Below, one piece after another: positions 1 to 64,000 of a stretch of 64,000 nucleotides of DNA. The position numbers and the translations under genes were made by a program. The DNA is taken from IMG/VR virus record IMGVR_UViG_3300037225_000815, positions 75-64,074 of that record; one strand, written 5' to 3'. The notes beneath the pieces were generated by a model that was not told where the DNA came from, ran no database searches, and was given only the letters and a program-made list of their open reading frames with translations. Source of the stretch: a virus (Duplodnaviria; Caudoviricetes). Positions within the stretch are counted from its first letter, which is position 1; each line of letters begins with the position of its first letter.

Positions 1-2072
1 ACATCCCATGGTTCAGCATATACTCCCCTGTATTTATCGTTGATCGTGACTATATCATTCTTCACAAATTCATCAAAGCACCGGTTGCCCCCGGACAATG
101 GGTTTATCATCTGGATCAGGGATGTGAGCCCAGCCTGGTCTGTATCCATTGTCCAGTTATTCACGAACGCATCAGCCTCTGCCACAGTTGGATGACCAAC
201 GAGGAATGACGCGAACACAAACGAATCGAGCTGCTTGCTATATGCCTGAAGGTTGATGAGTTCCGGTATCGCCTGGGGATGCAGGACTATGTCCATGTTC
301 GTGGACTTGTATGCAGTATCCGAGTACGTTATAAGCTTCCCAGTTCCGTCCACGTTGGCTACCAGGATCATCGGTGGTACGCCGTCAGGGATGAACGACG
401 GCCTATCAACATATCCAGGCGAAGCTTCACCGAACTTGACCATGTAAGTATTATCAGACGCCGATAATGGACTGCCGCTGTAGTCGGCATTCAGCGTCAG
501 CTGCGACTTGATTCCCATATCCTGCAGCATGTTGTTCGCGTGCAGATTGAAGCTCGTGTTGCCGGTATCGACCCTTGTATCAGTGTTATGGACGGTGAAC
601 TCGGAGCTATTCGATAGATCAGTATAAGCGTAGTCGACATCTACCGGATCCTGCTCGAATGAGACGCTTGTTGGGGAGACTGTCTTGGCCATGGAGTATA
701 GGTCTGAACCGCTGAACGGACGTATGGCCATCTCCTCGTCTGTCTTGTGTAGGATACTCCTGACAAGACTTGTGAGCATGGAGTTCCGGTCCGCTGGTAA
801 TAGAGATGTTCCATGGTAGATGTGGGGAACCAGCGTGGGATCCAGTATGGATGTCGGCTGGTTGATATATGGGACGTTGAAATAGGCCGTCTGCAGATCC
901 TTCCCTGGCTGGTATAGGATTCCGTCCAAGCCAGTCTCGGCATACTGGACAGTTATCCTCTGTGGAGCCTTCGGTGTTATGCCTACGTTGAGCTGCGATG
1001 GTTGCTTATCCGTCATGAATACAGCTAGGTTCAAGGGTGTCGGATCCGTCGTGTTCGGAAGGAAGGAGACGTTCTTAACTGTGTTCTGGCTATCGACCGC
1101 GACGAAGCCAACCGGGAACCTACCGTCTATGGCCTGGTTCGAAGACGTGATGGGTTGCATCTGGAACGGCGTGCGCTTGGATAGGTCTATCCACGGATCA
1201 ATGATATCCTGCTGGTAGTACTTCTCCATGAGGGTCTTAAGATAGTCCAGGAACGCCCTGGGCGTCGGCTGGAATGGCTTGAATCCGTTGACGTCGAATC
1301 CCGGATCCTGACGGATGTTGAGCATAGGCTGGTCAATATCCCTGGCGATGAACGTGTATATCTCCTGGACAGGAGTCCCATCGTTTGCCAGGCTGGTCTC
1401 GACGTTCAGGACCTTGATGTCCACGATCGAGTGCATCGTATAGTTGGAGCTGTTGGGATTGCCATAGACGATCAGCATATCGAAGTATCTCTTGCGCAGC
1501 GCGTTACGGAGGGTATCCGGGCTCATTGGATCGTTCGCTGCCCCGCCGTTCTTGCCCTGCCAGATGTACTCCTTCATCCTACGCTTGACCTGGTCAATCT
1601 CATCGGCAGTCACACCAGCTGCGTTCCTGTCGAATATGACGCGGTCCATGACTGTCCGGTCCCGGGTGAACTGCACGTCCCCGTACTGGTTGATACCGTA
1701 CTTGGTGTCAAGTCCGGGCTGTCCCAGCTTGGGCGTCTGCTCAATGCTATAGTTGCCCTGGGCCAACGGCGCCAGGTTGGTACCGGTAACGTTGTTGATC
1801 ATCTTGTCGCCCTTGAGCAGTATGTACTCAAGGTAGCCGGTCATCTTATAGTTGAGGACGAGCTTGCCCTCTACCCTGAAGACTCCGGGAGCGATATCAT
1901 TGAATAGTTCATTGTTATATGCATATAATGGCGCGGAGTTGATGACTGCATTCCAGCCAAGCATGGCAACTTCATCGACGTAGACGTTGTTTATGAAGAC
2001 GTCGACATTGGCGCCAGTATAGTATGTCTCGAAGTCCTCTTGGAGGAGATCTTCTATCTTCTTCATTGCCAT
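1..2072 (-). CDS. Virion structural protein with N-terminal tail-tube-like domain; runs off the window start
   Basis: ATG at 2072. Translation begins MAMKKIEDLLQEDFETYYTGANVDVFINNVYVDEV...APLYAYNNELFNDIAPGVFRVEGKLVLNY, which resembles the two adjacent tube-like proteins. The frame is still open at position 3; it is absent from the ORF track because it has no stop in the window. Confidence 0.7.
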   Translation of the reverse strand, partial: MAMKKIEDLLQEDFETYYTGANVDVFINNVYVDEVAMLGWNAVINSAPLYAYNNELFNDIAPGVFRVEGKLVLNYKMTGYLEYILLKGDKMINNVTGTNLAPLAQGNYSIEQTPKLGQPGLDTKYGINQYGDVQFTRDRTVMDRVIFDRNAAGVTADEIDQVKRRMKEYIWQGKNGGAANDPMSPDTLRNALRKRYFDMLIVYGNPNSSNYTMHSIVDIKVLNVETSLANDGTPVQEIYTFIARDIDQPMLNIRQDPGFDVNGFKPFQPTPRAFLDYLKTLMEKYYQQDIIDPWIDLSKRTPFQMQPITSSNQAIDGRFPVGFVAVDSQNTVKNVSFLPNTTDPTPLNLAVFMTDKQPSQLNVGITPKAPQRITVQYAETGLDGILYQPGKDLQTAYFNVPYINQPTSILDPTLVPHIYHGTSLLPADRNSMLTSLVRSILHKTDEEMAIRPFSGSDLYSMAKTVSPTSVSFEQDPVDVDYAYTDLSNSSEFTVHNTDTRVDTGNTSFNLHANNMLQDMGIKSQLTLNADYSGSPLSASDNTYMVKFGEASPGYVDRPSFIPDGVPPMILVANVDGTGKLITYSDTAYKSTNMDIVLHPQAIPELINLQAYSKQLDSFVFASFLVGHPTVAEADAFVNNWTMDTDQAGLTSLIQMINPLSGGNRCFDEFVKNDIVTINDKYRGVYAEPWD

Positions 2073-2082
2073 CTGTTCTTCC

Positions 2083-3402
2083 TTATTGCGATTGGTTCGA
2101 GGACTGGTTCCTTGCTATATCAGTCCGTGCCACTCCGCGAAGGCCCAGTCCCCACTTCTCAGTCGTATTCCTGCGCTGGGTCATGTAGTCGACCTGTTGC
2201 ATGACCCCCATCAGCTCGTTGTACATCGTGGCAACTTCGAACGGGCTACGGTTCATGCTCATACCGTTAAGGACCCTATTCCTCATCATCAGATATTCGT
2301 TGTCGTTTACCTCGATCGTCGATCCTATCACATTACCCTTTGCGTCTGTCTTTACTGACCTGGTCGCGCGGAGGGGAGTGATATCCAGGGCTATGTACGT
2401 ATACTGGACTTCCATGATTGAGTCCGACATCGAGATGACCTGGCCCATATCCGTCAGCTTGATCCCATAGATGCTCATAGCCGATGCATCCCCATATTCG
2501 TTCTGGAACGTCAGGACAATGTCCATCAGTGGCAGCTGGTCAGGGAGCAGGAAAGGCTTGTAGAGGTCATGGGTGGATCGGATAGCATCTGTCTCTCCGG
2601 TATACAGCCCGGGCTGCATATCCATGAACGTGTCCTGCCTGGAAATGGTTGCTATGATGGAACCAGCAACTGTCCTATCCCCGTAGGCGAATCCCTTGGG
2701 TCCGGACCTTCCAAGCACCTTCACCGGGGCTACCGATGAGTGTAGGGAGTATGTCAGTGTCGTTACTGTGAATAATTCCGTTATGATGTTCGGCGTCATG
2801 ACGATGATCTGCATGTCCACGCCGGTATAGGTCGGCAGCTCGTTGTTTATCATCTTGCCGTTCATGGCCACGAATTGGCCTGTGAGGTTGACTGCCTGTT
2901 CCTTGCTGATATCCGATCCGGCTGCGCTCAATGCCGACAGCGATGATCCGTCCAGGGCCTTCATTTCGGCATAGCTCAGGTCGACGAATATCTTGTCCAT
3001 ATTATTGACGTATATGTCAAGGTCTGTCTTTGGATTGAGCGTCTGGCCGAAGTTCACCAGGATCTGGAAGAGCTTGCGGATCTCCGTAGTCTGGCGGTCG
3101 AACGGCAACCCCTTCTGCAGGATAAGGGTCTTGTCGCTAGCCTCGTTGGTCATGAGAAGGATCTGGTTATTGATAGCCGTGGTCACGGCGTTGGCGTTTG
3201 ATGCCGCCATCCCTGCGACTATGAAACTAGTGACGTAACTCTTGTTTATTGACGTGGATGCAGTATTGGACGTAGTGGGAGCATACGCCTTGAAAGTGTT
3301 GATGATCGCTTCCCTATATCCCGCATTGTTGATCAACGCGTCGAAGTCACTAGGGTTATTGGCGCTCATCAGTGCTAGATTTAGCAGGCTCAGCTTAAGC
3401 AC
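2083..3402 (-). CDS. Tail-tube-like structural protein (paralogue)
   Basis: C-terminal half (TYTGVDM...LTYSLHSSVAPVKVLGRSGPKGFAYGDRTVAGSII...PDQLPLMDIVLTFQNEYG) aligns by eye with 3460..4191. Confidence 0.65.
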   Translation of the reverse strand: MLKLSLLNLALMSANNPSDFDALINNAGYREAIINTFKAYAPTTSNTASTSINKSYVTSFIVAGMAASNANAVTTAINNQILLMTNEASDKTLILQKGLPFDRQTTEIRKLFQILVNFGQTLNPKTDLDIYVNNMDKIFVDLSYAEMKALDGSSLSALSAAGSDISKEQAVNLTGQFVAMNGKMINNELPTYTGVDMQIIVMTPNIITELFTVTTLTYSLHSSVAPVKVLGRSGPKGFAYGDRTVAGSIIATISRQDTFMDMQPGLYTGETDAIRSTHDLYKPFLLPDQLPLMDIVLTFQNEYGDASAMSIYGIKLTDMGQVISMSDSIMEVQYTYIALDITPLRATRSVKTDAKGNVIGSTIEVNDNEYLMMRNRVLNGMSMNRSPFEVATMYNELMGVMQQVDYMTQRRNTTEKWGLGLRGVARTDIARNQSSNQSQ

Positions 3403-3418
3403 AGTTTGCTCCAGAAGT

Positions 3419-3449
3419 GAAAAGGGCGCCCATTAAGGCGCCCCTTTCC
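3419..3449 (-). terminator. Intrinsic terminator-like hairpin after the tube gene
   Basis: Minus strand GGGGCGCC-TTAAT-GGGCGCCC-TTTT, immediately after the 3460 stop. Confidence 0.7.
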
Positions 3450-3459
3450 GTGATGTGCC

Positions 3460-4191
3460 TTACACTCCGGTCTGACCGCTCAGGCCGGCCCAATTGATGT
3501 ACTGGTCTACAGTACCCCCGCTCGGGAACGGGAAGATGGTCGACGTGCCGGAAGCATTCGCGCCCATGCCGGTGTAGAAGTTGCCAGTAGTGGCGTTGAT
3601 GTTCTTGTCGCCGTCTGGCATCCAAGGAACCCATGCCGTCTTGGCTTTCGCCACGTACGTCATCTGTTCCTCATTGGTGATGTCGTCAACCGACAGACCC
3701 CCGCCTTCGTTCAGGATCTCGACGCCGACGATGGACATCCACGCGGACAGTCCATATTCGTTCTGGGCGATGAGAGTGATGTTGAAGGGCATGATCTGGT
3801 CGGCATATTCGGCATGCCTCTTGATGGTCTGGATACCGGTGCCTGATGTCAGGTCCTTCTGGTATGCCTGTGCCCAGTCCCACACGCTGACGTTCGTATC
3901 GATTGTTGCCGGCTCATGGATATGAGCGTAATAATCGAAACGGCCGCTGGTGTCGCGCATGATCTGATACAGCGCTGATCTGTCGAACAGCGTGAATATC
4001 ATGGAACCTGCGAGACCGCGCTTGCCGCGTGAGAAGCTGCGGGGATTGGCGGACCCGAATGTGTAGACGGGTGCCTTTTCCCTCGTCACAGAGTATGAAA
4101 CGCCCTGTAACGTGGCGATGACCGTGTCAGCCACAACTGCGAGGATATCGATCCCCGAGAAAGAGCTATATGCACTTGTGTCAACTGCCAT
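3460..4191 (-). CDS. Major tail tube protein (putative)
   Basis: Directly downstream of the sheath, AAGGAG SD, followed by a terminator. Tube-like pattern SFSGIDI...LQGVSYSVTREKAPVYTFG...RGKRGLAGSMIF. Confidence 0.7.
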   Translation of the reverse strand: MAVDTSAYSSFSGIDILAVVADTVIATLQGVSYSVTREKAPVYTFGSANPRSFSRGKRGLAGSMIFTLFDRSALYQIMRDTSGRFDYYAHIHEPATIDTNVSVWDWAQAYQKDLTSGTGIQTIKRHAEYADQIMPFNITLIAQNEYGLSAWMSIVGVEILNEGGGLSVDDITNEEQMTYVAKAKTAWVPWMPDGDKNINATTGNFYTGMGANASGTSTIFPFPSGGTVDQYINWAGLSGQTGV

Positions 4192-4255
4192 GTTGTTCTC
4201 CTTGCTGGTTTATAGATCTATCCCGGGAGTCGTCCCCCGGGATGATTTGGGTTTC

Positions 4256-6703
4256 TTACTGACCGAGGCGCACCCTGGTCTCGAGGGCGATCTTCCTGAC
4301 TTCCACCGCCGTGGTGAGGAGCAGTTTGACCGTAGTCGTACCGGAGATTGCCGAGCCTGTCGGAGCGACCTGGACGTCAAGTGCCTGCAGTTTGGCAGGT
4401 GACATCGCCTGGAGCACGATCTTGGCAGTCGTTTCCATCGCCTGGCGGGTCGCGTTCGTATTGGGCTGTCCGATGAACGGATCGAGCACCTGACGGACTG
4501 CGTTGACCGCTTCGAAGATGATGTCGACGACATACTGGCGCGTGAACTGGGATGCTGGACGGGCCGCTGTCGGTGCGTCTGCGATGATGATCGAACCGTC
4601 GAACGCGTGGTTCGTGAACAGCGTGTAGCGCATGCCATTGACTGCGTTGATACGGTCGGATGTGATGATAGGATAGATGAGCCCGGTGATCCAGGTTGCA
4701 GGTACCCTCTTGTTGATCATCGCTGAGAGGTTGTCATGGGCGTACTTCATGGCCGCGAACACGTTTGCGGAGTTCGGGACGTAGGAGCGTCCGCCGAGAA
4801 CCTGAGGGAGCGATCCTACCATGTCGCCAGCAGTGACAACAAGGTGGAAATCGTCCACCGCATTCATCACATTGGCAGCGCGGGTAGTATCGACCGAGGA
4901 GACAGTCACGAGACTGTTGTACCAGTTCTCTTTCTCCGTGACCGAGGGGTTAGCCGGGTTGGTGGCAGAAAGGGGACGGGTGCTGATGATACCCTCGCAC
5001 TCAGAGACATACTGGGACTTCCGCTTGATGAAGTCAATGAGTTTGAGATGGAACTGGGCATTGGTCGTGACCGGCATTCCGGTCTCGTAGTCGATGCCTT
5101 CCATTGTATCATCGAGATAGACGCCCTGGGGAACGACGAGACGGCACGGGATGTTGTCGGCACCTGCGAACCCTTTGATGAGTTCGTTGTAGTACGCGGC
5201 AGTGGTCATCCTGCGGCCATCGTCTCCACCGGAGAGCTGTCCTGCCTGGACTTCCCCTGACTTCAGGCTTCCGCCCGTCACCATTGGGAGCTCAGGTTCG
5301 TAGAGGTATTCGACTGTGATTGTGTCACCGATCGCCGGGTAGTTGGGCGGGTTGACGAACTTGACGATGTTGTTGGCAGCGTCAGTTATCTGCACGTCCC
5401 CTGGGATGGTGAACTGGGTCTGAGTCGAGTAATCAAGTTCAAGACTGTAGACCTGCGCGGCTCCGAAAGTGATCGTGTTTCCAGCCACGAAGTAGCTGTA
5501 CCGATCTCCTGCCTGGATTCCGCTCCTGGTCTTGGATTCCGCGAAAGTGGTCGAGAACTTGTAGTTGGCGAAGTATACGTCGCCGACGTCGGCATCATCA
5601 CCATGGGGGTTGATGACTCCTGCGTTGATCGTCAAGGAAAGCCCGCTGATAGTGTAGTTGGCGCCGGACACTACCGTAGTCTGGCCATTCACTGCACTGG
5701 TGCGGTATAGGACGAAGTCCTTGAGGGTAGTGTTGTCTATCCCCGTGAGACCCGCTGTTCCTACGACGGTTGCGTTCTGGACTCCTGACTGGCCGGGAAC
5801 GACTGGTCCGATGAGGACCTCATTCTGGACAATGGAGTAGAACGATGTGATCGTATCAACGTTCACATCGGATACCTTCACCGGGGTCTGGGCGAGGATG
5901 GCGGAAGTAGTTCCGCCTGCCACGCTGGCAGAATCGGTATAGGAACCGTTGCTGAACACTGAAGTGAAGTTGAGGATATTGTCCCCAGCGCTGACTCCAG
6001 GATTGAGCTGATACGAGGTGTTGATCAGTGTGCTGCCGCTCGGAGATCCCGCCATCTGCGTTATCGTGATGTTATACGATCCTGCGATCACGTTTGGCGT
6101 GGCCTTCAGGACGGTATTGAGATCGCTATTCGCATTGATGGCCTGGGCAAGGGATGAGACCCTGCTATAGGCACCAGGGACGCTGCCGTCCATGGAAAGG
6201 TCGTAATCGACTGTTACGCCCGTGTTGGCATCTTCGATCTCCATCTTCACCGGCTCCCCGCTAGGATTGCCGATGACGGTTACGAAGATGTTATTGCCTG
6301 CCGGACCGTCTGCCTTGGCTTCGAACGATATCGAAGGGGTGTCGACCGAGTTGGAGAAGGGGGCGTATTCGCCGGAACCTCTCCTGGTCTCGTAGAGGGC
6401 AAGTGCCGCTCGTTTCGCCGCACCGATTCTGACTGCGATGACTTCAGCGTTCTGGATGGTCTGCTTGATCTCATAGAATCCCTTGACCAGCGACGTATTG
6501 TAGTACGGGTCGTTGGGCACTGTCCCGAACAGGTCGGTGATAGTTGATGTATCAACGCGGGTCGGGCTATAGAGATTCCCCTGAGTTGCTGTCCCGAAGA
6601 TGAGTATCGCATTCGGTGATGGCGGCACAGCCTGCTCTTTCACGTCCTCTTCAATGATGTTGGAGACAACGCTGTTTACATTGGGGTAAAGGTCTGTTGC
6701 CAT
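4256..6703 (-). CDS. Contractile tail sheath protein
   Basis: Start MATDLYPNV with GGAGG SD. Sheath-like N-terminus (ILIFGTATQG..P), LSGGDDG motif, and C-terminal VRQVLDPFIGQPN. Confidence 0.85.
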   Translation of the reverse strand: MATDLYPNVNSVVSNIIEEDVKEQAVPPSPNAILIFGTATQGNLYSPTRVDTSTITDLFGTVPNDPYYNTSLVKGFYEIKQTIQNAEVIAVRIGAAKRAALALYETRRGSGEYAPFSNSVDTPSISFEAKADGPAGNNIFVTVIGNPSGEPVKMEIEDANTGVTVDYDLSMDGSVPGAYSRVSSLAQAINANSDLNTVLKATPNVIAGSYNITITQMAGSPSGSTLINTSYQLNPGVSAGDNILNFTSVFSNGSYTDSASVAGGTTSAILAQTPVKVSDVNVDTITSFYSIVQNEVLIGPVVPGQSGVQNATVVGTAGLTGIDNTTLKDFVLYRTSAVNGQTTVVSGANYTISGLSLTINAGVINPHGDDADVGDVYFANYKFSTTFAESKTRSGIQAGDRYSYFVAGNTITFGAAQVYSLELDYSTQTQFTIPGDVQITDAANNIVKFVNPPNYPAIGDTITVEYLYEPELPMVTGGSLKSGEVQAGQLSGGDDGRRMTTAAYYNELIKGFAGADNIPCRLVVPQGVYLDDTMEGIDYETGMPVTTNAQFHLKLIDFIKRKSQYVSECEGIISTRPLSATNPANPSVTEKENWYNSLVTVSSVDTTRAANVMNAVDDFHLVVTAGDMVGSLPQVLGGRSYVPNSANVFAAMKYAHDNLSAMINKRVPATWITGLIYPIITSDRINAVNGMRYTLFTNHAFDGSIIIADAPTAARPASQFTRQYVVDIIFEAVNAVRQVLDPFIGQPNTNATRQAMETTAKIVLQAMSPAKLQALDVQVAPTGSAISGTTTVKLLLTTAVEVRKIALETRVRLGQ

Positions 6704-6740
6704 GTATGTCCTCCATATTAGGTTCTGTCTATTCTCAATC

Positions 6741-7421
6741 CTATCCGCCTGATGGAGCATTTATCGATTGGACATAGGATTGCCAAATATCAGCGACTTC
6801 CAGCTGGACGTCGTTGATAACTGTGTCCTCGCGATACCATAGATGCTCCGTTCTGACGTACATCTGGAACCCATGAACGTGATACAACGTCCTCGAGTTG
6901 AATCCAGGGATTGCACGTCCTCCATAGAGGATTCGGTTGATGCCGAGCCATTCAAGCCAGGGAGCATGAACTTCCAGCATGTTCTCCATTCTCATAGTCA
7001 GGTCATGAACTTGGTCCTCTGAAGGAGCGAAGCACTCGAACCTAACTATGTTATCATAGTACTTTCCCATGATGGTTACAATCTTGGTTGTACCGTCAGG
7101 GTTGGTTACTTTAATCTCCTCTCTGGGCTTTGCCCTCACATCCCTCGGGGAGCCGAACTGGTTCTCGCCTAGAGTACCGTTCTCCCGCCGGGGAATGCTG
7201 TAGACCACTATGTTCTGGGGCCGGGTCCCCAGCGTAGCCGAATTGATGGTGGTCTCGTCCATCACCACGTCGTTATAGTCTGTGGCATACAGTATCTTCT
7301 TCTCCTTGACCTGGTCATGGGGAAGCCGATTATTGTATGCTTCTATAATGAACCCCACAAGCTTGATGAAATCAGTGATCTCATAGTAGTACTTGCGGTG
7401 GTTCGCTACCTGTAGAAGCAT
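6741..7421 (-). CDS. Putative tail completion/neck protein
   Basis: Start MLLQVANH overlaps the upstream stop; lies between head and sheath genes. Function inferred from position. Confidence 0.45.
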   Translation of the reverse strand: MLLQVANHRKYYYEITDFIKLVGFIIEAYNNRLPHDQVKEKKILYATDYNDVVMDETTINSATLGTRPQNIVVYSIPRRENGTLGENQFGSPRDVRAKPREEIKVTNPDGTTKIVTIMGKYYDNIVRFECFAPSEDQVHDLTMRMENMLEVHAPWLEWLGINRILYGGRAIPGFNSRTLYHVHGFQMYVRTEHLWYREDTVINDVQLEVADIWQSYVQSINAPSGG

Positions 7422-7690
7422 TACTGCTCCTCGGGACTCTTGTGGTCCTTGATCATCTGTTTGAGGCCCCGGACGTTCGCCATGAACGCCTTCGGTTCCA
7501 CGAGCAGGCCATTCGAAGTATAGTCCAGAACCCACTTCGAGCGTTCATCGCAATCTTCGAGGATGAACCTGTAGATCTCGTGGCGCTTCTTCTCCGGGAT
7601 CTCTTCAACTCCTACGACCTTCATACCTTTGAATATGAGGGACGCGGCCAGCGTGATATCCGCTGTCTTGTATAGTCTCTTCTCGTTCAT
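7421..7690 (-). CDS. Small conserved phage protein (DUF5659-like)
   Basis: YKTADITLAASL motif; GGAG SD. Confidence 0.5.
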   Translation of the reverse strand: MNEKRLYKTADITLAASLIFKGMKVVGVEEIPEKKRHEIYRFILEDCDERSKWVLDYTSNGLLVEPKAFMANVRGLKQMIKDHKSPEEQ

Positions 7691-8241
7691 ATGTATCTCC
7701 ATTTCAATAGGCTAGCCAACGACGTATCCAGTGTCTGCGGATCGTGGATGGACTGGTCGTTGATCGCCGACTTGAGTACGACGTAACACCTCGTGTAGAT
7801 CAGCTTACCGTCCCTCTTGTAGTCCGGAAGCTTGATCTGGTGCTGATACAGGACGTGGGCCACTCTTGGCACCTTCGACCATTCTGCCTCAGCTATCTCG
7901 AATATGTTGTCCTCGCTCTTGGGCCGCACGTTGCTTGCCACGAAGAACGAGTCCGGGTAGTACGCTTCCACTCCCATATGAGTTGAAGGGTGTGGATCGA
8001 TGATCGGCTCGTATACTCTCCTGAGCCTTACGAGGTAATCCTTGTACTCCCATTGCGGACCATTGATCGCCTCGCCGGTCTGCGGATTCCACCATTTGCT
8101 CTTCTTAGTGAGATCGAAGGACCTCAGTATGCCCCAATGGCCCCATTCCCCGGTAAGCATGTACCGGAGCTCAGTCTCCATATCCCAGCCAGCAGCGCCC
8201 CCAAACGCCTCATTAAGGACGTCTGAAGACTTCGCTTGCAT
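7687..8241 (-). CDS. Putative head-tail joining protein
   Basis: Likely start MQAKSSD; in the neck module; overlaps its neighbours. Confidence 0.4.
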   Translation of the reverse strand: MQAKSSDVLNEAFGGAAGWDMETELRYMLTGEWGHWGILRSFDLTKKSKWWNPQTGEAINGPQWEYKDYLVRLRRVYEPIIDPHPSTHMGVEAYYPDSFFVASNVRPKSEDNIFEIAEAEWSKVPRVAHVLYQHQIKLPDYKRDGKLIYTRCYVVLKSAINDQSIHDPQTLDTSLASLLKWRYI

Positions 8242-9475
8242 ACCGCAGACTTCCGACCGATGGGATAAAGACGGCTCTGCGCGCGTTCGGGTACTTGCGC
8301 TGCGTTGCGTACTGGGATTTGACTCCAGTCGTAGCGCCTCGTGGGACACCCAAATTGCGTAATGCCTGGTCTATGCACAGATCGAGTTCTTCGAGGGGGC
8401 GATCAACTCGATATGAATCATAGGCAATGGTCAGGTCAGCCAGCTGCCTTGATGTGACACCGAAGAGTGCGCCGATCGTTATGCTCCGCGCAATCTCCTT
8501 CACTGTCAAGCATGTTGTCAGCTTCTGCACATCCCTGGACGGTTCTCCGGATATCCCCGGGATGGCTGTCGTATAGAGTACGTCATTTGATTCCTGCAAT
8601 ATATACCGGTCTATCAGCGTATCGGACAGCCCCTTTACAAGGAACCCTCCGCGCATCCTTACCTGATGCGGGGTCGTGAGATACGGATCAAACGGCGATG
8701 TGAAGGTAAACAGATAGTCCTCGGGAAGATGCATTGTAGCATCATTCTTCGAGGTAACCTTGTTGGCCTTCAGCTTGACCGTGTAAAGCGTATTCATGAA
8801 AAGGTCGCCACTCATCGGCCAGGATACGTAGTCATTCTGGACAACTGGTGTGCCTACGACAGGGACATCTACGGGAACACCGAGTGGATGGTCCAGTCTC
8901 TCGCTCGTGATCGACAGTGCATCCGCGGAAATCGACACGTTCTGGTCGAACCTAACCGTGATTTCGTTCAGCTGGCTCATCAGACGTGATTCGTCGATTG
9001 GATCCGTGGACATCACATTGACGAAGGCGATGTCGGGACCGATGTTGCCGTACTCGTTGATCGTGGTGGATCCCACGTCTATTACCGGCTGGACTACTAT
9101 GTCCAGGCTGCTCTTCGTGCCGGTTCCGAAGTTGATTATCTGGTTCTTGTCAAGAACGGACCCATCCTTGCTCTGTACTCCTGTCAGTATGCTATCCATG
9201 ACGTTGTAGTCACCGAATATCATCAGCTGGTAGGATGTACTGGGATTCAGTGATCCGCTCGGTTGAACCACGAATTGCTTGTCATTAAGGGGGTCGACTT
9301 GGACAGTGTAGTGGACGCCGGAATACCCTGGCATCCCATAGAGGCGGACTGTAGCTGGATTGACCGTCAAAGGTGCCAGTGACCGGTCAAAGGTTACAAC
9401 GATGTCAGCGTCGATCAGCACGTTGCTTTGCTGATCCATTGGGACGCTACCCATGAGTTGCATTACAGTTGCCAT
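8213..9475 (-). CDS. Ig-like (Big_5/SbsA-type) repeat virion protein, possible head-tail adaptor
   Basis: Two repeats of P..Q.NV....I.VTF / PIDE....ITVRFDQ, with L...T.Y.L and F.FT(T/S) motifs. Confidence 0.6.
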   Translation of the reverse strand: MATVMQLMGSVPMDQQSNVLIDADIVVTFDRSLAPLTVNPATVRLYGMPGYSGVHYTVQVDPLNDKQFVVQPSGSLNPSTSYQLMIFGDYNVMDSILTGVQSKDGSVLDKNQIINFGTGTKSSLDIVVQPVIDVGSTTINEYGNIGPDIAFVNVMSTDPIDESRLMSQLNEITVRFDQNVSISADALSITSERLDHPLGVPVDVPVVGTPVVQNDYVSWPMSGDLFMNTLYTVKLKANKVTSKNDATMHLPEDYLFTFTSPFDPYLTTPHQVRMRGGFLVKGLSDTLIDRYILQESNDVLYTTAIPGISGEPSRDVQKLTTCLTVKEIARSITIGALFGVTSRQLADLTIAYDSYRVDRPLEELDLCIDQALRNLGVPRGATTGVKSQYATQRKYPNARRAVFIPSVGSLRYASEVFRRP

Positions 9476-9485
9476 TAAGTCTTCC

Positions 9486-10067
9486 TTAGTTGTCCTTCAC
9501 TGTCGGTTCGAACACCGTGCCCCGAGCCAGCCCGTTCTCATCGACAGTTGCGTCGATCTTCCCGTCGGACTCGGTATATGTGGTCATAACGCGCACTTTC
9601 TCCAGTCTGCTTTTGAGTGCCGCAAGGATTGTCTCTCTCTTCTTGCGCACCGAATTCTTTCCGCTTGACTCAAGGGTGATTGCATGGGAAATGATCTCGG
9701 GATCGCCTATCTGCTCTATCGCCTTGAGCGCCTGTTCGGCTCCTAGTTTCACGAGCTTCGTGGCCTGGTCCATGGCCTTGAAGTTGTTGTCCTGCCTGTT
9801 GGTCACGTCGACCATTTCGACCTTGACTTCCGAGTGCAGGGGCGGCCCGTCGAGCTTCCGGAGCTCCCCGGTCCTGATGCTGTTCATGACGAGGTCATAA
9901 TTGACAGCGTCATCAAGAGCTACGAATCCGGTGGTCCTGGCCTTGCCTTTGTCGTTCGGGAATATCGAGAGACCGATGGAACCGTCGAATGACGACCACA
10001 TCGCGCGCCTCGAACCCAGAGTGAAATAGATGCCGGCTGACTGCTTCTCTTTGGCTTCTTTGGACAT
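9486..10067 (-). CDS. Hypothetical virion protein downstream of capsid
   Basis: ORF with AAGGAG SD in the head module. Confidence 0.55.
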   Translation of the reverse strand: MSKEAKEKQSAGIYFTLGSRRAMWSSFDGSIGLSIFPNDKGKARTTGFVALDDAVNYDLVMNSIRTGELRKLDGPPLHSEVKVEMVDVTNRQDNNFKAMDQATKLVKLGAEQALKAIEQIGDPEIISHAITLESSGKNSVRKKRETILAALKSRLEKVRVMTTYTESDGKIDATVDENGLARGTVFEPTVKDN

Positions 10068-10093
10068 ATCTTATCTCCTTTATTATAGCCATT

Positions 10094-10115
10094 GGGGGAG
10101 CATTGCTGCTCCCCC
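10094..10115 (-). terminator. GC-rich hairpin after the major capsid gene
   Basis: GGGGGAGCA-TTGC-TGCTCCCCC. The U-tract is weak on the minus strand, so it may only attenuate or stabilise. Confidence 0.5.
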
Positions 10116-10144
10116 TTTGACCGTTATTGTTACTCGACTGACGA

Positions 10145-11455
10145 TTACCCTACTCCGTTCGCGGAGCCGGTGTAAACGTTCGCGCCAGCGCCGGACAGCG
10201 CTGAGTAGCGCGTGAGCGGGTTGAGCTGGATAGCGTTCATGTTCTGGAACACATAGTTCCTGTCCACGACGATATTCTTCGCGATCCTGATGGCCTTGCC
10301 TTGGTTCATGACACCCATGCCGAATGACTCCTTCATGCGGATCATGACCTGTTCCTTCTGGGCGAGGTCGAACTGCTCGACGATCGGATCGTCTTTCCTG
10401 AACACGACTCCGCATTCCCCGGCCTCCGCGAAGACCATGTCGGTGACGTAGTTGTTACCGACTGCCTTGATAGGCACGAAGGGGGAGACGATGATGGTGA
10501 GCGGGGTTGGCCACACGTGTGGTTTGATCTGCATCTGTGCACCCAGCGCCATCATTGTGCGGACGAAAGGATCAGGGAAGAGCTTCCCGGTGGAAGGATC
10601 CATCATCGGGTTACCTTGGCCCTTACCGTATGTCAGTCCGAGGCCGTTCGGGCCTTCGAGGACTTTCATGCGGGTGAACAACCCACCCTGTGGCGGCCTG
10701 AAGGTCACGACAGTGTTGTTGTTCAGGATAATTTCCTTCATCTCCGGGTCGACCATGAACATCTGCCATGCAAAGGGGTGCATGATCAGGGTGTCCAGGT
10801 TGTAGCCGTCGATCATCGCCTGGGTATAGAGCTCCAGGAGATCGTTGAGGGAAAGCGTTCCGTTCTGGACTCCGTCGATTCCGCGGCCAGTAGTTGTCCT
10901 GACCTTGGGGGAAGTCGTCGGAGCTGCGTTGTTGTACTCGATGGTACCGTACTTCTTGACTTCGTCCCAGGCCATCTTCTCCCTGTTGCGCACGAGAGCG
11001 TTCCTGGCCTTCCGGAGCCACATTCCGACCACATCGATAAGATTATCCTCTAGGACATCCTGTGCGATTCGGACTGCGAGACCGTACTTCTGGACTTGTG
11101 CCATGATACGATAGCCCTGGATTCCGAAGGCGAAGTTCGTTTCCGGATATTCGCCGTCTTCACCGACTGGACCGGCAACCAGCTCGCCCGTGGACGTGAA
11201 CTGGAAGGTTCCGCCGCGTGTGACGCCGATTTCCGTGAACAGGGTGTCATAGATGACAGAGTCGGGCTCGATCTCGTCAACCATGATTCTGCTGATGGTT
11301 TCCTGTGTGAGGGGAACGAGGTCGGCATTGCGGAGCACGTCCTTCACATCGTAAGTATGGCTTTCACCATTCTCGTCTGTGAATGAGGAGACGCCTGCCA
11401 TAATGTCGCGGATCGTTCTTTCCATCACCAGTTTATCATTTGCTGTGAAATTCAT
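10145..11455 (-). CDS. Major capsid protein (HK97 fold)
   Basis: VGEDGEYPE...KYGLAVRIAQDVLEDNLIDVV...LIMHPFAW pattern; AGGAGG SD; follows protease and decoration genes. Confidence 0.85.
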   Translation of the reverse strand: MNFTANDKLVMERTIRDIMAGVSSFTDENGESHTYDVKDVLRNADLVPLTQETISRIMVDEIEPDSVIYDTLFTEIGVTRGGTFQFTSTGELVAGPVGEDGEYPETNFAFGIQGYRIMAQVQKYGLAVRIAQDVLEDNLIDVVGMWLRKARNALVRNREKMAWDEVKKYGTIEYNNAAPTTSPKVRTTTGRGIDGVQNGTLSLNDLLELYTQAMIDGYNLDTLIMHPFAWQMFMVDPEMKEIILNNNTVVTFRPPQGGLFTRMKVLEGPNGLGLTYGKGQGNPMMDPSTGKLFPDPFVRTMMALGAQMQIKPHVWPTPLTIIVSPFVPIKAVGNNYVTDMVFAEAGECGVVFRKDDPIVEQFDLAQKEQVMIRMKESFGMGVMNQGKAIRIAKNIVVDRNYVFQNMNAIQLNPLTRYSALSGAGANVYTGSANGVG

Positions 11456-11482
11456 TGGTTTCCTCCTGGGGATTGGTTAGAC

Positions 11483-12685
11483 TTAGCTGACGTGCAGGTT
11501 GAGTCTTGCAACGCCGATGTATCCGCTCTGGACCAGATCCAAGATCTGGGCGTAGGTCGGAGACGCGACTGGGGACACGAGGTTCTTCAGGATCGTGTTG
11601 GCGAGCAGGAAGAGCCTGAAAGGCAGACCGAAAGTGTCGGTTCCGCCGACTCCGGTGTCTTTCACAACCATGATCAGCTCTGTCAGATCCTTGGGGAACT
11701 TGTTATCGACCGCCGTGAGGCGTGCGATATGCTGTGCTGTTGTCGGAGTATTTGGGAACGACGTCATGTCGAGCAAATACTTGCCGGTGATGTCCGACTT
11801 GACCATTCCGCCGATTCCCTGGATAAGGTTGGCGAGAGTGGGGACGAACAGGACGGGCATGCCCAATGCGTTGATGGCATTGTAGCCGGCCTTTGGTGAG
11901 CCACCTGTACTCCAGTTCGAGTTCGAGGGAGTTGCGAGGTTGGAGTCATATTCCTGTACGACGTATGGGACTTCCACGTACCAGTCGGTCACGAACGAGC
12001 GGAACTTCTGCATGGTGTTCGATGTGAAGTTCAGGAACTTGCCCTGATCATCCACATAGATGTCTTCAGTCACAACGCCGATGGGAACGTTGGCTGGACG
12101 GACGAAACGGGAGTTCGTAGTGACGGCATTGCCGAGCACGTCAAGACGTGGTGTTTCGTCGAAATACGCACCGGACGAATCCGCTATGTCGTATGCGTGA
12201 TATGGGTCTGAAACTGTCGTTCCGCCATTGGCAAGAACGGCTGCGAGATTCAGTTTCCCGTATCCTTCGATGGAATCTTCGATCGGGCTCTGCAGTGCCG
12301 AGCCATTATGGCCGATGCCATTGGCTACGTATCCGGCATTCATGCCATTTGCGGTAGCATCGCCAGAGACCGGTACTGGTGCGTACCAACCACTTGTGAG
12401 GCCTGCACTGTTCATCAGAGAGCTCTGGTAGAACAGATTGGACATGATGGGCACGCCTGAGATGATCGAACCGATGGGAATCGCGATCGGGCGCCTCATG
12501 AGGGACTGATCCTTGATCACACGGACCGTAGGAGCAGCCTTATGGGAGATGATCGGATCTGCGGGCCGGTCACCATCTGAAATCTCGAAGCCCCAGCGGA
12601 CCTGCGTTGTGCGCAGAATGTCAGCCATTTGCTTCTGATCGATGTTCAGATATGTGCCGGTACCTGTAAAGTTAAGGTTGTTCAT
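11483..12685 (-). CDS. Head decoration/structural protein (putative)
   Basis: Between protease-scaffold and capsid; AGGAGG SD; PIGVV motif. Confidence 0.55.
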   Translation of the reverse strand: MNNLNFTGTGTYLNIDQKQMADILRTTQVRWGFEISDGDRPADPIISHKAAPTVRVIKDQSLMRRPIAIPIGSIISGVPIMSNLFYQSSLMNSAGLTSGWYAPVPVSGDATANGMNAGYVANGIGHNGSALQSPIEDSIEGYGKLNLAAVLANGGTTVSDPYHAYDIADSSGAYFDETPRLDVLGNAVTTNSRFVRPANVPIGVVTEDIYVDDQGKFLNFTSNTMQKFRSFVTDWYVEVPYVVQEYDSNLATPSNSNWSTGGSPKAGYNAINALGMPVLFVPTLANLIQGIGGMVKSDITGKYLLDMTSFPNTPTTAQHIARLTAVDNKFPKDLTELIMVVKDTGVGGTDTFGLPFRLFLLANTILKNLVSPVASPTYAQILDLVQSGYIGVARLNLHVS

Positions 12686-12713
12686 TGGTTTTCCTCCTGG
12701 ATGGTATGAACGC

Positions 12714-14768
12714 TTACTTGCGTGTTCTGGTGATCAGTTTGAGGACACCAGAAGTGTTTGCATCCGCTGGCGCGGCGGCTGCTGGAGTTGCTGTCGGGTT
12801 GTTGACGTCCCCTGCGGTGGCGGCAGCTGCGGCTTCAGATGCTGCTCCTGCAGGAGCTTGCGCGTCCTTGTTGTCTGCTGCTGGGGCGGCTGCCGGTGCT
12901 GCGGGAGCTGCGGGGACTTTGCCTGTATCGAGCGCGTCCTGCAGTTTCTGATTCACTGGATCCACCTTCGCATTGCTGGCTTCGCCTTCCGCGAAGCTCA
13001 GGATGACTTTCAAGGCACTGATCTCCAGGTCCTTGTACTCATCCTTCATCTTCGAAGTGGCTTTCTCCTTGCCAGCTGCGTCTGTCGCTTCAAGGTATGC
13101 CTTCGCTTTGGAGAGTTTGGCGACGATCGTGGCGTTCACGATCTTATCGATGAGGGTAGCCTTCACGTCCTTCTCGAGTTCGTCGATCCGGGATGTGAGT
13201 GCGGTTTCCTTATCTTTGTGTTCCGCTTCCATCTTTCCAACGAGCGTTGTGACAATGCTTGAACCGAGCAGTTCATCTTTCGTTTGAAATGTGAACATGT
13301 GTTCGGCCTCCATTGTAGATTGTGGTATACTTCCTTTGACTACGGGCTGAGCGACTGGCTCGGCTTCGTCCTTGCTGTCGCATCCCATGCGTTTAGCCTT
13401 TCCGTTCACGCAAGCCAGTATCGATGACTTGGTAGCGGAGGAGTAATTGGCCCTTCCGATCAGGCGGCGAGCCGCCGTGACATGGGCGCAATCGGGTACT
13501 GGGAACGACCTGCCCGGACCACAGAACGTGGACTCAGGGAGGCTCTTGCGTTTCTTTGTGGAAAGCGTAGCATCCTCTAGTTCGTCCAGCTTGTCAGTGA
13601 TAAGGGTTAGGAGAGCCTTCGGATCCTTGAATTCGGCGTCCTTGATGGACGCAAAGTCAAAGATAGGAATGTTCCCGAGTTCATCGATGATCGACTCGGG
13701 ATCCGGCATCAGCCCTGCCTTGATCACTGATTCAAGGATGGAAAGGGTTGCATAGTCGCGCAGAAGCTTGTCGATGCATCCACAGTCCTGTCCTGGTTTG
13801 GTTCCGTCATTTCCGGAAGCTTGACCCTGGTCAGCATTGTCGGGCTTCTCCGCATTATCACCAGTCCCTGAATTGGCAATCTTGCAGAAGTCACCTACAC
13901 ACTGCGTACCATCGGTCATGAAATCCTTCAATTCTATGTTCTCCCCTCTCAGGTTGATCACAGAGGTGGCTGCCGGGTTGGAGCCGTCACCAATGTAGAA
14001 GCTGTAGAGGGAATTCATCTCCATGAGTGGGGAGCCGTTACTGAAGTCCATAGGCTCCCACGTCGCTTCCGCATCGCTGTTGTTGATCATGATGTGCGCC
14101 TTGTTGACTGCGTCATCATCCGCGGGATGCGTTACGAACGAATATTCCTTGTAGATCTGCCGGCCTACCCTGTAGTAGCAGGCTTCCTTCCCGTTCTCAG
14201 TATCATAGATCTGCCCGCGCTGGTGCCGGCATTCCTCGTCGAGAACCGGGTTCTTGCCGCAGATGGAGCACTTGATGTCTTCCGGAATTCCCCTGGCCCT
14301 GATCGATGTCGTGAGATAGGTCTGGTCGATGATCTTCTGGATGGCTTCAGGATCAGTGATTCCCGAGTAGACGGTGATGTGTCCCTTGGGTTTCTTGAGG
14401 TTATCCCTCTCCTTGGCGTCCTTCATCTGGTACCTTACAGGCACGGCTTTGTGTACCCGGCCGATGACATCCTTAACATCATCGCTATGGTTCACGGTTA
14501 CCGCTTTGGGGTAGGGGCTAGTGAACGTCTTGGCATTCGCTTCCAGGTACTCCGGCATGTAGAAAGCGTGGTTGGAGTTGATAAATCCATAGTGGGTGGA
14601 GTCGACAGCGTTAACCAGGACGGGCTTCTTGAACTGCTGTTTCAGCTGTTCCCCTAGCTGCTTAAGAAACGGTTCATCCTGTGAAGCGTCAAACACCTCG
14701 ATCTTGCCAGCCTTGCTGACATAGACGCTGCGTGAGCGATCCATCACGATCGTTTCCTGAATCTTCAT
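12714..14768 (-). CDS. Prohead protease-scaffold fusion with inserted DUF6582-like domain
   Basis: VNH..D..DVIGRV, YLTTSI, CSICG...C.H and EYSFVTHPAD protease motifs; coiled-coil plus Ala/Pro-rich C-terminus. Confidence 0.8.
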   Translation of the reverse strand: MKIQETIVMDRSRSVYVSKAGKIEVFDASQDEPFLKQLGEQLKQQFKKPVLVNAVDSTHYGFINSNHAFYMPEYLEANAKTFTSPYPKAVTVNHSDDVKDVIGRVHKAVPVRYQMKDAKERDNLKKPKGHITVYSGITDPEAIQKIIDQTYLTTSIRARGIPEDIKCSICGKNPVLDEECRHQRGQIYDTENGKEACYYRVGRQIYKEYSFVTHPADDDAVNKAHIMINNSDAEATWEPMDFSNGSPLMEMNSLYSFYIGDGSNPAATSVINLRGENIELKDFMTDGTQCVGDFCKIANSGTGDNAEKPDNADQGQASGNDGTKPGQDCGCIDKLLRDYATLSILESVIKAGLMPDPESIIDELGNIPIFDFASIKDAEFKDPKALLTLITDKLDELEDATLSTKKRKSLPESTFCGPGRSFPVPDCAHVTAARRLIGRANYSSATKSSILACVNGKAKRMGCDSKDEAEPVAQPVVKGSIPQSTMEAEHMFTFQTKDELLGSSIVTTLVGKMEAEHKDKETALTSRIDELEKDVKATLIDKIVNATIVAKLSKAKAYLEATDAAGKEKATSKMKDEYKDLEISALKVILSFAEGEASNAKVDPVNQKLQDALDTGKVPAAPAAPAAAPAADNKDAQAPAGAASEAAAAATAGDVNNPTATPAAAAPADANTSGVLKLITRTRK

Positions 14769-14793
14769 AGAGATCCTCCAACTAGCTAGTAAT

Positions 14794-14822
14794 ATTGTAG
14801 TCTTGTCGCATATTCACGTCAA
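14794..14822 (-). promoter_or_regulatory. sigma70-like promoter for the head operon
   Basis: TTGACG-17 nt-TACAAT upstream of the 14768 start. Confidence 0.7.
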
Positions 14823-14824
14823 GA

Positions 14825-16459
14825 TTAGCTATTCTTAGTCCTTCCGGGTCCGCTCTTCGTCCCGTGCTGGTTCGACGATTGGATGGCCGACTTCGAGGAA
14901 TTGGCGGCAGCCTGCATCTTTGCCTGGATCTCCGCATGTTTGGCCCTGGCCTGGATCATCGGGAACGTATCATCCTCGTCCTCTCCCATATCATCATAAC
15001 CAAGTTCAGACCGAGCTTCAGCGCGCTTGATCACTCCCTGGCTGAACTGGTTGAGTACGTGGTTCTCGTGCTTGATCTTGTTGTCAAGGTCGACCTCATA
15101 GAACTCTATGGAAGGAAGGTTCTCATCCCTGAGTATCCAGTCTATTGGTGCCCCGCCTTCCTGGAGAAGCTCTATGAGTAGCTTCTGCATCTCTGCACCG
15201 ATGACCGCCTGGATCTCGATAGTCTTGTCCTGTTTCACCTTGTCAATGATATCTGCAGTCGCCCTGGGAGCGCCGTCCTGACCCGTGGTAACCGTGCTGA
15301 GCCAAAGCTCGGTGAAGAGCCTGGACTTGAAGTATTGGAGGTATGCCTCGGCCCGGAGGGCTTGGCCCTCAGCTCCTATGACCTTGACGATCTGGCGGTT
15401 GTCCGTAATCAGGAACCCATTGGATTCCATACCCTGGAGCTTGGCCACAGTGTCATTGATCTCTTCCTGGGTTCCCTTCAGCTTGTCCGATCCGATTGCG
15501 ATATGATAGAGGGGATGTCCGTACTGGAACATAAGAAGCTCTATGTTCTCTTCTATTAGCCTCAGTGTCTCAATGTCCTGCAGGGCCGGGTGGAAAGGAG
15601 GCATGGCCCACTTCTCACCGACCGCGGCATGGTACCTGATGTGGAGCATATCATGCTCACGGATAGTCACCTGCTCCTCGCCATTGAAGGAGGAGTATGC
15701 GCGGCCATACATCCTCAAGAGGTTGAATGTGCCGCTGTTGGATCCATATGGAATGTCGCGTTCGAAGTATGAGTTACCCAGGTTCCAGGTATTCAAAGGC
15801 CGCAGACCGCGGCCGAAGTATGGCATCCTGACATAGCTGAAGTTCCTGTCGTTCGGTGCCTTCTCTATCCTGATCCTGCGACAATCCTCGGGGTAGATGG
15901 CAGCTATCGGCTTCATAGTCTTCCCGTCCATCCTGTCATAGACCTTTCCGGAAGACTGGTCCTCAGACCTGAATTTGGCCAGGAAGATGTTACCGTATAG
16001 GAGGAGGCTGAAGAACATGGACCTGAAGAGCTCGAGATTGGTTATGCCGCTCATGAGCTCGAATTCCTTGAAGCGCTTGGTCAGATACTTGGTGACGATA
16101 TCGTTCTTGGATTTGAGGATGTATCCATTCCTCATTGCACTGTCAGTATAGCTGTCAACGGAGTATTTGAGGTATCCCTCCGAGGTATAGGCATGGTACA
16201 TGTCGAGCATGTTCCAGGTGTTGGCATAGATTCCGTTGAAGCTTATGAGCCTCTTGTTCATGGAAAGGTTCTTGGGATTGGCCAGCTTGACGGCCGACAG
16301 CTTTCCGCTGTCATCCTTGGCGTCCCGCACGACTATGGCGTTGCCTCTGCTTATATCGTTTATCCGCCTGACAACAAGCTTATCCATCCGGTTAAGGGTG
16401 CGTTCCGCCTGCCAGTTGCGGATACCGTCGCCTATTGCTTGGAAGATAGTCTTGTTCAT
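14825..16459 (-). CDS. Portal protein
   Basis: LLLYGNIFL, MLHIRY and GVIKRAEARSELGY portal-like motifs; lies between terminase and protease. Confidence 0.85.
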   Translation of the reverse strand: MNKTIFQAIGDGIRNWQAERTLNRMDKLVVRRINDISRGNAIVVRDAKDDSGKLSAVKLANPKNLSMNKRLISFNGIYANTWNMLDMYHAYTSEGYLKYSVDSYTDSAMRNGYILKSKNDIVTKYLTKRFKEFELMSGITNLELFRSMFFSLLLYGNIFLAKFRSEDQSSGKVYDRMDGKTMKPIAAIYPEDCRRIRIEKAPNDRNFSYVRMPYFGRGLRPLNTWNLGNSYFERDIPYGSNSGTFNLLRMYGRAYSSFNGEEQVTIREHDMLHIRYHAAVGEKWAMPPFHPALQDIETLRLIEENIELLMFQYGHPLYHIAIGSDKLKGTQEEINDTVAKLQGMESNGFLITDNRQIVKVIGAEGQALRAEAYLQYFKSRLFTELWLSTVTTGQDGAPRATADIIDKVKQDKTIEIQAVIGAEMQKLLIELLQEGGAPIDWILRDENLPSIEFYEVDLDNKIKHENHVLNQFSQGVIKRAEARSELGYDDMGEDEDDTFPMIQARAKHAEIQAKMQAAANSSKSAIQSSNQHGTKSGPGRTKNS

Positions 16460-16476
16460 GCAACATCCTTACGCAT

Positions 16477-16506
16477 ATTATATGTATAGTCCATATTATG
16501 CGTCAA
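16477..16506 (-). promoter_or_regulatory. sigma70-like promoter for portal
   Basis: TTGACG-18 nt-TATAAT upstream of the 16459 start. Confidence 0.65.
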
Positions 16507-18797
16507 CCAAGTACGTCCTTCTTGATACCGCCGACTATGGGGGTCATTTCCCTGATCAGGTCGCTGACATCCCTGGCGCAGTTGCCCATAGGGTTATTGA
16601 TAGCTGGGGACTCGAAAGACGTTGTCGGAGCGTCATTCTTGCCCTTATATGGGTTGTACATCCTATTGGTAGAAACGTTGAATTCCATGCCCCCATGCTT
16701 GGATTTCCGGAACATCTGGGTACAGATATAGTCAGGTTCGGGCCCAAGCTGGACGGTGGGGTCATATACAGGGGTTGTCAGAAGCTTGACGGTATCCGGA
16801 GGAATAGGGTTCCCAGTGGAGTCCGTGGGTGGCTTGGTACCAGGCGCCCCCGGAGGTATGCCCAGGTCATTCATGATGGAATCCACAGCCTTGGATGCAT
16901 CATCCGCGCTAGCCAGGGTGGACAGTCCGCAAACGTTCCGGAGCCGCACATCAGCCTTCAGGACTATCTCCAATAGCTTGCTGAACAGAGACACGTTCTT
17001 GTAGTTCATCTTGATGTCATACATGGCCTCGAAGGCTATGGCCTTCTGGTTGTTCTTGCGCCACTGGTTGGCGAGCATGTCGAACATCTTCAGCTTCAGC
17101 TCCTTGATCCCACAGAGGACCATCTGGAACATCTTGTCCACTGGTTCACAAAGCGTGATAGCTTCCTGGATGGTGGGAGATTTCAGGTAGAGACTGACGA
17201 CATATTTCTCTAGGTATGACATTACAGTGGAGAACAGCATGCTAAGGCTCTCCACCCCGGCGTCAATCAGGTCCCCAATCAGGTTGGAGACGCACATATT
17301 GAACCAGTCTGATATATTGGTGACCTTGAGTGAAATGGATGTATCTCCCAGGAGCCGGCCAAGGACGGCATCGAATAGGGCGGCAAAGACCTGTATCTCC
17401 TGCATAGCATCAGGTCCTAGTATGTCATTCAACTTAGTGTCGGCGGTGTATCCTATTCCCTTCTCCATGTAATCCTGGATCTTCTGTTTGGTGGCGGGAT
17501 CGAGCTTGTCATTCTCGACGACAAGCAGGGTATATAACAATCTGAGAGCGCAGCATATGAAGCTCTTCAGGCTGAAAGACCCGCCTGGAGTGTTGATGTT
17601 CATGTCAGTGAAACTGCTTAAGGAAACGTCGAACGACTGGAGTGCGTTGTTGATATTGAGGACCATATCGTACAGCGGCTTCTCTATCACCCCAGCCGGA
17701 TCTTGGGCGACCGTATCGGATACCTTGTGTTCCATCCTGGTGAGGTTGTTACTATACTCTGTTGCTCCCGCGGCGATCCTGTCGCCGACCGTCATCTCGA
17801 TAAATCCCCCGGTTCCTGGAGCGTTGGAATTGTCCGTCTTTGTCTGGCCTATACCCGTGAACGTTCCCCTGTCATTGAGCACATCCTTGATACTGTTGAA
17901 TCCCGGTTGCTGTGTCTCCTGGGCCAGTATCTTTGCAACCATCTGCTGCGCCTGAGCCTGGTCAGCTGGGGACATTCCTGCCAAAGCTTCCGGAGTACAG
18001 TCCTGGGGCTGTTGGTATGCCGCATCGCTGAAATCGAAGAATGCAGATTCGGGTACCTTCTGTCCGGCAAGCGCCTGTTTGAACACGTTGGCCTTCATCT
18101 CATCCTCAAGAATGAACACGTCCCGGCAGGGATAGATACCGAAGAGCTTCCCGAATGCGTTGTTGAAATCGTCCTGCAAGTGGGTGAGTCCCTTGGTGAA
18201 GCTGTCTACTGCTCCGAATATTGCGCATATGGGTTTGAATATCAGGGTGATGACGAACTTAAGGACTATCCGGAGAAGCAGCTTAAGGAGCATCAGTCCG
18301 AAGTCGATCATGAAAGATGACTGCAACTGATCAGCTTTGTCGGCAACCTTCTTGGCCAGATCATCCTCTTCCTGGACTCTAGCAAGGTCCGTAGCCGACT
18401 GGGGCTGGGATGGTGGCTTCTGGTAAGTTGCCTTCTGGAGGAAACACTGGAACTGTTCTGGAGTGATAGTCTGACCATCAACTACGATCGGAGCGGTAGG
18501 TGCGAATGCCTGTGCCATAGCTGTAGCTCTGGCAGCAACCTGGTCAGCCATGGTCCGGGACGCCCTCAATATGTCCAGGAACGATGCTACAGGTATAGTG
18601 GTATTGTCCCTGAACGAAGTCAGGAACTTGGTGTTCTTCTGGAAATCAGTCTCCTCTGTGGGAGCAATGGTTCCAAGTTGTAATGCCAACCGGGACTGTT
18701 CCTGGTCCTGTTGGTTCTGCTTGACGTTCTGTAGTGCACCGTTGTCCACTGCAGTTATGAATTCCACCAGTTCCGGGTGTCTGAGATCAGCGGCCAT
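16503..18797 (-). CDS. Large helical hypothetical virion protein
   Basis: Likely start MAADLRHP after AGGAG; long ORF between terminase and portal. Confidence 0.55.
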   Translation of the reverse strand: MAADLRHPELVEFITAVDNGALQNVKQNQQDQEQSRLALQLGTIAPTEETDFQKNTKFLTSFRDNTTIPVASFLDILRASRTMADQVAARATAMAQAFAPTAPIVVDGQTITPEQFQCFLQKATYQKPPSQPQSATDLARVQEEDDLAKKVADKADQLQSSFMIDFGLMLLKLLLRIVLKFVITLIFKPICAIFGAVDSFTKGLTHLQDDFNNAFGKLFGIYPCRDVFILEDEMKANVFKQALAGQKVPESAFFDFSDAAYQQPQDCTPEALAGMSPADQAQAQQMVAKILAQETQQPGFNSIKDVLNDRGTFTGIGQTKTDNSNAPGTGGFIEMTVGDRIAAGATEYSNNLTRMEHKVSDTVAQDPAGVIEKPLYDMVLNINNALQSFDVSLSSFTDMNINTPGGSFSLKSFICCALRLLYTLLVVENDKLDPATKQKIQDYMEKGIGYTADTKLNDILGPDAMQEIQVFAALFDAVLGRLLGDTSISLKVTNISDWFNMCVSNLIGDLIDAGVESLSMLFSTVMSYLEKYVVSLYLKSPTIQEAITLCEPVDKMFQMVLCGIKELKLKMFDMLANQWRKNNQKAIAFEAMYDIKMNYKNVSLFSKLLEIVLKADVRLRNVCGLSTLASADDASKAVDSIMNDLGIPPGAPGTKPPTDSTGNPIPPDTVKLLTTPVYDPTVQLGPEPDYICTQMFRKSKHGGMEFNVSTNRMYNPYKGKNDAPTTSFESPAINNPMGNCARDVSDLIREMTPIVGGIKKDVLG

Positions 18798-20544
18798 ATC
18801 TTCCTCTCCTTGATCTAATGCTCTCGAAATTGAGCGATCGTGATACAACATTCATCCGCTTCACCGGCGAGTTGGACAATAATGCGCTTATGCTCCTGGT
18901 CGGAACGGGATTCCTCGGCTGTACTGATGTTGCCAGATCCCTTGCCCGTTGTATCACTTCATGGCTGACGGTGACCGCTGTGGTATTTGGAAGCAGGTCA
19001 AACAGGTTATTGAGATGCAAGATCTCCGTCACATATGCATATATGGCGAACATGAGAGCGTCCAGATCATGGTCGCTCTTGCATGCATATATCTCCCTGC
19101 CACTGGCATTGATCTTCTCGACATAATAGTTCCTCATCTGGTCACCCATACTGAGGTCATTAGTATCGATCTGCTTCTTGTCATTGCTCATAAACTCTTC
19201 CATGGGAAGTGTAAGTATGCCCTGTTCGACGGTCCTGACTGCCGACTTGACCACGAAGCTCTTCACGTAGGTCTGCCTTTCCTCCATGGTTAGTGGGTCC
19301 AGGATGGTTATCATACCTCCTGTTTCCACCGGGACAATCTTCTTCCCGATAGGGTCCATCGGGTTCCGGACAGTCAATAGCCTTAGTTCCTCTATCTGCA
19401 TGTCGCCATGGCCGACATCGACAGCGATATGACTAGGGTTGAACCACCTGTCCAGGTCCCGGATCTTGGCGATTGCCTCATGCTGGGCGAACTCCGATTT
19501 GGGAATCCTCTCCTTATGGACTATGCATATCTTGTTCGTCTCATCTACCGTGATAGCAACTATCCTGGTACCTTTGGTGTTGTTCCAGTCCACTCCTACC
19601 AGACGGTACTTGGCCCCGGCCATGAGCGTAGCCTGGTCCTGGTATGAGTAATTCCGCATCTGCTGTCCTTCCTTGATTATCTTGGAATGGACCTTCTCTA
19701 TCATGTCGATGTCCGATGTCCTGAAGACACCAGCTTCGTTGCTTCCCCATTCTGCCAGGTATTCGTGCTCCCTGGATGAACGGTCCAACCTCATGATCCT
19801 GGCTTCCATCTCCTCGTTCAATGAAGGATTGACCTTGTAGGTATAATGATAGGTATTGTACCGTCCCGAATACCATTCCTTGTAGAATGGCCCTACCCGT
19901 CCAGTAGGCGTGGAGCTCATCCAAATGCTGGGAAACTTATAGGACGAGATGACCGGCATGACATCGTCGGTCATTGTAACATCGTCAATGTAGTCGGCCT
20001 CGTCTATGAACAGGTCGGATGCGGACTGACCTCGTATGGAGGAACCACCGGCTATGGCTGTTGCCTTGGCCGCAGTATATCCCTCAATAATGGATCCATT
20101 GGTGAAGATTGCCGCCATAGGATGCGTGGAGGTGATCTTGACCTTCATCCTCCTGACTGTGATATCGGCGTTGGCTATAAGTGTCTTGATCTTGCCGAAG
20201 ATATTCTTGACCTGTGATTCCCTTGGAGTTGTTACTATGATCTTCGATCCCGGGACGCAGATTGCTTTCCAGATGGCCATTGCCGCCAGTAGCAATGTCT
20301 TGCCTATCTGACGGCTCATCCTGAGTATCTTGAAGCGGGAATGGTCATCAGTGATCTCGAGCTGGTAATCCCTGACCTTGAACGGCATGGTTGGGTTATT
20401 GGGATCCTTCAGGTTGGCCTCTATCCATACAGATGGATATGATGCGTATGTTGCCTGTAGGTATACACTATCAGGAACCTGGCCGTGTATCTCATCCAGC
20501 TCCTCTACTGTGAGCTGCTGTATTTCTTCTTGCCCTGCTAGCAT
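18787..20544 (-). CDS. terL: Terminase large subunit
   Basis: Q motif RDYQ, Walker A SRQIGKT, Walker B LFIDEAD, STP coupling motif, RNase H acidic motifs VGVDWN / AVDVGHG / DHDLDA. Confidence 0.92.
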   Translation of the reverse strand: MLAGQEEIQQLTVEELDEIHGQVPDSVYLQATYASYPSVWIEANLKDPNNPTMPFKVRDYQLEITDDHSRFKILRMSRQIGKTLLLAAMAIWKAICVPGSKIIVTTPRESQVKNIFGKIKTLIANADITVRRMKVKITSTHPMAAIFTNGSIIEGYTAAKATAIAGGSSIRGQSASDLFIDEADYIDDVTMTDDVMPVISSYKFPSIWMSSTPTGRVGPFYKEWYSGRYNTYHYTYKVNPSLNEEMEARIMRLDRSSREHEYLAEWGSNEAGVFRTSDIDMIEKVHSKIIKEGQQMRNYSYQDQATLMAGAKYRLVGVDWNNTKGTRIVAITVDETNKICIVHKERIPKSEFAQHEAIAKIRDLDRWFNPSHIAVDVGHGDMQIEELRLLTVRNPMDPIGKKIVPVETGGMITILDPLTMEERQTYVKSFVVKSAVRTVEQGILTLPMEEFMSNDKKQIDTNDLSMGDQMRNYYVEKINASGREIYACKSDHDLDALMFAIYAYVTEILHLNNLFDLLPNTTAVTVSHEVIQRARDLATSVQPRNPVPTRSISALLSNSPVKRMNVVSRSLNFESIRSRRGRYGR

Positions 20545-20555
20545 CTTGTCTCCAT

Positions 20556-21317
20556 TTACATGTTCTTGACTGCTGCCAGATCCGCCTTCAAAGTGGCTAT
20601 ATCGAACCCTTCAGGACTCTTCCCGGCAACACTGAGGAAGTCGGAAGACAGTGGGATCCAAGCCTCATCGTTGTATTCCATGTAGAATTCGTAGGACATC
20701 TTCTGGACCTGCCCCCATGTGATGCAATAGATCCAGTCCTGGTCGTAGCCTACGATGGGAACATAATGTCCACCGTCGCTCTTGGCGCCTTCCACAACGG
20801 TCCAAGGCAGGCCTTTGTTAACCTGGTCCATGGCGCTATCAGGGAAGTCAATCCCTATGCCAACGGCGTCGAACAGCATTACGGCCATCTTGAGCTCGTC
20901 GATATTCTGGGGTTTGATCTGCAGGTAGGCGCTCAGTTTGTGTACAATCCCAGAGGCATCTACTAACCCAGTCCTCTGGCGATATCCCATGGCGTCACGG
21001 ACTATGGTTCCGTTGTCGCTATTGGGATCGTCCGGGTTGTAACCAGCGACATCATGATATGCCTTGATGATGCTGCTATCCGGAAAGTTCACCGGTTTGG
21101 AGACTTCAGCGTTCCACATGATATGCTCATGTGCGGCACCGGCCCACACGCAGTCTCCCAGCTGATCGTTCAGTGCCATTCCCCAGTCTCCCTTGTATGC
21201 AAGATATGGGGTTGAGACTGGCTGTATGTCTGGGAGCTTTGCCCGGCTCATGTATGTCATCATCTTGAGATCCCGGTGATCCGCTACGAACGCTTTCTTG
21301 CCTAGTTTGAATTTCAT
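20556..21317 (-). CDS. Papain-like (C1A) cysteine peptidase-fold protein
   Basis: NDQLGDCVWAG (Cys), GGHYVPIVGYD (His), ITWG. Confidence 0.7.
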   Translation of the reverse strand: MKFKLGKKAFVADHRDLKMMTYMSRAKLPDIQPVSTPYLAYKGDWGMALNDQLGDCVWAGAAHEHIMWNAEVSKPVNFPDSSIIKAYHDVAGYNPDDPNSDNGTIVRDAMGYRQRTGLVDASGIVHKLSAYLQIKPQNIDELKMAVMLFDAVGIGIDFPDSAMDQVNKGLPWTVVEGAKSDGGHYVPIVGYDQDWIYCITWGQVQKMSYEFYMEYNDEAWIPLSSDFLSVAGKSPEGFDIATLKADLAAVKNM

Positions 21318-21326
21318 GTTAGCCTC

Positions 21327-22043
21327 CTATTGCGCCATAAGTTCGGCGTCTTCGGTCTTTGATTTGACATATTCGAATCTGTAACCATGTGTCTGTGACA
21401 TTATACCATTGGTTACTTTGGGAACAGAACTATGAGGTAAGCCTAATACTCTTGCCGCTTCTCTGGCAGATTCATAGATCTTTCCATCATTCAAGCATCT
21501 GACCGGTTTAGATCTATATTCCTTAATGACTGTCAACATATGTGTTCTAAGCTCTGCTTGATGGTTCTTACACCATTCTTGCAATATCTTAGTCTGATAT
21601 GGTTGTGTAACCAATCTAGCCCGTCTCATCTTCTCACTATTCTTCAGACCATTAGATACATTCTTCCTCTGTTCTTCGGTGAACTTATAACCAGTAGTAT
21701 TAGTTGCAGTTGGCGCAGTATTGAACCCTTGTTTGTATGCATCAAATGCATCAATATGAAACTGCTCCCTTTCCTGAAGAGAGAGTTTGTCGCATAGTTC
21801 TACTATAGAGAACTCCAGATTCTGTGGACCATACTTGTTGACAAATGCTTGCAAATGTGCATTATGATGAGTGCCATACGATAACTTACGGCAATGTCCG
21901 GCATAACGTTTATCTATGTTAACCGAACTTCCTATGTAGACCCGTGAATCGATCTTACTCGCGATCTTGTAGATTCCAGAAGCCTTCCGGAGATCTCCCT
22001 TAATAGGAATGTAAGTGTCAGTTAGACGTTTGAAATATCTCAT
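21327..22043 (-). mobile_element. Free-standing GIY-YIG homing endonuclease with NUMOD/HTH C-terminus
   Basis: SGIYKI...VYIGSS...R, EREQFHID...GFN, YESAREAARVLG; AT-rich relative to flanks. Confidence 0.85.
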
Positions 22044-22049
22044 ATTACC

Positions 22050-24023
22050 TCATTGTGAAAGGAGTTCGGCCTCACGGCCCAAGTACATACGTGCATTTAG
22101 ACCAGCGTTGCTGATGGCAGCGATCGCCCGTGTCCGTTCTGTGTTAGCCTGCTCGCTTTCGAATGCCCGGCCAGTTCCGAATTGGACCCTTGTTATGCTG
22201 TTCAGGGATGATGCTATCTCGGATGCCGCGCGAATACCGGTGGTGACTGTAGCCTTGATTGCCTGTGCGCCCAAAGTTATGACCGTCCCAGCCCATATCA
22301 GATTGGTCAGGGTACCGGTCGCGATCATGCCCTCGATCTTCCTGGCGTTGAACATCCCTCCGATTCCTTTAGTAATGAGGTTCTTTGTTGCAGTCTTCCC
22401 AAATGCCGCTTCTCCTATTGCTCCGCCTCTCACTGGAACTTTCAGCTCACCCTTGGCTATTCCAGTTATGGTCGAGCCCATGGCTGCCTTATCCAAGGTC
22501 TGTGCGCGCATGATATCACCAATAAGCGTCTCTGTTCCGGATGCCCGCCACCCCCCTTTCAGCCTGGCGGCAATCGATCTGTATATCATTCCCTTGTTTG
22601 CTCCACCAAGAAGGCCACCGAACACTCCGCCGGCGATTGCGCGCTGGGCCAGGATGGATCCAAGTTCCTTCTTTGTAAGGGCCTCTATGAGGGGAGCATT
22701 CAATCCCTGGGTCCCTTCAACTGCCGAGGCTATCTCTTCTGGGTTGATCGACAAAGCCTGTTTCCGGAGCGCCTTCCTTCCTCGCCGTTTGATGGTCGTG
22801 TTTGCACGTGAGAATAGCGCCGACCTTTCTGCAGCTGCCGAAGCCTTGCTCAATCCTTTCACGTCTATACCATACAAGTCCTTGATCATCTCCGGATCCA
22901 GCTTGACATGGGAGAAAGTGTCAGTTACGTGGGCACGTATCTGTTCTTCAAGGACCATTGGACTTCTTGATGCCCTGAGATAATCGGATCTCGCTGTCGA
23001 ATACAGCTTCCTGGCATTGCCCATGGCTATACGGGATTCGTTCCTTTCGAATGCCGTTCCGCTCCGGTAATGCTTGTAGTCCCGTTGTGTCTCCTCGAAA
23101 TATGCCTTCGCCCTGGTAAGGTCTGTTGCCTCCGGAATTGTTGCTGGTGCCCTGTGTCGTACCAGGTCGTCCACGTGGGTCACGTACTTCTCGAGCTGCT
23201 CATTCAGTGCCTTGTTGGCGGTGCCTGTGTATTCGGCGCCCATTGCAATACGCTTTCCCTTGGGGCCTCCAGTCACGCTGGTCCTGACAAGTGACTCATT
23301 GCCGAAGCCCGTGAAGAGATATCCGCCTGTTCCGTGGGCCCACTTCTCAAGCTTGCCGGCAAGTTTCTCTGTCTTTGCGAACTGCCGGAGGAGGCCTGAT
23401 ACTCCGCCGCCACGTCCGAAGAGGAGAGTTCCCATGAACGCTCCACCGACCGCACCCTGGGCTATTCCAGATAGGTCCTCGCCCCGGTTATATGCTGCCG
23501 TCGCTCCGAACATCGCTCCCATGAAGAGACCCGGCATGTCGCTGCCACTTCCCATCGTCCGGACTGTCCCTTTCCTTATCCTGCGGGCGAATTCTTTCCT
23601 TCCACCTGCCATCTCAACTTTCTGTTTGATGGTGGCGTTTAGAGGCGTGAGGGGATGGCCTTCCAGCGGCTCTATCATGCTCTTGAGAGTGGACATTCCC
23701 CCAGGTTGTATTACCTGTCCTCTGACACCCCGGGAGCCGCCAATAAGTGGAGCGAACAGCGGAGTTGCGCCGCGGCCGAACGGCGTCCATCCTTCCTTGA
23801 GAGATGTTCCATAGACGACGTCGCTCTTCATCGCGGACCGGCGTAGGATTATGGAAGATTCACTGAGGAATTTGATCGGATGGGCATATGGGTTGAGCGG
23901 ATCTATTACGTTGGTGCGCAGCGCGTCGGCTACTGTCTTGATTGGCGACTGGTGAAGCAGATAGCTTTCATCATCGTCGGTTGCCTGGTTGTATAACTCG
24001 TCGGGGGAAGGATAGTTCGGCAT
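22050..24023 (-). CDS. Gly/Ala-rich basic protein, putative internal virion/ejection protein
   Basis: 657 aa ORF with glycine-zipper-like segments; function inferred. Confidence 0.5.
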   Translation of the reverse strand: MPNYPSPDELYNQATDDDESYLLHQSPIKTVADALRTNVIDPLNPYAHPIKFLSESSIILRRSAMKSDVVYGTSLKEGWTPFGRGATPLFAPLIGGSRGVRGQVIQPGGMSTLKSMIEPLEGHPLTPLNATIKQKVEMAGGRKEFARRIRKGTVRTMGSGSDMPGLFMGAMFGATAAYNRGEDLSGIAQGAVGGAFMGTLLFGRGGGVSGLLRQFAKTEKLAGKLEKWAHGTGGYLFTGFGNESLVRTSVTGGPKGKRIAMGAEYTGTANKALNEQLEKYVTHVDDLVRHRAPATIPEATDLTRAKAYFEETQRDYKHYRSGTAFERNESRIAMGNARKLYSTARSDYLRASRSPMVLEEQIRAHVTDTFSHVKLDPEMIKDLYGIDVKGLSKASAAAERSALFSRANTTIKRRGRKALRKQALSINPEEIASAVEGTQGLNAPLIEALTKKELGSILAQRAIAGGVFGGLLGGANKGMIYRSIAARLKGGWRASGTETLIGDIMRAQTLDKAAMGSTITGIAKGELKVPVRGGAIGEAAFGKTATKNLITKGIGGMFNARKIEGMIATGTLTNLIWAGTVITLGAQAIKATVTTGIRAASEIASSLNSITRVQFGTGRAFESEQANTERTRAIAAISNAGLNARMYLGREAELLSQ

Positions 24024-24032
24024 CTTGCTTCC

Positions 24033-24311
24033 TTATTCTCCGGAGCGTCTCCGGCGGTACATGGATTGGACCAACCCGTCAGTGTTCATGTTGTTGGAGT
24101 CGAGGCCTCGCTTCCCATATCCCATGGAGGGAGCGTTGGTTGCGGACATCGCCAGCTTTCCCAGCTTTCCTGCCCCTCGGAGGGCATGGAACGCGATGGC
24201 CGGCGCGCTCAAAGTGGTAGCCATGGTCACGCTTCCAAGGAAGCCGTCAAGGCTCGACAGTTTGAGGCTCTTGCCGAATGTTCCTGATCTCACTATTCCA
24301 TTTGCATTCAT
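24033..24311 (-). CDS. Small basic hypothetical protein
   Basis: Coupled ORF; ends GLVQSMYRRR. Confidence 0.5.
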   Translation of the reverse strand: MNANGIVRSGTFGKSLKLSSLDGFLGSVTMATTLSAPAIAFHALRGAGKLGKLAMSATNAPSMGYGKRGLDSNNMNTDGLVQSMYRRRRSGE

Positions 24312-24586
24312 ATTGGTGTCCCTATGAATATGTTCCTCTGACCTTTCCTATTCTTGAACGGGCTGCGTCCACTTGCCATCCTGGCACCGTAAGTCGCGAC
24401 GTTGACGCCCATGTAGAGGCTAAGTGAAGCCGTGGCCACCTTCTGCATCACCCGGGGATCCCGGAGATTGCCGCCGATAAGGCTGTTGCCAAGAGTCTTG
24501 ACGTTTCCCACGTGCTTCCCGAGGAACTTCATGGCGGTTGATCCGATAGTCTCAGCCGTCCTTGCTATCCTGCCGGTTCCTATCAT
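24308..24586 (-). CDS. Small basic hypothetical protein
   Basis: GAGG SD; downstream of a sigma70-like promoter. Confidence 0.5.
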   Translation of the reverse strand: MIGTGRIARTAETIGSTAMKFLGKHVGNVKTLGNSLIGGNLRDPRVMQKVATASLSLYMGVNVATYGARMASGRSPFKNRKGQRNIFIGTPI

Positions 24587-24604
24587 AATGCACCTCTTTC
24601 AGAT

Positions 24605-24633
24605 ATTATAGGTACAATGTCCAGTCACATCAA
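24605..24633 (-). promoter_or_regulatory. sigma70-like promoter
   Basis: TTGATG-17 nt-TATAAT upstream of the 24586 start. Confidence 0.6.
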
Positions 24634-27600
24634 CGGTAACTGGGGACGAACGGGATTGGGTCGTAGGCGCTGGTCTCTCCGCCGATCGGGTGCCGGCGGT
24701 GGGCCTGGCTATACGATGCCGAGAACGTGGTCTGATGTATTGATAGCGCCTGGTCCCTGGAATGTAATTCAGCCATCCTATGAGCCTGTTTGGTGTTCCT
24801 AGCGGGCAGTTGATTGGGGTATGGGTGCGCCAGCTTTGGTGTAGTGCGGTAGAATGGAGGATGTACCCTGATGGTCTGGCCGGCTTCGCCACCGGCCGCA
24901 GTGATAGTTGCGGCTATGGCCGATTCTCCTTCAGTTCCTCGTATCGCCGGAGATGTTCCCATGTATATGAACGAGTCCAACGGTGACCTGGTACCGTTGT
25001 AGGAGAGGATCCTGGTATTCGCCTCATGCAAAGCTGGCGAGGAAGTATGTGCAACGAAGGGTTGTCCAGGTGGCTGTTCTCCACCTATGAACGCCTTCAC
25101 TTTCTTGGTGACTGGCCCGAACTCCGACCGGGCCAGCTGTTTCCTGTACTTGGCAGCTGCCTTACCCATGTCGCCCGGGGTAATTACATCCTCGGCGGTC
25201 TTTACTATGACCCTCTCGCTTGTGGCAGATGGTGGAGGCATAAGCATGGCAGCTTTGAAGTTCTCACCGGACTGGTAGATGTCTCCCTTGGGAACTGTTG
25301 CAGAAGTGATATCTATGATCCTCCGTTCGGGTAGCGCGGAATCAGGATGTGGTGTTACTGTCGGTACGACTTCCCTTGCAAGCTTCCTTCCGTATGCGAC
25401 TTTCCTTGCCTGATCGGACATATCCCTCATTTCCTTGGCACTTACCTGTGTATCGGCCCTGCCGACTGCTACGGCCATGTCAAGTATCCGTTCAGCCTGT
25501 CCCCGTATATGCGCCTTGGAAACGTCCTTAGCCGTGGCGGATTCCATAGGAGATCTCATTGGAGTTGCAGTCGTTGTTACTCGATCGGCTGCTCCCCGCT
25601 CTCCTCCCATGAACCATTGTCCTCCGGAGACATTCCTATAAGCTTGTCCAAGCGACGGAGTCGTGTTCGATTCCTTCATCCGCCGGGCAAGAGCCTTACC
25701 CTTGGCGACATCCTCACCTGCATGAGCTATGAGATTGGTCTGGCCAGTATGCATATCACTCAATGTCGAGGTAACGGAGAATATGTCCTCCCTTGCCTGG
25801 TTCCATCTAACGTCGCTACCGACCAGCTTCCCTATGGCTTCTAGGTCGTTGGCCCATCCTGATCCGAAGTCGGTGATCTTCTGTCTGTTGCCCATGCGCA
25901 TCTGGCTTGTATCTGGCAGGCCATCCATGTCGGAGTTCCTGGCGTTCCGGAGGAGCTCGCGCAATTTCTGGTGGCGCCGCTCCTTGAACCTAGGATCATT
26001 CCTCACCTTGTTTGGATTATAGGGATCGATCTGTATGTTCGGATCGTACTGGCCATGGGAAAGTCCCAGCAATAATCCTCCAGCCATTCCCAATCCTGTC
26101 AGCTTTGCCACACCAGTCAGCTTACCATCCTTCAGGAATATGCTGCCGAGGCTTCTCAATGCCGCCTTACCGAGCTCCCGCTTGCCGCCCCTTTTGGCCA
26201 CTGCGGCACCAAGGTATGCCTTGGTGTTCTTGGTAACACTTCCAAAGAATCCCGTATGGATCGTATCGCGGTATGCTTCCTTGAACTTCTTGTAGTCGGC
26301 CAATATGTCATCGTAATTGACGTTGGTCGAGCCAGTCTCCTTAAGAGCTGACCTGACCTTGGCGACATATGCTCCATAGATGGGCTTGGCAACTATCTTC
26401 GCCAGCCGCCGGTCCAATGTCTTGAGAACCCCTTTCCCTTCCCCAATGTCCTTGACATCCTGGTTGAGGGATTGCAGGGATCTGACAACCTTCATACTGG
26501 ACGGTTTCTCGAATATGGAAGTGAACAGGTGGCCGACTGCCCTGAATACAGACGGCAGTACACCGTTCTCGAACCTAACCGCGGAACCGAAGTCAGTCAT
26601 CTGATAGCGCCGCATCATAGTCATGAACGAGTTGTGGTTCATCGCCTCCAGCTTGGTATGGTCCCCGCTGAACATCTGCTGGGCTTTCATGGCGGTCCAT
26701 TTGACTCCGGAAGCAAGGAATGCTCCGGCCAGGGCCGAACCGACTGTGCCACCGAACGCGTTCTGCATGCCACCGAACGTCTTGTTCATGTCATAACCGA
26801 TATTGCGTTCAAGTTCCTTGGCGATCCCTTTCTCCCTGGACGGGAGAGTAGTCTTACGGTTGATGATATCTATGTAGTCCGATTTGGCCTTTCCATACAG
26901 GTTCAGCTTGTCGTCCTTCATCATCTTCTCGGCTGCGATCTCCCGGAAGATGGCGAACCGAGTCTTGGCTTCTACTGACATGGCTGATGCATATGATGGA
27001 TCGAATATTCCCTTCCTCTCATCGTCGATCAGCTGCATAGTCTTGGCCAGTTTCCTGGTAGTATCGATGGTCATGGCGTTATCCGCCATGCCATAGTGCT
27101 GTTCAGACATCCTCTTCTGACCATGGACGAAGTTCATGGCGTTATGCATGCTCTCAAGGTTCATGCCGCCCATGAACATGGATCCTGGACCCTTGTTCAT
27201 CTCAGTGAATATGTCCTGCGTAACCTTGTCAGCCAGACCGATCTTCTTGACTGTAGATGGGTTCATGTAACCAAGGGAGTTGGCAAATGCCATGCCATGC
27301 TCGGGGAACATTTGCTGCATCATCAGCATCTGTGCTCCGCGCGCGTCATGCAACGGTTCCTTGGCTCCCAATACGCTTGTTTCGTGCTCGGAGTTGTAGG
27401 CGAAGAAGAGCGCCGTACCGCGCTGGGCATCGGCATACCGGTTGTACACCACCGAGGAAGTCGTGTTCTTGTCGCCGACTATGCCTATCATCCTCTTGTT
27501 GTCCAGCTGCATCCAACCTACACCGGCGCCGAACGCTGTATCCCCCGACTTGTCTACAGACTTCAGGAGATACATATCATGGAGGTGTTCCAGGAATTCC

Positions 27601-28310
27601 TTGTGATCATACGCCTTGCCGGTCTTCATAGCCTGGTCATCAGCGCCCTTAAGCTGGCGGGATAGGCCGATGAAATACTCCTGATGGGACTTGAGCTTCA
27701 TCAGTTCTTCTTCTGTTTCCTTGGTTCCCATCCTCCCATGCCGTTTGAGATATCTAGCGGTGTTATGTGCAGCGGCACCGAGCAGTCCTGAGAACTTCTG
27801 TATTCGGCGGTCATATCCAGCGTCTGCCAGAAGCCCCGGCATGCCGGTGTTCGGATCGCCTCCCATATTGTGGGTGAAGAAGAGCTCTACAGATGACGGC
27901 TTGTACCGGTCAGGCATGCCCGGCAGAGTACCATCCGTGGCGGTGACGCCCATGGTGATTGCAGAATTGAGCTTGTCCTTCCGTATGGCAGATTCGACAT
28001 CTATGAATAATGCTGTCTTTCTGGGAGATGATTGGTCCGCCCCGGATGCCCCGACCAGGCCCTTGAGGGTATTGTACGCAACCGCCTTGTTGGTCAGGTA
28101 GTTATTACGTTCGGCGTCGGTCATCGGCTGCTCATGTATGAGCGCGTACTTTATCGCACCGTCATTGCTGGAATGGGGTACTAGGCTGCTGAGATCGACC
28201 CACGTGTCTGTGGCTGTCTTCCTATAGTAGACATCCTCGCCTTTCATGTCCCGTGACTTGATGATTGTCCCTATTGGCTTGGTAAGTTCTAGGGGATTTG
28301 AGGAGGCCAT
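24630..28310 (-). CDS. Large putative virion protein with N-terminal DnaQ-like (DEDDh) domain
   Basis: LFIDVES, FAYNSEHE and QHYGMAD resemble Exo I/II/III; TDFGS motif occurs twice. Confidence 0.55.
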   Translation of the reverse strand: MASSNPLELTKPIGTIIKSRDMKGEDVYYRKTATDTWVDLSSLVPHSSNDGAIKYALIHEQPMTDAERNNYLTNKAVAYNTLKGLVGASGADQSSPRKTALFIDVESAIRKDKLNSAITMGVTATDGTLPGMPDRYKPSSVELFFTHNMGGDPNTGMPGLLADAGYDRRIQKFSGLLGAAAHNTARYLKRHGRMGTKETEEELMKLKSHQEYFIGLSRQLKGADDQAMKTGKAYDHKEFLEHLHDMYLLKSVDKSGDTAFGAGVGWMQLDNKRMIGIVGDKNTTSSVVYNRYADAQRGTALFFAYNSEHETSVLGAKEPLHDARGAQMLMMQQMFPEHGMAFANSLGYMNPSTVKKIGLADKVTQDIFTEMNKGPGSMFMGGMNLESMHNAMNFVHGQKRMSEQHYGMADNAMTIDTTRKLAKTMQLIDDERKGIFDPSYASAMSVEAKTRFAIFREIAAEKMMKDDKLNLYGKAKSDYIDIINRKTTLPSREKGIAKELERNIGYDMNKTFGGMQNAFGGTVGSALAGAFLASGVKWTAMKAQQMFSGDHTKLEAMNHNSFMTMMRRYQMTDFGSAVRFENGVLPSVFRAVGHLFTSIFEKPSSMKVVRSLQSLNQDVKDIGEGKGVLKTLDRRLAKIVAKPIYGAYVAKVRSALKETGSTNVNYDDILADYKKFKEAYRDTIHTGFFGSVTKNTKAYLGAAVAKRGGKRELGKAALRSLGSIFLKDGKLTGVAKLTGLGMAGGLLLGLSHGQYDPNIQIDPYNPNKVRNDPRFKERRHQKLRELLRNARNSDMDGLPDTSQMRMGNRQKITDFGSGWANDLEAIGKLVGSDVRWNQAREDIFSVTSTLSDMHTGQTNLIAHAGEDVAKGKALARRMKESNTTPSLGQAYRNVSGGQWFMGGERGAADRVTTTATPMRSPMESATAKDVSKAHIRGQAERILDMAVAVGRADTQVSAKEMRDMSDQARKVAYGRKLAREVVPTVTPHPDSALPERRIIDITSATVPKGDIYQSGENFKAAMLMPPPSATSERVIVKTAEDVITPGDMGKAAAKYRKQLARSEFGPVTKKVKAFIGGEQPPGQPFVAHTSSPALHEANTRILSYNGTRSPLDSFIYMGTSPAIRGTEGESAIAATITAAGGEAGQTIRVHPPFYRTTPKLAHPYPNQLPARNTKQAHRMAELHSRDQALSIHQTTFSASYSQAHRRHPIGGETSAYDPIPFVPSYR

Positions 28311-28312
28311 GG

Positions 28313-29185
28313 TTAGCCTTCAGTGGTCGGTTTATTCTTCTGTTCTAGCAGTTTGGTCCTTACGAATGCTACTGCCTCGACTGGTGACATTTCCTTGTTG
28401 CCGCTCTCAAGCACCTTGTACTTGGTCCGTATCTCCGGAGTGAACATGAGGCTTTGCATGATCTTCTCCTTGCGCCTCTGGACCCGGTCCTGGATCTCGA
28501 ACTCTATGGAGATCTCCTCTGCTTCTACCACTTCTCCTGTCTTGTTGACAGCGAAGATGGGCTTCGAAGTCTTGTACCCGATCTCGTTTATCTTGTTCCT
28601 CATCCTGATCTCGGAGATATCGCATTCGATCAGGCTATATATCTGGTTGATTATTGCCAATGGAAGCATGTCAGGAGTCAGCCCTATCATCCGGATGTAT
28701 TCTGCCATCTCCTTGTCGGCAATGATCCGCTCCAGAGGGCATGGCTGTCCGACGGGGAAATGGTCGCCGTCCAGGGAGGTAAACGGGCATATGGCGAAGT
28801 GCTCACAGTGCCGGTCAGGGTTGTCCCCTGGGCAGCGCTTAAGGATTCCAAGATAATTGATGCTGGACTTGAACGTCCCGAATCCTGACATCAGTGACTC
28901 GGTCTGCTTCTTGTCCAGCTTGATTCCGGTTTCCTGGACCGATTGGATGAATGCCTTCACGAAGGAGTCCTCCATGTCCGGAGGCGGGCTCTTGATCATT
29001 GCTACGTTGGCCATGGTCCGCTTCATTGGTGTTACCTGTTCCGGAGATGGATCAGGCAGCTGGACGTTCTTTGAGGGTTTCTTCAGCTTAGGCTTTGGAG
29101 GCTCCTCGGCGACCTGTTCCTGGATCCTCTTGGTCGCCGCGGCCGCGCGCCGGGCTATCTCGTCAAGGGTAAGATTCGGGGCCAT
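28313..29185 (-). CDS. Cys-cluster protein, possible terminase small subunit
   Basis: Likely start MAPNLTLD; CP....C...CP...PVGQPCPLE cluster followed by helices. Function is a guess. Confidence 0.4.
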   Translation of the reverse strand: MAPNLTLDEIARRAAAATKRIQEQVAEEPPKPKLKKPSKNVQLPDPSPEQVTPMKRTMANVAMIKSPPPDMEDSFVKAFIQSVQETGIKLDKKQTESLMSGFGTFKSSINYLGILKRCPGDNPDRHCEHFAICPFTSLDGDHFPVGQPCPLERIIADKEMAEYIRMIGLTPDMLPLAIINQIYSLIECDISEIRMRNKINEIGYKTSKPIFAVNKTGEVVEAEEISIEFEIQDRVQRRKEKIMQSLMFTPEIRTKYKVLESGNKEMSPVEAVAFVRTKLLEQKNKPTTEG

Positions 29186-29564
29186 TGCCGATCCTCCGGA
29201 GGGCCCTATCCAGGAGGGCTGCCAGCTTGAAGTACCGCATATCAATGTACGATATCATGAAATCGAGGGCGTCAGAGTATACCCGGTAGAGAGTGTATAC
29301 CTTCCTGACCTTGTCCAGGTTGGGTTTCTTCTTGGATTTCTCGGCGAACAGCTGGGTCTCCAGCTTGAACGCATTCTTACGGACTACCAGTTCGGTTGGG
29401 CAGGTGGCGGTGATCTTATTCATCTCTTCCATATATAGCGTTGTGTCAACGTCCTTGAGATGGATCTGGTTGAACACTTCCTTCTCCTTGGCCATAGTTA
29501 TGACCTGGGAGATGAACTTGAACATCGCCTCGTTATGTTCCGGTGGGATGGGCTGTTTCAACAT
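29163..29564 (-). CDS. Hypothetical protein
   Basis: ORF overlapping both neighbours. Confidence 0.5.
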   Translation of the reverse strand: MLKQPIPPEHNEAMFKFISQVITMAKEKEVFNQIHLKDVDTTLYMEEMNKITATCPTELVVRKNAFKLETQLFAEKSKKKPNLDKVRKVYTLYRVYSDALDFMISYIDMRYFKLAALLDRALRRIGNGPESYP

Positions 29565-30514
29565 GTTCTTCCTTCTGCCTTTGTGACATGCTCATAGTTG
29601 CCGCTCATCACGTACTCACCAAAGGAGTCGTCTACACTGTATATGTTAGGGTCTATGCCCATAGAAGTCAAGTCCTTGAACCGCTTCTCATCCATCCTGG
29701 AACAGATGTAATCCCAGGGGGACATGTCTTTCAAATGTGAGAAATGCGCCAGGACTTCCTTGTCGCGGAGATGGGCTATGGCCGAGAATTCGATGTCCCG
29801 GACCCTGCCGGGTACCATCTCGAGCACGTAACCAACCTCCCGGATGCAGTAACTCCGGGTATCATACATACCAGCACGGAGCAGGATGACTACTCCCTCC
29901 AGCATAGGAAGGGCCTCAATTATGTCGTAGATAATCTTCATGTAATCTATTAGGACGAACAGGTCGTCATATTGCTGGTTGTCGAAGCTGATAAGACCGT
30001 CATTGCCGCCGCAATCGTCAGAATATTCATCGATGTTGATCTTCACGTGCCTGGACAGGGTATATAGGATTTGAGCGTCATCGGGCTTCAGTTTCACCCT
30101 GGCGGCTATCATCCTAATGTCCGGCTCTCCTGTATGCTCACCGTGGAACTCCTCTACGTACTTGGAGATCTCCGCAACCTTCTTGGCTATACGGTAGGTC
30201 ACCTTCACCGGGTATGTAGTCGTGTCCAGTAGGTTCCAGATACTGTGTTGTATAGCGACATAGGCATACGTCGAGAAGCGGATATTGCGGGATGGCTTGA
30301 ACAGTTGGGCGGCACGTATCAGCCCCTCCAATCCAGCCTGGAAGATGTCATCCCTTGCCACGTTTGCCAGTGTGGCGAACTTGCCTACGATATGTCCGAC
30401 TAGGGCTATATTCTCGAGAATGAGCTTGTCGGTAGGCGTCGCCTTGGCTAGCTCCTCTGGCGATACCTTGAGGAACTTGAAAGAGTCGTAACCGTAGGAT
30501 ATGTCTGACATCAT
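29558..30514 (-). CDS. Phage-encoded sigma70-family RNA polymerase sigma factor
   Basis: Region 2: ENIALVGHIVGKF...DIFQAGLEGLIRAAQLFKPSRNIRFSTYAYVAI. Region 4: IREVGYVLEMVPGRVRDIEFSAIAHLR. Confidence 0.9.
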   Translation of the reverse strand: MMSDISYGYDSFKFLKVSPEELAKATPTDKLILENIALVGHIVGKFATLANVARDDIFQAGLEGLIRAAQLFKPSRNIRFSTYAYVAIQHSIWNLLDTTTYPVKVTYRIAKKVAEISKYVEEFHGEHTGEPDIRMIAARVKLKPDDAQILYTLSRHVKINIDEYSDDCGGNDGLISFDNQQYDDLFVLIDYMKIIYDIIEALPMLEGVVILLRAGMYDTRSYCIREVGYVLEMVPGRVRDIEFSAIAHLRDKEVLAHFSHLKDMSPWDYICSRMDEKRFKDLTSMGIDPNIYSVDDSFGEYVMSGNYEHVTKAEGRTC

Positions 30515-31590
30515 CTCACCTTTGCGAGTATCTCGTTGATGAATATGTCCATGTTGTGTTGCTCGTCTATGAAGTTCTGGTCCAGATAGACTGGTAGGAC
30601 AAACCTTTCCCTATGCGTCCGGTAGACCGTCCGGAACGTATTGATAAGGGCTATCTCGTCGACTTGTCCCCAGACCATTTCTCCCGTTACCTGGGGGAAG
30701 GATGAATTATAAACCAATGCATTCCTGGCAGGGACAGGTATTGAGTTCTTCTGGTTGAAGAACGATTTGACAAGGTAGGGATGGTCAGGATAGATAACCG
30801 GGATACCCCTGGACAGCGCCTCGTTGAATCCCAGGCCCCACCCTTCGCCACGAGTGGTGGAGACGAAGATATCCGCCTCCTGGTACAGGTCGTTCATCTC
30901 TGCTTCTGTAAGGCATCCACATATTGCCTGGATACTGGGGAACTGCTTGCCCAGCCTGGAGATCTTCATGATCTGGCTAATACCTGCTTCCACTGCCTCC
31001 TTCTTGATGTCGGCAACCTTTAAGACAAGCCTGACGGAGTCCAGGCTACCATCGAATGCATATAGGAAGCTCTTGATCAGGGTGGAAGGATCCTTCCGCT
31101 CGTCCCATCTGAAGACCGACAGGAACGTTAGCGGACTATGCCAGGTCCTCTTCTCATAGTTAGAATCGTTCTTCACTATATGAGGGATATAGCTGATATT
31201 GTCCTTTCCCATGCAATGCTGATATGTCTCTACCTGCCATTTCGCGAACGTCACGCAATGCTCCACCTTGTTGAGGATATCCATGTACATAGGCGGCAGG
31301 ATCGCAAGCTCCCAGGCGTAGAACCATATGGTGAAGACTCCGTCGTTCTTTATAGCATTCAGGGAAAGATGAGGATGCGGGACGGCGTGGATTATCCTTA
31401 CATCGGGCTTCCCAATGTCGCTGTCAATCATGCTCTTGACCAGGTTGTCTTCAGGAGTGTCGAACAGCTGTATGGGTCCGATTGTCTTGACCGACACATG
31501 ATGCTTCATGGACTTGAGCTTGATGATATAGTCCTTGGCTGCCTTGCCATACCCCGTTGTGTTGATGTGTGAACAATACTCGATCTTCAT
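30511..31590 (-). CDS. Glycosyltransferase family 4 (GT-B)
   Basis: TGYG, AWE, FLSVFRWDERKD, ADIFVSTTRGEGWGLGFNEALSRGIPVI. Confidence 0.85.
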   Translation of the reverse strand: MKIEYCSHINTTGYGKAAKDYIIKLKSMKHHVSVKTIGPIQLFDTPEDNLVKSMIDSDIGKPDVRIIHAVPHPHLSLNAIKNDGVFTIWFYAWELAILPPMYMDILNKVEHCVTFAKWQVETYQHCMGKDNISYIPHIVKNDSNYEKRTWHSPLTFLSVFRWDERKDPSTLIKSFLYAFDGSLDSVRLVLKVADIKKEAVEAGISQIMKISRLGKQFPSIQAICGCLTEAEMNDLYQEADIFVSTTRGEGWGLGFNEALSRGIPVIYPDHPYLVKSFFNQKNSIPVPARNALVYNSSFPQVTGEMVWGQVDEIALINTFRTVYRTHRERFVLPVYLDQNFIDEQHNMDIFINEILAKVR

Positions 31591-32402
31591 ATCGTCTCCT
31601 TGAATAGAATTCTCTTAGCCTCTATTTCGAACGCTCCTTTGTCTTGTGGCCATGTAAACCACTTGTTCTTGGATGATAACCCATAGATGCCCCTGTTATA
31701 TTCGCTTATTGTCCTCTCGATAGTATTCTTATTACTGCCGTTATATAGTTCAATGATATTCTTGTCGAATATGTGGGAGAAACACCTTACAAATGTCAGG
31801 GAAGACACGACTAGTTTTGCCTCCCTAATCATGTACGCAGCCTCCCTAATTGAGATCGTATCGCCTATATCCATGTCACATCTGATTCCACAAGTAGCCA
31901 TATTCCTGGGTATCCGTTTCCCTATTCCTATTACAGGTAGTAAACTAATTTCCTTTATACAGGTTACAATGGATTGGTCGGTAAGCATCCTATCATGTTC
32001 TCCGGCAAAAGGCATAAGCAATATGAACTCTTTGGGAACCGATATGGATGGCTTCAATATGGGGAATTCTACAGGAATAGGCTCCAATTCTGCAGGCATA
32101 TCGACCTTGTACATATTGGTTCTATCGCCAACCTGGTCAGGAAACCGATTATCACCATCTGCAGGATTGACGCCTTCAACTGCCGATGTGGGTATGCATT
32201 TGACAGGAAATGGCAGGTTCTCGAATATATTTATGACAGGCTCAGGATTCATATGCACCTCATAGAATAGAGATACATCATCGACCAATCCTGCCTTGAA
32301 CATCGCATTTAGCTTAGACAGCCGGCATCTGCCCTCAGTTGCTATGAAGTTCTGGTATATGATATCACCAAGTCCATGTCTTGCAGGTATGAATACTTTC
32401 AT
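31587..32402 (-). CDS. GT9-like (heptosyltransferase-like) glycosyltransferase
   Basis: HGLGDII N-terminus; ILLMPFAG; SIREAAYMIREAKLVVS. Confidence 0.6.
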   Translation of the reverse strand: MKVFIPARHGLGDIIYQNFIATEGRCRLSKLNAMFKAGLVDDVSLFYEVHMNPEPVINIFENLPFPVKCIPTSAVEGVNPADGDNRFPDQVGDRTNMYKVDMPAELEPIPVEFPILKPSISVPKEFILLMPFAGEHDRMLTDQSIVTCIKEISLLPVIGIGKRIPRNMATCGIRCDMDIGDTISIREAAYMIREAKLVVSSLTFVRCFSHIFDKNIIELYNGSNKNTIERTISEYNRGIYGLSSKNKWFTWPQDKGAFEIEAKRILFKETI

Positions 32403-32407
32403 CTACA

Positions 32408-33025
32408 TTACTCCAGGATGTACAGTCTTTGGTATGATGGAATGTCCATAATGCACTTTGCCCGGTGAGACAACAGATAATGGTGGGTCAGGTACGTCTT
32501 TCCTTGTATATCTATGTAATCTAGAGTTCTTGGAAACCACATCTGAACATAGGCATCATCCAGTAGGATTAGAGACCCTTTCTTTAGCTTTGGCAAGGCA
32601 ATCACGATCTCCCTGAGTTGGTGTTCCCTGGACTGTATCTCGCATCCTTCGTAGAAGTCATATGCATCCAGGTATAAGAAGTCTATTTGAAACGGGAACG
32701 CCGACAGAAACTCTACGGAATCGCCAGTGTTGAATATCACTTTGTAATCCCTAGTGAATTCCTTGGCCTTCTCAATATGATCTGGATTGATATCAACACT
32801 ATATAGCTGTCCACCAAACTGCCTTGCCATCTCTGCGAAGATAAGGGTCGATGCTCCCTGGGCATGCAGAAGATTGCTGGATTGTACACCTGTTTCAACA
32901 AGAACCTTTGGCTGCATTCCCCTCATAATATCATATACCATCTTGATGCTTTCAGTCCTATGCGCCAATGTGCCGTCATATCCCGGTATCGTCCCGTCCT
33001 TTAATAATAGGGCAAGATCCAACAT
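32408..33025 (-). CDS. Class I SAM-dependent methyltransferase (Methyltransf_24-like)
   Basis: LVETG, YSVDI, GDSVEFL, IDFLYLD, GSLILLDD. Confidence 0.8.
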   Translation of the reverse strand: MLDLALLLKDGTIPGYDGTLAHRTESIKMVYDIMRGMQPKVLVETGVQSSNLLHAQGASTLIFAEMARQFGGQLYSVDINPDHIEKAKEFTRDYKVIFNTGDSVEFLSAFPFQIDFLYLDAYDFYEGCEIQSREHQLREIVIALPKLKKGSLILLDDAYVQMWFPRTLDYIDIQGKTYLTHHYLLSHRAKCIMDIPSYQRLYILE

Positions 33026-33034
33026 GTGTCTCTC

Positions 33035-33577
33035 CTATAGTTTCAGTTTCTCGATTATGCATTCAATAGCATATTCTCCGGTAGAGTGCTGGTCATCTGG
33101 AATCTTATAGTCGAATCCAGTGTCACAATCCATGCATCTACGTAATCTATACTCTCGTAATGGCAAGGCATCTTCTATGATGCGCAATAGTTTGGCCGGA
33201 GTATAGAATGACCGATGATCATGGTTGAACCTAGAAGGAAGATTTCCCTTCTTCTCATAGAGCCACTGATGTGGAACGTATATGATAAGAAATCCTCCAG
33301 GTTTCAAGCATCTATATTGGTCCTTAATGATATCCATATCATTATTGGTATGCTCTAGCATGTGTGAACTATAGATTACCTCTTGGGAATTATCCTCGAA
33401 TGGAAGATGACTGCCGTCATAGCCTGGAGTGTTTAGATCTATTCCTATGACGCGCTGGTCAGGCATGGTCTCTCCTCCAGTTGCTGCGTATCCTACATCA
33501 ATAATAGTCTTTCCATTTACAAACACATAGAAGCCATCATTAAGCCTGCGAATGTGTGCTTTCAGTGTTTCGCTCAT
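33035..33577 (-). CDS. Class I SAM-dependent methyltransferase (type 11-like)
   Basis: IIDVGY, LPFEDNSQEVIYSSHMLEH, RCLKPGGFLIIYVP. Confidence 0.85.
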   Translation of the reverse strand: MSETLKAHIRRLNDGFYVFVNGKTIIDVGYAATGGETMPDQRVIGIDLNTPGYDGSHLPFEDNSQEVIYSSHMLEHTNNDMDIIKDQYRCLKPGGFLIIYVPHQWLYEKKGNLPSRFNHDHRSFYTPAKLLRIIEDALPLREYRLRRCMDCDTGFDYKIPDDQHSTGEYAIECIIEKLKL

Positions 33578-34311
33578 GCGCCTAACCTTTCAAGGTGACG
33601 GGCTACTTCGGGCGAGAACAGCCGCTGGAAGTTGAACTTTCCAACAGATGACCCGCCGGCCATGTGTAGAACCTTGATTGTCTTGTTGTTAAGCGTGAGA
33701 TTTCCATCCACCAACTTGATATCCTTCCAGCTATCCCAGTGTGTAGTTGTACCATATACGCTGGCGATATTGTAGTAGACATTGGTACCGATAGCATCCA
33801 GAATATTGGTCTTATATTTGCCGCTATGGAATACTTTGTTGAATGTACCGTTATCATAGAAAGGCGTATTAATGCCCTCTGTCAGGTTCAGTTGATTCCA
33901 ATCCTCGAAGAATTGCCTGTTGCGTACCGCGAACACGCCTATATTCAGGTATTGGAATGGATCCAGTCCTGGCCAATTATGTGGTCCGCCATTCCCTGCC
34001 TTGCCTTGATCATTTGTATCCCTGGTACCGGCAACGTCATATTCAGAGTTGAAGATCTCGTCCATCCTATGTGTACATATTGTGTCGCCGTCCAAATGGA
34101 TAACCAAATCATAATCCTTGGCGCATTGGATGCCGAAGTGGGAAATGGTAAGTCCGAAATAGGTAGTATTCATTAGATGCATGGCATCTTCAGTCTGTTC
34201 CCGGCCAAAGAGGATAACAGGTAGCTCAGGATGGAACTTCTTTACGCTCCTGGCCATTCTCTCACATTCCGACTTGTAATCCATGTAGTATGCGTAGACG
34301 CAAGCTTTCAT
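33574..34311 (-). CDS. GT-A fold (GT8-like) glycosyltransferase
   Basis: Start MKACVY after AGGAGG; SVKKFHP, IHLDGD (DxD), YLNIGVF, VLHMAG. Confidence 0.7.
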   Translation of the reverse strand: MKACVYAYYMDYKSECERMARSVKKFHPELPVILFGREQTEDAMHLMNTTYFGLTISHFGIQCAKDYDLVIHLDGDTICTHRMDEIFNSEYDVAGTRDTNDQGKAGNGGPHNWPGLDPFQYLNIGVFAVRNRQFFEDWNQLNLTEGINTPFYDNGTFNKVFHSGKYKTNILDAIGTNVYYNIASVYGTTTHWDSWKDIKLVDGNLTLNNKTIKVLHMAGGSSVGKFNFQRLFSPEVARHLERLGA

Positions 34312-34344
34312 GGTATGTTCCCTCCTGTAACCAATTATGTTACC

Positions 34345-34373
34345 AATATACACATTCTGTTACGGAAAGTCAA
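34345..34373 (-). promoter_or_regulatory. sigma70-like promoter for the GT/MTase/sigma operon
   Basis: TTGACT-17 nt-TATATT. Confidence 0.65.
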
Positions 34374-34386
34374 GCATGGAAGACGA

Positions 34387-34419
34387 GAAAGGCCCGGCCG
34401 TAAGTGTGCGACCGGGCCC
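34387..34419 (-). terminator. Terminator-like hairpin
   Basis: Minus strand GGCCCGGTCG...CGGCCGGGCC-TTTC after the 34433 stop. Confidence 0.55.
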
Positions 34420-34432
34420 TTGAGATGATGGG

Positions 34433-34684
34433 TTATTTCATGAATATACGATACTTCTTGCCCTCTTCTGCCTGCCATGACTCCTCTATCTCCCGCTTTG
34501 TGAAGTATAGGAATTTGTAGTCATGGATGTTCCATGGATCGGTGTACCGCCTATACCAGTTCCCATCCTGGACATCCAAGCCTCTGTTCACAGCTCGACG
34601 GAATAGCCTGTTCGCGATCTGCCGGTTCTCATGGGAACAGCTGTTATCAGTAAACCCGGGCACGTGTTTGAAGCTTCTGGACAT
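34433..34684 (-). CDS. Small basic 'MSRS' phage protein
   Basis: MSRSFKHVP...ANRLFRR...WNIHDY; AAGGAG SD. Confidence 0.65.
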   Translation of the reverse strand: MSRSFKHVPGFTDNSCSHENRQIANRLFRRAVNRGLDVQDGNWYRRYTDPWNIHDYKFLYFTKREIEESWQAEEGKKYRIFMK

Positions 34685-34726
34685 GTGTAGCTCCTTTAAT
34701 TAAGGTCACTACATATGGTACCTCCT
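34685..34726 (-). promoter_or_regulatory. Start-stop uORF (ATG-TAG-TGA) within an SD-sequestering hairpin
   Basis: Minus strand AGGAGG-taccat-ATG-TAG-TGA-ccttaattaAAGGAG-ctacac-ATG. TGTAG/CTACA and CCTT/AAGG can pair. Confidence 0.6.
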
Positions 34727-34738
34727 GGAGGGTTGTTG

Positions 34739-34951
34739 CTAGATGATTCCGTTCAATGCAAGGACGCGCATCTGGTCGGCGACCTTCTCGAGCTGCATGA
34801 TGTGCTTGGTGATCTGGACGCAATCCTGGGCGTCAAGCTTGGCGCCGCGGACGACGCCGCATACCAGCTTGGTCACGGCCGTCTTATACAGGTCGTCTTC
34901 GCTGATCCTTGACATCTTTGCCTTTGTTGGCATCTTCTTTGATCTGGCCAC
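34739..34951 (-). CDS. Hypothetical protein
   Basis: GTG start with AGGAGG SD. Confidence 0.55.
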   Translation of the reverse strand: MARSKKMPTKAKMSRISEDDLYKTAVTKLVCGVVRGAKLDAQDCVQITKHIMQLEKVADQMRVLALNGII

Positions 34952-35048
34952 GTTGCCTCCTGGTCATTAGGTTGGGAAGGGTATCCGGGTCGGGAACCAG
35001 CGGCTTATACCGCGTTAACGGCTTCAGCCGCTGGAGATTCGGCATTAC

Positions 35049-35360
35049 TTACCCCTGTCCCGTCTGTGTCGGAGGATATAACGGCCTCGAGCCGGTAGGG
35101 CCCTTGGTCGCATACACATTCGGCTTGTAGACATGGGACTTGCCCATGGTTACCGTCGCTGTGTTCCGTTCCGGCGCCTGCTTCGTCAGCTGCTTCTTCA
35201 GAGCTTCGATGTCCGGCGCGTTCTTGTTTCCGATCTGGTACGGTTCCACCTTGGCCGGCCCCTTGTTAGGGTGGAGGATGTCTATCCCCTGGCCCTGGGT
35301 CTTCCGGTCACCCGCAGGTGTCCTGGAACCGCTGTATCTGGCTCCGCCTGGCTTTGCCAT
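35049..35360 (-). CDS. Low-complexity Pro/Gly/Lys-rich protein
   Basis: AAGGAG SD; KGP and TGQG motifs. Confidence 0.55.
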   Translation of the reverse strand: MAKPGGARYSGSRTPAGDRKTQGQGIDILHPNKGPAKVEPYQIGNKNAPDIEALKKQLTKQAPERNTATVTMGKSHVYKPNVYATKGPTGSRPLYPPTQTGQG

Positions 35361-35399
35361 AATGTTCTCCTTGATGTTATTGTCTGCGGCCTTCCGCGC

Positions 35400-35577
35400 T
35401 TACTTGCCCTTGCTGACCGTGGATGGGTATCCGCCGGGGCCTTTGGGTGTGACACGCCGTCCGAGGTAGCCATCAGACTTGGATGGTTGGCCTGGAGTGA
35501 TCAGCTGCCCGTTGTAAGGGCCCTGGCCAGTCTTCGCCGGCTTCGTCGGATTCGTTGTTCCTTGTACCTTAGCCATT
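35400..35577 (-). CDS. Low-complexity Pro/Gly/Lys-rich protein
   Basis: Start MAKVQGTT after AAGGAG (start coordinate approximate); KGP and TGQG motifs. Confidence 0.5.
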
Positions 35578-35769
35578 GTTAGCTCCTTGTGGTTTATCGA
35601 TCTTATCTGGATGCTTCCATTTGATGGGCGGGAAGTCGTTCCCGTGGGCGTGGCAGCAACCGGCCATGCCCAGTACTGCATCGTGCCATTTCTGGGCCTC
35701 TTCGCCATCGGCAACGAGTATCTCGTCCTCGAATTCGATGGTTACTTTGAGGCACTTGTGATCAGCCAT
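35569..35769 (-). CDS. Hypothetical protein
   Basis: Coupled to both neighbours. Confidence 0.45.
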   Translation of the reverse strand: MADHKCLKVTIEFEDEILVADGEEAQKWHDAVLGMAGCCHAHGNDFPPIKWKHPDKIDKPQGANNG

Positions 35770-36196
35770 TCGGTTTCACCGGGGCATTCGCCGGGGCATT
35801 GACCGGTACTGGTAGATTGGAAAGGATGACGGCATTCTTGATCCTGTCGGCGCCTACGAAAGTTACTATCACGCCTTCTATAGAAGCGAACGCCTCGATT
35901 GGGAACTGGATCTTCTGCGATGCCAGATAGGCATACACCAGGACCAGCACTCCCCCGACTGTGGTTAATACGTGCGCCGGAGCATCCGCAAGCATGAGTG
36001 CGTTCGGATCCTGCGCATTCTTCGCCTTCTGGAAACCTATGGATAAGGCCACCAGTCCGCCAAGCACCAACGACAGCCAGTGCGGAATCAGCACTATGGC
36101 CATCTGTACGATGCCCCCGAAGATCAACAGCGCGATGGTCACCAGAGCCATCCACAACGTGGGACTGGAATACCAAGCTTGTTTCTTATCATTCAT
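35762..36196 (-). CDS. Multi-TM membrane protein, holin-like
   Basis: WYSSPTLW start, about four hydrophobic segments, AGGAGG SD. Confidence 0.55.
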   Translation of the reverse strand: MNDKKQAWYSSPTLWMALVTIALLIFGGIVQMAIVLIPHWLSLVLGGLVALSIGFQKAKNAQDPNALMLADAPAHVLTTVGGVLVLVYAYLASQKIQFPIEAFASIEGVIVTFVGADRIKNAVILSNLPVPVNAPANAPVKPNG

Positions 36197-36198
36197 AT

Positions 36199-36885
36199 TT
36201 AGCCTCCTAAGCTAATAGATTCTAATTGTAATGTTCGACCAGTGGCACTATTTCGACAAGCTTCCGCTAGCTGTAATAGTCCTTTCTGCCGATATGATGG
36301 GTCTTTCCACCGTTCCTTAAGTCTTTCAGACATCTTCTGCCTGGTTGCAAGAGATAGCTTTCTACCCCGTTGCCAGGATGATAATTTGGCTTTATGGTCA
36401 GGAGTAAACTCCTTTCCTTTAAGAGCTTGAGACATCTTCATTCTTGCATCAAGTGTATGCTTCCTGCCTAGAATCTTAGCTGTTCTCTTGGCTATAGATT
36501 CTGGAGATAGCTTCTTGCCTTTCTGCGATTCGGCTATCTTCATCCTTGTTTCTAATGAAGGCTTGTAACCTAAGTGTCCTTCTCCGCCTTCAGTTGTATT
36601 TACTAACTTACAACCAGAATCCTTATATGTCTTAATGAGCTGAATCTCTTCATTAGAACCATCACCTTCAACCTCCAAGATCTGCTGTACTTTAGGTTCA
36701 ACGCCATCCTTTATGCAGCATCTGATCCATTTGCACCTATAGTCGGTACCACCAAGTCTAGCTTCACTCATATGTTCAATAAGTCTCCTCTCTGGTGTAT
36801 ATGTGGTCTTTCCAATGTATCTTACCTGACCATAAAGCTCATGGGAATATCTAGGTTCAAGTAGGACATATAGCTTAGTCTTCAT
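36199..36885 (-). mobile_element. GIY-YIG homing endonuclease with NUMOD3 repeats
   Basis: LYVLLEP...RYIGKT...RLIEH; LVNTTEGGEG; repeated S.ETR.K(I/M)S...KG; AT-rich; next to the tRNA cluster. Confidence 0.8.
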
Positions 36886-36955
36886 TATATCCTTCCAGGG
36901 TACCATTTCTGTGTGTTATTCATTTGAACCTCCTTGAGGTTATAAGATACGGTTT

Positions 36956-37117
36956 CTATGTAGCCGGAGCGGCGGGCGGCGCGGGCGGGACAGGCGGCTT
37001 CTTCGTGAACCAGCCCTTGATTGTGTCCCACAACAGGGATATTCCCTGTATGATGGTTGCCACCAGCCCGATATCGTTCAATACGTCCTGGGGGCTGATC
37101 TTGTCCTTCTTGGCCAT
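36956..37117 (-). CDS. Small protein with one hydrophobic helix
   Basis: Start MAKKDKISP after AAGGAGG (start coordinate approximate). Confidence 0.5.
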   Translation of the reverse strand: MAKKDKISPQDVLNDIGLVATIIQGISLLWDTIKGWFTKKPPVPPAPPAAPAT

Positions 37118-37174
37118 GTTTCCTCCTTGGCTCGATACCCATATGTTAGGTACTTTCAAGCCTTTCATCATCTG

Positions 37175-37261
37175 TGGGAAGTGATGGATTCGAACCACCG
37201 CGGCCGCTTTCGCGACGACGGGTTTACAGCCCGTTGGTTTCAACCGCTCACCCAACTGCCC
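37175..37261 (-). tRNA. tRNA-Tyr(GTA)
   Basis: GGGCAGT acceptor (one mismatch), ACGGG-CT-GTA-AA-CCCGT, long variable arm, GGTTCGAATCC; CCA not encoded. Confidence 0.9.
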
Positions 37262-37264
37262 ATT

Positions 37265-37337
37265 TGGAGCTGACAGGAATCGAACCTGCGACTTCCTGGT
37301 TGCAAACCAGGCGCTCTCCCAACTGAGCTACAACCCC
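37265..37337 (-). tRNA. tRNA-Ala(TGC)
   Basis: CCTGG-TT-TGC-AA-CCAGG; G3:U70 identity pair; GGTTCGATTCC. Confidence 0.95.
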
Positions 37338-37340
37338 ATT

Positions 37341-37414
37341 CGGACTGTACGGGACTCGAACCCGTGACCTCCGGATCGACAATCCGGCGCACTAGCCAAC
37401 TGTGCTAACAATCC
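37341..37414 (-). tRNA. tRNA-Asp(GTC)
   Basis: CCGGA-TT-GTC-GA-TCCGG; G discriminator; GGTTCGAGTCC. Confidence 0.93.
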
Positions 37415-37419
37415 CTTCT

Positions 37420-37493
37420 AGCGGCCTGTGGGATTTGAACCCACGTAAACCAGCTTGGAAGGCTGGCACATAACCGGGCTCTGTCAAAGCCGC
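37420..37493 (-). tRNA. tRNA-Gly(TCC)
   Basis: GCGGCTT/AGGCCGC acceptor, CCAGC-CT-TCC-AA-GCTGG, U discriminator; weak D arm. Confidence 0.88.
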
Positions 37494-37499
37494 ACATAT

Positions 37500-37586
37500 C
37501 GGAGAGTACAGGACTTGAACCTGTAAGGCGACTTAATGCGCCCACGGATTTAGCAAACCCGCTCCTTACCATTCGAACAACTCTCC
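37500..37586 (-). tRNA. tRNA-Ser(GCT)
   Basis: GGAGAGT/ACTCTCC acceptor, CGGGT-TT-GCT-AA-ATCCG, long variable arm, G discriminator. Confidence 0.88.
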
Positions 37587-37589
37587 ATT

Positions 37590-37675
37590 CGGAGAGAGTA
37601 GGATTTGAACCTACGCATCCCTTACGGGATGGCGGCTTAGCAAGCCGCTGGTTTAAGCCGCTCACCCAACTCTCT
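37590..37675 (-). tRNA. tRNA-Ser(GCT), second divergent copy
   Basis: GCGGC-TT-GCT-AA-GCCGC, long variable arm; acceptor has A1:C72 and U7:U66 mismatches. Confidence 0.8.
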
Positions 37676-38012
37676 ATGTTAACTGCTTCCTTTCAGGATC
37701 CGAGCTATGCGTAGCATCACGCTCCTTCCTGGCCGGTGGTTTGTTGCCGAACAAGATCTCGATGTCAAGGCGGTGTCCCCAGTCAGTCGTCAGGGTACCT
37801 CCAGCCAGGTTGGCCCGCATGGCCTTCACGATGTCCACAAGAAGGTCCCGGACCGATCCGGTGTTGTACTCGGTCGTTATGTTCAATGATACCTTGATTG
37901 GCTTGCCATATTCGGATGGCCCAATCATCAATTGGTCATATGGTAATGATTCAGGCGGTACGACGTCCACTTCCTTGTAGAATACTTTGTCTGTCGGCTT
38001 GATATCGTTCAT
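37674..38012 (-). CDS. Hypothetical protein
   Basis: Likely start MNDIKPTD after GGAG. Confidence 0.5.
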   Translation of the reverse strand: MNDIKPTDKVFYKEVDVVPPESLPYDQLMIGPSEYGKPIKVSLNITTEYNTGSVRDLLVDIVKAMRANLAGGTLTTDWGHRLDIEILFGNKPPARKERDATHSSDPERKQLT

Positions 38013-38262
38013 CTTCTCTCCTCTCCTGTATTGTCTTCTCTCCAAAGTGCCGGCGGGGATTGCCACAGCACCAACTGGAGCATTGCTTGGTTGTCTTCCT
38101 GAGCTTATGCGACTGGTGCTCGATCCATTCTTCCTTCGTGATCCGGTGCTCGAAGTTCAGGCTACCCCGGTCACTATAGAAGAAGTCGATCCTGCTGGCC
38201 AGCGCCTTGGCTCGCCTGAGCCCGTTCGCTTTCGCCTTCTCAAGACGCTCCCTTGATATCAT
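37951..38262 (-). CDS. Basic hypothetical protein
   Basis: CSSWCCGNPRRHFGEKTIQERR motif; coupled to the upstream ORF. Confidence 0.6.
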   Translation of the reverse strand: MISRERLEKAKANGLRRAKALASRIDFFYSDRGSLNFEHRITKEEWIEHQSHKLRKTTKQCSSWCCGNPRRHFGEKTIQERREDERYQADRQSILQGSGRRTA

Positions 38263-38627
38263 GCATGAGTACCTCTATCCCTCATGTATCCTTTCCAATT
38301 GAGTAGCGGCCGGTAGACCGGCGGCTGGTCCTTGATGGGATCCGTCGGAACATGGATCCATGGCGTCCGCGGGGAATCCTCCGGAACCTCGGATGAGATC
38401 CGGTTGCTGCCATGGACAGGGTCGATGGCAACTTCCCTCAGGACAGGATCGTTGGTATGGACTCCGCCGTTGGGATTGACCATGCCTGGACCGGGCTCGA
38501 AGAAGTCCCTGCGGCTGACTCTATTTGGAAGTGCCTTGATATTGGGAGTATGCTTAGCCCATTTCTTAGCCATCTTGGGATGCTGTGAGAACATCCATCG
38601 AGCTTGAGATTTGGAAGCGAAAGGCAT
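38259..38627 (-). CDS. Hypothetical phage protein
   Basis: MPFASKSQARWMF N-terminus; AGGAG SD. Confidence 0.6.
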   Translation of the reverse strand: MPFASKSQARWMFSQHPKMAKKWAKHTPNIKALPNRVSRRDFFEPGPGMVNPNGGVHTNDPVLREVAIDPVHGSNRISSEVPEDSPRTPWIHVPTDPIKDQPPVYRPLLNWKGYMRDRGTHA

Positions 38628-38656
38628 TTGATTGCTCCTGGTTTCTATTGTCTACT

Positions 38657-38965
38657 CTAGACTTCCTTCATCCTGGCCTTGAGCGCCGGCAGGTTGAATG
38701 TACCGAACATCCTGTCGACCTCGGCGCCGTTCTTGTATACGATCAGCGTCGGCACGCTGCATACGTTCTCGGCCTGGGTGAGCCGGTCATGCTTCTCCAC
38801 GTCCACATAATAGAAGTTGCATTTATCGGACATCTCATTCTCAAGCTCCTCGATGATCCCCTTCATCGACTTGCATGGGTCGCACCATGGCGCCCCGTAC
38901 TCGACTATGACCAGTCCCTTGGAATGGTCAAGCTCGGAATAGTTCTCTTGCCTGATCTCATACAT
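38657..38965 (-). CDS. Thioredoxin-like protein
   Basis: GAPWCDPCK active site; SVPTLIVYKNG cis-Pro motif. Confidence 0.9.
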   Translation of the reverse strand: MYEIRQENYSELDHSKGLVIVEYGAPWCDPCKSMKGIIEELENEMSDKCNFYYVDVEKHDRLTQAENVCSVPTLIVYKNGAEVDRMFGTFNLPALKARMKEV

Positions 38966-38967
38966 CT

Positions 38968-39336
38968 CTATACCTCCCTGACTTTCAGTTCTGCTGGCGG
39001 CGCGGTCACCGACTTGAAATGGGAACCCTTGTCCTTCACGCCGAGCATGGTCATTAGATTATCGAGCCGCCTCCGCTCCGCCTGGACCTCGCTTTCCATG
39101 TCGGCTATATCCCTTGGCATCTCCCTGAGCTGCCGCTCATACACCTTCCTCACGCACGACCAGCACGCGTGGCGGTCAGAATACTGGTCGTAGTCGTTCC
39201 TTACCTGGACCCGGAAGACTCTGCCCTTGTACTCGTGCCGGTTGATCTTCCTGCCGCAGACGGCGCATGTCTGTGCCTTATGCGGAAGGTTGGTGACCTC
39301 TGTGTATATGGCAATCAGCTTCTTCAGCTCAGTCAT
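38968..39336 (-). CDS. Zn-finger hypothetical protein
   Basis: CAVCG...CWSC. Confidence 0.55.
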   Translation of the reverse strand: MTELKKLIAIYTEVTNLPHKAQTCAVCGRKINRHEYKGRVFRVQVRNDYDQYSDRHACWSCVRKVYERQLREMPRDIADMESEVQAERRRLDNLMTMLGVKDKGSHFKSVTAPPAELKVREV

Positions 39337-39541
39337 GCCTGTCCCTCCTGAACGTCACAATGAACCAGGTCCTGATGTAGCCGGCTGCCGCTACGACGAA
39401 CATTATTGGGGCTCCCATTGCCACTGTTGCGACGGCAACCGCGATAGTTGCGACGGCGACCACCAAACCTGCGACGGCCAGCAGTATTGCGACGGGAACG
39501 GCCCAAAGCCATCCCAATTTGGACTTCGACAGTGTGCTCAT
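39329..39541 (-). CDS. Small membrane protein
   Basis: Start MSTLSKSK; long Ala/Val hydrophobic stretch. Confidence 0.5.
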   Translation of the reverse strand: MSTLSKSKLGWLWAVPVAILLAVAGLVVAVATIAVAVATVAMGAPIMFVVAAAGYIRTWFIVTFRRDRHD

Positions 39542-39619
39542 ATTGCCCCTCGGAAGATGGTCCGCCCACGGCGGAGGGAGGTAGCCGTGGGTTGGGACCA
39601 ATAGGGAAAGGAGGTATGT

Positions 39620-40207
39620 TTATGCCTCATTGACAGTGTCTCCCTTCGGTTTCATAGATAGTATACGCCGATCCTCTTCCTTCTTCAAGCGCCACTCCTT
39701 TACCATGGCTTCGAGGTCAGGTAAGAGCGCAGTGAGCCTGTCCTTGGATTCCTGCCAGCTCATGTCCTGGACGGGTCCCTGCGAGATAGTGTTGGAGGTC
39801 CCTACCGGCCACAGCATATTGACTTCGTTGAGGAGCCGCTCCCTGTTCGCAGGGTTGTCGAAGTCGAACGTCCTCGGGCTGACGCTTGGGGTGTAATGTC
39901 CGATTACAGCAGCATCCCAGAGGTTCACGTTCGAAACCTCGCCGCTCATCATGATGTAGTTCCCGCTGACCTCGAAGATCTGCTCCTGGGTCCAGGGTCT
40001 CGCCGGCTGCGACATGTTGTCGCGCAGTCCGGCCGACGCCTCGCGCAACGCCCGCTGGGTAGCGTTCTCCACTGCGAACGTGCCGCCCAGCCTATGCAGG
40101 TCGTCCGAGAGCCGGATGTCGCCTCCGCGGCGGATGTCGCCTCCGCGGCGGAGGTCGTCGGATAATGGTCTCACCGGGTACATCGCGCGTCTGTGTACGC
40201 TAGGCAT
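39620..40207 (-). CDS. Hypothetical protein, first gene of the minus arm
   Basis: Likely start MPSVHRR after GGAGG and a sigma70-like promoter. Confidence 0.55.
   Translation of the reverse strand: MPSVHRRAMYPVRPLSDDLRRGGDIRRGGDIRLSDDLHRLGGTFAVENATQRALREASAGLRDNMSQPARPWTQEQIFEVSGNYIMMSGEVSNVNLWDAAVIGHYTPSVSPRTFDFDNPANRERLLNEVNMLWPVGTSNTISQGPVQDMSWQESKDRLTALLPDLEAMVKEWRLKKEEDRRILSMKPKGDTVNEA
40113..40159. repeat. 18-bp in-frame tandem repeat
   Basis: CGGATGTCGCCTCCGCGG x2 plus a partial copy; encodes RRGGDI repeats. Confidence 0.85.
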
Positions 40208-40229
40208 GGCGCCACCTCCATTCACTGAT

Positions 40230-40258
40230 AATATACTCATTTGATCCGCAGTAGTCAA
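40230..40258 (-). promoter_or_regulatory. sigma70-like promoter at the head of the minus arm
   Basis: TTGACT-17 nt-TATATT. Confidence 0.65.
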
Positions 40259-40259
40259 G

Positions 40260-40710
40260 CGGATCCCTTTATAAACGGCTTTTCCATGGCCCCGGGTCTC
40301 CGGATGATTACAGGGATCCATCGGACGATTATCGGACGATTCCAGGCGGATCCGGAAGCGGCGGATTCCCATTTCCCGGATCCGGATATATGCCGTATAC
40401 CTCCCCTACAGGCTCCGGAACCCCGTTCTAATGTGGCGAAATATGCGGCGAAGAACCGGCAACCATCACCAGGAACCGCCGGTTATCCATCCGCGGCGGG
40501 CGGCCGACAACCCCATACACCCCGCATCCCGGCCCTATACACCCCATACCCGGAGGGAAGTTGCCGCTGGGCGGGCCACCGCGGACTCCCTATACCCGCC
40601 AAATGCGCCCGAAACATGGACATTCGGCGACTTATAGGAACCTATGGAAGGATGATGCCGCGCCTTAATAGGGGCAATCCAGGAATAATTGTGCCCGACA
40701 CCTGGTGAGA
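40260..40710. other. GC-rich non-coding strand-switch region (candidate terminus or origin)
   Basis: Dense CCGG/GGATCC, ATCGGACGATT x2, CCC(C/T)ATAC repeats; separates the divergent arms. Confidence 0.5.
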
Positions 40711-40798
40711 GTTGAGGGAGTTAGTCTTTGGTTTCATGCCCAGGGGTAGCTATCAACTCTAAGATACTAAACCAATTAAACATCCATAGGAGGATGCC

Positions 40799-40987
40799 AT
40801 GATCAATTCAAAGTTCTCGAAGATCGTTGTTGTCGATGAGAAGGAACAGATCCTGTCTCAGCTCACTGCTCTGAATGCATCTGAGTACAAAGCGGTAATG
40901 ACGATGATTAGGAAAGGTATGAAGAAGGATGACAAGATGGCTATTGATGCAGCAATCGAATTGCATTGCTTCAATCAGATGCCATGA
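40799..40987 (+). CDS. Small early protein
   Basis: AGGAGG SD. Confidence 0.65.
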   Translation: MINSKFSKIVVVDEKEQILSQLTALNASEYKAVMTMIRKGMKKDDKMAIDAAIELHCFNQMP

Positions 40988-41061
40988 ACTAGGAGGGTTT
41001 AAGCCTAGTGCGTCCAGTGGTAGAGATACCACTGGGGTACCCAGTATATAAGGAGTATGAC

Positions 41062-41289
41062 ATGATGTACACAGGATTGAATGAACAGGAAGTTGTGTTG
41101 AAAGGATTGATTGAGATATGGAAAGAGGAAGGCCATCTGGATATCCAGTTGTTGAATGTGTTGGTTGATGCATTGGATGATGATGTTGTGCTGGTGAGAG
41201 TTGTTGCTGAGCCAAGAGTAAGGGCTATTGGTTATGGCAATGTAGGCACATGCAGTTGGTGCTGCAAAGTTAAAGGGTATAGGGGGTAG
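41062..41289 (+). CDS. Small early protein
   Basis: AAGGAG SD; start MMYTG. Confidence 0.5.
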   Translation: MMYTGLNEQEVVLKGLIEIWKEEGHLDIQLLNVLVDALDDDVVLVRVVAEPRVRAIGYGNVGTCSWCCKVKGYRG

Positions 41290-41378
41290 GTTGGGGAAGG
41301 GTAGGGGTACTAATCATTCAAGTGGCACGGTGCCTGGCCGTGGTACTAAACATAACACTATTCCATAGGAGGAATATC

Positions 41379-41546
41379 ATGGATTGCAGAAACATCGGAT
41401 TGCATTGCCACAATTGTGGAATGTTGAACGAGGTGTCGTCTTGCGCTGCTTGGGGAATGCCCAAGAAAGTCGAGATCGTCGAGGACACGATGTCCAAGGA
41501 CACTGATGGTACACCGGAGACGGGGTTGCCGTCTGATCTGAAGTGA
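41379..41546 (+). CDS. Small Cys-rich early protein
   Basis: AGGAGG SD; start MDCRNIG. Confidence 0.55.
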   Translation: MDCRNIGLHCHNCGMLNEVSSCAAWGMPKKVEIVEDTMSKDTDGTPETGLPSDLK

Positions 41547-41612
41547 GCGCTAGTATACGGTTGTATGCTAGGCTGTAGGTACGAAACGAGACATTGTCTA
41601 TAGGAGGACAAC

Positions 41613-44279
41613 ATGTCTACACTTAACTACATCATAGAGACAGTACGCGAAGCCCTGCAGGCTCTCGTAGTATTCGTCTCAACCGCTGCTGCAACTGTGA
41701 AGTTCGCGAGCAAGCGGGCCAAACTCATGCTGCGTACAACGCTGCTCATCGATGCTGATGGCATCTATGACAAGCGGGACAACGTGGTTGGGATCAAGAA
41801 CCTGAGGGTCAGTAAGGTTTCCCTCTCGTTCGAGAAGGCGAAGAACCTTGTTACCAATGCCTTCCTGGCAGGTACCTTTGTGGCTCTCTGTGAACCTCTC
41901 ACAGATCTGCTCAAGGGAATCTCCAATGATGGAAGGGACATTGGGATTAGGGCTCTTAAGGCTGCGCTCGATTTCATCGAGAAGTCTTATGGGCTGACAC
42001 TCGTCGCCAACAGGTACATCGATGGCTTCAACTATGACGATGGCATCAAACGTGCCACATTGTTGTTCCATAAGAATGGACCGAAAGGCTTTGGCGAGGA
42101 TCTCTCCATGGCGCTGTTCGGCGCTCCGCTCCTGATCAAGGGAAACGACACAGTGAAGTTCATGAACTATGTATGGGCTGGAACCCAGACAAGGTTCAGC
42201 ATCATGACCGTGAACTATCTATTCACTGCCAATCATAAGGGCGGAACTGATGGTTCGGGCTGGACAACCCTCGAGTATCTGAACGCCAGGTTCCCTGAAC
42301 TGGCCAAGGAAGTCGTGGATACCAACACCCATCTGATCAAGCAGCAGGCGTTCGCCAGCATACTTGGTCATGTAAGTCCCATCAAGGGATGTATAGCCAT
42401 TGCGTACAACCGCACTGAATGGCATACATTCGGAACGGGAGTCGCTTATGACAAGGCTATCGATGCATTCGTCGTCACTGACAATGAAGTCAAGCTGGCT
42501 GCTGCAGGCATCGAGATAGGCCATGTGTATGAAGGTCGCTTTGGTGTGATCAACATGTCAGGCGAAGAGACACTGCGCAAGCCTTTCTGGAAGGCGAATC
42601 CTCAGCTGCTCGCCAGGACCAACTGGAAGGATTGCACCCGCGGAACAGCGATTGCCAAGGCCAATGCCGATAAGATCCTTGCGGCTATCACTACGAAGGA
42701 CACGTATCTGAAGCAAGTTCTGCATCTCTCCGGTAATGATGTGCAGGATCCCAAGTGGCAGGCTTCCAGGATGAGCGCCATGACAATCGCCGGTCAGCTT
42801 GTGGCTGGCTTGCCGTTCAGCGCATTCGAGTCATCCAAGTCTACCAGCGAGAACATTGCAATGAGGGAGATCAAGAAGGCACTGAAGGGAATGATCTGCT
42901 CTATTGCCAGGCTGAAGATCCCCGGTTCCTATTTCTATCCGCTGGTCGATGATAGGCTGGTTGGAAGATGGGAAGTCGGAATGTCCCCTTGGCTTGCTGA
43001 AGAGCTTGGCAAGCGCTGGAACGTAGGCCGTGACATCCATGATGGAGATACCCTGATGGTTCAGAGGTCTCCGCATATTGGAAGCGGTTATCTGGCAGTT
43101 ACCATCAAGATCATTGACCCGCTGTGCAAGTTCGACGGTATCGTTCTTAGCCGTTGGACTGCCAATCTGCTGGCTGCTGATTGTGATGGTGATCGCGTTT
43201 CACTGAGTCTCCCTATGATCGGCGATGTCATCAATCCTGAGGAGTTCCCCGAGGAGAAGGATGCATCAGAGTTCATGAAGAAGATGAAGCTGATGTCCAC
43301 TGGCAATGCGGTTGCCGATAAGCTTCTCGCTGCCACAGTTGGCAAGCTGATTGGCCTGGTTGATTTCCTCATGAGCATGCTGCATGAACGTGAGGGCAGG
43401 CTCTCCAAGAAAGTCCTGGCGTTCGGCGGCCATGTCTCGCAGGCTCTGATCAATTCCGGTAAGCATGTCGGTGAGGATGTTCTGGACATGGATGCGATCA
43501 GTGACATGATCAATCCGCTGCAGACCATTGTCGATAAGTATGGCAAGGAGAAACAGTTCCGCAAGACTATCTCCTACTTCTATCGCTATATCACCGGCAA
43601 GCTGGACGACATTGACTATGAAGACTTCGTTGAACCCAAGGGCAATTCCCCTGTGTTGAATGAAGCTTATACGACGACTCCGCTCAAGGGCGTCTATGAT
43701 GCTCTCTCCAGCACTGGCGTCAAGCCGTTCTGGTTCAACTATGATTGGTCAGCTGACAAGGCTGAATGGCTCAAGATAGTCAGGAACGCTCAGTCGATCC
43801 TTTCTACACTGGATCCGGATGGCGACTTCTATGTGAACGGCAACCAGGACAAGACGATGTGGGAAGGCAGCAAGGTATTCGTTGACCCTGCATTCTTCAC
43901 AAACAAGAGCCATCTGCCTGTTCTGCATGCCGCCATCAAGCTGCTGGGCAAGACTGCCGCCAATGCAGAGGAAGCAAGGGCGCTTCTCCGCAAGCATTTC
44001 GACGACAAGCTCATGATCCTCAAGGACGAGTATCCCCGTTATCTCGTAGCATTCTGGGCCAGGGTGTTCGCTTCTGGTACTCCGGAACGCGCGCTGATGA
44101 TGTGTCTGAACACGGCTGAGTTCACACTGGTCATCCGGGCAATCAAGAATTGGACACCGGAAGACGGTTTCAACTGGCAGGAACTGGCCAGCTGGTCAAT
44201 TCGGCACATGAGTTATGTGAAGCAGACTATCAAGGAAGTCGACTCAGAGGCTGATGAAGCTAACGAGGAAACCATCTAA
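41613..44279 (+). CDS. Single-chain double-psi-beta-barrel polymerase, YonO/cellular-RdRP-like
   Basis: Ordered motifs TDGSGW, PIKGC, TDNEVK, QRSPH and AADCDGDRV (DxDGD at 43179-43193); AGGAGG SD; 888 aa. Confidence 0.8.
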   Translation: MSTLNYIIETVREALQALVVFVSTAAATVKFASKRAKLMLRTTLLIDADGIYDKRDNVVGIKNLRVSKVSLSFEKAKNLVTNAFLAGTFVALCEPLTDLLKGISNDGRDIGIRALKAALDFIEKSYGLTLVANRYIDGFNYDDGIKRATLLFHKNGPKGFGEDLSMALFGAPLLIKGNDTVKFMNYVWAGTQTRFSIMTVNYLFTANHKGGTDGSGWTTLEYLNARFPELAKEVVDTNTHLIKQQAFASILGHVSPIKGCIAIAYNRTEWHTFGTGVAYDKAIDAFVVTDNEVKLAAAGIEIGHVYEGRFGVINMSGEETLRKPFWKANPQLLARTNWKDCTRGTAIAKANADKILAAITTKDTYLKQVLHLSGNDVQDPKWQASRMSAMTIAGQLVAGLPFSAFESSKSTSENIAMREIKKALKGMICSIARLKIPGSYFYPLVDDRLVGRWEVGMSPWLAEELGKRWNVGRDIHDGDTLMVQRSPHIGSGYLAVTIKIIDPLCKFDGIVLSRWTANLLAADCDGDRVSLSLPMIGDVINPEEFPEEKDASEFMKKMKLMSTGNAVADKLLAATVGKLIGLVDFLMSMLHEREGRLSKKVLAFGGHVSQALINSGKHVGEDVLDMDAISDMINPLQTIVDKYGKEKQFRKTISYFYRYITGKLDDIDYEDFVEPKGNSPVLNEAYTTTPLKGVYDALSSTGVKPFWFNYDWSADKAEWLKIVRNAQSILSTLDPDGDFYVNGNQDKTMWEGSKVFVDPAFFTNKSHLPVLHAAIKLLGKTAANAEEARALLRKHFDDKLMILKDEYPRYLVAFWARVFASGTPERALMMCLNTAEFTLVIRAIKNWTPEDGFNWQELASWSIRHMSYVKQTIKEVDSEADEANEETI

Positions 44280-44816
44280 TAAGCATAGTTAACTATATAT
44301 GCAGATAGATTGGAACGCAGCCGATCCGGTAACTTCCGGCTCTTACGGGGACCTGAGAAGAGTCCTTACCTGTAGGGATAGTAGGCTCCGCCCGATTGGT
44401 TACTAGTGTCCATACGGTAGGCCCTATCCGAAGAGACGCAGGACCCTTTGAATATGTCATATTCGCCCAGGTGGCGACATATTCAAGGTCTGTCCACCCT
44501 TCCTAAAGTGGACTTATCTCATACACTTGCTTACTGGGATGACTTGCCCCAGTAAGACAACGTAGAAACAAAGCCCATCTGCAGACCGTCAGGTTGATGC
44601 AGACTCCCGGAAGATAATGACTCCGGGGTGGACTTGTTCATGTATGAGATTCTATTATGCCCTAGCGGGCATATTCTTTGCCTCAAGAGACGCAGGAACC
44701 CTCGGACTGTCATACCTGAGTGCGAGCCACACAGGACACAGTTAGGGCGTCGCTGTGCCCAGATGCGGACCTGCCTCGAAACAGCCTTTCCCTTGATTCA
44801 CCATAGGAGGTGCCTT

Positions 44817-44993
44817 ATGGATAGGTTCTCCAAATTCATATTCGTCGCCGACGAACACGCCATCATCAAGTTCGTCCATGTACGCCTCAACAGGAACGAG
44901 ACGTACAACTACATCAAGCTCGCCCACAAACTGGAAGACGAGATGAGGCTCTCCATAGAGCGTGAACTCATCCGCAACCGGGCGAGGGCGTAA
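44817..44993 (+). CDS. Small early protein
   Basis: AGGAGG SD; start MDRFSKF. Confidence 0.6.
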   Translation: MDRFSKFIFVADEHAIIKFVHVRLNRNETYNYIKLAHKLEDEMRLSIERELIRNRARA

Positions 44994-45469
44994 CACCAAA
45001 CTGCGTTTAAGAGACGCAGTTTCCTTTGACTACATAGTCAGCCTAACCGCTGAACTCAATAACGTAGCTCACGTAGCCTGATTGAGGGCCAACATGATTG
45101 TCCCACAAAGGTTACACGCCCCAGAATGGGGCAGGTATACTACCTGCGTACTGATTCCTATAGGTACGCAGTTTCCTTTGAGCCTGCATAGAAATGCATA
45201 AGCCTCGAATGGATGGCTTGCCATCGGTAGAGGGGGTTCTATTCAATCCGCAGGAGAGAGCGGTGATGCCAAGTACCTTGGCTTAAACTGCGGGGAAAGG
45301 TGATGACACCCCGCATTATTATTGCATGGAGGACATCATGTTCGAACAATGCCTTATCCTCGTAGTGCTGTTATGCGCTTCAATACTGCTTAACATCATA
45401 CTGCTATCGAGGAAATGACTGCGTAAGGACTACGCAGTTCCTTTCAGAAATACCACAAGGAGGTATATC

Positions 45470-45928
45470 ATGAAGATAGTGACTCGCATCATAAGCGAAG
45501 TTTCCAAGTTCCACGTCATACTGAAGACGAAGCCGGACAACGCTGGCATCAACACCATAGGCTGGTGCGAAATCCGGATACCGTACTTCATGTCCGTCGA
45601 GGCACCCATCATCAACCTCAACAACAACTATGCCCCGTACGGAATACCCGCCTCCATCAAGGAGAAGTTCTCGGAAGGCGACGTGAAGTGGCTCAAGGTC
45701 GGCGAACGTGTGGTCGAGGGCAAGACAGTCCAGAACCACAAATGGCTCATCACAGAGAAAGGCAGGCTTGGTCTCAACCGTGAGATATCCCGGGCTGTGA
45801 AGAAATATGCCAAGGAGTTCGGACTTACGGTGGATGCACCCAAAGTCAACCTGGCCAAGGAAGCGACTACTTCCATTGACACTGGTACTGCGCAGGAGCA
45901 GAGCACCAGTGGCGAGAAGATGGAATAA
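45470..45928 (+). CDS. Hypothetical beta-rich protein (possible nucleic-acid binder)
   Basis: Hairpin element plus AAGGAGG SD upstream. Confidence 0.7.
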   Translation: MKIVTRIISEVSKFHVILKTKPDNAGINTIGWCEIRIPYFMSVEAPIINLNNNYAPYGIPASIKEKFSEGDVKWLKVGERVVEGKTVQNHKWLITEKGRLGLNREISRAVKKYAKEFGLTVDAPKVNLAKEATTSIDTGTAQEQSTSGEKME

Positions 45929-45992
45929 GCACAAGGACTGCGTTACCGGAAGGGACGCAGTTCGCTTTGAATAATACCATAGGAGGTATATC

Positions 45993-46202
45993 ATGTCAGA
46001 AAGAATGGAAAGAGTGAAAGTCGTCCTCATGGTCCAGAAGGCATCAGATGCCATCTGCGACGTAATCCACAACATGACTCCCAAGTCATTCAAGGCATGC
46101 AAACAGTACGTGAAAGCCGTCAGCAAGGCAGTCACGAAACTGCAGAAAGCGGGCGTCATCGAGGAACTCACGGACCTCGTCGGCAAGGCATGGAACAAGT
46201 AA
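45993..46202 (+). CDS. Small helical protein
   Basis: Hairpin element plus AGGAGG SD. Confidence 0.7.
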   Translation: MSERMERVKVVLMVQKASDAICDVIHNMTPKSFKACKQYVKAVSKAVTKLQKAGVIEELTDLVGKAWNK

Positions 46203-46245
46203 TTCCAAACTGCGTAGGGGAAGACCTTACGCAGTTCCATTCGAA

Positions 46246-46300
46246 CGCCATCGCTAGGCTGAAATGCCGGGGCTATGGGTTCGAATCCCAAGATGGCACA
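46246..46300 (+). ncRNA. tRNA-like mini element lacking a D arm
   Basis: GCCATC/GATGGC acceptor-like stem, TGGG-TTCGAAT-CCCA T arm, GGC-TGAAAT-GCC hairpin. Confidence 0.45.
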
Positions 46301-46311
46301 GGAGGCCAACC

Positions 46312-46425
46312 ATGAAACAGTCAAAGGCGGAGAAGAAGGCCATCAAGAAACTGAAGGAGCTCGAGAAGAAAGTCGGCATCACGGCCGAGGAAGCGGAAGC
46401 CCTTCTGAAAGGTCTGTATCCCTAA
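46312..46425 (+). CDS. Short Lys/Glu-rich peptide
   Basis: AGGAGG SD; MKQSKAEKKAIKKLKELEKK. Confidence 0.5.
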   Translation: MKQSKAEKKAIKKLKELEKKVGITAEEAEALLKGLYP

Positions 46426-46584
46426 GAGAACCAATAAGTGAAGAGTCTCCTACACCAGGATTCTAGACAACCTGGACAAACCCGTATAGGCCATGCGGAC
46501 TGGGAGACTCGCGTCCTACTATCCTCCTATACTGGGACTGTGCCAATTAGTATCGGCGCAGTTCCTTTTGACAAGGAGGACACC

Positions 46585-46758
46585 ATGAAGATACTGACAA
46601 TGGAAGAAATCAGTAAGATGCCCATCCCCACCAAGTTGCTCAACGACCTGAGGACTATGGCTATGGACACTGCCGTCAAGGTTCAAAGTCTGAGCCCCGA
46701 GGAGCAGAAGCGCCTCACTGAAGACGCCAAGAGAATCGTACAACAGTACCTGCGTTAG
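46585..46758 (+). CDS. Small protein
   Basis: Hairpin element plus AAGGAGG; its stop lies inside the next hairpin. Confidence 0.65.
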   Translation: MKILTMEEISKMPIPTKLLNDLRTMAMDTAVKVQSLSPEEQKRLTEDAKRIVQQYLR

Positions 46759-46807
46759 GGAAACCTGACGCAGTTCTCTCTGAATACCACACCCAAGGAG
46801 GGTAAAC

Positions 46808-47233
46808 ATGATTACTGTATTACTCATCATCAGTGTACTTGCAAACCTCGGACTGCTCGTCACCATCCTGAAACAGACCAAGTCCAGGAACGACGAACAG
46901 GAAACCCGTGACCTCAAAGCCCGAGAGGAAGCGGAGAAGAAACAGGAAGACTACATAGAAGGCCTGTTACAGAACATCCACGACCAGGACGTCCACATCG
47001 AAGTCCAAGCCAAGGAAATTGCCTCACTGAAAGAGACAATCAAGAGACTGGAAGACAGCATGACCAAGGGCGCCAAACTCGAGGAAGGCCTCAAGAGCGT
47101 CGGTGATGCGCTGTCACCCAATGGATTGGGCAAAGGCATCGGCATGCTAGTCCGCAACATCAAGGCCATAGGGCCCACCATCGGCAACGGGTTCAAGGAA
47201 GGCTACAACCAGGGCCTGCTCGAGAACAAGTAA
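46808..47233 (+). CDS. Membrane-anchored coiled-coil protein
   Basis: N-terminal TM segment, coiled coil, AAGGAGG SD. Confidence 0.7.
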   Translation: MITVLLIISVLANLGLLVTILKQTKSRNDEQETRDLKAREEAEKKQEDYIEGLLQNIHDQDVHIEVQAKEIASLKETIKRLEDSMTKGAKLEEGLKSVGDALSPNGLGKGIGMLVRNIKAIGPTIGNGFKEGYNQGLLENK

Positions 47234-47296
47234 TCAAGCACTGCGTTGGGTGAAAGCCTGACGCAGTCCCTTTCAGAATCTACCAGGAGGTATCAC

Positions 47297-47548
47297 ATGA
47301 ACATGAAACTCGAACGGAACCTCGCAGTCGCCGGAGCAACAACCGGAATCGCCGTCGCCAACGCACTCCGCAACACGGCTATCGGGGCCAAGAAAGTCGC
47401 TTCCTTCACCACGAAAGTGGCCAGGAATGCGTGGGCCTATGTGGTCGCCGGAGCCAAAACAGTCGGCAAGTCGACAGTCAATGCCTTCAAGGGTATCGGC
47501 GAAGTCGGCAAGCAGGAACTCGAGGTTGCCAAGGCCAAACAGCGGTAG
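47297..47548 (+). CDS. Ala/Lys-rich amphipathic protein
   Basis: Hairpin element plus AGGAGG. Confidence 0.65.
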   Translation: MNMKLERNLAVAGATTGIAVANALRNTAIGAKKVASFTTKVARNAWAYVVAGAKTVGKSTVNAFKGIGEVGKQELEVAKAKQR

Positions 47549-47602
47549 ACACAACACTGCGTAGGGTAACTCCTTACGCAGTCGCTTTCGAGGAGGTGCC
47601 TT

Positions 47603-47905
47603 ATGGCAATGACAATGATTATCACCATGTTCGGAATCATGCTGGCTACATCCATCTCATTGTATGAGGTGCTGAGATGTTCCCGGCCGTTCGGCTGGTT
47701 CATCAGGATTATCGACAAGAGTTTCCTGTTCCAGATGGCTTTCCACTTCGCAATCGCCTTCGTCATCAGGAGCATAAGCGGAGAAGGCATGACCGCAGGC
47801 GGTGCAAATCTCGCCTCGACGGCAGTGTTTCCCCTGTACTGCTTCATCAGGAACGCAATCAACGGGAACTACCGCATGCTGAACGGCGGATGGAGGACCA
47901 AATGA
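47603..47905 (+). CDS. Membrane protein
   Basis: About three hydrophobic segments; AGGAGG. Confidence 0.65.
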   Translation: MAMTMIITMFGIMLATSISLYEVLRCSRPFGWFIRIIDKSFLFQMAFHFAIAFVIRSISGEGMTAGGANLASTAVFPLYCFIRNAINGNYRMLNGGWRTK

Positions 47906-48039
47906 TAGCAATCGTGCTCACCACATTATGGGTCCTCTTCATCCTGGCCGTGTTCCATGTCACGTGGCCATGGTACATCATCACCCTGGTCGTAGCGGGA
48001 GCGTTGCTCTGCATCTACATCTTCGACGACAGCTTCTAA
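47902..48039 (+). CDS. Small 2-TM protein
   Basis: ATGA overlap with the upstream gene; GGAGG. Confidence 0.55.
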   Translation: MIAIVLTTLWVLFILAVFHVTWPWYIITLVVAGALLCIYIFDDSF

Positions 48040-48140
48040 GCAAGGAGGCCCAATGCACTTCATACTAGGGCTCATCATCGGTATCATAGTCTACAGATGG
48101 CTATTCTGTAGCAACAACACCAAGACCAAGGAGGTCAAGC

Positions 48141-48674
48141 ATGACGACACAGAACACAAGGACTGACCCTCAAGTCAGCCAGCACGCTCTGGACGCCGTC
48201 CGCATCGCCAAGGAGAAGCACGACAAGGCTGTCCTGCTCAACAAGGCGAAAGTGGAGGAGTCCAGGCTCAAGAGGCGTGAGGCGGGACGCAAGTTCGCCC
48301 AGCGCATCAAGAACGGGGTCGAGAAGACCGTCTCGTGGTATGAGCATGAGTTCACGAACATATGCTATGACGGCATGGTATATGGCGGTGCGTCAGCCCT
48401 CATAGGCGCCACCATAGGCATGCTCATGTCCAACCCGGCAATCATCTCGATGGCTGTCACGTTCGGTGGAATCACCGCCATCATCCCGATAGTCGTCGCC
48501 CTGGCCTACTGGGCTGTCAAAGGCCTGGTAGAACTCGGCAAAGCGACTGTCAGGGCCATCAAGAAAGTCCACAAGGACGCTCCGGTCATCAAGGAAGCCA
48601 TGAAAGAAGGCTCCAAAGTGCCGGCCAATCAGGACCCTCCACCCCCAATGGCTGGGGCAGAAGCCACCGCATAG
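48141..48674 (+). CDS. Membrane protein with two central TMs
   Basis: AAGGAGG SD. Confidence 0.7.
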   Translation: MTTQNTRTDPQVSQHALDAVRIAKEKHDKAVLLNKAKVEESRLKRREAGRKFAQRIKNGVEKTVSWYEHEFTNICYDGMVYGGASALIGATIGMLMSNPAIISMAVTFGGITAIIPIVVALAYWAVKGLVELGKATVRAIKKVHKDAPVIKEAMKEGSKVPANQDPPPPMAGAEATA

Positions 48675-48714
48675 CCATCAAGACTGCATTCCCGAAAGGG
48701 GTGCAGTCCCTTTT

Positions 48715-48852
48715 GTGCTCAAGCGAGGGGGCAGGGGCCCCCGAGCATATCATAATGCTGGGCAGGGACCCAGCGTAATAATAGATGAATCCTTACGCAG
48801 TAAAGGATGAATGGGCTTGGGCGGAGCCCAAATAGCGGGCAGGGACCCGCCA
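48715..48852 (+). ncRNA. Candidate multi-hairpin sRNA with CAGGG(A/G) loops
   Basis: Begins at the purine of a hairpin element; four short GC stems, three with CAGGGR loops. Confidence 0.45.
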
Positions 48853-49246
48853 AAGTGAAACGTGTTTCCAGATAACGGCGAATTCACGTCAAGTTTGGGG
48901 AATATCGAACGGAAAGTGAGTCATTTCTCCAGGTTTGCACGGTTTCGCACGGAATCCCGTGATAAACACGTAATAACCCCCGTAATTTGCTCTGTTTGAG
49001 CGAATAACCTGGGGTAAACAGGTGTTTGAAAGGGCATAGGTCCTGTCCCGTGAGTAGGATCCTGATGGGTGTACCCTATAAGTATCCTGACCGGGAGGGA
49101 TGATGCCCGCCGATTGAGGGATGCCCGGAATGGCCCGCATATATGCGGGAATAAAGGGTGTAGGCTATTCATGTTTATCGGCATGCGACACGCATGCGAT
49201 TAAGGGATTGCGTACTTGTATGGACATCGCTATGAAAGGAGAACGT

Positions 49247-49507
49247 ATGAAGTTCAAAGTTGGCTGGTGGTACCGGCTCGTCGACACAATGCAATCGTTC
49301 AATGGCGACATAATGAACGACTACCAATGGCATAAGTGCGTTGAATCCGTTCCGGACGGCGAATGGACCGCCGTGAAGATGGAATCCGAATCCGGTACTC
49401 CGACAACAAGGCAATACGCATACGACGAAGCGCAGTACAACCCCGGAACACGGGATAAGAACACAGTTTCGTCGCCGGCACCGGAACTGAACGTCAGGGA
49501 AGCATAA
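49247..49507 (+). CDS. Hypothetical protein
   Basis: AAGGAG SD; start MKFKVGW. Confidence 0.55.
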   Translation: MKFKVGWWYRLVDTMQSFNGDIMNDYQWHKCVESVPDGEWTAVKMESESGTPTTRQYAYDEAQYNPGTRDKNTVSSPAPELNVREA

Positions 49508-49552
49508 CCTAACGCAGGGAATCGTCGAAATCTAAACACAAGGAGGCTCGCC

Positions 49553-49903
49553 ATGGCGAGACGAATACGTGAACGTAACAGCCAGTTCAACAAGCGGTTG
49601 GCCGGCGCATTCAACAGGTTCATCGCCCACCAGGCGGACAACCTGGGGAAAGTCGTCTATGACAACCACGAGATGGTCATAGCCATGGGGCTGTCGAACA
49701 TCATAGTGGGAATCGCAGTGTGCGTCCTGACCGGTGAGGTGACGATACTCTATGTCATCGCATCGATAGTGGCGAACACCCTACTGGACATCGGCGTCTC
49801 GTTCCTGTCGTCGCTCATCATGAGGGCGATAAGCGAGAGGCTCGGCAAGGAGGTGAAGCATGGACCGCAAGTCGACATTCAGCTCATACCTCAGTCGATA
49901 TGA
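49553..49903 (+). CDS. Membrane protein
   Basis: AAGGAGG SD; two TMs. Confidence 0.6.
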   Translation: MARRIRERNSQFNKRLAGAFNRFIAHQADNLGKVVYDNHEMVIAMGLSNIIVGIAVCVLTGEVTILYVIASIVANTLLDIGVSFLSSLIMRAISERLGKEVKHGPQVDIQLIPQSI

Positions 49904-50132
49904 CCTGCACTCGATGCAGGTCAGCGACGAGGGCAACACAATCTACGAGTTCGTCCTGAGGACGGACCGCAGGCGGTCCGTGTTCATCGAGGAAACGAAG
50001 TCCCTGATACGGGTATTGGACCCGCAGGTCAGTGACGACGTCGAAACAGTCAACGGATATGAGGACTCTATCCGTTACTTTGCGACGGTAGAACTGAAGA
50101 CGGGAAGCAGATGCCTGCGACAAACCTCGTAG
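49860..50132 (+). CDS. Hypothetical protein
   Basis: AAGGAGG SD. Confidence 0.55.
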   Translation: MDRKSTFSSYLSRYDLHSMQVSDEGNTIYEFVLRTDRRRSVFIEETKSLIRVLDPQVSDDVETVNGYEDSIRYFATVELKTGSRCLRQTS

Positions 50133-50758
50133 GCTTCGGCGACTACCGTGGCAGTCAATGGCGGGATGTACCCACGTCATACCTGATGTGGATACTCTCG
50201 CCCGAGTTCCATGACCACCACGACGCAAAGGTCAATGCCCGCATCGAACTGGCCCGTCGCACGGGGTTCGTACAGAACCACGGAAGCCCGAACAGCCAGC
50301 CAATCTATACCGCACAGGTTAGGGAGGCCGGCGACACATGGGAACCGGAGAGGAAGGAACCAGACATACTCACGGAGCGTGAGGTGTTCCTGATATGCAA
50401 ACTTGCATCGGAACGTTACATCACAAACTCCAATATGCATACATTCCCATCCGGAATGTCAGTACTAGACTGTCGCAGGAAATCGCTTAATGACACTTGC
50501 CATGAATGCTTCACATGGCCAGACGCAGAATCCATTGAAAGGATGATGTCGATAATGCGAGAGCTCAGCGACGACCTAGAAGCGAGAGCCCAAGTTGCAT
50601 CACCCCTCAGGTCACGTCGCAGACGGAACAACCGAGGAACGGAAGAGCTTGCCCAGGACATACTACGGGGCATGGGCGTAGACATATCTGAAGAGAACGA
50701 AGGCCAACCGGAAGAGACGCCAAACGACCCTTTCGGTGACCCAACCATCCCATTCTGA
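50111..50758 (+). CDS. DUF3820-like N-terminal domain protein with SSB-like acidic C-tail
   Basis: FGDYRG...DVPTSYLMWI; ends DPFGDPTIPF. Confidence 0.6.
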   Translation: MPATNLVGFGDYRGSQWRDVPTSYLMWILSPEFHDHHDAKVNARIELARRTGFVQNHGSPNSQPIYTAQVREAGDTWEPERKEPDILTEREVFLICKLASERYITNSNMHTFPSGMSVLDCRRKSLNDTCHECFTWPDAESIERMMSIMRELSDDLEARAQVASPLRSRRRRNNRGTEELAQDILRGMGVDISEENEGQPEETPNDPFGDPTIPF

Positions 50759-50768
50759 AGGAGGACAC

Positions 50769-50990
50769 ATGCTGTCAGACGTCGAAAGAGTAGCCATCGC
50801 AGTCAGGCGCATGGACGCTCTCATGCCTTCCTACTATAGGAAGGAAGCCAAATTCATCGAACTCCTGGAACAGGTATGCGGTTCAGACCGCTTTCTGCGA
50901 CAAGAAGTCGGCAGACACTATGGGGCACAGCCCAAAAGGAAGAGACTAGTCGAAGAGCACCTGACCTTCTTCGACTTAAACCCCCGATAG
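50769..50990 (+). CDS. Hypothetical protein
   Basis: AAGGAGG SD; start MLSDVER. Confidence 0.55.
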   Translation: MLSDVERVAIAVRRMDALMPSYYRKEAKFIELLEQVCGSDRFLRQEVGRHYGAQPKRKRLVEEHLTFFDLNPR

Positions 50991-51349
50991 GGTACGCCTA
51001 CGGCGGAAATGTATTGCACACGGGTTAAGGTGTGCGCCATTGTCCGCTTTCATAGGGTTGAGAACCCGCCCGGGACGGAAGAGCCGGCAATTCGACTCTG
51101 TCGTCCAGGGGCGAGACCCGTTTGTCGCAGGGCTCACGAGTGCAACGCAGTCATACCCAAGACCTTCAGTGAAACCAAGAGGCTACGCATGCTTGCTCAC
51201 TTGCATGCGCCTCGCAATCCGTCTGGGGCGCCCAGCCGGATTCCCTCCGGTTGCTCGACGCCTGCTGGCGTTCGCATCGCAGGCTACGCAAACATGGACT
51301 GCGCCGACCTGACGCAGTCCCTTTCAGATACCATACAAGGAGAATCATC

Positions 51350-51751
51350 ATGAAGAAGACATCATTGCTCATCGGAATCGTGGCAATCATCGCATGCATA
51401 TCTGCCTGCTCGAAGATGAATCCTATGGCGCCCAAGCTGGAATCGGCCCCGGCGACCAACTTCATCGTACCGTGGACGACAATGAATACTACCTACACAG
51501 TATCCAACTTCGTTACAAGACTGACCAATACGTCAGGTAATCTTACAACGTTGGATGTGAGAGTTATATTCGGATTCGCCGACGGAACAGAAGCTCAAGC
51601 GACGACAACCACGCCTGACCAATACGGTGTAATGATATCGTATGGAATGATAGGCTTATCATTCTACACGGACAACAACCGGAACGTGTACCAGAACTAC
51701 TTCCAGAGTGGTGGAGCAACTCCCACCTACTACAGGTACTCAATCAGGTAA
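51350..51751 (+). CDS. Lipoprotein
   Basis: MKK, hydrophobic stretch, then ISA-C lipobox; hairpin element upstream. Confidence 0.7.
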   Translation: MKKTSLLIGIVAIIACISACSKMNPMAPKLESAPATNFIVPWTTMNTTYTVSNFVTRLTNTSGNLTTLDVRVIFGFADGTEAQATTTTPDQYGVMISYGMIGLSFYTDNNRNVYQNYFQSGGATPTYYRYSIR

Positions 51752-52037
51752 CCACGAGACTGCGCCAGGAAGTTCCTGACGCAGTTGCTTTCGATTGTCA
51801 CAGATGGCAGGTGGGATTAGAAGCGTCCAGCCTTTAATGAGTGCGGGCAGACCCCGGCCAGCAAGTGGATATGGGCGGTAACAGTCCATGTCAAGTACTG
51901 CACGAAACCCAACGTGGTACGACTCCTAAGAGGGAGAGGATAAAGCGACCCGCTTCGGCGTAACAGCAAACCATTCATGGCAGTCATGCGGACTTGCTCC
52001 AAGCGATTGGCGCAGTCCCTTTTGAAAGGAGGCGCAG

Positions 52038-52241
52038 ATGCTTACACGATACAAGTCCATCAACCTGATGAAGGCGCAGGAAGTCCGGGCCAAAGCGCTG
52101 GCCAAACTCCTGGGCGCAGAAGTCAACAAGCGGATTGACGTCATCCTGTGGAATCCCCATCACCTGAAGAGCGCTTCGATGATGAAGGACATCACCAGGG
52201 TGGAGCTCATCAAATGCATCCAGAAGGAACTGGCGAAGTAA
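52038..52241 (+). CDS. Small protein
   Basis: Hairpin element plus AAGGAGG. Confidence 0.65.
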   Translation: MLTRYKSINLMKAQEVRAKALAKLLGAEVNKRIDVILWNPHHLKSASMMKDITRVELIKCIQKELAK

Positions 52242-52387
52242 ACCGACAAGGAGGATACATGATTGTACTACTGGCAGTAGCCGGAGTTATCATCTGGCTC
52301 GCACTGGAATGATTCAGTCATAGCGCACCCTCCTAAACTGCGTCGGGCACCATGCCTGACGCAGTCTTATCCGGACAAGGAGGCATC

Positions 52388-52558
52388 ATGAACCAAGGCG
52401 AATTGATAGAATCTCACAGGCAGGAAATCGAGACCGAGATTGCCTGGATGGAAACCACGCTCAAGCAGGCTCTATACCTGAAAGAGGAACTGGCCAAGTC
52501 AAGGGCACGTGTGGAATACCTCGAGGTCTCCATAATGGAACTTGTGTCAAAGACCTGA
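52388..52558 (+). CDS. Small coiled-coil protein
   Basis: Hairpin element plus AAGGAGG. Confidence 0.6.
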   Translation: MNQGELIESHRQEIETEIAWMETTLKQALYLKEELAKSRARVEYLEVSIMELVSKT

Positions 52559-52585
52559 CGCAGTTCCTTTTGCAAGGAGGACACC

Positions 52586-52864
52586 ATGATTACCACGAAA
52601 CTGGTGAATGACATTCATGCAGAAGGCTCGGCCATCAACCTGTTCAACCTGGGCTTCCTATACAAAGGGAGCACATGGGAGATATTCTGCATGTTCGAGA
52701 TGGCCAATTTGTTCCAACACAAGAACATCAGTGAACGCACACAGTGGCTCGTAACCGAAGACCAGAAAGTCTACCTGTCGCAGGACAGCGGGAACGGATA
52801 CCACTCGGAATGGGCGTACTTTGATGTCGAACACGAGACAGTGTTCATTACTGCGCCTGCATGA
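52586..52864 (+). CDS. Small protein
   Basis: Hairpin element plus AAGGAGG. Confidence 0.65.
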   Translation: MITTKLVNDIHAEGSAINLFNLGFLYKGSTWEIFCMFEMANLFQHKNISERTQWLVTEDQKVYLSQDSGNGYHSEWAYFDVEHETVFITAPA

Positions 52865-52909
52865 CGCAGTTCCTTTCGATTAATCCTATACCACAAGGAG
52901 GTAGAGCAA

Positions 52910-53320
52910 ATGGTTAATCAAATCGTCATACCGACGACATCGGAAGCGGTGTCGCTGAGATTCCGGCCGTACCATACGGCCAAGTCCGAGAAACTTCTGG
53001 GATACCTGGAAGTGACTGTGAAGAGCATGATGGGAAGCGTCCTGACTTCGTTCCCCGTCTTCACGTGGCAGGACCCCAAGTCCCAGGCCAAGCGCTACGG
53101 CGTCATCGGCAAGCTCGACTACAAGGTCGGGACGAAGGAACACTCCCACGGCTTCCTGTCACGGGACCTGAAAGCCTACATCAACCGGATACTCGAGGAG
53201 AACTCCTCGATGCTGACCGGTGAGTCCTCCGAGTTCGTCGAGACACATGAGGAGCATGTGCCCGCCCAGCAGGCGAGCGCAGAGTCAACCCCCGACGGAG
53301 AGTCGGAAAGAACCGCCTAA
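52910..53320 (+). CDS. Beta-rich protein with acidic tail (SpoVG/PC4-like guess)
   Basis: SLRFRPY...LLGYLEVTV; hairpin element plus AAGGAGG. Confidence 0.6.
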   Translation: MVNQIVIPTTSEAVSLRFRPYHTAKSEKLLGYLEVTVKSMMGSVLTSFPVFTWQDPKSQAKRYGVIGKLDYKVGTKEHSHGFLSRDLKAYINRILEENSSMLTGESSEFVETHEEHVPAQQASAESTPDGESERTA

Positions 53321-53394
53321 CCAACGACTGCGCCAGGAAGACCTGACGCAGTCTCCTTCGGAGAAATCGTTGATGCTTTAACACAGGAGGCACC

Positions 53395-53670
53395 ATGAAG
53401 TTCGACAAGGAGCTCATACTCAAGGTCAAAGCCGTGGTCTCTATGGAAATCAGGATACTGGATGTCGAAGGCGGAACGATGCTTGAGCAGAACCCCAACA
53501 AGGCCGGCTCGGTATATGCCGACATCTACAGGAACCATAGGGCATGGTTCATGTGCTGGTTCAAGCCGGACAACGGCGACCCATGGAGGCTGTTCACGCT
53601 CTCGCCCACCGGTGAGTTCGAGGAAATCGGTGGCGACAAGATATCCCGTCTCAAGGCAATCATGGGATGA
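53395..53670 (+). CDS. Small protein
   Basis: Hairpin element plus AGGAGG. Confidence 0.65.
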   Translation: MKFDKELILKVKAVVSMEIRILDVEGGTMLEQNPNKAGSVYADIYRNHRAWFMCWFKPDNGDPWRLFTLSPTGEFEEIGGDKISRLKAIMG

Positions 53671-54173
53671 TTCCCTCCCTATCTGCGCCAGGACACAAGG
53701 ATGTGCCTGACGCAGTCCCTTTTGGGACTGCGTATCCGTCAGACAGGGCCGTGATAGCATGTGTGGCGACATGCGTGTAATGATGAGTCTCTCTGTGCTA
53801 TAAACGTGCCGAGGCAGGCCAATAAGCCCTCGGTGGCTTGGACGCAGTTCCTTTTGCATCGTAGGAGAGGCCTACCTGTTGAATATGGTGAAAGTCCATA
53901 GCAGCCTGGGATACTCTCCCAGTGAACAAAAACGCTCCTGCGTCCTGAAGTGGGGGATACCCGCGACTGGACGCAGTTGTTTTCGGATAACCCACTAGGG
54001 CAGACCGAACTTATGTTCCCCTCCAAAGGACATAAGGGACTCTCGCCAATACGGAGTCGTCCGGGAAGAACCGAAACGCCCGGACCTGAAATATCCATCG
54101 GAAGTAGGACATGTACGGGGTAGTACTGGACGTCCCAGCTGCCCCGTCACTTTTACCTTAAGGAGGTAAACCG

Positions 54174-54482
54174 ATGCTAATAGAACCATCAAAAGGAACC
54201 GGTCGAGCAAGATGCAGATTGTGCCGCAAACTCATCAAAGAAGGTGCCCAACAGATACGTATAAAGATGGCATACGCCCAGGAATGCGCACACAGAAAGT
54301 GCATGACCAAGACAAGACGATTCGTATGCCAGGAGTGTAGTTTGAGGAATAGAACAACTCCATGTTTATTGGTTCTTAAAGGATGTGAACCTGATTCACT
54401 TGGGCCGAAACTTTGTCCCATTGATTCTGCGGGTTGGCCTCCCAAATGGGTCGAGATCAAGCTCAAACGGAGGAAATCATGA
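54174..54482 (+). CDS. PARP-type zinc-finger-like protein
   Basis: IEPSKGTGRARCRLCRKLIKEG...HRKC matches the zf-PARP pattern. Confidence 0.6.
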   Translation: MLIEPSKGTGRARCRLCRKLIKEGAQQIRIKMAYAQECAHRKCMTKTRRFVCQECSLRNRTTPCLLVLKGCEPDSLGPKLCPIDSAGWPPKWVEIKLKRRKS

Positions 54483-54871
54483 CCTATCCTGACCATATTA
54501 CAAAAGGATGGCTACGCGAACACCCGGACTGCATATTCGTATTCGGCGACAACATGGCCAGATTCGGACATGGCGGAGCGGCAGCCTTAAGGGACTTGCC
54601 AAACACCTACGGATTCATCACCCAGAAGTATCCGGACTCAAGGCCCGAATCCCATTATAAGCCAGAAGAATATACGCATATCCTGAACACGGAAACCGAA
54701 TTCCTCCGAGAACGCATTCTGTGTAATCCCGATCTTACCTTTATGATTACGAAGCTTGGCGGCGGACTCGCCAACATGTTCAATATCCGCCCGGCAATCA
54801 TCGAGAAGCTCAAGGAGTTCGAGGACACAGCCAAATACCCGAACGTGGTATTCATAGGGGGTAACACATGA
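54479..54871 (+). CDS. Macrodomain-like phage protein
   Basis: IFVFGDN..RFGHGGAA.LR..PN.YGFIT.K and KLGGGLA motifs. Confidence 0.6.
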   Translation: MTYPDHITKGWLREHPDCIFVFGDNMARFGHGGAAALRDLPNTYGFITQKYPDSRPESHYKPEEYTHILNTETEFLRERILCNPDLTFMITKLGGGLANMFNIRPAIIEKLKEFEDTAKYPNVVFIGGNT

Positions 54872-55113
54872 TTATCGGCGGACAGGAATTCCCCGACGTA
54901 TGCGTACCGGAATGCCGGTTGGGCAAGGAATACAGGGGACAGGGCGACCTATGCGACAGATGCCCGATCTTCTGCTGCACCCTGTACCAGGACGAACCCG
55001 GTGAGCCTCCCCACAGGATCCTGGAACCCGACGACTACCGTCCAGACTGGGCGAAAGCCTGGAAGGAATGGTTCGACGGAGGAATGGCAGGATATCCCAA
55101 GATAAGCCTATGA
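54868..55113 (+). CDS. Cys-rich small protein
   Basis: C...C, CDRCPIFCC. Confidence 0.55.
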   Translation: MIIGGQEFPDVCVPECRLGKEYRGQGDLCDRCPIFCCTLYQDEPGEPPHRILEPDDYRPDWAKAWKEWFDGGMAGYPKISL

Positions 55114-55126
55114 CAAGGAGAAGCCA

Positions 55127-55630
55127 GTGTCAAACGAGAATCTGAACATATGTTCCAAGTGCGGCGGAGAATGCTGCAAACTCTTCCCCGGGTTCTACTA
55201 CCCCGATGACTTCAGGAAGCGGAACGGAAGCCTAGACTGGGAAAGGATACTCAACCTCCTTACCTCGGGCCTGGCACAGATTGACAGGTGGGAAGATACC
55301 GAACCAGTCTACTTCCTGAGGCCAAAGATGGTAATGAAGAATGACAGCCATAACGGCATATTCTCATACCCATGGGGCGGGGACCCGGGCATCCATCTGA
55401 CGGAATACGGATGCTCGCTCAAGTACAAACAGCGCCCGTCGCAGTGCCGGCTCCTGGACCCGGTGAAGTGTGAGAAAGGCGACCAGCAGGACTCGGATCT
55501 CGGAAGGGAATCCGCAATGCGCGAATGGAAGAGGCTATCGAATAAGCTACAAGACATCGGCAAGGAAGCCGGAAGGAGAAGAGATGTCACAACAAAGGGA
55601 CATAGCGGTCCTCAAGAAGTTGCTTTATGA
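55127..55630 (+). CDS. YkgJ-like CxxCxxCC metal-cluster protein
   Basis: CSKCGGECCK...GCSL...RPSQCR. Confidence 0.7.
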   Translation: MSNENLNICSKCGGECCKLFPGFYYPDDFRKRNGSLDWERILNLLTSGLAQIDRWEDTEPVYFLRPKMVMKNDSHNGIFSYPWGGDPGIHLTEYGCSLKYKQRPSQCRLLDPVKCEKGDQQDSDLGRESAMREWKRLSNKLQDIGKEAGRRRDVTTKGHSGPQEVAL

Positions 55631-55781
55631 CCGCCGACAGGCTATCATCAACGACAGAACAGTGATATCCAGCGTCGAGGCGGACGACGTTATCGACGCC
55701 CTGACAAGCGCAATATCAAGCATACGGCGAAACACTCGCATTACGTGTCCGGAATGCGACGCCGAAATCGACCTGGACTAA
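55584..55781 (+). CDS. Small protein
   Basis: Start MSQQRD; CPEC near the C-terminus. Confidence 0.5.
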   Translation: MSQQRDIAVLKKLLYDRRQAIINDRTVISSVEADDVIDALTSAISSIRRNTRITCPECDAEIDLD

Positions 55782-55792
55782 AGGAGAACAAC

Positions 55793-56314
55793 ATGGCGAA
55801 ACTCAAATTCGAACACGATGTCAGATGCACGGCATGTGGAGGAACTGGACTATACCGCGGAATGGCGGAACGCGACGGAGCGACGGTCGTCTGCTACAGA
55901 TGCGAAGGAACGGGTAAGGAGCATATCGTACATGAGTACGAACCGTTCAATGGCAGGAAACTCGACCCGACCATCAAGCGCGTCTACCAGACTGCCGGAG
56001 GATATTGTATCACCGACAAAGACGTCACGCATGCTGGGCAGGTAATCCACTTCTCGAAGGCCGGAATCTCCTACCAAGAATGGATGGACGGCGGTAAACC
56101 ACTGCCCATAAGGGAACTCCATTGCCCAGTCATACACTTCGGACAGGGAACACCAATCGGAGAATGGTTCAAGCACCACCATGACCACGAGACATTCAAG
56201 TCAGACCTACATGAATGTGAAATGTGCTTCAGCCCATGCTCAGAGAAGCATCGGGAACAGTACTGGGCGTTCTACGACCAGCATGAAGCCAAATTCCTGA
56301 AACTGAAGGAGTGA
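55793..56314 (+). CDS. DnaJ-type Zn-finger protein
   Basis: CTACGGTG...CYRCEGTG; AAGGAG SD. Confidence 0.7.
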   Translation: MAKLKFEHDVRCTACGGTGLYRGMAERDGATVVCYRCEGTGKEHIVHEYEPFNGRKLDPTIKRVYQTAGGYCITDKDVTHAGQVIHFSKAGISYQEWMDGGKPLPIRELHCPVIHFGQGTPIGEWFKHHHDHETFKSDLHECEMCFSPCSEKHREQYWAFYDQHEAKFLKLKE

Positions 56315-56592
56315 ACATGCCAGAATACCTCGGAGACCGAACAATAGCCGAGAAAGAGCATGAAGACTCAATCCAGGAACAGGGGTTCATGGACGAGTTC
56401 GAATGCATTCATGGTGTACCAATCGAAGAGGACTGCCCGGAATGCTTCCTCGACAACTTCGGGGACATGGCCGGGAACAATCACGTCCTCAAGGAGATGA
56501 TATCCGATATCGAGATCCCTAGTCCCGATACAAATCCCAAGAGTAAGGAGGGGCAATGCGGAGATGCATCTCCAAGCAGGCGAGACGGATAA
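56311..56592 (+). CDS. Acidic hypothetical protein
   Basis: CIHG....CPEC. Confidence 0.5.
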   Translation: MNMPEYLGDRTIAEKEHEDSIQEQGFMDEFECIHGVPIEEDCPECFLDNFGDMAGNNHVLKEMISDIEIPSPDTNPKSKEGQCGDASPSRRDG

Positions 56593-56683
56593 TCGCCAGA
56601 ATTCTCAGCTAGGTCATTGGCTGCGCCGGGGTAACCTGACGCAGTCATCCTTGGCAGGTTGGTTCCCCAAGGAGCAACCACAC

Positions 56684-57166
56684 ATGAACGATACCATCAA
56701 GATTCGCAAGGAGAGCTATGAGGAGCTCAAGCGGTCCGACGTGAGCAAGCACATCTCCATTGGCTTCAGGTCATACGAAGATGACATGAAGTTCGGCTAT
56801 GCCACCGTGACCATCACCACCCCCATCGGCTCGGTCAAACTCAGACTCACCGTCTGGAAGAACAAGCAGGACGCCAGCAAACCGCGCCTGGGCTGGTACC
56901 AGACCTTCGACGGCTACACGACTTCGGTCGTGAAACCCAAGGAAGGCGCTGACCCCGCCAAGAACAAGTTCCGTCTCCCGACGGAATCAGCCGTGGATTC
57001 CAGCATCCACGACATCATCGACGCGATGATTATCGACGCTATCGCCGGGACCAAGAAGAAGAAGGCCCCGCCGAAGAAGACACCGAAATCGGAGGAGCAG
57101 TCTGGAAAGCCCGCTCCGGCGAAATCGGAAACCGAACAACTCGAGACCGACGCCCGTACGGCGTAA
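56684..57166 (+). CDS. Beta-rich protein, paralogue of 52910
   Basis: SIGFRSY...FGYATVTI; hairpin element plus AAGGAG. Confidence 0.6.
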   Translation: MNDTIKIRKESYEELKRSDVSKHISIGFRSYEDDMKFGYATVTITTPIGSVKLRLTVWKNKQDASKPRLGWYQTFDGYTTSVVKPKEGADPAKNKFRLPTESAVDSSIHDIIDAMIIDAIAGTKKKKAPPKKTPKSEEQSGKPAPAKSETEQLETDARTA

Positions 57167-57529
57167 GAGAACAGAGGAACTAAGACCTGCCAGGACTGTG
57201 TACGCAAGTGCGCAGTTCCTTTTGGATAATGTACGGCTGTTTAGCCCACACTAAACAGAAATTCATATTCATTGGTATGCACAGGAGGCATGAATGAAAG
57301 TGTTGAAGAGCTACTTAATAACCGACCTATCGTTCGAGGACAAGGAAAGGATATTCCAGGAGGCCAAGGCCGCCGGACACCAAGTGTATGTGACAACAAG
57401 GGACGCCACGCAATACATGGAAATAAGGGAGGGAACCAATGTCACTGGAAGCGACAAGAAAGCTGATACTTGACATCTGGAAGAAGGCACGACTGGACAT
57501 AGCAGCAAGACGCAAGAAGGAGAGGGCAC

Positions 57530-57781
57530 ATGGAAGAAAGACCAAAGCTAAAGCCAATCAGGCTGAATAAGCCGCTGTTCGACATGGTATCCTCGGGTAT
57601 GCCGGGGCAGACCGACAGCATGTCCGAATGGATGGAAGGCTTCAAGGAATGCTACATCTGCGGCAAACCGCACAAGAGGAAACATAAGACGTGCTCCGAG
57701 AGGTGCGAACGGGCGTACCTCGGAGACAGGGAGCTACGGGCCCAGATCTTAAGCGAGGTGAAAGCCAAGGAGGACAGATGA
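57530..57781 (+). CDS. Zn-ribbon protein
   Basis: CYICGKP...TCSERC. Confidence 0.6.
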   Translation: MEERPKLKPIRLNKPLFDMVSSGMPGQTDSMSEWMEGFKECYICGKPHKRKHKTCSERCERAYLGDRELRAQILSEVKAKEDR

Positions 57782-58059
57782 TAAAGGACAACGCAAGCCT
57801 GGCTGAAATCGTGAATAGCCTGCCGAAGGAACAACAGGAGGAGTTCCATAAGAGCGGACTGCACGGTGTCATCAGCAAGTTCGGCATCCAGTCGGAGGAC
57901 AGGAAGATTCTCAGGTGCGACATAGGGAACCTGATAATCGCCGACGACGTCAAGACATTGGTACACATCCCTATCAAGATAGACCTATTCAAGCCGGTGT
58001 TGCTTGTGGGGGCGTTCAAATGGAGGCTCTTCGACGACAACCTAGAAATCCACATCTAA
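57778..58059 (+). CDS. Hypothetical protein
   Basis: AAGGAGG SD; start MIKDNAS. Confidence 0.55.
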   Translation: MIKDNASLAEIVNSLPKEQQEEFHKSGLHGVISKFGIQSEDRKILRCDIGNLIIADDVKTLVHIPIKIDLFKPVLLVGAFKWRLFDDNLEIHI

Positions 58060-58075
58060 TACTGGGAGAATAACT

Positions 58076-61000
58076 ATGCACGTCCAAGTTGACGGAACGG
58101 TTATCAACATATCCCGGATGAAGCTCTCGGACAGGACGCTCGTAACTGTCGAGAGTACCGGGAACATATCGAGGAAGTTCGAACTTCCAATAATCGAGTA
58201 TCCCCTGATGGTGTCCAGGAATACGGTGGAATTCGCGCCAATTCACATGGACCCGTCGGAGCTCATCGTCATCAACAACCACATCACTGTCGACAAGAAC
58301 GGGATTATCAGGCTCAACGACGGCTCTTTCGAGAGCGCAAGCATCAAGAATGACGAGAAGGCCAAGAGGCTTCTGAAGAGGACGCTGATAGACCATCCGA
58401 TATGGGTGGACCAGTTCAGGGCACTGACTGGGAAAGCGACCGACAAGCACATCCTCTCCCTGGCTGCCGTAAGGCAGATATTCAGGAAGAGGTCGAGAAT
58501 ACCCAGGATCCAGAACGTATTCCAGGGGGAACTGAGGGTATGGCGCATCGTCGACAGGGAAGAGCTCATCTACCAGACCATCGTCAAGAAGGTCTACCAG
58601 ATGGTGTTCGAGAACCTGACTGAAAGCAGGGCGAAGTACGCCATCAGGAAGCTGAACATCTCCAAACAGGAGGCCATCTTCAACCTCATCCAGGCCAAGA
58701 CTGCGTCCCAGAAGGTCGAGATACCGTGGTCATCGCAGATGATACCGCTCCTCGAAGAGGCCTCCGGACTGGTCCCGAACGACACTCTACAGAGCGAGAA
58801 AGCCGGACTGGTAGTCGCGAAAGGAACGGTCGAGAAGAACGGAAGACGGTACTCATACGCCCAGAGCGTAAACCCATGGTTTGAGCACTGCTCCACCAAT
58901 AGGCAGGTGGTCGCCAAGTATGTCACCCAGATATGCATGCTGACCAACCACAAATGGAAGGAGATGCCCAAGCTGCTGGCCGCCCGGATGGCCTACATGG
59001 GATTCACTCCAGAGGACGGCTGCGTCATATCAGCATCGGCAGCGGAGAAGTTCAGGTGTATGCAGGTCGACATCGACCACATCATCGTGAAGAATCCCAA
59101 ACTGGAAGTGAGTTCCTGCGGGAACTTCGACCCGTACGACTACTCGGGTATCATGAGGACAAACGCCCCGTTCATCAACAGGGGAGTCCTGGGTACCTAT
59201 AACGACAGGAAGAAGGAGCTGAGGAGCAAGTACCATGGGATCATCACCAAGCTCGAAGTAGTACCTACCGAGGTGGACGACGAGTTCATGGTAGCGGTCG
59301 AGACCACATCGGTCATGAAGCTCGAGAAGGGCGACAAGCTGGCAGACCTCCATGGCAACAAGGTCACTATCGCAGAGATAATGGAACCGGGCGAGATGCC
59401 CCGTACCATCGATGGCTGGCCGGTCGACATCATAATCCCTCCGTACCTGGGCAAGCGGGCGTCAGCCAGTAGGCTGAAGGAAGAGGAAGACTCGCTACCG
59501 GGAAGGAACATACTGACCCTGGTCGACCCGGTCAACGACACATGCTACCCGAACATCAACGTCGGCAAGGTAGCTTACATCCGAATCTCCCAGCATGCCA
59601 GGAAGAAGCTCAACTACTCCAACAAGACCAAGACCAACTACATCGGCATCACTCCGAGGGGCTACGGCCTCTACACGTATGCCGACGCGATGTACCATAT
59701 GGAAGCCGTCGGAGCGGAAGGGCTCATCAGGGAGATCCTCAACCAGACGTTCAGCACCAACTCCCCTGAGCTCCTGAACGAACACCTCAAATGCATGGGA
59801 TTCGAGCTCGTAAAGGGCAGGATTACCGGCACCACGAAGACCCCGTTCTTCGAGGCCCCTGACAACGACATCGTCATCAACAAGGTGGTTGACCCGCGGA
59901 AGCTTCCGGAGGACCTGACAGGGACAGTTGTGGACCCCAGATTGCTCCATAACCACAGTTGGCTCCGCATTCCCCAGGGTATCGAGCTGACTTTCCACGC
60001 GCTCACCAGCGCCCTCAGGGCCCGTTCATACGACCACGAATACGTCGAGCACGTCCTTACGGAGGACTACTCGTGGATGTCCAAGTACGGGATAGGCTTC
60101 AAGCACCTGATGTCGGACGGCAAGAAGCAGATGTTCCTAAGGATACCGCCCGGCCTGCGGACTTGGCGGACACCGACCGACCTGACTACGCTGTCCGATA
60201 TCCAGCAGCAGCTGAACCAGATTCTGGTGCAGTTCCGCGGCTACGAATCGCATGCGGGCTCTCCCGCGGTATTCGGATTCATGCGGCGTATCAACCAGAT
60301 GATGAACAAGCTCATCGACAGCGTCTGCTCCAGGATATTCACCAAGAGCGGACTGCTGAGGAACACCATCCATCCAAGGGTCAAGTACGCGATGAACGCA
60401 GTGCTTGGGAGCAATCCCAGGCTGGAACTTGACATGTGCGAAATCCCATACGAAGCCGTCTACAGCTATCTGGAAGACGAGGATTGGAAGCGAGCATACA
60501 ACCTCCAGGACATCGAGGACCCGAGCATCGGCGAGATCAACCTGGCGTTCGAGAAGATGGACGCAAGGTGCCTGGTCAAGAGGAATCCGGTCCATCAGAT
60601 AAGGAACATCCTGGGACTACGGGTCAGAGTCCATAACGGACAGACCATCAACATCAACCCGGCGATCGTGAAGATGCTGGACGGCGACTTCGACGGCGAT
60701 ACGGGGATAGCCCTGATGCCGGTTACGAAGGAAGCCCAGGAAGACATCAAGAGGTTCGGCATCGAGAAGCATCTCAGCCACCTGATTACCAACAAGGACC
60801 TGGAAGGATTCACCGTCAAGGACACAATCCGGGAGAACGACCTGTCCATACAGAGGTGGTACTTCCACAACTCCGGGATATCCGAGGACAAGAAGGACAT
60901 CCGGAAGAGGTATGGCGAGAAGAAGGCTACGATGTTCCTCAAACTGTACAACGCCGACCTGACACAGAAGGAGCTGTTCGAGATGCAGGTGGACTCCGCA

Positions 61001-61564
61001 GTGGAGTTCAGCTACATGAAGAGTGCGACAGCGAACGCCGGCAACATCGGCAACCTCCTGAGGAACCTCATGTTCAGGCCGTACGGACGGCTGGGAATCA
61101 AGATAGCCAGCCATGTCTACCACGTACTGGCGCAGGCCGGACTGGACTGCAAGAACTCGATGACAGACAGGAAGGACCTGGAGAAGGCGTTCCGGGCGTT
61201 CAGGGATTTCAAGATGGACCATACGACGTTCGCATCAAGCCTCTCGGGCTTCTTCAAGCCGAGCATCATAGAGGCAGTCTGGAAGACGCTGACGAAGAAC
61301 GGCAGATGGGTCGGCAACATCACAAGAGTAATAGCCGAACGCATGCCGGTAGCCCACATCGTCAACTCCGGGAAGATTCAGGACCTCTACCTTGCCGCGC
61401 TGAACACTGAGCGTAACGTGTCCGAAGGCAGTTTCGTCGAGAAGCTGCTGACGTACATCGAACCGCGCCAGGACTTCATCATCAAGAAGGGCGTCGAAGA
61501 GGAAGAGGATACTATCGTCCTGTCATCCGAGATAGAGGTGACGGAAGAGGATCTGGAAGAGTAA
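58076..61564 (+). CDS. Compact fused beta-beta' DNA-directed RNA polymerase
   Basis: Beta motifs GFTPEDGCVISAS and GDKLADLHGNKVTI...MP..IDGWPVDIIIPP. Beta' motifs KSGLLRNTIHPRV, LVKRNPVH and INPAIVKMLDGDFDGD (DFDGD at 60686-60700). Confidence 0.88.
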   Translation: MHVQVDGTVINISRMKLSDRTLVTVESTGNISRKFELPIIEYPLMVSRNTVEFAPIHMDPSELIVINNHITVDKNGIIRLNDGSFESASIKNDEKAKRLLKRTLIDHPIWVDQFRALTGKATDKHILSLAAVRQIFRKRSRIPRIQNVFQGELRVWRIVDREELIYQTIVKKVYQMVFENLTESRAKYAIRKLNISKQEAIFNLIQAKTASQKVEIPWSSQMIPLLEEASGLVPNDTLQSEKAGLVVAKGTVEKNGRRYSYAQSVNPWFEHCSTNRQVVAKYVTQICMLTNHKWKEMPKLLAARMAYMGFTPEDGCVISASAAEKFRCMQVDIDHIIVKNPKLEVSSCGNFDPYDYSGIMRTNAPFINRGVLGTYNDRKKELRSKYHGIITKLEVVPTEVDDEFMVAVETTSVMKLEKGDKLADLHGNKVTIAEIMEPGEMPRTIDGWPVDIIIPPYLGKRASASRLKEEEDSLPGRNILTLVDPVNDTCYPNINVGKVAYIRISQHARKKLNYSNKTKTNYIGITPRGYGLYTYADAMYHMEAVGAEGLIREILNQTFSTNSPELLNEHLKCMGFELVKGRITGTTKTPFFEAPDNDIVINKVVDPRKLPEDLTGTVVDPRLLHNHSWLRIPQGIELTFHALTSALRARSYDHEYVEHVLTEDYSWMSKYGIGFKHLMSDGKKQMFLRIPPGLRTWRTPTDLTTLSDIQQQLNQILVQFRGYESHAGSPAVFGFMRRINQMMNKLIDSVCSRIFTKSGLLRNTIHPRVKYAMNAVLGSNPRLELDMCEIPYEAVYSYLEDEDWKRAYNLQDIEDPSIGEINLAFEKMDARCLVKRNPVHQIRNILGLRVRVHNGQTININPAIVKMLDGDFDGDTGIALMPVTKEAQEDIKRFGIEKHLSHLITNKDLEGFTVKDTIRENDLSIQRWYFHNSGISEDKKDIRKRYGEKKATMFLKLYNADLTQKELFEMQVDSAVEFSYMKSATANAGNIGNLLRNLMFRPYGRLGIKIASHVYHVLAQAGLDCKNSMTDRKDLEKAFRAFRDFKMDHTTFASSLSGFFKPSIIEAVWKTLTKNGRWVGNITRVIAERMPVAHIVNSGKIQDLYLAALNTERNVSEGSFVEKLLTYIEPRQDFIIKKGVEEEEDTIVLSSEIEVTEEDLEE

Positions 61565-61660
61565 ACGATTGTCCAAATGATTAGACAGCGTGTGGGGGAA
61601 GTTCCTCGCACGCTGTTTGTTTACCATCCGTTCATGGTTGTTGGCATATCAGGAGGGAAG

Positions 61661-61915
61661 ATGTTCAAGCCAGGAGATGAAGTTGAAGTCATGGACATGG
61701 AAGGAGTATGGCATAAGACAATAGTCAGCAGCGTCAACACAAACAGAGACAATGAGACTGTATACTGGGTCAAGCGCGGAGACTGGGGTGTCAACAGCCT
61801 ACCATTTCCGGGCGCCAACAAAGGTAATACCGACGTAGCCCATTCCAAATTCATCCGACTCTACCCGCTTACTCATACGGGCGATATGTTCAACACAGAA
61901 GTGAGGGAAGCATGA
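61661..61915 (+). CDS. Small SH3/Tudor-like protein
   Basis: MFKPGDEVEV...W; AGGAGG SD. Confidence 0.55.
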   Translation: MFKPGDEVEVMDMEGVWHKTIVSSVNTNRDNETVYWVKRGDWGVNSLPFPGANKGNTDVAHSKFIRLYPLTHTGDMFNTEVREA

Positions 61916-62250
61916 GCATAATAGGACAACTGCAATCAGTGATAGAGAAGCTCAAGGCACAAGTTATAGACCTGAAGGCCGATAACGCCACGGCACGCGA
62001 GGTAATCGAGAGCCTGTGTGGACAGTTTGCAATGCCGCTGGACAACCCTCCAAGGATAACAACTGCGGGATACAGCGACTTGAAGGCAGCATTCATGTTC
62101 CTTGGTTGGTCAGACCCGCATCCAATACCTGAACGAGGATGCCAATGGAAAGGATGCAAGAAGACCGCGACATGCGGGACTCCCTACAAGAAGGGATATC
62201 TCCGCGTCTGCGGAGACCATTTCAGTAGGATCAACAAGAAACGCAAATGA
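61912..62250 (+). CDS. Hypothetical protein
   Basis: Coiled N-terminus; CQWKGC...CGDH. Confidence 0.55.
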   Translation: MSIIGQLQSVIEKLKAQVIDLKADNATAREVIESLCGQFAMPLDNPPRITTAGYSDLKAAFMFLGWSDPHPIPERGCQWKGCKKTATCGTPYKKGYLRVCGDHFSRINKKRK

Positions 62251-62528
62251 CACCTAATGGAAGGAGAAACAGGATGGAAAGCAAGAGATTCCGTATCCTA
62301 CTGGACAAGGTGGAGAACATCTTCTATATCCAGGAGAGGAAATGGAGATGGTTCTTCGGCTGGAACGACTACTGGAAGACACATGTACTGCGCGGCCTCC
62401 AGGAAGAACTGGACATCGAATGCAGGGCGGAATTCAGTTCGGTCAGGGCCGCCAAGGAATACATACGGAAGCTCAAACTCAAGGAGAACGCAGCACAATT
62501 CGGCGACATGATCATCTGCGAACTATAG
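62247..62528 (+). CDS. Hypothetical protein
   Basis: FYIQERKWRWFFGW; the start may instead be the M at 62274. Confidence 0.55.
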   Translation: MTPNGRRNRMESKRFRILLDKVENIFYIQERKWRWFFGWNDYWKTHVLRGLQEELDIECRAEFSSVRAAKEYIRKLKLKENAAQFGDMIICEL

Positions 62529-62550
62529 AGGACTACAAATAACCAACTCA

Positions 62551-62754
62551 ATGGAGGTAACTGTGAAGTTGAGAACAGACCATGCAAAAGAACGAAGGGA
62601 ACGCACACTCAAGCGCCTCAAAGAGCAACTTGCATCGGGGAAGAAACCCTGGAAGAACATCAATGTCAAGGACGGCGCCACGCAGGAGGACCTGACTGAA
62701 GCCGACATCAAGAGGATCAAGAAGGAGATCGCGATCCTGGAAACACGGGTATAA
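62551..62754 (+). CDS. Small basic protein
   Basis: The start may instead be GTG at 62563 after GGAGG. Confidence 0.5.
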   Translation: MEVTVKLRTDHAKERRERTLKRLKEQLASGKKPWKNINVKDGATQEDLTEADIKRIKKEIAILETRV

Positions 62755-62763
62755 GGAGCAACC

Positions 62764-63111
62764 ATGAGAAAGATCAAGGAATTCGTCATCGAGAAGGGGA
62801 TGATCCTCAAGCGCAAGTCATGGGATATGAACCAGGCGGTAATCGTCCTGGAGAACCCCAGGATGGAGCCGAACAGGGAGAGCAAGAAGCCCACACATGA
62901 CTACATCTTCCCCTCCAACAACTACCGCGACAGGAACGAGAAGGAGCCGGCGACCCGCTGGTTCTTCGCCCACCCATGGTGCGGGGACAAATGGGTACGG
63001 GTAACCCCTCCCAAGGGCGGCAAGAAGAAGGAGAAGAGGAAGACGGCACCGACACCGGGAATCGGCGAGACGCTCGTCAAGTCGCTCGAAGCGACAGCCA
63101 CCCAGGCATAA
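62764..63111 (+). CDS. Hypothetical protein
   Basis: AAGGAG SD. Confidence 0.55.
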   Translation: MRKIKEFVIEKGMILKRKSWDMNQAVIVLENPRMEPNRESKKPTHDYIFPSNNYRDRNEKEPATRWFFAHPWCGDKWVRVTPPKGGKKKEKRKTAPTPGIGETLVKSLEATATQA

Positions 63112-63131
63112 CTAAATTCCCCCTATTTATT

Positions 63132-63172
63132 GGACCCGGAGGGAGCCCGCTAGGGAATCCGCTCCGGGTCTT
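63132..63172 (+). terminator. Terminator-like hairpin
   Basis: GGACCCGGAG...CTCCGGGTCT-TT. Confidence 0.5.
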
Positions 63173-63181
63173 TGGAATACT

Positions 63182-63541
63182 ATGAAACCGCTCTATACCA
63201 TACCGAAACAGTCCGGGAACGGACTGACCGCGTCACAAACAGCTCTGCTGAATGGTCTCCTTGAACATGGGGACATAATCAACACAGCAAGGAGCAGGCG
63301 TCCCAATCCAAGCATTACTTGGCCGGACCAGCCGATACATCCGACGATGTTCCCAGTAGCCAGGTTCATGAACGGAGAGCAGATCCCATTTGAACCAATC
63401 GGCGACGCGGAAAGGCTGGCGAAACAGGTGGAAACGCGACGAACCTGGCGGGGGATATTGGGTATATTGATACTGTTAGCTGGCTCCACGGCTCTCATAC
63501 TCGTCATAGCCAAATCGGTACATCTGCACATTGGAGGATAG
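63182..63541 (+). CDS. Protein with C-terminal TM
   Basis: ORF with a hydrophobic C-terminus. Confidence 0.5.
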   Translation: MKPLYTIPKQSGNGLTASQTALLNGLLEHGDIINTARSRRPNPSITWPDQPIHPTMFPVARFMNGEQIPFEPIGDAERLAKQVETRRTWRGILGILILLAGSTALILVIAKSVHLHIGG

Positions 63542-63820
63542 ATGAAGAAGGTATGGACGTACTACAAGCTAGTCCCATGCAACTTCCTGTCATTCGACAT
63601 CCGGGTCGATATCTCATGGATACCGACCATAAAGGAAGCGCTGAAGACCGCGAAGAAGCTGATGCGCGCCTACAACAACAAGTACCCGTCCGATTCAACC
63701 GCATTCATATCGGTCGACGAGCATACGCGTTCATCATTAGCAGCCATCAGCTATACGGAGAATGGCCTGGTACAGCAGAACCTGGTCAACAAGAACGACC
63801 TTGAGGAGAAGATAATATGA
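63542..63820 (+). CDS. Hypothetical protein
   Basis: GGAGG SD. Confidence 0.55.
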   Translation: MKKVWTYYKLVPCNFLSFDIRVDISWIPTIKEALKTAKKLMRAYNNKYPSDSTAFISVDEHTRSSLAAISYTENGLVQQNLVNKNDLEEKII

Positions 63821-64000
63821 ACATCGAGAAAGTGATAGCTTTCCTGGAGACATGCAAACGGCCGCACTACTACTGCGACGACTGTTGGTATTCATGCCCG
63901 AAACACCCGGAAGGGTGCTGTGACGACAGCCTACCAAGCAAAGAATGCACCTGCGGCGCCGACGAATTCAACAGGAAGGTCGACGACTTCATAGCCAAAC
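63817..64000 (+). CDS. Cys-rich protein, truncated at the window end
   Basis: ATGA overlap; MNIEKVIAFLETCKRPHYYCDDCWYSCP. Confidence 0.5.
   Translation, partial: MNIEKVIAFLETCKRPHYYCDDCWYSCPKHPEGCCDDSLPSKECTCGADEFNRKVDDFIAK

Follow-up and report, generated by a model that had tools for sequence, protein, structure and literature searches.

What is the role of a hairpin that recurs between the small early genes of an uncultivated peat phage, which encodes two unusual RNA polymerases? In the window, the whole stretch of 64,000 nucleotides (64 kb) that was analysed, a single conserved signal, a hairpin followed by a tail, recurs in about 22 copies between such genes, and we consider that these most likely serve as combined transcription stop-and-start sites for the phage’s own enzyme. 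A preliminary description of the locus had proposed a new expression system with 24 hairpins, each separated by eight nucleotides from a purine. The observation of the family is confirmed here, and its interpretation is partly supported.

Sequence and structure of the element family

All 24 of the purines listed in that description are present, each exactly 9 nt past (C/T)GCAG (G in 21 copies, A in 3); 22 copies are solid members of the family and two, at 44450 and 44704, are degenerate (Table 1). The common form is a hairpin with the conserved base CTGCG/CGCAG, followed by an 8-nt pyrimidine tail, TyCCyTTY, and then the purine. A search for CTGCG-N3-20-CGCAG returned 16 matches, compared with 1.24 expected from shuffled sequences, a number reached in none of 100 shuffles. 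Fourteen of these matches lie on the + strand at 45.0-56.7 kb, and the remaining two (12602 and 40007) are without the tail. GCAG followed by at least 7 pyrimidines in 8 positions occurs 29 times on the + strand, where 22 of the matches are listed elements, and 14 times on the - strand, where none is. One - strand match, at 45410, is the mirror of the palindrome at 45446.

Counted from the purine as position 0, the conserved core from -15 to 0 reads G A C G C A G T y C C y T T Y G. Positions -12 to -9, in the 3' arm, do not vary among the 24 copies, and the A at -14 is retained in 20 of them, in 7 cases opposite C. Four to six of the eight tail positions are T, and the CC within the tail is conserved in 15/24 and 19/24 copies. 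Every copy has a pyrimidine at -1 and a purine at 0 (24/24 each), so that the fixed spacer and the Y/R step are compatible with an RNA 5' end, as had been supposed. Past the tail, a purine is found at +1 in 21/24 and an A at +2 in 15/24; the conservation from +1 to +4 may in part reflect a common ribosome-site leader (GAATACC...AGGAGGTA) in some copies. A covariance model trained on 21 copies recovered all of these at 23-47 bits, and also found the untrained copies at 53856 and 44450. It restricts the family to the + strand at 44.4-57.3 kb, the best match outside this interval reaching 10.6 bits (E = 0.81), which bears out the earlier remarks that the element was not seen in the virion arm and occurs only in the block that follows the 888-aa polymerase gene.

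The pairing is backed by covariation, with 92.4% of cells paired versus 84.0% in shuffles, and with 13 double-change cells in the stem, a number equalled by 0/500 shuffles. Stems measure 6-14 bp, of which the lower part is conserved and the upper part, like the loop, is variable; three are weak (-5.9 to -8.3 kcal/mol at 52878, 45028 and 45446). Loops range from 3 to about 45 nt. Both strands carry mismatch cells, which by a hand count number roughly 21 for G.U and 12 for A.C. Because the loops are variable and long, some enclose inner hairpins or are of the GNRA type, and the stems contain G.U pairs, the hairpin looks like RNA-type folding and not like cruciform extrusion.

Table 1. Coordinates of the elements, polymerase and sigma factor genes, and structured gene-free segments
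Feature	Coordinates	Strand	Details
Element 1, degenerate	44404..44450	+	tail GACCCTTT, stem mismatch; 11.2 bits, E 0.54
Element 2, degenerate	44678..44704	+	tail GAACCCTC; unreported by covariance model at E ≤ 10
Element 3	45001..45028	+	36.8 bits
Element 4	45144..45180	+	31.6 bits
Element 5	45419..45446	+	purine A; 36.0 bits
Element 6	45938..45969	+	37.5 bits
Element 7	46210..46243	+	47.1 bits
Element 8	46538..46570	+	left arm CTGTG with U.G pair; 37.3 bits
Element 9	46750..46782	+	overlaps upstream stop codon; 42.1 bits
Element 10	47241..47275	+	purine A; 43.1 bits
Element 11	47557..47590	+	43.5 bits
Element 12	48684..48715	+	CTGCA/TGCAG, a compensated pair; 31.6 bits
Element 13	51299..51326	+	purine A, overlaps upstream stop; 36.8 bits
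Element 14	51760..51793	+	45.7 bits
Element 15	51993..52024	+	irregular bulged left arm; 23.1 bits
Element 16	52338..52373	+	39.7 bits
Element 17	52541..52572	+	irregular left arm, overlaps upstream stop; 23.5 bits
Element 18	52851..52878	+	weak stem (-5.9 kcal/mol), overlaps upstream stop; 37.2 bits
Element 19	53328..53360	+	46.6 bits
Element 20	53683..53724	+	38.1 bits
Element 21	53793..53856	+	~45-nt insert with own hairpin between arms; 16.4 bits, E 0.017, untrained
Element 22	53938..53985	+	32.7 bits
Element 23	56621..56653	+	34.7 bits
Element 24, last	57196..57224	+	followed by operon with second polymerase; 37.1 bits
P0001, 888-aa orphan single-chain two-barrel polymerase (plausible)	41613..44279	+	translation; RSPHIGSGY...AADCDGDRVS catalytic region
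Beta/beta' fusion polymerase, 1162 aa	58076..61564	+	downstream of last element; Pfam, PHROG
Phage sigma factor, virion arm	29558..30514	-	Pfam Sigma70_r2 E 2.7e-7; PHROG 351 E 6.7e-26
Gene-free segment	44450-44677		folding z -5.8 vs shuffles
Gene-free segment	48715-49115		folding z -4.5 vs shuffles
Gene-free segment	53985-54160		folding z -2.7 vs shuffles
Gene-free segment	45028-45143		folding z -2.5 vs shuffles

Placement among genes and the two polymerases

With a gene list called by ourselves from Shine-Dalgarno sites, not a curated annotation, 19 of the 22 gaps of at least 25 nt within the block carry an element, compared with 0/6 intergenic gaps outside it. Together with the covariance model, this count agrees with the earlier statement that the elements lie on the + strand, between genes or overlapping a stop codon. 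The hairpin begins between 18 nt inside the upstream gene and 29 nt past its stop, or just ahead of the next start, and most copies have the stop codon 7-12 nt upstream of the stem or within it. In the long gaps, elements are found directly 3' of the stop (46243, 48715, 51793, 53724) or directly 5' of the next start (46570, 52024, 52373), and some of these gaps have one at both ends; the copies at 46570 and 52373 lie 96-112 nt past a stop and 15 nt ahead of a start. The gene following element 23 probably starts at 56684 rather than 56564. Gene-free segments between tandem elements fold better than shuffled sequences (Table 1). A stem starting exactly at the purine, put forward as supporting evidence, is seen in 12/24 copies against a background of 39.5%, which is not significant (p = 0.20). 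One element is followed by a tRNA-like T-arm module.

The gene for P0001 lies just upstream of the block, with no element ahead of it. In Pfam the protein gives a weak match to Rpb1_2 (E = 0.21), and it has no PHROG match; among billions of proteins, three close and two to three distant homologues were found, and the motifs are invariant across the homologue alignments. The top Foldseek matches of a low-confidence model (pLDDT 52.8) are QDE-1 (E = 2e-8) and the polymerases of Thermus phages, including the P23-45 structures, and of crAss-like phages. These weak signals, from the model and from sub-threshold sequence matches, converge: P0001 is plausibly an orphan among two-barrel polymerases, of the same type as QDE-1, YonO and the Thermus-phage enzymes. 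The earlier assignment to a YonO/RdRP-like enzyme thus stands as a plausible class, and does not extend to a direct sequence match, none being found to any phage record. The 1162-aa protein matches RNA_pol_Rpb2_6 (E = 1.1e-11) and RNA_pol_Rpb1_2 (E = 5.9e-7) in Pfam, both over the curated cut-offs, and the RNA polymerase beta subunit in PHROG. Sigma70-like promoters are present in the virion arm, and on the + strand of the block no high-scoring one was found clear of coding sequence. Two ordinary hairpin-plus-T terminators with unrelated stems are located at about 61.6 and 63.15 kb.

A proposed composite junction weighed against other readings

The reading that we favour, with a probability of about 0.42, is a composite junction, in which the hairpin would end the upstream transcript while the 3' arm, the tail and the Y-R step would start the next, all read by a phage polymerase. 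At the RNA level, hairpin and pyrimidine tail would terminate and protect the upstream transcript. At the DNA level, GACGCAG-TyCCyTTY-G-R-A, which comprises the invariant 3' arm, the 8-nt tail and Y(-1)/R(0), would set the next start at the conserved purine. The reader would most likely be the 888-aa two-barrel enzyme; it is from gene order that we infer a link of the elements to P0001, in preference to the second phage polymerase or the enzyme of the host. About 20 short transcription units would result, made up of the small ORFan genes together with several structured non-coding RNAs, and the second polymerase gene would belong to the last of these units, which would begin at 57224.

Constraint in the arm, the tail and beyond exceeds the hairpin’s own needs, and Y(-1)/R(0) is the start-site dinucleotide preferred by two-barrel polymerases. 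So many stops in series would need either re-initiation or near-complete read-through. A dual role is further suggested by the long gaps, since elements there follow the stop, precede the start, or do both, and discrete RNA units would fit the well-folding gene-free segments that tandem elements bound. The rest of the genome relies on other signals, namely ordinary terminators and sigma70-like promoters, which also counts for a composite junction, as do the RNA type of the hairpin and the precedents of Thermus phage P23-45 and the promoter-early stem-loop cassettes described below. However, in multisubunit polymerases Y(-1)/G(+1) following some 9-10 nt also marks the elemental pause, so that a pure stop signal fits the same letters; hairpin and ‘promoter’ strictly overlap in every copy, which a single RNA-level signal would fit equally. 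The lack of significance for stems starting at the purine also weighs against a composite junction.

It is possible, if doubtful, that the elements do no more than terminate or attenuate transcription, as intrinsic signals at which the host enzyme or a phage polymerase stops or pauses. Expression downstream would then depend on read-through, on an antiterminator that recognises the conserved lower stem, or on a flap-less phage polymerase ignoring hairpins that stop the host enzyme. The G+C-rich stem followed by a T-containing pyrimidine tail in each element, the nearby stop codons and the covarying RNA-type structure are as expected for such signals, a simple terminator scan accepts 4 of the 24, and P23-45 shows that a sequence-conserved stop motif is possible for a phage two-barrel polymerase (PMC10770324). 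On the other hand, 24 of them would stand in series ahead of essential downstream genes, including the second polymerase. Release needs neither fixed C’s in the tail nor conservation at +1/+2, several stems are weak, the copies at 46570 and 52373 appear linked to a start, tandem copies enclose structured spacers, and elsewhere in the same arm generic terminators have other stems. Less probable still is a role in RNA processing and stabilisation, in which an endoribonuclease of host or phage would cut a long early transcript at a set distance from the conserved lower stem, much as RNase III cuts at its sites in T7 or Cas6-type enzymes cleave repeats; the upstream piece would keep a 3' hairpin, and the following one would begin with a defined 5' end. 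Proteins that recognise a stem base typically have sites conserved in the lower stem and variable above it, as seen here; the ruler distance does not vary, genes as well as structured RNAs are set off by the elements, and the T-arm module hints at RNA-level maturation in the block. Yet such processing demands that transcription from one promoter far upstream run without a break for 13 kb across hairpin-plus-tail signals, the stems are too short for RNase III, and a Pfam scan of 20 block proteins turned up no nuclease.

The option listed first in the preliminary description, N4-style promoters in which an inverted repeat extruded from supercoiled DNA is bound and transcription starts 9 nt downstream, is a poor fit and appears very improbable. 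QDE-1 and crAss-like gp66, of the same polymerase class, accept single-stranded templates, and the conserved lower stem of 5-6 bp approaches the N4 promoter stem in size. Cruciform extrusion is nevertheless disfavoured by the loop lengths, inner hairpins, single mismatches and G.T pairs, and mismatches on both strands also speak against it. That the elements are stoperators, asymmetric DNA operators at which a bound repressor blocks elongation through the early block, we would hardly credit at all: their asymmetric core of ~16 bp, co-oriented with transcription in short intergenic gaps, matches the mycobacteriophage L5 stoperators in size, asymmetry, orientation and placement, but this would explain neither the covarying hairpin nor why the elements keep a fixed position with respect to start and stop codons, and the Pfam scan of block proteins revealed no repressor-like protein.

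Comparison with known systems

Intrinsic (rho-independent) terminators share with the elements a G+C-rich RNA hairpin, an immediate pyrimidine/U-rich tract of ~8 nt and a position just past stop codons. The elements depart from them in the lower-stem sequence conserved in 22 copies, the two fixed C’s of the tail, the conservation of the purine after it and of +1/+2, their extreme density and the link of some copies to a start codon instead of a stop. In promoters of the N4 virion RNA polymerase, too, a hairpin precedes the start site of a phage-encoded enzyme by a short, constant distance. That polymerase is T7-like, and its hairpins form in the template strand of the DNA, short, perfectly paired and closed by 3-nt loops, whereas here loops are variable and long, pairs are of the RNA type and the candidate polymerase is two-barrel.

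YonO of SPbeta, a single-chain polymerase of ~100 kDa distantly related to the multisubunit enzymes, transcribes a defined phage gene block, as we propose for the 888-aa enzyme, which is likened to it by class. The account of Forrest et al. (2017, PMC5467207) describes one mapped start ahead of a single late operon and states its promoter to be undetermined. Thermus phage P23-45 also encodes two non-canonical polymerases, both two-barrel, and Chaban et al. (2024, PMC10770324) describe conserved motifs at 14 and 7 mapped starts, one of them strongly conserved at many closely spaced small-early-gene starts, and, at 7 mapped stops, a conserved motif of 26 nt. There the motifs for starting and for stopping are described as separate and were mapped experimentally, whereas ours form one fused element known from sequence; the likeness drawn here is one of description.

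The promoter-early stem-loop (PeSL) cassettes of T4-like phages, as reported by Arbiol et al. (2010, PMC2839356) and Comeau et al. (2014, PMC4122927), are likewise repeated, conserved and composite, and combine promoter and stem-loop in the gaps between small ORFan early genes. Their stem-loop terminator or attenuator overlaps or abuts the promoter, and the next gene’s Shine-Dalgarno sequence and start codon lie downstream. PeSL promoters have sigma70-type -35/-10 boxes for the host enzyme, unlike the elements, whose conserved part is the 3' arm with the 8-nt pyrimidine tail and purine, in a phage with polymerases of its own. Since composite terminator/promoter cassettes and motifs of two-barrel polymerases are already in print, the term ‘new expression system’ is too strong; in architecture, the element resembles the PeSL cassettes and the motif-bound starts and stops of P23-45.

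A conserved hairpin element in a single block

The 888-aa polymerase gene (41613..44279, plus strand) is followed on the same strand by a block of small genes (~44.4-57.3 kb) in which a CTGCG/CGCAG hairpin with an 8-nt pyrimidine tail and a purine recurs. Each copy is named here by the coordinate of this purine, which is taken as position 0; the tail occupies positions -8 to -1 and the 3' arm lies further upstream. At all 24 purine sites listed in the preliminary description, (C/T)GCAG is followed by exactly 8 nt and then a purine. The observation was accurate, and the feature is real and striking, with 24 of 24 sites on one strand and in one block. The inverted repeat CTGCG...CGCAG was seen 16 times against an expectation of 1.24, and 14 of the 16 lie on the plus strand between 45.0 and 56.7 kb. 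Position counts yield a 16-nt core, G-A-C-G-C-A-G-T-y-C-C-y-T-T-Y-G, with positions -12 to -9 invariant, a pyrimidine at -1 in 24/24 copies and a purine at 0 in 24/24 (21 G, 3 A). Conservation continues more weakly past the purine (R at +1 in 21/24, A at +2 in 15/24). The tails contain 4-6 T per 8 nt, and C is conserved at -6/-5.

In 22 copies a left arm pairs with CGCAG, and this pairing extends inward. In 15/24 copies the A preceding CTGCG pairs with the T at -8, and the stem therefore often extends 1-2 bases into the "tail". Across 21 aligned copies, pairing holds in 92.4% of cells, compared with 84.0% in shuffled alignments and 22-37% with slid partners; double changes are found in 6 of 11 pairs (13 cells in total), a level reached by 0/500 shuffles. 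Pair 7 varies between C-G (10), U.G (7) and A-U (5), and copy 48715 carries a compensated CTGCA/TGCAG. The stems comprise 6-14 pairs with energies of -5.9 to -25 kcal/mol, three copies being weaker than -8.5 kcal/mol. Among the hairpins there are G.U pairs, GNRA-like loops, a C.A mismatch that is tolerated, and inserts that reach ~45 nt and form inner hairpins. When a simple terminator scan was applied, which combines rules for stem, loop and tail, 4/24 elements passed.

A covariance model, of the kind proposed in the preliminary description, recovered the 21 training copies at 23-47 bits. The model also recovered 53856 at E = 0.017, gave 44450 a weak match (E = 0.54), and missed 44704. Outside 44.4-57.3 kb its best score was no better than E = 0.81, and the minus-strand matches are lower-scoring mirror images of the palindromes. 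The family consists of 22 solid and two degenerate copies, all on the plus strand and within a single block.

Placement was assessed against gene boundaries from Shine-Dalgarno-based calls made in this analysis. Between 44.28 and 57.30 kb, 19 of the 22 gaps of at least 25 nt hold one to three elements; elsewhere in the plus-strand arm, the count is 0/6 (two of these gaps belong to the early operon, the other four lie beyond 57.3 kb). The tightly coupled gene runs at 49.1-51.3 kb and 54.2-56.6 kb are element-free inside. In most copies the stem starts 7-12 nt past a stop codon, and in five (45446, 46782, 51326, 52572 and 52878) it starts where the upstream gene ends or already within the terminal part of that gene. 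Within long gaps, elements 46243, 48715, 51793 and 53724 adjoin the stop and elements 46570, 52024 and 52373 adjoin the following start, some gaps being occupied at both ends, as would be expected of a unit serving both neighbours. In its gene content the block resembles a typical early array of ORFans. Of the 20 proteins scanned, 18 are without a Pfam family at E ≤ 0.001 or the curated cut-off, the exceptions being DUF7831 and a sub-cut-off DUF2116; a few matches fell below threshold.

The genome, its relatives and its polymerases

The genome is a single contig of 64,074 bp, of which the window leaves out just 74 bases. The DNA runs containing it are peat metagenomes, and no RNA run with this DNA was listed. 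It belongs to a tailed phage with two arms. The minus-strand arm (1-40 kb) encodes the major head protein, tail sheath, portal, large terminase, a sigma factor and six tRNAs, and the plus-strand arm runs from 40.8 kb to the end. At the gathering score, Rfam returned only the six tRNAs, and 44200-57400 gave no match at E ≤ 1. Four DNA runs compared as contigs are near-identical, with zero variation within any element, and no population covariation can be read from them.

Relatives proved scarce. A megablast search with 41613-46000 found no DNA-level relative among 50,697 phage records, and IMG/VR scans with the 888-aa protein and with an alignment of its homologues returned zero relatives. The terminase scan of IMG/VR yielded just 12 loci at 20-23% identity and nothing closer, and scans of IMG/VR by peptide patterns of the second, 1162-aa polymerase found no relative. 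One 3328-bp contig (L118) was obtained from GTDB genomes and one of 2507 bp (L119) from metagenomes; the former holds 145 nt 3' of its polymerase gene, the latter no downstream DNA, and the covariance model found no element in either. Motif scans of IMG/VR gave at least 117 and 94 stretches, each with one match. The listed loci were checked with the model, 80 out of at least 117 for the first scan and 78 out of 94 for the second, and none of these had two matches with E ≤ 0.01. A locus present in both motif scans, at two places (L025), was rejected, as the covariance model lent it no support.

Among billions of proteins, the 888-aa protein has only three close homologues, with 56, 51 and 40% identity, and two or three that are distant; each is encoded on a contig of 0.7-5.2 kb. 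The motifs RSPHIGSGY and AADCDGDR are invariant in 4/4 close homologues, and R485, P487, D523, D525, G526 and D527 in 6/6 homologues; the catalytic DxDGD loop is preceded by an R-x-P-x-H/G motif. The RSPHIGSGY...AADCDGDRVS region aligns with the DFDGD loop of P23-45 gp96, a virion polymerase, at a sub-threshold E of 0.15. Searches of curated models gave Pfam Rpb1_2 only at E = 0.21 (below cut-off), no PHROG and no PDB sequence match, and tblastn against the 50,697 phage records found nothing at E ≤ 1. The AlphaFold model is of poor quality (pLDDT 52.8), and Foldseek matches it best to QDE-1 (E = 2e-8), P32 gp64, P74 gp62, P23-45 gp96 and phi14:2 gp66, all of the two-barrel class, with TM values of only 0.1-0.24. 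In a protein-language Atlas search, the nearest clusters were phage and bacterial, with PF05183 RdRP (score 0.90). The protein is likely a two-barrel single-chain polymerase of the QDE-1/YonO kind, with no kinship to YonO itself claimed.

A second polymerase is encoded by a 1162-aa ORF (58076-61564, plus strand) that scores above the Pfam cut-offs for Rpb2_6 (beta, residues 374-456) and Rpb1_2 (beta', residues 832-892), and is a very small beta/beta' fusion. The sigma factor of the virion arm (29558-30514, minus strand) matches PHROG 351 (E = 7e-26). With two phage polymerases and its own sigma factor, the phage may transcribe its genes in three stages, for the most part without the host enzyme.

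Gene-free segments, leaders and other signals

Coordinates of gene-free segments and of further signals in the genome
Feature	Coordinates	Strand	Description
Gene-free segment	44450-44677	+	228 nt between two degenerate elements; z -5.8, 0/200 shuffles as stable; most structured of the block
Gene-free segment	48715-49115	+	400 nt after the twelfth element; z -4.5, 0/100 shuffles; several hairpins with CAGGGA-type loops, no Rfam match
Gene-free segment	53985-54160	+	z -2.7 vs dinucleotide shuffles
Gene-free segment	45028-45143	+	z -2.5 vs dinucleotide shuffles
Gene-free segment	45180-45325	+	z -2.2 vs dinucleotide shuffles
tRNA-like module	46247-46300	+	5' leader of the gene at 46312
Small ORF	45338-45418	+	26 codons
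TACC/GGTA leaders	45446-52910		many post-element genes
Ordinary terminator	61585-61630	+	after the 1162-aa gene
Ordinary terminator	63140-63190	+	after the gene ending at 63111
TTGAC(G/T)-17/18-TATAAT-like sites	16506-16477, 14822-14794, 24633-24605, 34373-34345, 40258-40230	-	virion arm
TAC(T/G)AA(A/T)C word	40765, 41308, 41344, 41580	+	related ACTAAAC at 57250, after the last element
Repeat region	40255-40560		within a ~500-nt gene-free divergent region between the arms

None of the structured segments bounded by elements was recognised by Rfam, and two further segments, 44704-44800 (z 0.0) and 53724-53792 (z -0.8), fold no better than dinucleotide shuffles. The claim that stems start exactly at the purine was not borne out: such stems are found in 12/24 copies, compared with 39.5% of random G-started windows (p = 0.20). 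Stems of four or more pairs from the purine (9/24, against a background of 21.5%) were also rejected as support.

Several smaller features were seen in the leaders. In the tRNA-like module, an acceptor-like stem of 6 bp (GCCATC/GATGGC) is combined with a small hairpin and a textbook T-arm (GGGTTCGAATCCC), and the module is called by neither ARAGORN nor Rfam; a similar T-arm-like hairpin (CCTGGTTCAAATCCAGG) lies directly 3' of the polymerase gene on the GTDB contig L118. The small ORF, in a segment first taken as non-coding, has a good Shine-Dalgarno sequence and encodes a hydrophobic peptide (MFEQCLILVVLLCASILLNIILLSRK). In the leaders of many post-element genes, TACC pairs with GGTA across the AGGAGG ribosome site (e.g. 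TACCACAAGGAGGTA); the Shine-Dalgarno sequence is either displayed or occluded by the resulting small hairpin.

Elsewhere in the genome, transcription signals are of a different type. The two ordinary hairpin-plus-T-tract terminators have stems with no relation to those of the element family. In the gaps of the virion arm lie near-consensus sigma70-type promoters (e.g. TTGACG-18-TATAAT at 16506); this arm has no terminator family and no hairpin elements. As these generic terminators and promoters are unlike the element, the latter forms a class apart. A sigma70-type promoter within the element was itself rejected: the scan gave 21 promoter-like sites against 15.1 expected, and those overlapping elements place the -10 box inside a Shine-Dalgarno or coding region.

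Three early genes, among them the 888-aa gene, have the TAC(T/G)AA(A/T)C word 25-27 nt ahead of the start codon, and this word may be an early-class signal. Its genome-wide count (3 seen, ~4 expected by our own estimate) is that of chance, and only its clustering and spacing stand out. The repeat region contains many CGGATCC/GGATCC words and ATACACCCC-like repeats, and may represent an origin or an operator array.

Possible functions of the element and known systems

The simplest account of the element, to which we assign a probability of roughly 0.4, is a composite junction, at which the upstream RNA would be stopped and stabilised by the element and the next RNA would then start at the conserved purine. 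The hairpin is of RNA type, with its G.U pairs, GNRA-like loops, long inserts and C.A mismatch, which argues that transcription reaches it from upstream and that it forms the 3' end of the RNA on that side. This counts against DNA hairpin promoters of the N4 style, which we consider very unlikely; in place of the short perfect hairpin of that type (5-7 bp, 3-nt loop), the copies have loops of 3 to ~45 nt, mismatches and G.T pairs. The 888-aa gene belongs to a short operon upstream of the block that has no elements, and the 1162-aa gene lies behind the last element, so that either the 888-aa enzyme or the host enzyme must act first; this gene order suggests the reader of the element. For the elements as a whole, we infer a mechanism of termination and start.

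The reading as a terminator only comes second to the composite junction: the Y/G step and the ~9-nt distance also suit a pause or stop signal, and we regard this reading as rather doubtful. It leaves unexplained, however, why the 3' arm is invariant, with an A at -14 that is kept even if unpaired, why C's are fixed in the tail and conservation runs on beyond it, why some copies are linked to starts, why the spacers that separate tandem copies are structured, and how genes behind 24 stops, including the second polymerase, are expressed. An RNA processing site is unlikely, even though the strict fusion of stem and tail suits a single RNA-level signal read by a nuclease. RNase III sites of the T7 early region type were rejected, since RNase III processing needs ~20 bp or more of double-stranded RNA and stems of 6-14 pairs are too short. 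Operator sites are the most improbable reading considered. Three ideas weighed by eye were dropped: that the tail mimics an anti-Shine-Dalgarno sequence, that it is a CCA-like tRNA 3' end, and that there is a Cas6-like 8-nt handle.

A bolder reading, which we hold to be improbable, is a stop-restart junction, where release would be followed by de novo restart at the next purine by a two-barrel phage enzyme that stays on the DNA. As part of this reading, the polymerase would enter only once, upstream of the block. Formation of the conserved hairpin, together with melting of the 8-nt pyrimidine hybrid, would release the RNA while the enzyme kept an open bubble; the 8 nt would correspond to the hybrid length and the Y/R step to release point and start point alike. 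If true, stop-restart would generate a series of units of capped length from a single entry site. The junctions would then parallel, in a DNA phage, the gene-end/gene-start junctions of non-segmented negative-strand RNA viruses, and the transcription mode would be new for DNA viruses.

To our knowledge, very few phage polymerases of the two-barrel single-chain type have known promoters and terminators. The block offers ~22 natural variants of one compact candidate signal beside an orphan polymerase gene, and a direct biochemical test with synthetic templates is therefore possible for this uncultivated phage. Phage-polymerase promoters of the T7, phiKZ and P23-45 style have one conserved motif at a fixed distance upstream of many starts and a purine at +1; the element has a motif and a purine, at which putative starts would lie. 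According to the available text on Thermus phage P23-45, its two-barrel polymerases have strongly conserved start motifs, the mapped starts numbering 14 and 7, and for one of these enzymes there is also a conserved stop motif of 26 nt (PMC10770324); start and stop motifs are described there as separate, a comparison with the element that is by description and not by sequence. For YonO, one start site was mapped, and in the portion of the report available the authors state the promoter to be undetermined (PMC5467207). The PA5oct paper mentions "stem-loop" solely in a supplementary table legend (PMC7318152), and the element motif was not found among printed precedents in a limited literature search.

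The closest architecture is that of the PeSL cassettes of T4-like phages, described in the available text as conserved composite promoter/terminator units between ORFans, with a stem-loop overlapping the promoter (PMC2839356; PMC4122927). Both systems share a repeated conserved unit with stem-loop, Shine-Dalgarno sequence and start codon between small ORFan early genes, but the host sigma70 -35/-10 boxes of PeSL are absent from the element. The proposal of a wholly new expression system is not established, and the data fit a variant of composite terminator/start cassettes combined with an orphan polymerase family. Even if the elements are ordinary terminator-promoter cassettes, they would extend the PeSL-type architecture to a phage-polymerase system.

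Follow-up and report, generated by a model that had tools for sequence, protein, structure and literature searches.

The protein P0001, encoded on the + strand of the analysed window (a 64,000-nucleotide stretch, positions 75 to 64,074, of the Caudoviricetes record IMGVR_UViG_3300037225_000815), is most likely a highly diverged YonO/QDE-1-type RNA polymerase consisting of a single chain. More specifically, it is probably a divergent single-chain two-barrel polymerase from the clade that holds YonO, gp64/gp96, crAss gp66 and the RNAi polymerases, with a likely function as a transcriptase. Single-chain two-barrel RNA polymerases are minimal relatives of both the RNA polymerases of cells and the RNAi polymerases of eukaryotes, and to our knowledge few of them have been studied (YonO, P23-45 gp64/gp96, crAss gp66 and QDE-1). 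The initial annotation had placed the protein in the same class, and this assignment is supported by two predicted barrels, by Foldseek matches, by a profile alignment to the YonO family that exceeds all null comparisons and by the absence of the GDK/HGNK motif.

The P0001 reading frame is unbroken, starts with ATG and encodes 888 amino acids. The gene, its motifs and the predicted domains are located as follows:

41602..41607, + strand: ribosome-binding site AGGAGG of the P0001 gene, read in the sequence 5 nt 5' of the ATG
41613..44279, + strand: P0001, candidate single-chain two-barrel RNA polymerase gene (open frame, translation, family alignment, fold, profile)
42192..42563, + strand: predicted N-terminal, beta-like double-psi beta-barrel (DPBB), aa 194-317 (model of aa 30-340, VIA-align)
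42249..42260, + strand: DGSG motif, aa 213-216, with D213 and G214 invariant in the family
42384..42389, + strand: KG motif, aa 258-259, invariant in the family
42492..42494, + strand: downstream lysine K294, within NEVK, invariant in the family
42918..43226, + strand: predicted C-terminal, beta'-like DPBB, aa 436-538, holding RSPH and DCDGD (VIA-align)
43065..43076, + strand: RSPH motif, aa 485-488, with R485 and P487 invariant in the family
43179..43193, + strand: DCDGD, aa 523-527, predicted metal-binding aspartate triad, with D523, D525, G526 and D527 invariant

The motif order DGSG, KG, downstream K, RSPH and DCDGD is as the initial annotation had described it, and the residues flagged in the list are invariant in six of six family members. 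When the P0001 sequence was shuffled 20000 times with its composition preserved, an ordered DGxG..KG..RxP..DxDGD pattern with loose spacings arose once. The protein also passes a survey filter given in the accessible part of PMC10770324 (Supplementary Data 4), which calls for [RK]xP 20-100 residues before DxDxD; here R485-S-P487 is followed, with a spacing of 35 residues, by D523-C-D525-G-D527. This loose filter alone was passed by 1166 of 20000 shuffles of P0001 and is hence weak by itself. P0001 has eight KG dipeptides, and the family keeps only the one at aa 258-259 unchanged. Another string resembling DxDGD (DPDGD, aa 734) is without conservation in the relatives and was attributed to chance.

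P0001 represents a new, rare family within a known kind of polymerase. An exhaustive search of 1.84 billion representative proteins gave only about seven relatives. The family alignment comprises six sequences, with members 21-56% identical to P0001, and has 31 invariant columns, among which are D213, G214, K243, K258, G259, K294, R485, P487, D523, D525, G526 and D527 (each 6/6); K243, K258 and K294 constitute the conserved basic residues of the predicted beta-like barrel. A seventh member, P0009, in which DG, KG, RYP and DFDGD were seen by eye, was the sole addition from a search started from the protein P0005, and a word-indexed search with the family profile returned no further members. No match was found in the phage collection by tblastn with P0001 or by megablast with positions 41000-45000, nor was any relative confirmed by an IMG/VR scan with the family alignment. 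A metagenome scan and a genome scan gave one short contig each (L010 and L011) with little flank, in both of which small co-directional ORFs lie 5' of the polymerase gene, as for P0001. The family, which is missed by curated HMM libraries, extends the sequence diversity known for the clade and reveals which positions are held constant (DG, KG, K, RxP and DxDGD).

A probable relationship to YonO emerged when family profiles were compared. The P0001 family profile aligned to a six-member YonO family profile in hhalign (E 9.9e-5, score 49.6, probability 58%), the alignment being collinear over 362 columns (P0001 aa 212-618), and DG, KG, K294, Q331, RxP and DxDGD of the P0001 family each fell on an invariant column of the YonO family. 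D213-G214 corresponds to D249-G250, K258-G259 to K271-G272, K294 to K316, R485 and P487 to R492 and P494 (the YonO consensus also reading RSPH), and D523, D525 and D527 to D535, D537 and D539. In 22 null comparisons (20 column shuffles and 2 reversals), the score did not exceed 22.6 over at most 30 columns, versus 49.6 for the real pair. Against the single YonO sequence, the P0001 family profile gave no match.

Curated models and sequence libraries contributed little. The RdRP family PF05183 (gathering score 23.8 bits) had no match at E<=10 in the whole record and none to P0001 in hmmscan; at E<=0.01 YonO itself is without a Pfam match, and only two of the six YonO-family members match PF05183. 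The P0001 family HMM matched nothing at E<=1 in 0305phi8-36 or Moorella phage MTATph1, each searched over its complete record; the former has a clear PF05183 protein (69.1 bits) that served as control. Residues 461-534 of P0001 aligned to RNA_pol_Rpb1_2 (PF00623) at 12.3 bits, below the cut-off of 25.3, and RNA_pol_Rpb2_6 (PF00562) had no Pfam match in the protein. Nothing usable came from PHROGs, NCBIfam (a single unrelated match, E 0.14) or a PDB sequence search with P0001. With the profile, the top PDB sequence was P23-45 gp96 at a sub-threshold E of 0.15, aligned at RxP..DxDGD such that DCDGD of P0001 faces DFDGD of gp96. In the ESM Atlas, PF05183 is assigned to the nearest clusters, an observation that we regard as a lead only.

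The lack of any curated HMM at threshold, along with the low confidence of the structural model described below, could be taken to mean that P0001 is an inactive, degenerate or structural DPBB protein whose motif resemblance is a relic or due to chance. This is highly improbable, as the catalytic-type residues are all invariant in relatives down to 21% identity, the ordered motif set is as rare among shuffles as stated above (1/20000), and the YonO profile alignment is collinear over its 362 columns and far over the nulls.

The full-length model of P0001 is poor (pLDDT 52.8, pTM 0.31), and because of this the TM-scores of its Foldseek matches are low (0.09-0.24). Searched against the PDB, the model nevertheless returned 23 matches at E<=0.001, with QDE-1 throughout ranks 1-10 (E 2.3e-8 to 6.7e-7), followed by P32 gp64 (2.2e-5), RDR2 (2.3e-5) and P74 gp62 (1.3e-4), and further by P23-45 gp96 (1.5e-4) and crAss gp66 (1.6e-4). 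QDE-1 and crAss gp66, which the initial annotation had named along with YonO for a structural check, are both among the top matches. A model restricted to aa 30-340 (311 aa) reached a pLDDT of 73.9 and by itself matched QDE-1 (2.3e-4), crAss gp66 (9.1e-4) and P32 gp64 (6.6e-3). Among viral models (BFVD), P0001 matched a phage protein annotated as RdRP (1.3e-5), P23-45 A7XX94 (gp64; 1e-4), as well as proteins from the uncultured phages cr4_1 and cr130_1.

VIA-align compared the predicted C-terminal barrel with the p97 N-domain DPBB at Z 11.7 (rmsd 2.0 A over 84 residues). Residues 165-288 of the N-terminal model matched many DPBB folds among all PDB representatives (Z 5-6.5), and larger matches spanning 212-242 residues were obtained to crAss gp66 (Z 7.1), ZmRDR2 (Z 6.8) and QDE-1 (Z 6.5); all Z values for this barrel are below 8, a range that, according to the VIA-align warning, can reflect a common arrangement. 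The N-terminal barrel, which carries D213-G214 of DGSG, K243, K258-G259 and K294, is accordingly regarded as moderately supported by the models. The initial annotation had made its assignment depend on a predicted structure with two DPBB domains, and the predicted models contain both, on a single chain that has no GDK/HGNK motif of the multisubunit type. By homology, the active site would lie between the two barrels: D523, D525 and D527 of the C-terminal barrel (aa 436-538), where R485 and P487 are also situated, would hold the catalytic Mg2+ ions, and K258, K294 and perhaps K243 of the N-terminal barrel (aa 194-317), together with D213-G214, may contact substrate and product.

P0001 was compared to the individual members of the clade. 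YonO from the Bacillus prophage SPbeta is likewise a single chain of similar length (839 aa versus 888 aa), has DGxG, KG, a downstream K, RSPH and DxDGD in the same order with similar spacing, and, like the rest of its family, shares with P0001 the lack of GDK/HGNK. Its phage relatives include Perkons, PMBT24, BUCT082, TR-TP1 and 0305phi8-36. The two differ in that DCDGD of P0001 is DFDGD or DNDGD in the YonO family, and there was no BLAST or HMM match linking P0001 to any phage in the collection. YonO is described in the available text of PMC5467207 as a processive DNA-dependent RNA polymerase of the late SPbeta genes. It serves late transcription in a temperate siphovirus, whereas the P0001 gene is found in a non-structural block of a phage with a tail-sheath match.

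The Thermus phage P23-45 group offers further phage-encoded single-chain two-barrel polymerases, gp64 and gp96 (Foldseek E 2.2e-5 to 1.5e-4), although without a significant sequence match to P0001. The non-virion gp64 enzymes (P32 gp64, P74 gp62) have chains of about 590-616 residues and are much shorter than P0001, while the virion enzyme gp96 is, unlike P0001, part of a 5002-residue tape-measure protein. In the accessible part of PMC10770324, P23-45 gp64 is reported to use promoters of its own to transcribe the early genes and some of the middle genes. [quoted passage not shown] The crAss-family motif is given as DFDxD in the available portion of 10.1101/2020.03.07.982082, and Iyer et al. 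describe the RdRP/YonO group as lacking the SBHM/flap insert (PMC7824862, in the part accessible).

QDE-1 from Neurospora and plant RDR2 share the two barrels and their order with P0001. QDE-1 is the best Foldseek match for both the whole model (E 2.3e-8) and the N-terminal part (E 2.3e-4), and the VIA-align matches of the N-terminal part to QDE-1 and RDR2 (Z 6.5-6.8) cover 212-229 residues, at 9-13% identity in the structural alignments. QDE-1 and RDR2 are, however, eukaryotic RNA-silencing enzymes, whereas P0001 is a phage gene product without a match to PF05183, the Pfam family of the two. Since QDE-1 has both DNA- and RNA-dependent activity (PMC9508822, available text), P0001 might act mainly on RNA or single-stranded DNA and not as a promoter-directed transcriptase, with complementary RNA, double-stranded RNA or DNA replication primers as its products. 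Such a function would fit with the in vitro preference of crAss gp66 and QDE-1 for single-stranded DNA (10.1101/2020.03.07.982082, available portion), with the possible priming by phage RNA polymerases raised by Iyer et al. (PMC7824862, accessible part), and with the finding that neither a primase nor a DNA polymerase could be recognised on the fragment. Yet the fragment amounts to about a quarter of a genome, so that missing replication genes carry no weight, and the characterised phage members of the clade are transcriptases throughout in the accessible portions of the published accounts; we consider this function quite improbable. As the initial annotation also held, the template preference of P0001 is not readable from its sequence.

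The contig is a genome fragment (27% complete according to CheckV), in which the following features were recorded:

29558..30514, - strand: sigma-70-family factor, 318 aa (Pfam Sigma70_r2, E 2.7e-7; PHROG 351)
40373..40798, no strand assigned: C-rich gap at the strand switch, from - to + gene sets (sequence reading)
40799..41546, + strand: three small ORFs (40799-40987, 41062-41289 and 41379-41546) 5' of the P0001 gene, each with an AGGAG-type ribosome-binding site
44434..57229, + strand for all copies: hairpin element array of about 21 copies (pattern searches)
58076..61564, + strand: P0008, second polymerase, fused beta-beta', 1162 aa (Pfam, motifs, PDB, NCBIfam)

The initial annotation had described the P0001 gene as the first large gene of the + arm, like T7 gp1, and had cautiously suggested an early or middle transcriptase, a timing that the present results neither establish nor contradict. 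It is indeed the first large gene past the strand switch, but it is preceded by the three small + strand ORFs, and because the contig is a fragment the term 'arm' has local meaning only.

P0008 exceeds the Pfam cut-offs for both RNA_pol_Rpb2_6 (PF00562, E 1.1e-11) and RNA_pol_Rpb1_2 (PF00623, E 5.9e-7), contains GDK/HGNK and DFDGD, and matches beta and beta' in PDB and NCBIfam. No match was found for it by tblastn in the phage collection, and no relative was confirmed in an IMG/VR scan. P0001 has a two-barrel active site (as predicted) and an aspartate triad in common with the multisubunit beta/beta' enzymes and fused forms such as P0008, but differs from them in having no Rpb2_6 match and, in a motif scan of its 888 aa, no GDK, GNK or HGNK. 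Profile comparisons of the P0001 or YonO family with P0008 extended over 44-49 columns (E 0.06-0.09), the match of the P0001 family being limited to 44 columns, which agrees with the absence of the multisubunit-type motif recorded in the initial annotation. Residues 28-252 of the sigma factor matched the RpoD/SigA, SigBFG and FliA models of NCBIfam (E 5e-20 to 1e-15, under the equivalog cut-offs), and its gene sits within the structural gene set, which includes the tail-sheath match. Neither P0008 nor the sigma factor appeared in the initial annotation, and both bear on the division of labour; the two alone could account for all transcription of the phage.

The conserved 10-13 bp hairpin element (ACTGCGTnAGG..CCTGACGCAGT then yCCTTTc) is arrayed between the P0001 and P0008 genes, with most copies 30-50 nt 5' of a start codon. 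Its strict pattern gave 12 matches versus 0.51 expected. No copy was found directly before the P0001 gene, which lies upstream of the hairpin-marked cluster, and the 118 nt 3' of the homologue in L011 contain none. An exact scan of IMG/VR with the element core gave 35 loci, of which 34 had a single match and were judged to be at chance level; at the remaining one (L022), the two copies belong to a repeat within coding sequence of an unrelated contig, in which the P0001 family HMM matches nothing. A function as terminator, as operator or in RNA processing would also suit the element.

In its most likely role, P0001 would be a phage-encoded, host-independent, DNA-templated RNA polymerase that reads part of the phage genome with no need of a sigma factor, like YonO and P23-45 gp64. 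We tentatively suggest, as a possibility well short of probable, that it is expressed from the first operon past the strand switch and then transcribes the 44.4-57.2 kb cluster of small genes, which is marked by the approximately 21 hairpin copies and ends in the P0008 operon, after which the structural genes would be read by a sigma-dependent enzyme. A sigma-70-type scan of positions 39500-46500 detected 13 sites versus 5.9 expected, which was judged uninformative, and no such site on the + strand inside the 40373-40798 gap. The structural gene set contains terminators of the classical hairpin-plus-T kind, and a few -35/-10-like sites lie 5' of its genes. Of the TATAAT-like words 5' of these genes, neither TAYAATAT (5 versus 2.16 expected, a count that 6 of 100 shuffles reached) nor CTATAATA (2 versus 0.84 expected) was significant.

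These observations also bear on whether an enzyme of the same class could instead follow YonO in SPbeta and transcribe late genes, here the structural ones, leaving the hairpin-marked cluster to the host enzyme or the fused beta-beta' polymerase. YonO, the nearest family by profile, transcribes late genes (PMC5467207, available text), and P0001 is tied to no element or promoter; on the other hand, the sigma factor, the terminators and the -35/-10-like sites among the structural genes suit a sigma-dependent enzyme, albeit with a weak promoter signal (5 matches versus 2.2 expected). We consider a late role for P0001 unlikely.

A fuller scheme can be drawn, which as a whole we also regard as unlikely: a three-tier, largely host-independent transcription programme with polymerases from both major two-barrel clades. 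P0001 would recognise the element as an extruded or single-stranded hairpin promoter and turn on the small-gene cluster and the P0008 operon, and P0008 would then pair with the phage sigma-70-family factor to transcribe the structural genes. The N4 virion polymerase is an analogue for an extruded or single-stranded hairpin promoter, and we know of no hairpin promoter of this kind described for a two-barrel polymerase. A precedent for two such polymerases and two promoter classes in one phage is provided by P23-45 (PMC10770324, accessible part). The P23-45 pair are paralogues from one clade, and the polymerase pairs within one phage in the available parts of the literature belong to the same or related families, whereas P0001 and P0008 come from different clades. 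One fragment here encodes a YonO-type enzyme, a compact fused beta-beta' enzyme and a sigma-70-family factor alongside a dense hairpin array, and if the enzymes can be expressed, it would offer a compact system for studying how very different polymerases split a viral genome and what forms their promoters take.

The product of the gene at 41613-44279, P0001, had been read in the initial annotation as a single-chain polymerase carrying five motifs in the order typical of YonO and QDE-1, and lacking the GDK/HGNK motif of multisubunit enzymes. The gene is an open frame preceded by AGGAGG 5 nt 5' of its ATG, and all five motifs were found in the claimed order:

41613-44279, + strand: P0001 gene, open reading frame with ATG start, 888 residues
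aa 213-216 (+ strand): DGSG, seen in the sequence
aa 258-259 (+ strand): KG, seen in the sequence
K294 (+ strand): downstream lysine, invariant in the family alignment
aa 485-488 (+ strand): RSPH, seen in the sequence
aa 523-527 (+ strand): DCDGD, seen in the sequence

A motif check of the full 888 aa revealed no GDK, GNK or HGNK, bearing out the claimed absence. The ordered motif set, with loose spacings, was reproduced in 1 of 20000 protein shuffles, and only P0001 and P0008, a second polymerase encoded in the window, contained a DxDGD-type string among 28 large ORFs checked.

P0001 has very few relatives and represents a rare family. A word-indexed search, in which 7999 candidates were scored, returned P0001 itself, the full-length relatives P0002 (56% identity) and P0003 (51%), and the 555-residue piece P0004 (40%). 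When 1.84 billion representatives were searched exhaustively with HMMER, four proteins passed E<=0.001, two of them new and both distant full-length relatives (P0005, 29%, E 1.2e-18; P0007, 26%, E 1.9e-7), and a further relative, P0009, was gained by a search starting from P0005. The family profile gave no additional relatives, none were found in the phage genome collection or IMG/VR, and scans of metagenomes and genomes each provided one short contig encoding a homologue (L010 and L011). The six-sequence family alignment contains 31 invariant columns, including D213, G214, K243, K258, G259, E292, K294, Q331, R335, R485, P487, D523, D525, G526 and D527. As the motifs of the initial annotation are among these columns, they correspond to residues fixed down to 21% identity.

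Curated libraries provided little direct assignment. The Pfam model RNA_pol_Rpb1_2 matched P0001 below threshold (E 0.21, 12.3 bits vs a cut-off of 25.3) over aa 461-534, a segment containing both RSPH and DCDGD. P0001 gave no match to PHROGs or PDB sequences and no usable match to NCBIfam, and the Pfam RdRP model PF05183 had no match at E<=10 in the whole record. As controls, at E<=0.01 YonO itself matched no Pfam family, and only two of six collected YonO-family proteins matched PF05183; the miss by P0001 is therefore not disqualifying, since YonO and most of these collected proteins miss the model too.

The whole-chain AlphaFold2 model of P0001, with the six-sequence alignment as input, was poor (pLDDT 52.8, pTM 0.31). 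A Foldseek comparison of this model to the PDB nevertheless gave 23 matches at E<=0.001, with QDE-1 in ranks 1-10 (E 2.3e-8 to 6.7e-7), followed by P32 gp64 (2.2e-5), Arabidopsis RDR2 (2.3e-5), P74 gp62 (1.3e-4), P23-45 gp96 (1.5e-4) and crAss phi14:2 gp66 (1.6e-4); multisubunit beta' chains appeared only from around E 0.004. The TM-scores of 0.09-0.24 are low, which is expected when the whole chain is modelled with poor packing. The picture was the same in a viral model library, where P0001 matched a phage protein annotated as RdRP (1.3e-5), P23-45 A7XX94 (1e-4) and baculovirus LEF-9, as well as proteins of the uncultured phages cr4_1 and cr130_1 and polymerase subunits of giant viruses.

The proposed reading implied two double-psi beta-barrel (DPBB) domains, and both are present in the predicted models. 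The modelled aa 436-538 shows a DPBB, aligning to the p97 N-domain barrel in VIA-align with a Z of 11.7 (rmsd 2.0 A, 84 residues). Folded separately, aa 30-340 gave a better model (pLDDT 73.9, pTM 0.68), for which Foldseek again ranked QDE-1 first (2.3e-4), followed by crAss gp66 (9.1e-4) and P32 gp64 (6.6e-3). An unbiased VIA-align search of this segment against 48161 chains gave Z>=8 in none and Z>=5 in 34, the best rows being crAss gp66 (Z 7.1, 242 residues), maize RDR2 (Z 6.8, 212 residues) and QDE-1 (Z 6.5, 229 residues). The other rows were mostly DPBB proteins (expansins, kiwellin, designed DPBB proteins, VAT-N and CDC48-N), which aligned to model residues 165-288, i.e. aa 194-317 of P0001. 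These Z values are modest and in the range below 8 for which the tool advises caution; the case for a predicted N-terminal barrel at aa 194-317 is carried by the consistency of the rows.

P0001 was further compared to a YonO-family alignment comprising YonO, taken from the SPBc2 record, and five relatives found via YonO or PF05183 (from Perkons, PMBT24, BUCT082, TR-TP1 and 0305phi8-36). The consensus of this alignment includes DGxG, KG, RSPH and DFDGD, and its invariant columns comprise D249-G250, R266, K271-G272, S313, K316, Q355, R492, P494, D535, D537 and D539. Alignment of the two families with hhalign (E 9.9e-5, score 49.6, 362 columns) spanned aa 212-618 of P0001, reaching into the helical region past the second barrel, and superposed DG on DG, KG on KG, K294 on K316, Q331 on Q355, RSPH on RSPH and DCDGD on DxDGD. 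Null alignments (20 column shuffles and two reversals) never extended beyond 30 columns and had scores of 13.2-22.6, and each family aligned to P0008 over 44-49 columns (E 0.06-0.09). Together with the Foldseek matches and the two model barrels, this collinear alignment supports the assignment of P0001 to the YonO/QDE-1 type. The hhalign probability of 58% is well below 90%, the family profile did not match the single YonO sequence, and the family HMM had no match at E<=1 in 0305phi8-36; an orthologous relationship to YonO was for these reasons not adopted, and we place P0001 as a separate, very divergent family in the YonO/QDE-1 clade. Two-barrel polymerases have been sorted by Chaban et al. 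into 23 families that fall in two clades (PMC10770324). P0001 represents a rare and, on the present comparisons, new family of this known kind of polymerase.

By homology, the active site of P0001 would form between the two barrels, with the D523/D525/D527 triad binding Mg2+ and the conserved lysines of the first barrel contacting the substrate. As the characterized phage relatives of this kind are DNA-dependent transcriptases that require no host subunits, the most likely function of P0001 is to transcribe part of the phage genome from a DNA template. YonO transcribes late genes (PMC5467207), P23-45 gp64 uses GC-rich promoters of its own for early genes and some middle ones (PMC10770324), and crAss gp66 transcribes early genes, with a preference for ssDNA in vitro (preprint 10.1101/2020.03.07.982082). 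The early or middle role proposed in the initial annotation is a reasonable guess with which the gene order is compatible.

The second polymerase and a repeated element lie downstream:

58076-61564, + strand: P0008 gene, 1162 aa, with Pfam Rpb2_6 and Rpb1_2 domains
44434-57229, + strand: conserved element in about 21 copies, consensus ccTGACGCAGTyCCTTTc

P0008 matched Rpb2 domain 6 (E 1.1e-11) and Rpb1 domain 2 (E 5.9e-7), both above the cut-offs, and contains GDKLADLHGNK (GDK and HGNK) and DFDGD; judged by its sequence, it is a compact fused beta-beta' enzyme. The scans used found no relatives in the phage collection or IMG/VR, and similar viral clusters in the protein Atlas offer a lead. Many viral genomes encode two polymerases according to Chaban et al., and the phage pairs in part of their Supplementary Data 4 belong to the same or related families (PMC10770324).

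All copies of the element are on the + strand and fall between the genes of the two polymerases, with none upstream of P0001 and the last at the head of the operon ending in P0008. The pattern is ACTGCGTnAGG..CCTGACGCAGT, then yCCTTTc; a strict pattern had 12 matches vs 0.51 expected, a number reached in 0 of 100 shuffles. The upstream complementary arm ACTGCG is present in 15 of 21 copies, and most copies with flanking bases fold as hairpins of 10-13 bp (-14 to -23 kcal/mol) followed by a T-rich tail. Most lie 30-50 nt upstream of a start codon, and 12 of 21 have a ribosome-binding site and start codon within about 50 nt downstream. The element may serve as a phage promoter or as an operator, as a terminator or attenuator, or as a site of RNA processing. 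Matches in other viral contigs were all judged chance-level.

The record, a linear viral contig of 64074 bases, is estimated by CheckV as 27% complete. Its terminase is nearest to those of Moorella MTATph1 (30%), KLEB27-3 (27%) and 0305phi8-36 (24%), from phages of 176-235 kb, and the scanned ORFs included no recognizable DNA polymerase, primase or helicase. Given these properties, much of the phage genome is probably missing, and the "arms" of the window are local features only, the record being a fragment. YonO-like single-subunit enzymes are reported from 0305phi8-36 and phage c-st by Iyer et al. (PMC7824862). The remaining features are:

1 to ~40.4 kb, - strand: head, portal, terminase and sheath gene set
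3-2072, 2083-3402 and 3460-4191, - strand: paralogue-like gene array
21327-22043, - strand: homing-endonuclease-like gene (phrog_314; also GIY-YIG and HNH families)
29558-30514, - strand: full sigma-70-family factor, 318 aa; RpoD, SigBFG and FliA models match regions 2 to 4
36199-36906, - strand: homing-endonuclease-like gene (phrog_314)
40373-40798: C-rich gap where coding switches strand, containing short repeated words (e.g. ATACACCCC)

Genes for glycosyltransferases and methyltransferases surround the sigma factor gene, which is on the structural strand, and its product may work with either the host core polymerase or P0008. The interest of P0001 is raised by its setting, as the fragment combines two unlike polymerases with a sigma factor and a dense array of conserved hairpins. 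A simple scan of the C-rich gap for sigma-70-like sites came up empty in the + direction. Between this gap and the P0001 gene are three small ORFs on the + strand, all with good ribosome-binding sites, and small co-directional ORFs are also found upstream of the homologues on L010 and L011.

The genes at 3-2072, 2083-3402 and 3460-4191 look like an array of paralogues; the gene at 10145-11455 stands apart and has hits to other major-head-protein PHROGs. The homing-endonuclease-like gene at 21327-22043 sits between a matchless 657-aa gene (22050-24023) and a terminase-adjacent gene. At 1226 aa, the gene at 24630-28310 (- strand) is the largest on the structural strand; it has neither a PHROG or Pfam match nor a DxDGD-type string. 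Enrichment of a TATAAT-like word in the - strand structural-gene gaps was not significant; a few -35/-10-like sites were seen in the gaps of 2072-16500, e.g. TTGACG-17-TACAAT upstream of 12714-14768. Classical terminators, each a GC hairpin plus a T-run, follow some structural genes in the - strand gaps of the same region, for example upstream of 2083-3402 and of 9486-10067. Finally, a 51-nt repeat occurs in two 76% identical copies (37207-37257 and 37621-37671) in the - strand small-gene region, each with a short hairpin.

Follow-up and report, generated by a model that had tools for sequence, protein, structure and literature searches.

A co-oriented family of tailed hairpins, probably terminators, between the small early genes of an uncultured myophage

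Hairpins of common sequence, each followed by a short pyrimidine-rich tail, mark the small-gene block of an uncultured large myophage with a fused two-barrel RNA polymerase of its own (a 1162-aa protein with matches to Rpb2 domain 6 and Rpb1 domain 2). The hairpin consensus is (A)CTGCGY...RCGCAGT and the tail YCCYTTYGRA; the element may also be written ACTGCGYnnGG..CCTGACGCAGTYCCYTTYGRA. About two dozen copies, 19 clean and some 5 diverged, were identified (Table 1). Stems measure 9–13 bp, loops 3–24 nt. On balance, they probably form a phage-specific family of hairpins that serve as terminators or 3' ends and have been multiplied by duplication. Elements of this kind are already known from other phages.

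All copies are intergenic, reside on the + strand and are co-oriented with the genes. They are confined to 44.4–57.2 kb of the window (the whole 64,000-nt stretch analyzed), which is the small-gene block of the phage. A sequence-only reading had recognized the repeated hairpin, which is real, but had set the start of the array at 46.5 kb; the true start is at about 44.4 kb. Matches to CCTGACGCAG with at most 1 mismatch number 26, versus 4.96 ± 2.02 in shuffled sequences, and none of 100 shuffles attains 26. Twenty-two of the 26 fall within 45.4–56.7 kb, and minus-strand matches (6) correspond to hairpin 5' arms. The same sequence is the commonest 10-mer in the whole window, as GACGCAGT is the commonest 8-mer. 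Both strands of the window were searched with a covariance model trained on the 19 clean copies, and no extra copy was found beyond 44.9–57.3 kb at E ≤ 1. Variants are grouped by position: the AAGAGACGCAG type is found at 44.4–45.0 kb, the CTGCGT type at 45.0–47.6 kb, the CTGCGC type at 51.3–56.6 kb.

Table 1. Copies of the hairpin element in the window.
Coordinates	Strand	Feature	E value (covariance model)
44399..44452	+	diverged copy: 5' arm GGTTACTAGTGTC, 24-nt loop, 3' arm GACGCAGGACC, tail CTTTGA	
44675..44706	+	weak copy: AAGAGACGCAGG and tail; only an interrupted stem, formed with the T-rich tail before it	
44998..45030	+	hairpin copy, short stem, loop AAG, and tail	
45143..45182	+	hairpin copy and tail	
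45417..45448	+	hairpin copy and tail; stop codon of a 26-aa ORF overlaps the 5' arm	
45935..45971	+	hairpin copy, GGAA loop, and tail	
46208..46245	+	hairpin copy and tail	
46534..46572	+	variant copy GGGACTGTGCC...GGCGCAGTTCC and tail	
46749..46784	+	hairpin copy, GAAA loop, and tail; 5' arm contains the upstream stop TAG	
47240..47277	+	hairpin copy, GAAA loop, and tail	
47556..47592	+	hairpin copy and tail	
48682..48717	+	variant copy, compensatory CTGCA/TGCAG, GAAA loop, and tail	
51296..51328	+	hairpin copy, C opposite A, and tail	
51758..51795	+	hairpin copy, C opposite A, and tail	
51990..52026	+	diverged copy GGACTTGCTCCAA...TTGGCGCAGTCC and tail	0.95
52337..52375	+	hairpin copy, 13-bp stem, and tail	
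52536..52574	+	shifted 5' arm GGAACTTGTGTCA, consensus 3' arm and tail; 3' arm contains the upstream stop TGA	0.002
52850..52880	+	short copy, C opposite A, and tail; hairpin contains the upstream stop	
53326..53362	+	hairpin copy, C opposite A, and tail	
53682..53726	+	bulged upper stem, C opposite A, and tail	
53724..53858	+	5' arm, and 3' arm with tail, 108 nt between; long-range pair or two orphan arms	0.07
53937..53987	+	copy with 23-nt structured loop, and tail	
56618..56655	+	hairpin copy, GTAA loop, C opposite A, and tail	
57193..57226	+	variant copy GGACTGTGTAC-GCAA-GTGCGCAGTTC and tail; last copy of the array	

Folding z-scores range from −4.1 to −7.2 in all 11 short hairpins, and 0 of 200 shuffles folded as well. 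Paired cells amount to 93.4%, versus 88.0 ± 1.3 in shuffles and 16–38% in slid controls. The + strand RNA is more stable than its complement in 15 of 21 copies in the phage and in 8 of 13 in its close relative, and ten of 16 tetraloops are GNRA. Double changes were seen in three of the eight lower-stem pairs within the phage, where the covariation score is 0.227 versus 0.118 ± 0.021. Phage and relative stems (ACTGCGTCAGG/CCTGACGCAGT and ACGGAGCCAGG/CCTGGCTCCGT, respectively) differ by three double changes, so that three stem positions covary between the two. The single features reported by that reading are all present: the compensatory CTGCA/TGCAG at 48682 (pair 6, G-C to A-T), G-T pairs at 46537, 46750, 47240 and 57193, GAAA/GTAA/GCAA loops at 46750, 47240, 48682, 56619 and 57193, to which a GGAA loop at 45950 may be added, and C opposite A in six copies (51297, 51758, 52850, 53326, 53683, 56619). 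The compensatory changes and GNRA loops show that the fold itself is under selection, and the loops, along with the G-U pairs, speak for the + strand as the one that folds. Both had been proposed, and both agree with the z-scores, the paired cells and the greater stability of the + strand. The copy credited with a loop of about 110 nt is a mixed case: its arms (53724–53733/53839–53848) are pairable across 108 nt, but shuffled sequences do as well as the 125-nt fold (z = −0.8), and any 5' arm in the family is complementary to any 3' arm. The 3' arm of the copy at 53682..53726 is able to pair with the next 5' arm (53710–53733).

The minus strand pairs better in six phage copies, as would suit a DNA hairpin promoter of the N4 type, extruded on the template strand and read by an injected polymerase. 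N4 hairpins have stems of 5–7 bp and a 3-nt loop. The order of hairpin, short T-rich spacer and purine is similar to that of N4 early promoters viewed on the non-template strand, where a hairpin, some of whose stem positions are conserved and others variable, is followed by a short spacer and the start site (PMC4496689). N4 has three promoters, a T7-like enzyme and a small template-strand hairpin, described in the same source with a 7-bp stem and a GC-rich heptamer centred at −11; here, about 24 copies have longer stems and variable loops, and the + strand is favoured. An N4-type promoter is very improbable: most copies (15 of 21) are less stable when folded on the minus strand, stems of 9–13 bp and loops of 3–24 nt contrast with the smaller N4 hairpin, and the large proteins scanned (8 against Pfam, 10 against PHROGs) from this record, which is 27% complete, showed no T7-like polymerase domain.

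Homologous hairpins reside in the only close relative of the phage, which has a 59% identical RNA polymerase and a syntenic small-gene block. Twelve hairpins with 4–7 T in the next 8 nt were found in the first 9 kb of the relative and two in the other 58 kb; all 14 feature such a tract. The 12, in the corresponding gene block, have true T5–7 tracts and are predicted to be classical intrinsic terminators. Their stems are diverse, and six are homologous to the phage family. Half of the hairpins of the relative have unrelated 3' arms. Conservation across copies had been held to speak against terminators. The argument is not supported, as the homologous hairpins of the relative carry canonical T tracts on unrelated stems, and mapped terminators of the phages phiKZ, 201phi2-1 and P23-45 share motifs.

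Phage elements share features of intrinsic terminators, being stable, G+C-rich, sense-strand stem-loops co-oriented with, and 3' of, a gene. Once the + strand is transcribed, the 9–13-bp G+C-rich stem would form directly behind the stop of the small gene before it, and the stem and the pyrimidine tail UYCCYUUY would stop or attenuate transcription. As a minimum role, every early message would end in a nuclease-resistant hairpin. The near-identical stems are probably paralogues, spread via local duplication and recombination in a fast-changing block of small orphan genes. We infer that RNA ends at the element, and likewise which polymerase responds to it. Against terminators stands the tail, which makes a poor U tract, with 1–5 T (24 copies) and 5–7 pyrimidines in the first 8 nt past the stem; a simple terminator scan flags 4 family copies only. 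In favour count the generic hairpins behind late genes of the phage, which also have short CC-TTTC-type tails.

In 13 of 23 copies the 5' arm overlaps the upstream stop codon or begins no more than 11 nt past it. Five or six copies adjoin a stop and are far from a start, two to four show the reverse; the position relative to stop and start does not discriminate between readings. In some copies (46562, 52016, 52564) the tail can pair with the Shine-Dalgarno sequence that follows. Also against terminators, about 22 of them in series, with only 21–23 nt from stem base to ATG in the shortest intervals, would leave no room for a separate promoter, so that expression of downstream genes would depend on read-through, antitermination or a promoter within the element. 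The entire + strand block yielded no sigma-70-type promoter, the late block several. The + strand of the window has no site of the strict type TTGAC-N16-18-TAnnWT, and a TAnnnT 16–18 nt from a CTGACG-like hexamer occurs in 1 of 24 copies.

Deviations from the consensus number 22 in the 3' arm and 42 in the 5' arm of phage elements (binomial p = 0.017, the copies not being independent), 4 and 16 in the relative (counted by eye), 20 and 34 in 15 copies drawn from a sequence-blind hairpin scan. The asymmetric conservation noted earlier is thus real in both phages, but modest, and in part due to ascertainment, because both sets of copies were first gathered via the 3' arm. Conservation of the 3' arm and tail exceeds the needs of pairing. 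The conserved block is about 19 nt long and ends at a purine (G in 21, A in 3 of 24 copies), and in the six copies where a C-A mismatch is tolerated the 3' arm is still consensus. Two copies, at 44437 and 44691, had been described as hairpin-less. The latter has a weak stem only, but the former has the diverged 5' arm GGTTACTAGTGTC and a 24-nt loop, and hairpin-less cases reduce to one weak phage copy and one copy in the relative. This copy (8366–8376) keeps AACCTGGCGCAGTCATTTTCAGA without a 5' arm, lies 45 nt past a separate hairpin and precedes the orthologue of the gene behind the phage copy at 56645; its position is orthologous to that of the copy at 56618..56655. As 3' arm and tail are kept there without the 5' arm, a second, sequence-read role, such as a phage polymerase promoter or a processing site, may tentatively be considered.

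The promoter version would make each element a composite, in which the RNA hairpin ends the upstream transcript and the 3' arm and tail, CCTGACGCAGTYCCYTTY followed by a purine, inside the terminator of the preceding gene, act as a double-stranded DNA promoter of the phage two-barrel polymerase, with the conserved G/A at +8 as start site. Such a stop-and-restart arrangement is doubtful, though it agrees with the 19-nt block and its terminal purine, the higher conservation of the 3' arm in both phages, the tolerated mismatches, the arm-only copy, the distribution of sigma-70-type promoters and the presence of a polymerase of the phage's own. A precedent is the strongly conserved promoter motif upstream of 14 mapped start sites in P23-45, assigned to the virion polymerase, which transcribes pre-early genes (PMC10770324). 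Against it, the 3' arms of half of the hairpins in the relative are unrelated, and therefore make no common promoter there; the relative shows no conserved purine at +8; the arm asymmetry is modest and partly ascertainment; and elements are mostly absent from orthologous positions in the two phages.

Alternatively, long read-through transcripts could be processed, a host or phage endoribonuclease or RNA-binding protein recognizing stem base and tail, and a cut in the single-stranded pyrimidine/AU tail leaving an upstream piece that ends in a protective hairpin. The + strand structure, the conservation of stem base and tail, the tail pairing with the Shine-Dalgarno sequence in some copies and a density of one element per gene, awkward for strong terminators, are in line with this reading. 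It is nonetheless improbable, as copies in the relative resemble plain terminators, 20 early ORFs revealed neither a nuclease nor an RNA-binding domain, and stems of 9–13 bp are shorter than RNase III substrates. The latter, as in T7 early sites, feature about two helical turns of double-stranded RNA and an internal loop; the stem length here does not fit RNase III sites of the T7 early type. Integron attC sites do not fit either. These are associated with a nearby integron integrase and RYYYAAC/GTTRRRY core sites; the arms here are CTGCGY/RCGCAG, and no recombinase domain was found among the proteins scanned.

The preferred reading, terminator or 3'-end hairpins, appears to have its closest parallels in the phiKZ, 201phi2-1 and P23-45 terminators and in the stem-loop portion of the PeSL (promoter-early stem-loop) cassettes of T4-type phages. 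The phage phiKZ has 61 mapped terminators made of a hairpin and a TTAT tail (PMC10914365; Putzeys et al. 2024), 201phi2-1 a terminator motif A (n = 59; PMC11512511). Both phages, as the present one, have their own multisubunit-type polymerase and dozens of co-oriented hairpins sharing a stem sequence, with a short conserved tail of about 10 nt in place of a long U tract. Their sequence (CCYCCCC..GGGRRGG and TTAT) is unrelated to the one found here, and the phiKZ motif BCCYCCCCHWWDGGGRRGGBYTTATKYYGT is unmatched by the present consensus. Their sites are genome-wide and were mapped by RNA 3' ends; ours fill one 13-kb block and were identified from sequence alone. P23-45 features a 26-nt motif at 7 termination sites of the pre-early region (PMC10770324; Chaban et al. 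2024). The likeness, drawn from the description, lies in a conserved terminator motif limited to the early end, two-barrel polymerases and late genes transcribed by the host enzyme.

PeSL cassettes (Arbiol 2010, PMC2839356; Comeau 2014, PMC4122927), as far as these sources describe them, are similarly repeated composite signals between small orphan genes in a hyperplastic early region. In both systems the stop codon is directly followed by the stem-loop and then by the next ribosome-binding site, neighbouring copies are the most similar, and gene content turns over. PeSLs differ in having a consensus sigma-70 promoter after the stem-loop, against the single copy here with a TAnnnT hexamer at promoter spacing; a promoter of that type is not accommodated because only 21–43 nt separate the stem from the ATG. 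Hairpins kept as recombination substrates, or inherited with duplicated cassettes, would be PeSL-like cassette borders with little regulatory role of their own. PeSL-mediated shuffling is documented in the same two sources, variants cluster here by position, and the two phages differ strongly in gene content and in the presence of elements, one orthologue being transposed. This explanation is quite improbable, since compensatory changes and GNRA loops denote selection on the fold, and the strict single orientation and the conserved tail argue for function.

The phage belongs to an uncultured lineage, from peat, with only two detectable relatives. If terminators, the elements would add one more case of phages with their own polymerase that use sequence-conserved stop signals, and would offer about 24 natural variants for testing what the polymerase needs for termination. 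If the less likely promoter reading were true, every small early gene would form a separate stop-and-restart unit, and stem and promoter specificity would have evolved together, at three positions, between the two phages. The elements would then be a first promoter class for the deeply divergent fused polymerase, overlapping an RNA hairpin. The excess conservation of the 3' arm is modest but repeatable and is accompanied by an arm-only orthologue, and the family is therefore a cheap test case for the question whether one 30-nt element can serve a fused two-barrel polymerase as terminator and promoter at once.

The hairpin element, a + strand unit of 5' arm, loop, 3' arm and pyrimidine tail lying between small early genes, contains the 8-mer and 10-mers that occur most often in the window. 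Matches to CCTGACGCAG with at most 1 mismatch number 26, against 4.96 ± 2.02 in shuffled sequences, and 22 of the 26 lie at 45.4–56.7 kb. Each ACGCAG site in the window was read, then folded, which gave 19 clean hairpins and about 5 diverged or split copies (44399, 44675, 51990, 52536, 53724/53848). Sites at 44315, 48795, 49512, 50523 and 51145 are bare hexamers having no tail or stem, and were left out of all counts. The consensus reads (GG)ACTGCGY-nRGG-loop-CCTK-RCGCAGT(CC), then YCCYTTYGRA; position +8 past the stem is G in 21 of 24 copies, A in 3. All sequence details listed in the sequence-only reading can be found in the window, although three points need correcting. The start of the array is near 44.4 kb, not where it had been placed; the copy at 44437, described as lacking the hairpin, features a diverged 5' arm on folding; the fold closing a 108-nt loop is unsupported (z = -0.8). 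At 53706–53733, a 3' arm pairs perfectly with the 5' arm of the following copy around a TTTT loop, a fold that is an alternative to the two regular hairpins there.

A covariance model trained on the 19 clean copies was run on both window strands and on the two relatives of the phage known from their RNA polymerases: a 66.7-kb contig assigned to a metagenome-assembled genome (879 aa, 59% identical; hereafter the relative), and a complete phage genome of 234 kb carrying terminal repeats (1208 aa, 31% identical). On both window strands the model recovers three diverged copies (E = 0.002, 0.07 and 0.95) and nothing further beyond these and the clean ones. One match was found in the relative (E = 5e-4), and no credible family copy in the 234-kb phage (best E = 0.21). 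In the latter, direct repeats in the 10 kb upstream of the polymerase gene include no repeated hairpin family, and whole-genome hairpin scans detected neither such a family nor a dense hairpin array. Scanning viral contigs for the exact motif returned four singletons, which look like chance, and contigs of four DNA runs compared with the window carry zero variants within any hairpin.

All 11 short copies fold at z = -4.1 to -7.2. Pairing across the eight lower-stem pairs of a MAFFT alignment reaches 93.4%, compared with 88.0 ± 1.3 in shuffles (0/500) and 16–38% when slid; three pairs feature double changes (7 cells), three are invariant. Of 21 window copies, 15 are more stable as + strand RNA (p = 0.07), the other six being those with a C opposite A in the stem (51297, 51758, 52850, 53326, 53683, 56619), and so are 8 of 13 hairpins of the relative (p = 0.046). 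Tetraloops are GNRA in 10 of 16 cases, the two phages pooled, where chance would give about 1 in 32. Thus the structure of the element is under selection and the + strand is the folding strand, as the sequence-only reading had proposed. A hairpin of this kind might be a processing or protein-binding site, which we regard as unlikely; that it acts as a DNA hairpin promoter of the N4 type is very improbable.

The record measures 64,074 bases, nearly all covered by the window, and its CheckV completeness is 27%. Minus-strand genes, among them those for terminase, portal, major head protein and tail sheath, occupy 1–40 kb, and + strand genes run from 40.5 kb to the window end. A cluster of six tRNAs (Tyr, Ala, Asp, Gly, Ser, Ser) resides on the minus strand at 37174–37676, and tRNAs are the sole Rfam matches over the whole window. 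The domain matches found in the single polymerase chain (see the table) denote a fused two-barrel RNA polymerase; it holds both double-psi barrels, and similarity to cellular beta/beta' is at the motif level only. In the relative, the polymerase is made by two ORFs about 370 nt apart (10001–12637 and about 13013–13900 of its contig), broken just past the DFDGD motif; the interruption may reflect an intron, an intervening element or a genuine split. Polymerase relatives beyond these two were found in none of the collections searched. The phage collection, searched with DNA and protein, gave 0 matches to the window phage, and the viral and metagenome collections, scanned with single proteins and with alignments, yielded no more than the 234-kb and 120-kb contigs bearing the 31%-identical polymerase.

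Coordinates of the polymerase, promoter-like sites and second hairpin family
Feature	Position	Strand	Details
RNA polymerase, 1162 aa	58076-61564	+	Rpb2 domain 6 match at residues 374-456, Rpb1 domain 2 at 832-892
Strict sigma-70-type promoter	34373	minus	TTGACT-N17-TATATT, in front of late gene; one of the four sites of the next row
Strict sigma-70-type promoters	40258, 34373, 16506, 14822	minus	TTGACT/G, 17-18 nt, TATATT/TATAAT/TACAAT; before late genes
Second hairpin family, window	48729, 48760, 48837	+	
Second hairpin family, relative contig	4139, 4316, 4406		

Pfam searches on 20 early ORFs returned DUF7831 (E = 1.4e-17; 54479–54871, + strand), the sole family assigned to an early protein, and two sub-threshold matches. 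A 26-aa hydrophobic ORF (45338–45418, + strand) has a strong ribosome site, and its 3' end is inside a hairpin. Stretches bounded by elements and devoid of a convincing ORF (44280–44816, 45023–45337, 48709–49120, 51787–52037, 53717–54173) could encode small RNAs; no Rfam match at E <= 1 was found at 44–58 kb. Non-coding stretches of both the window and the relative contain a second family of small hairpins, whose stem covaries and whose loop (NNGGGCAGGGACCCNN) is conserved.

How the element is interpreted depends mostly on comparison with the relative. The first 9 kb of the relative are syntenic with the small-gene block of the window (nine orthologous pairs, 26–54% identity). The block includes 12 hairpins, each followed by 4–7 T in the next 8 nt, and only two hairpin plus T-tract sites are found in the other 58 kb. 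Stems are diverse, and six hairpins make one family, ACGGAGCCAGG...CCTGGCTCCGT plus CTTTTTCAAAT, the window counterpart of which is ACTGCGTCAGG...CCTGACGCAGT plus TCCTTTCGAAT. The two stems are identical at 8 of 11 positions and changed on both sides at three; the families are plainly homologous. Judged by sequence, the hairpins of the relative are textbook intrinsic terminators and the window copies their G+C-richer cousins. Late genes of the window have generic hairpins at their ends, and the short tails of these are of the CC-TTTC or CC-TTTT type. The 10-mer ATACTGTTCA, frequent in the relative, was not treated as a signal because it apparently lies within coding sequence (context judged by eye).

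Conservation across copies had been taken to speak against a terminator. Experimentally mapped terminators share sequence motifs in three phages carrying their own polymerases: a hairpin and a TTAT-containing tail at 61 sites in phiKZ (PMC10914365), motif A at 59 sites in 201phi2-1 (PMC11512511), and a 26-nt motif at seven sites of the early end in P23-45 (PMC10770324). Such conservation thus does not exclude a terminator.

The 3' arm had also been proposed to be read as sequence. Departures from the consensus number 42 in the 5' arm and 22 in the 3' arm of window copies, 34 and 20 in 15 copies from a sequence-blind hairpin scan, and 16 and 4 (counted by eye) in the family of the relative. The excess conservation of the 3' arm, seen in both phages, is real but modest, since the copies are paralogous and the 3' arm served to collect both sets in the first place, which accounts for part of it. 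The arm and tail may double as a promoter of a phage polymerase, a possibility we hold doubtful. Besides the arm counts, it is favored by the consensus 3' arm kept opposite the mismatch in the six C-A copies, and by a AACCTGGCGCAGTCATTTTCAGA lacking the 5' arm in the relative, 45 nt past a separate hairpin, which precedes the orthologue (38.5%, 161 aa) of the gene behind window copy AACCTGACGCAGTCATCCTTGG at 56645. Strict sigma-70-type promoters, which also bear on it, are missing from the + strand early block of either phage and present in other gene blocks; similar sites in the relative all lie outside its early block. [quoted passage not shown] Two observations speak against the 3'-arm promoter: half of the hairpins of the relative have unrelated 3' arms, and the +8 purine is not kept there. 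The conserved Y-G step at +7/+8 would likewise agree with the consensus pause signal known for multisubunit polymerases.

In 13 copies the stem base is 21–43 nt from the next ATG, so any promoter for these genes would need to overlap the element. A host-type (sigma-70) promoter inside the hairpin is excluded, as a -10-like hexamer is found at the right spacing in only 1 of 24 copies. An ATACCAY box was rejected as a promoter part: its spacing to the hairpin varies (10–18 nt), and it belongs to the general CCATAGGAGG ribosome-site context, present also at genes without element. An extended context, (C)CATAGGAGG or ACCACAAGGAGG, occurs at many genes (40786, 41365, 41598, 44804, others), with or without hairpin.

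In 13 of 23 copies, the 5' arm overlaps the upstream stop or starts within 11 nt of it. A stop is adjacent and the next start distant in five or six copies, and the opposite holds for two to four; location with respect to stop and start codons fails to tell a terminator from a promoter. Among the six clearest orthologous gene pairs, the element resides in both phages in three, in only one phage in three; element positions are not conserved between orthologues. This placement, and the clustering of variants by neighbourhood within the window, fit local duplication and turnover. That elements are mainly recombination borders seems improbable. Repeated stem-loop and promoter units among orphan early genes, the PeSL cassettes, are described for T4-type phages (PMC2839356, PMC4122927). 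The element is most likely a family of RNA hairpins specific to the phage, serving as terminators or 3'-end signals, a function that we favor with some reserve on the ground of its sequence; the hairpin sequence family is new, the kind of element already known.
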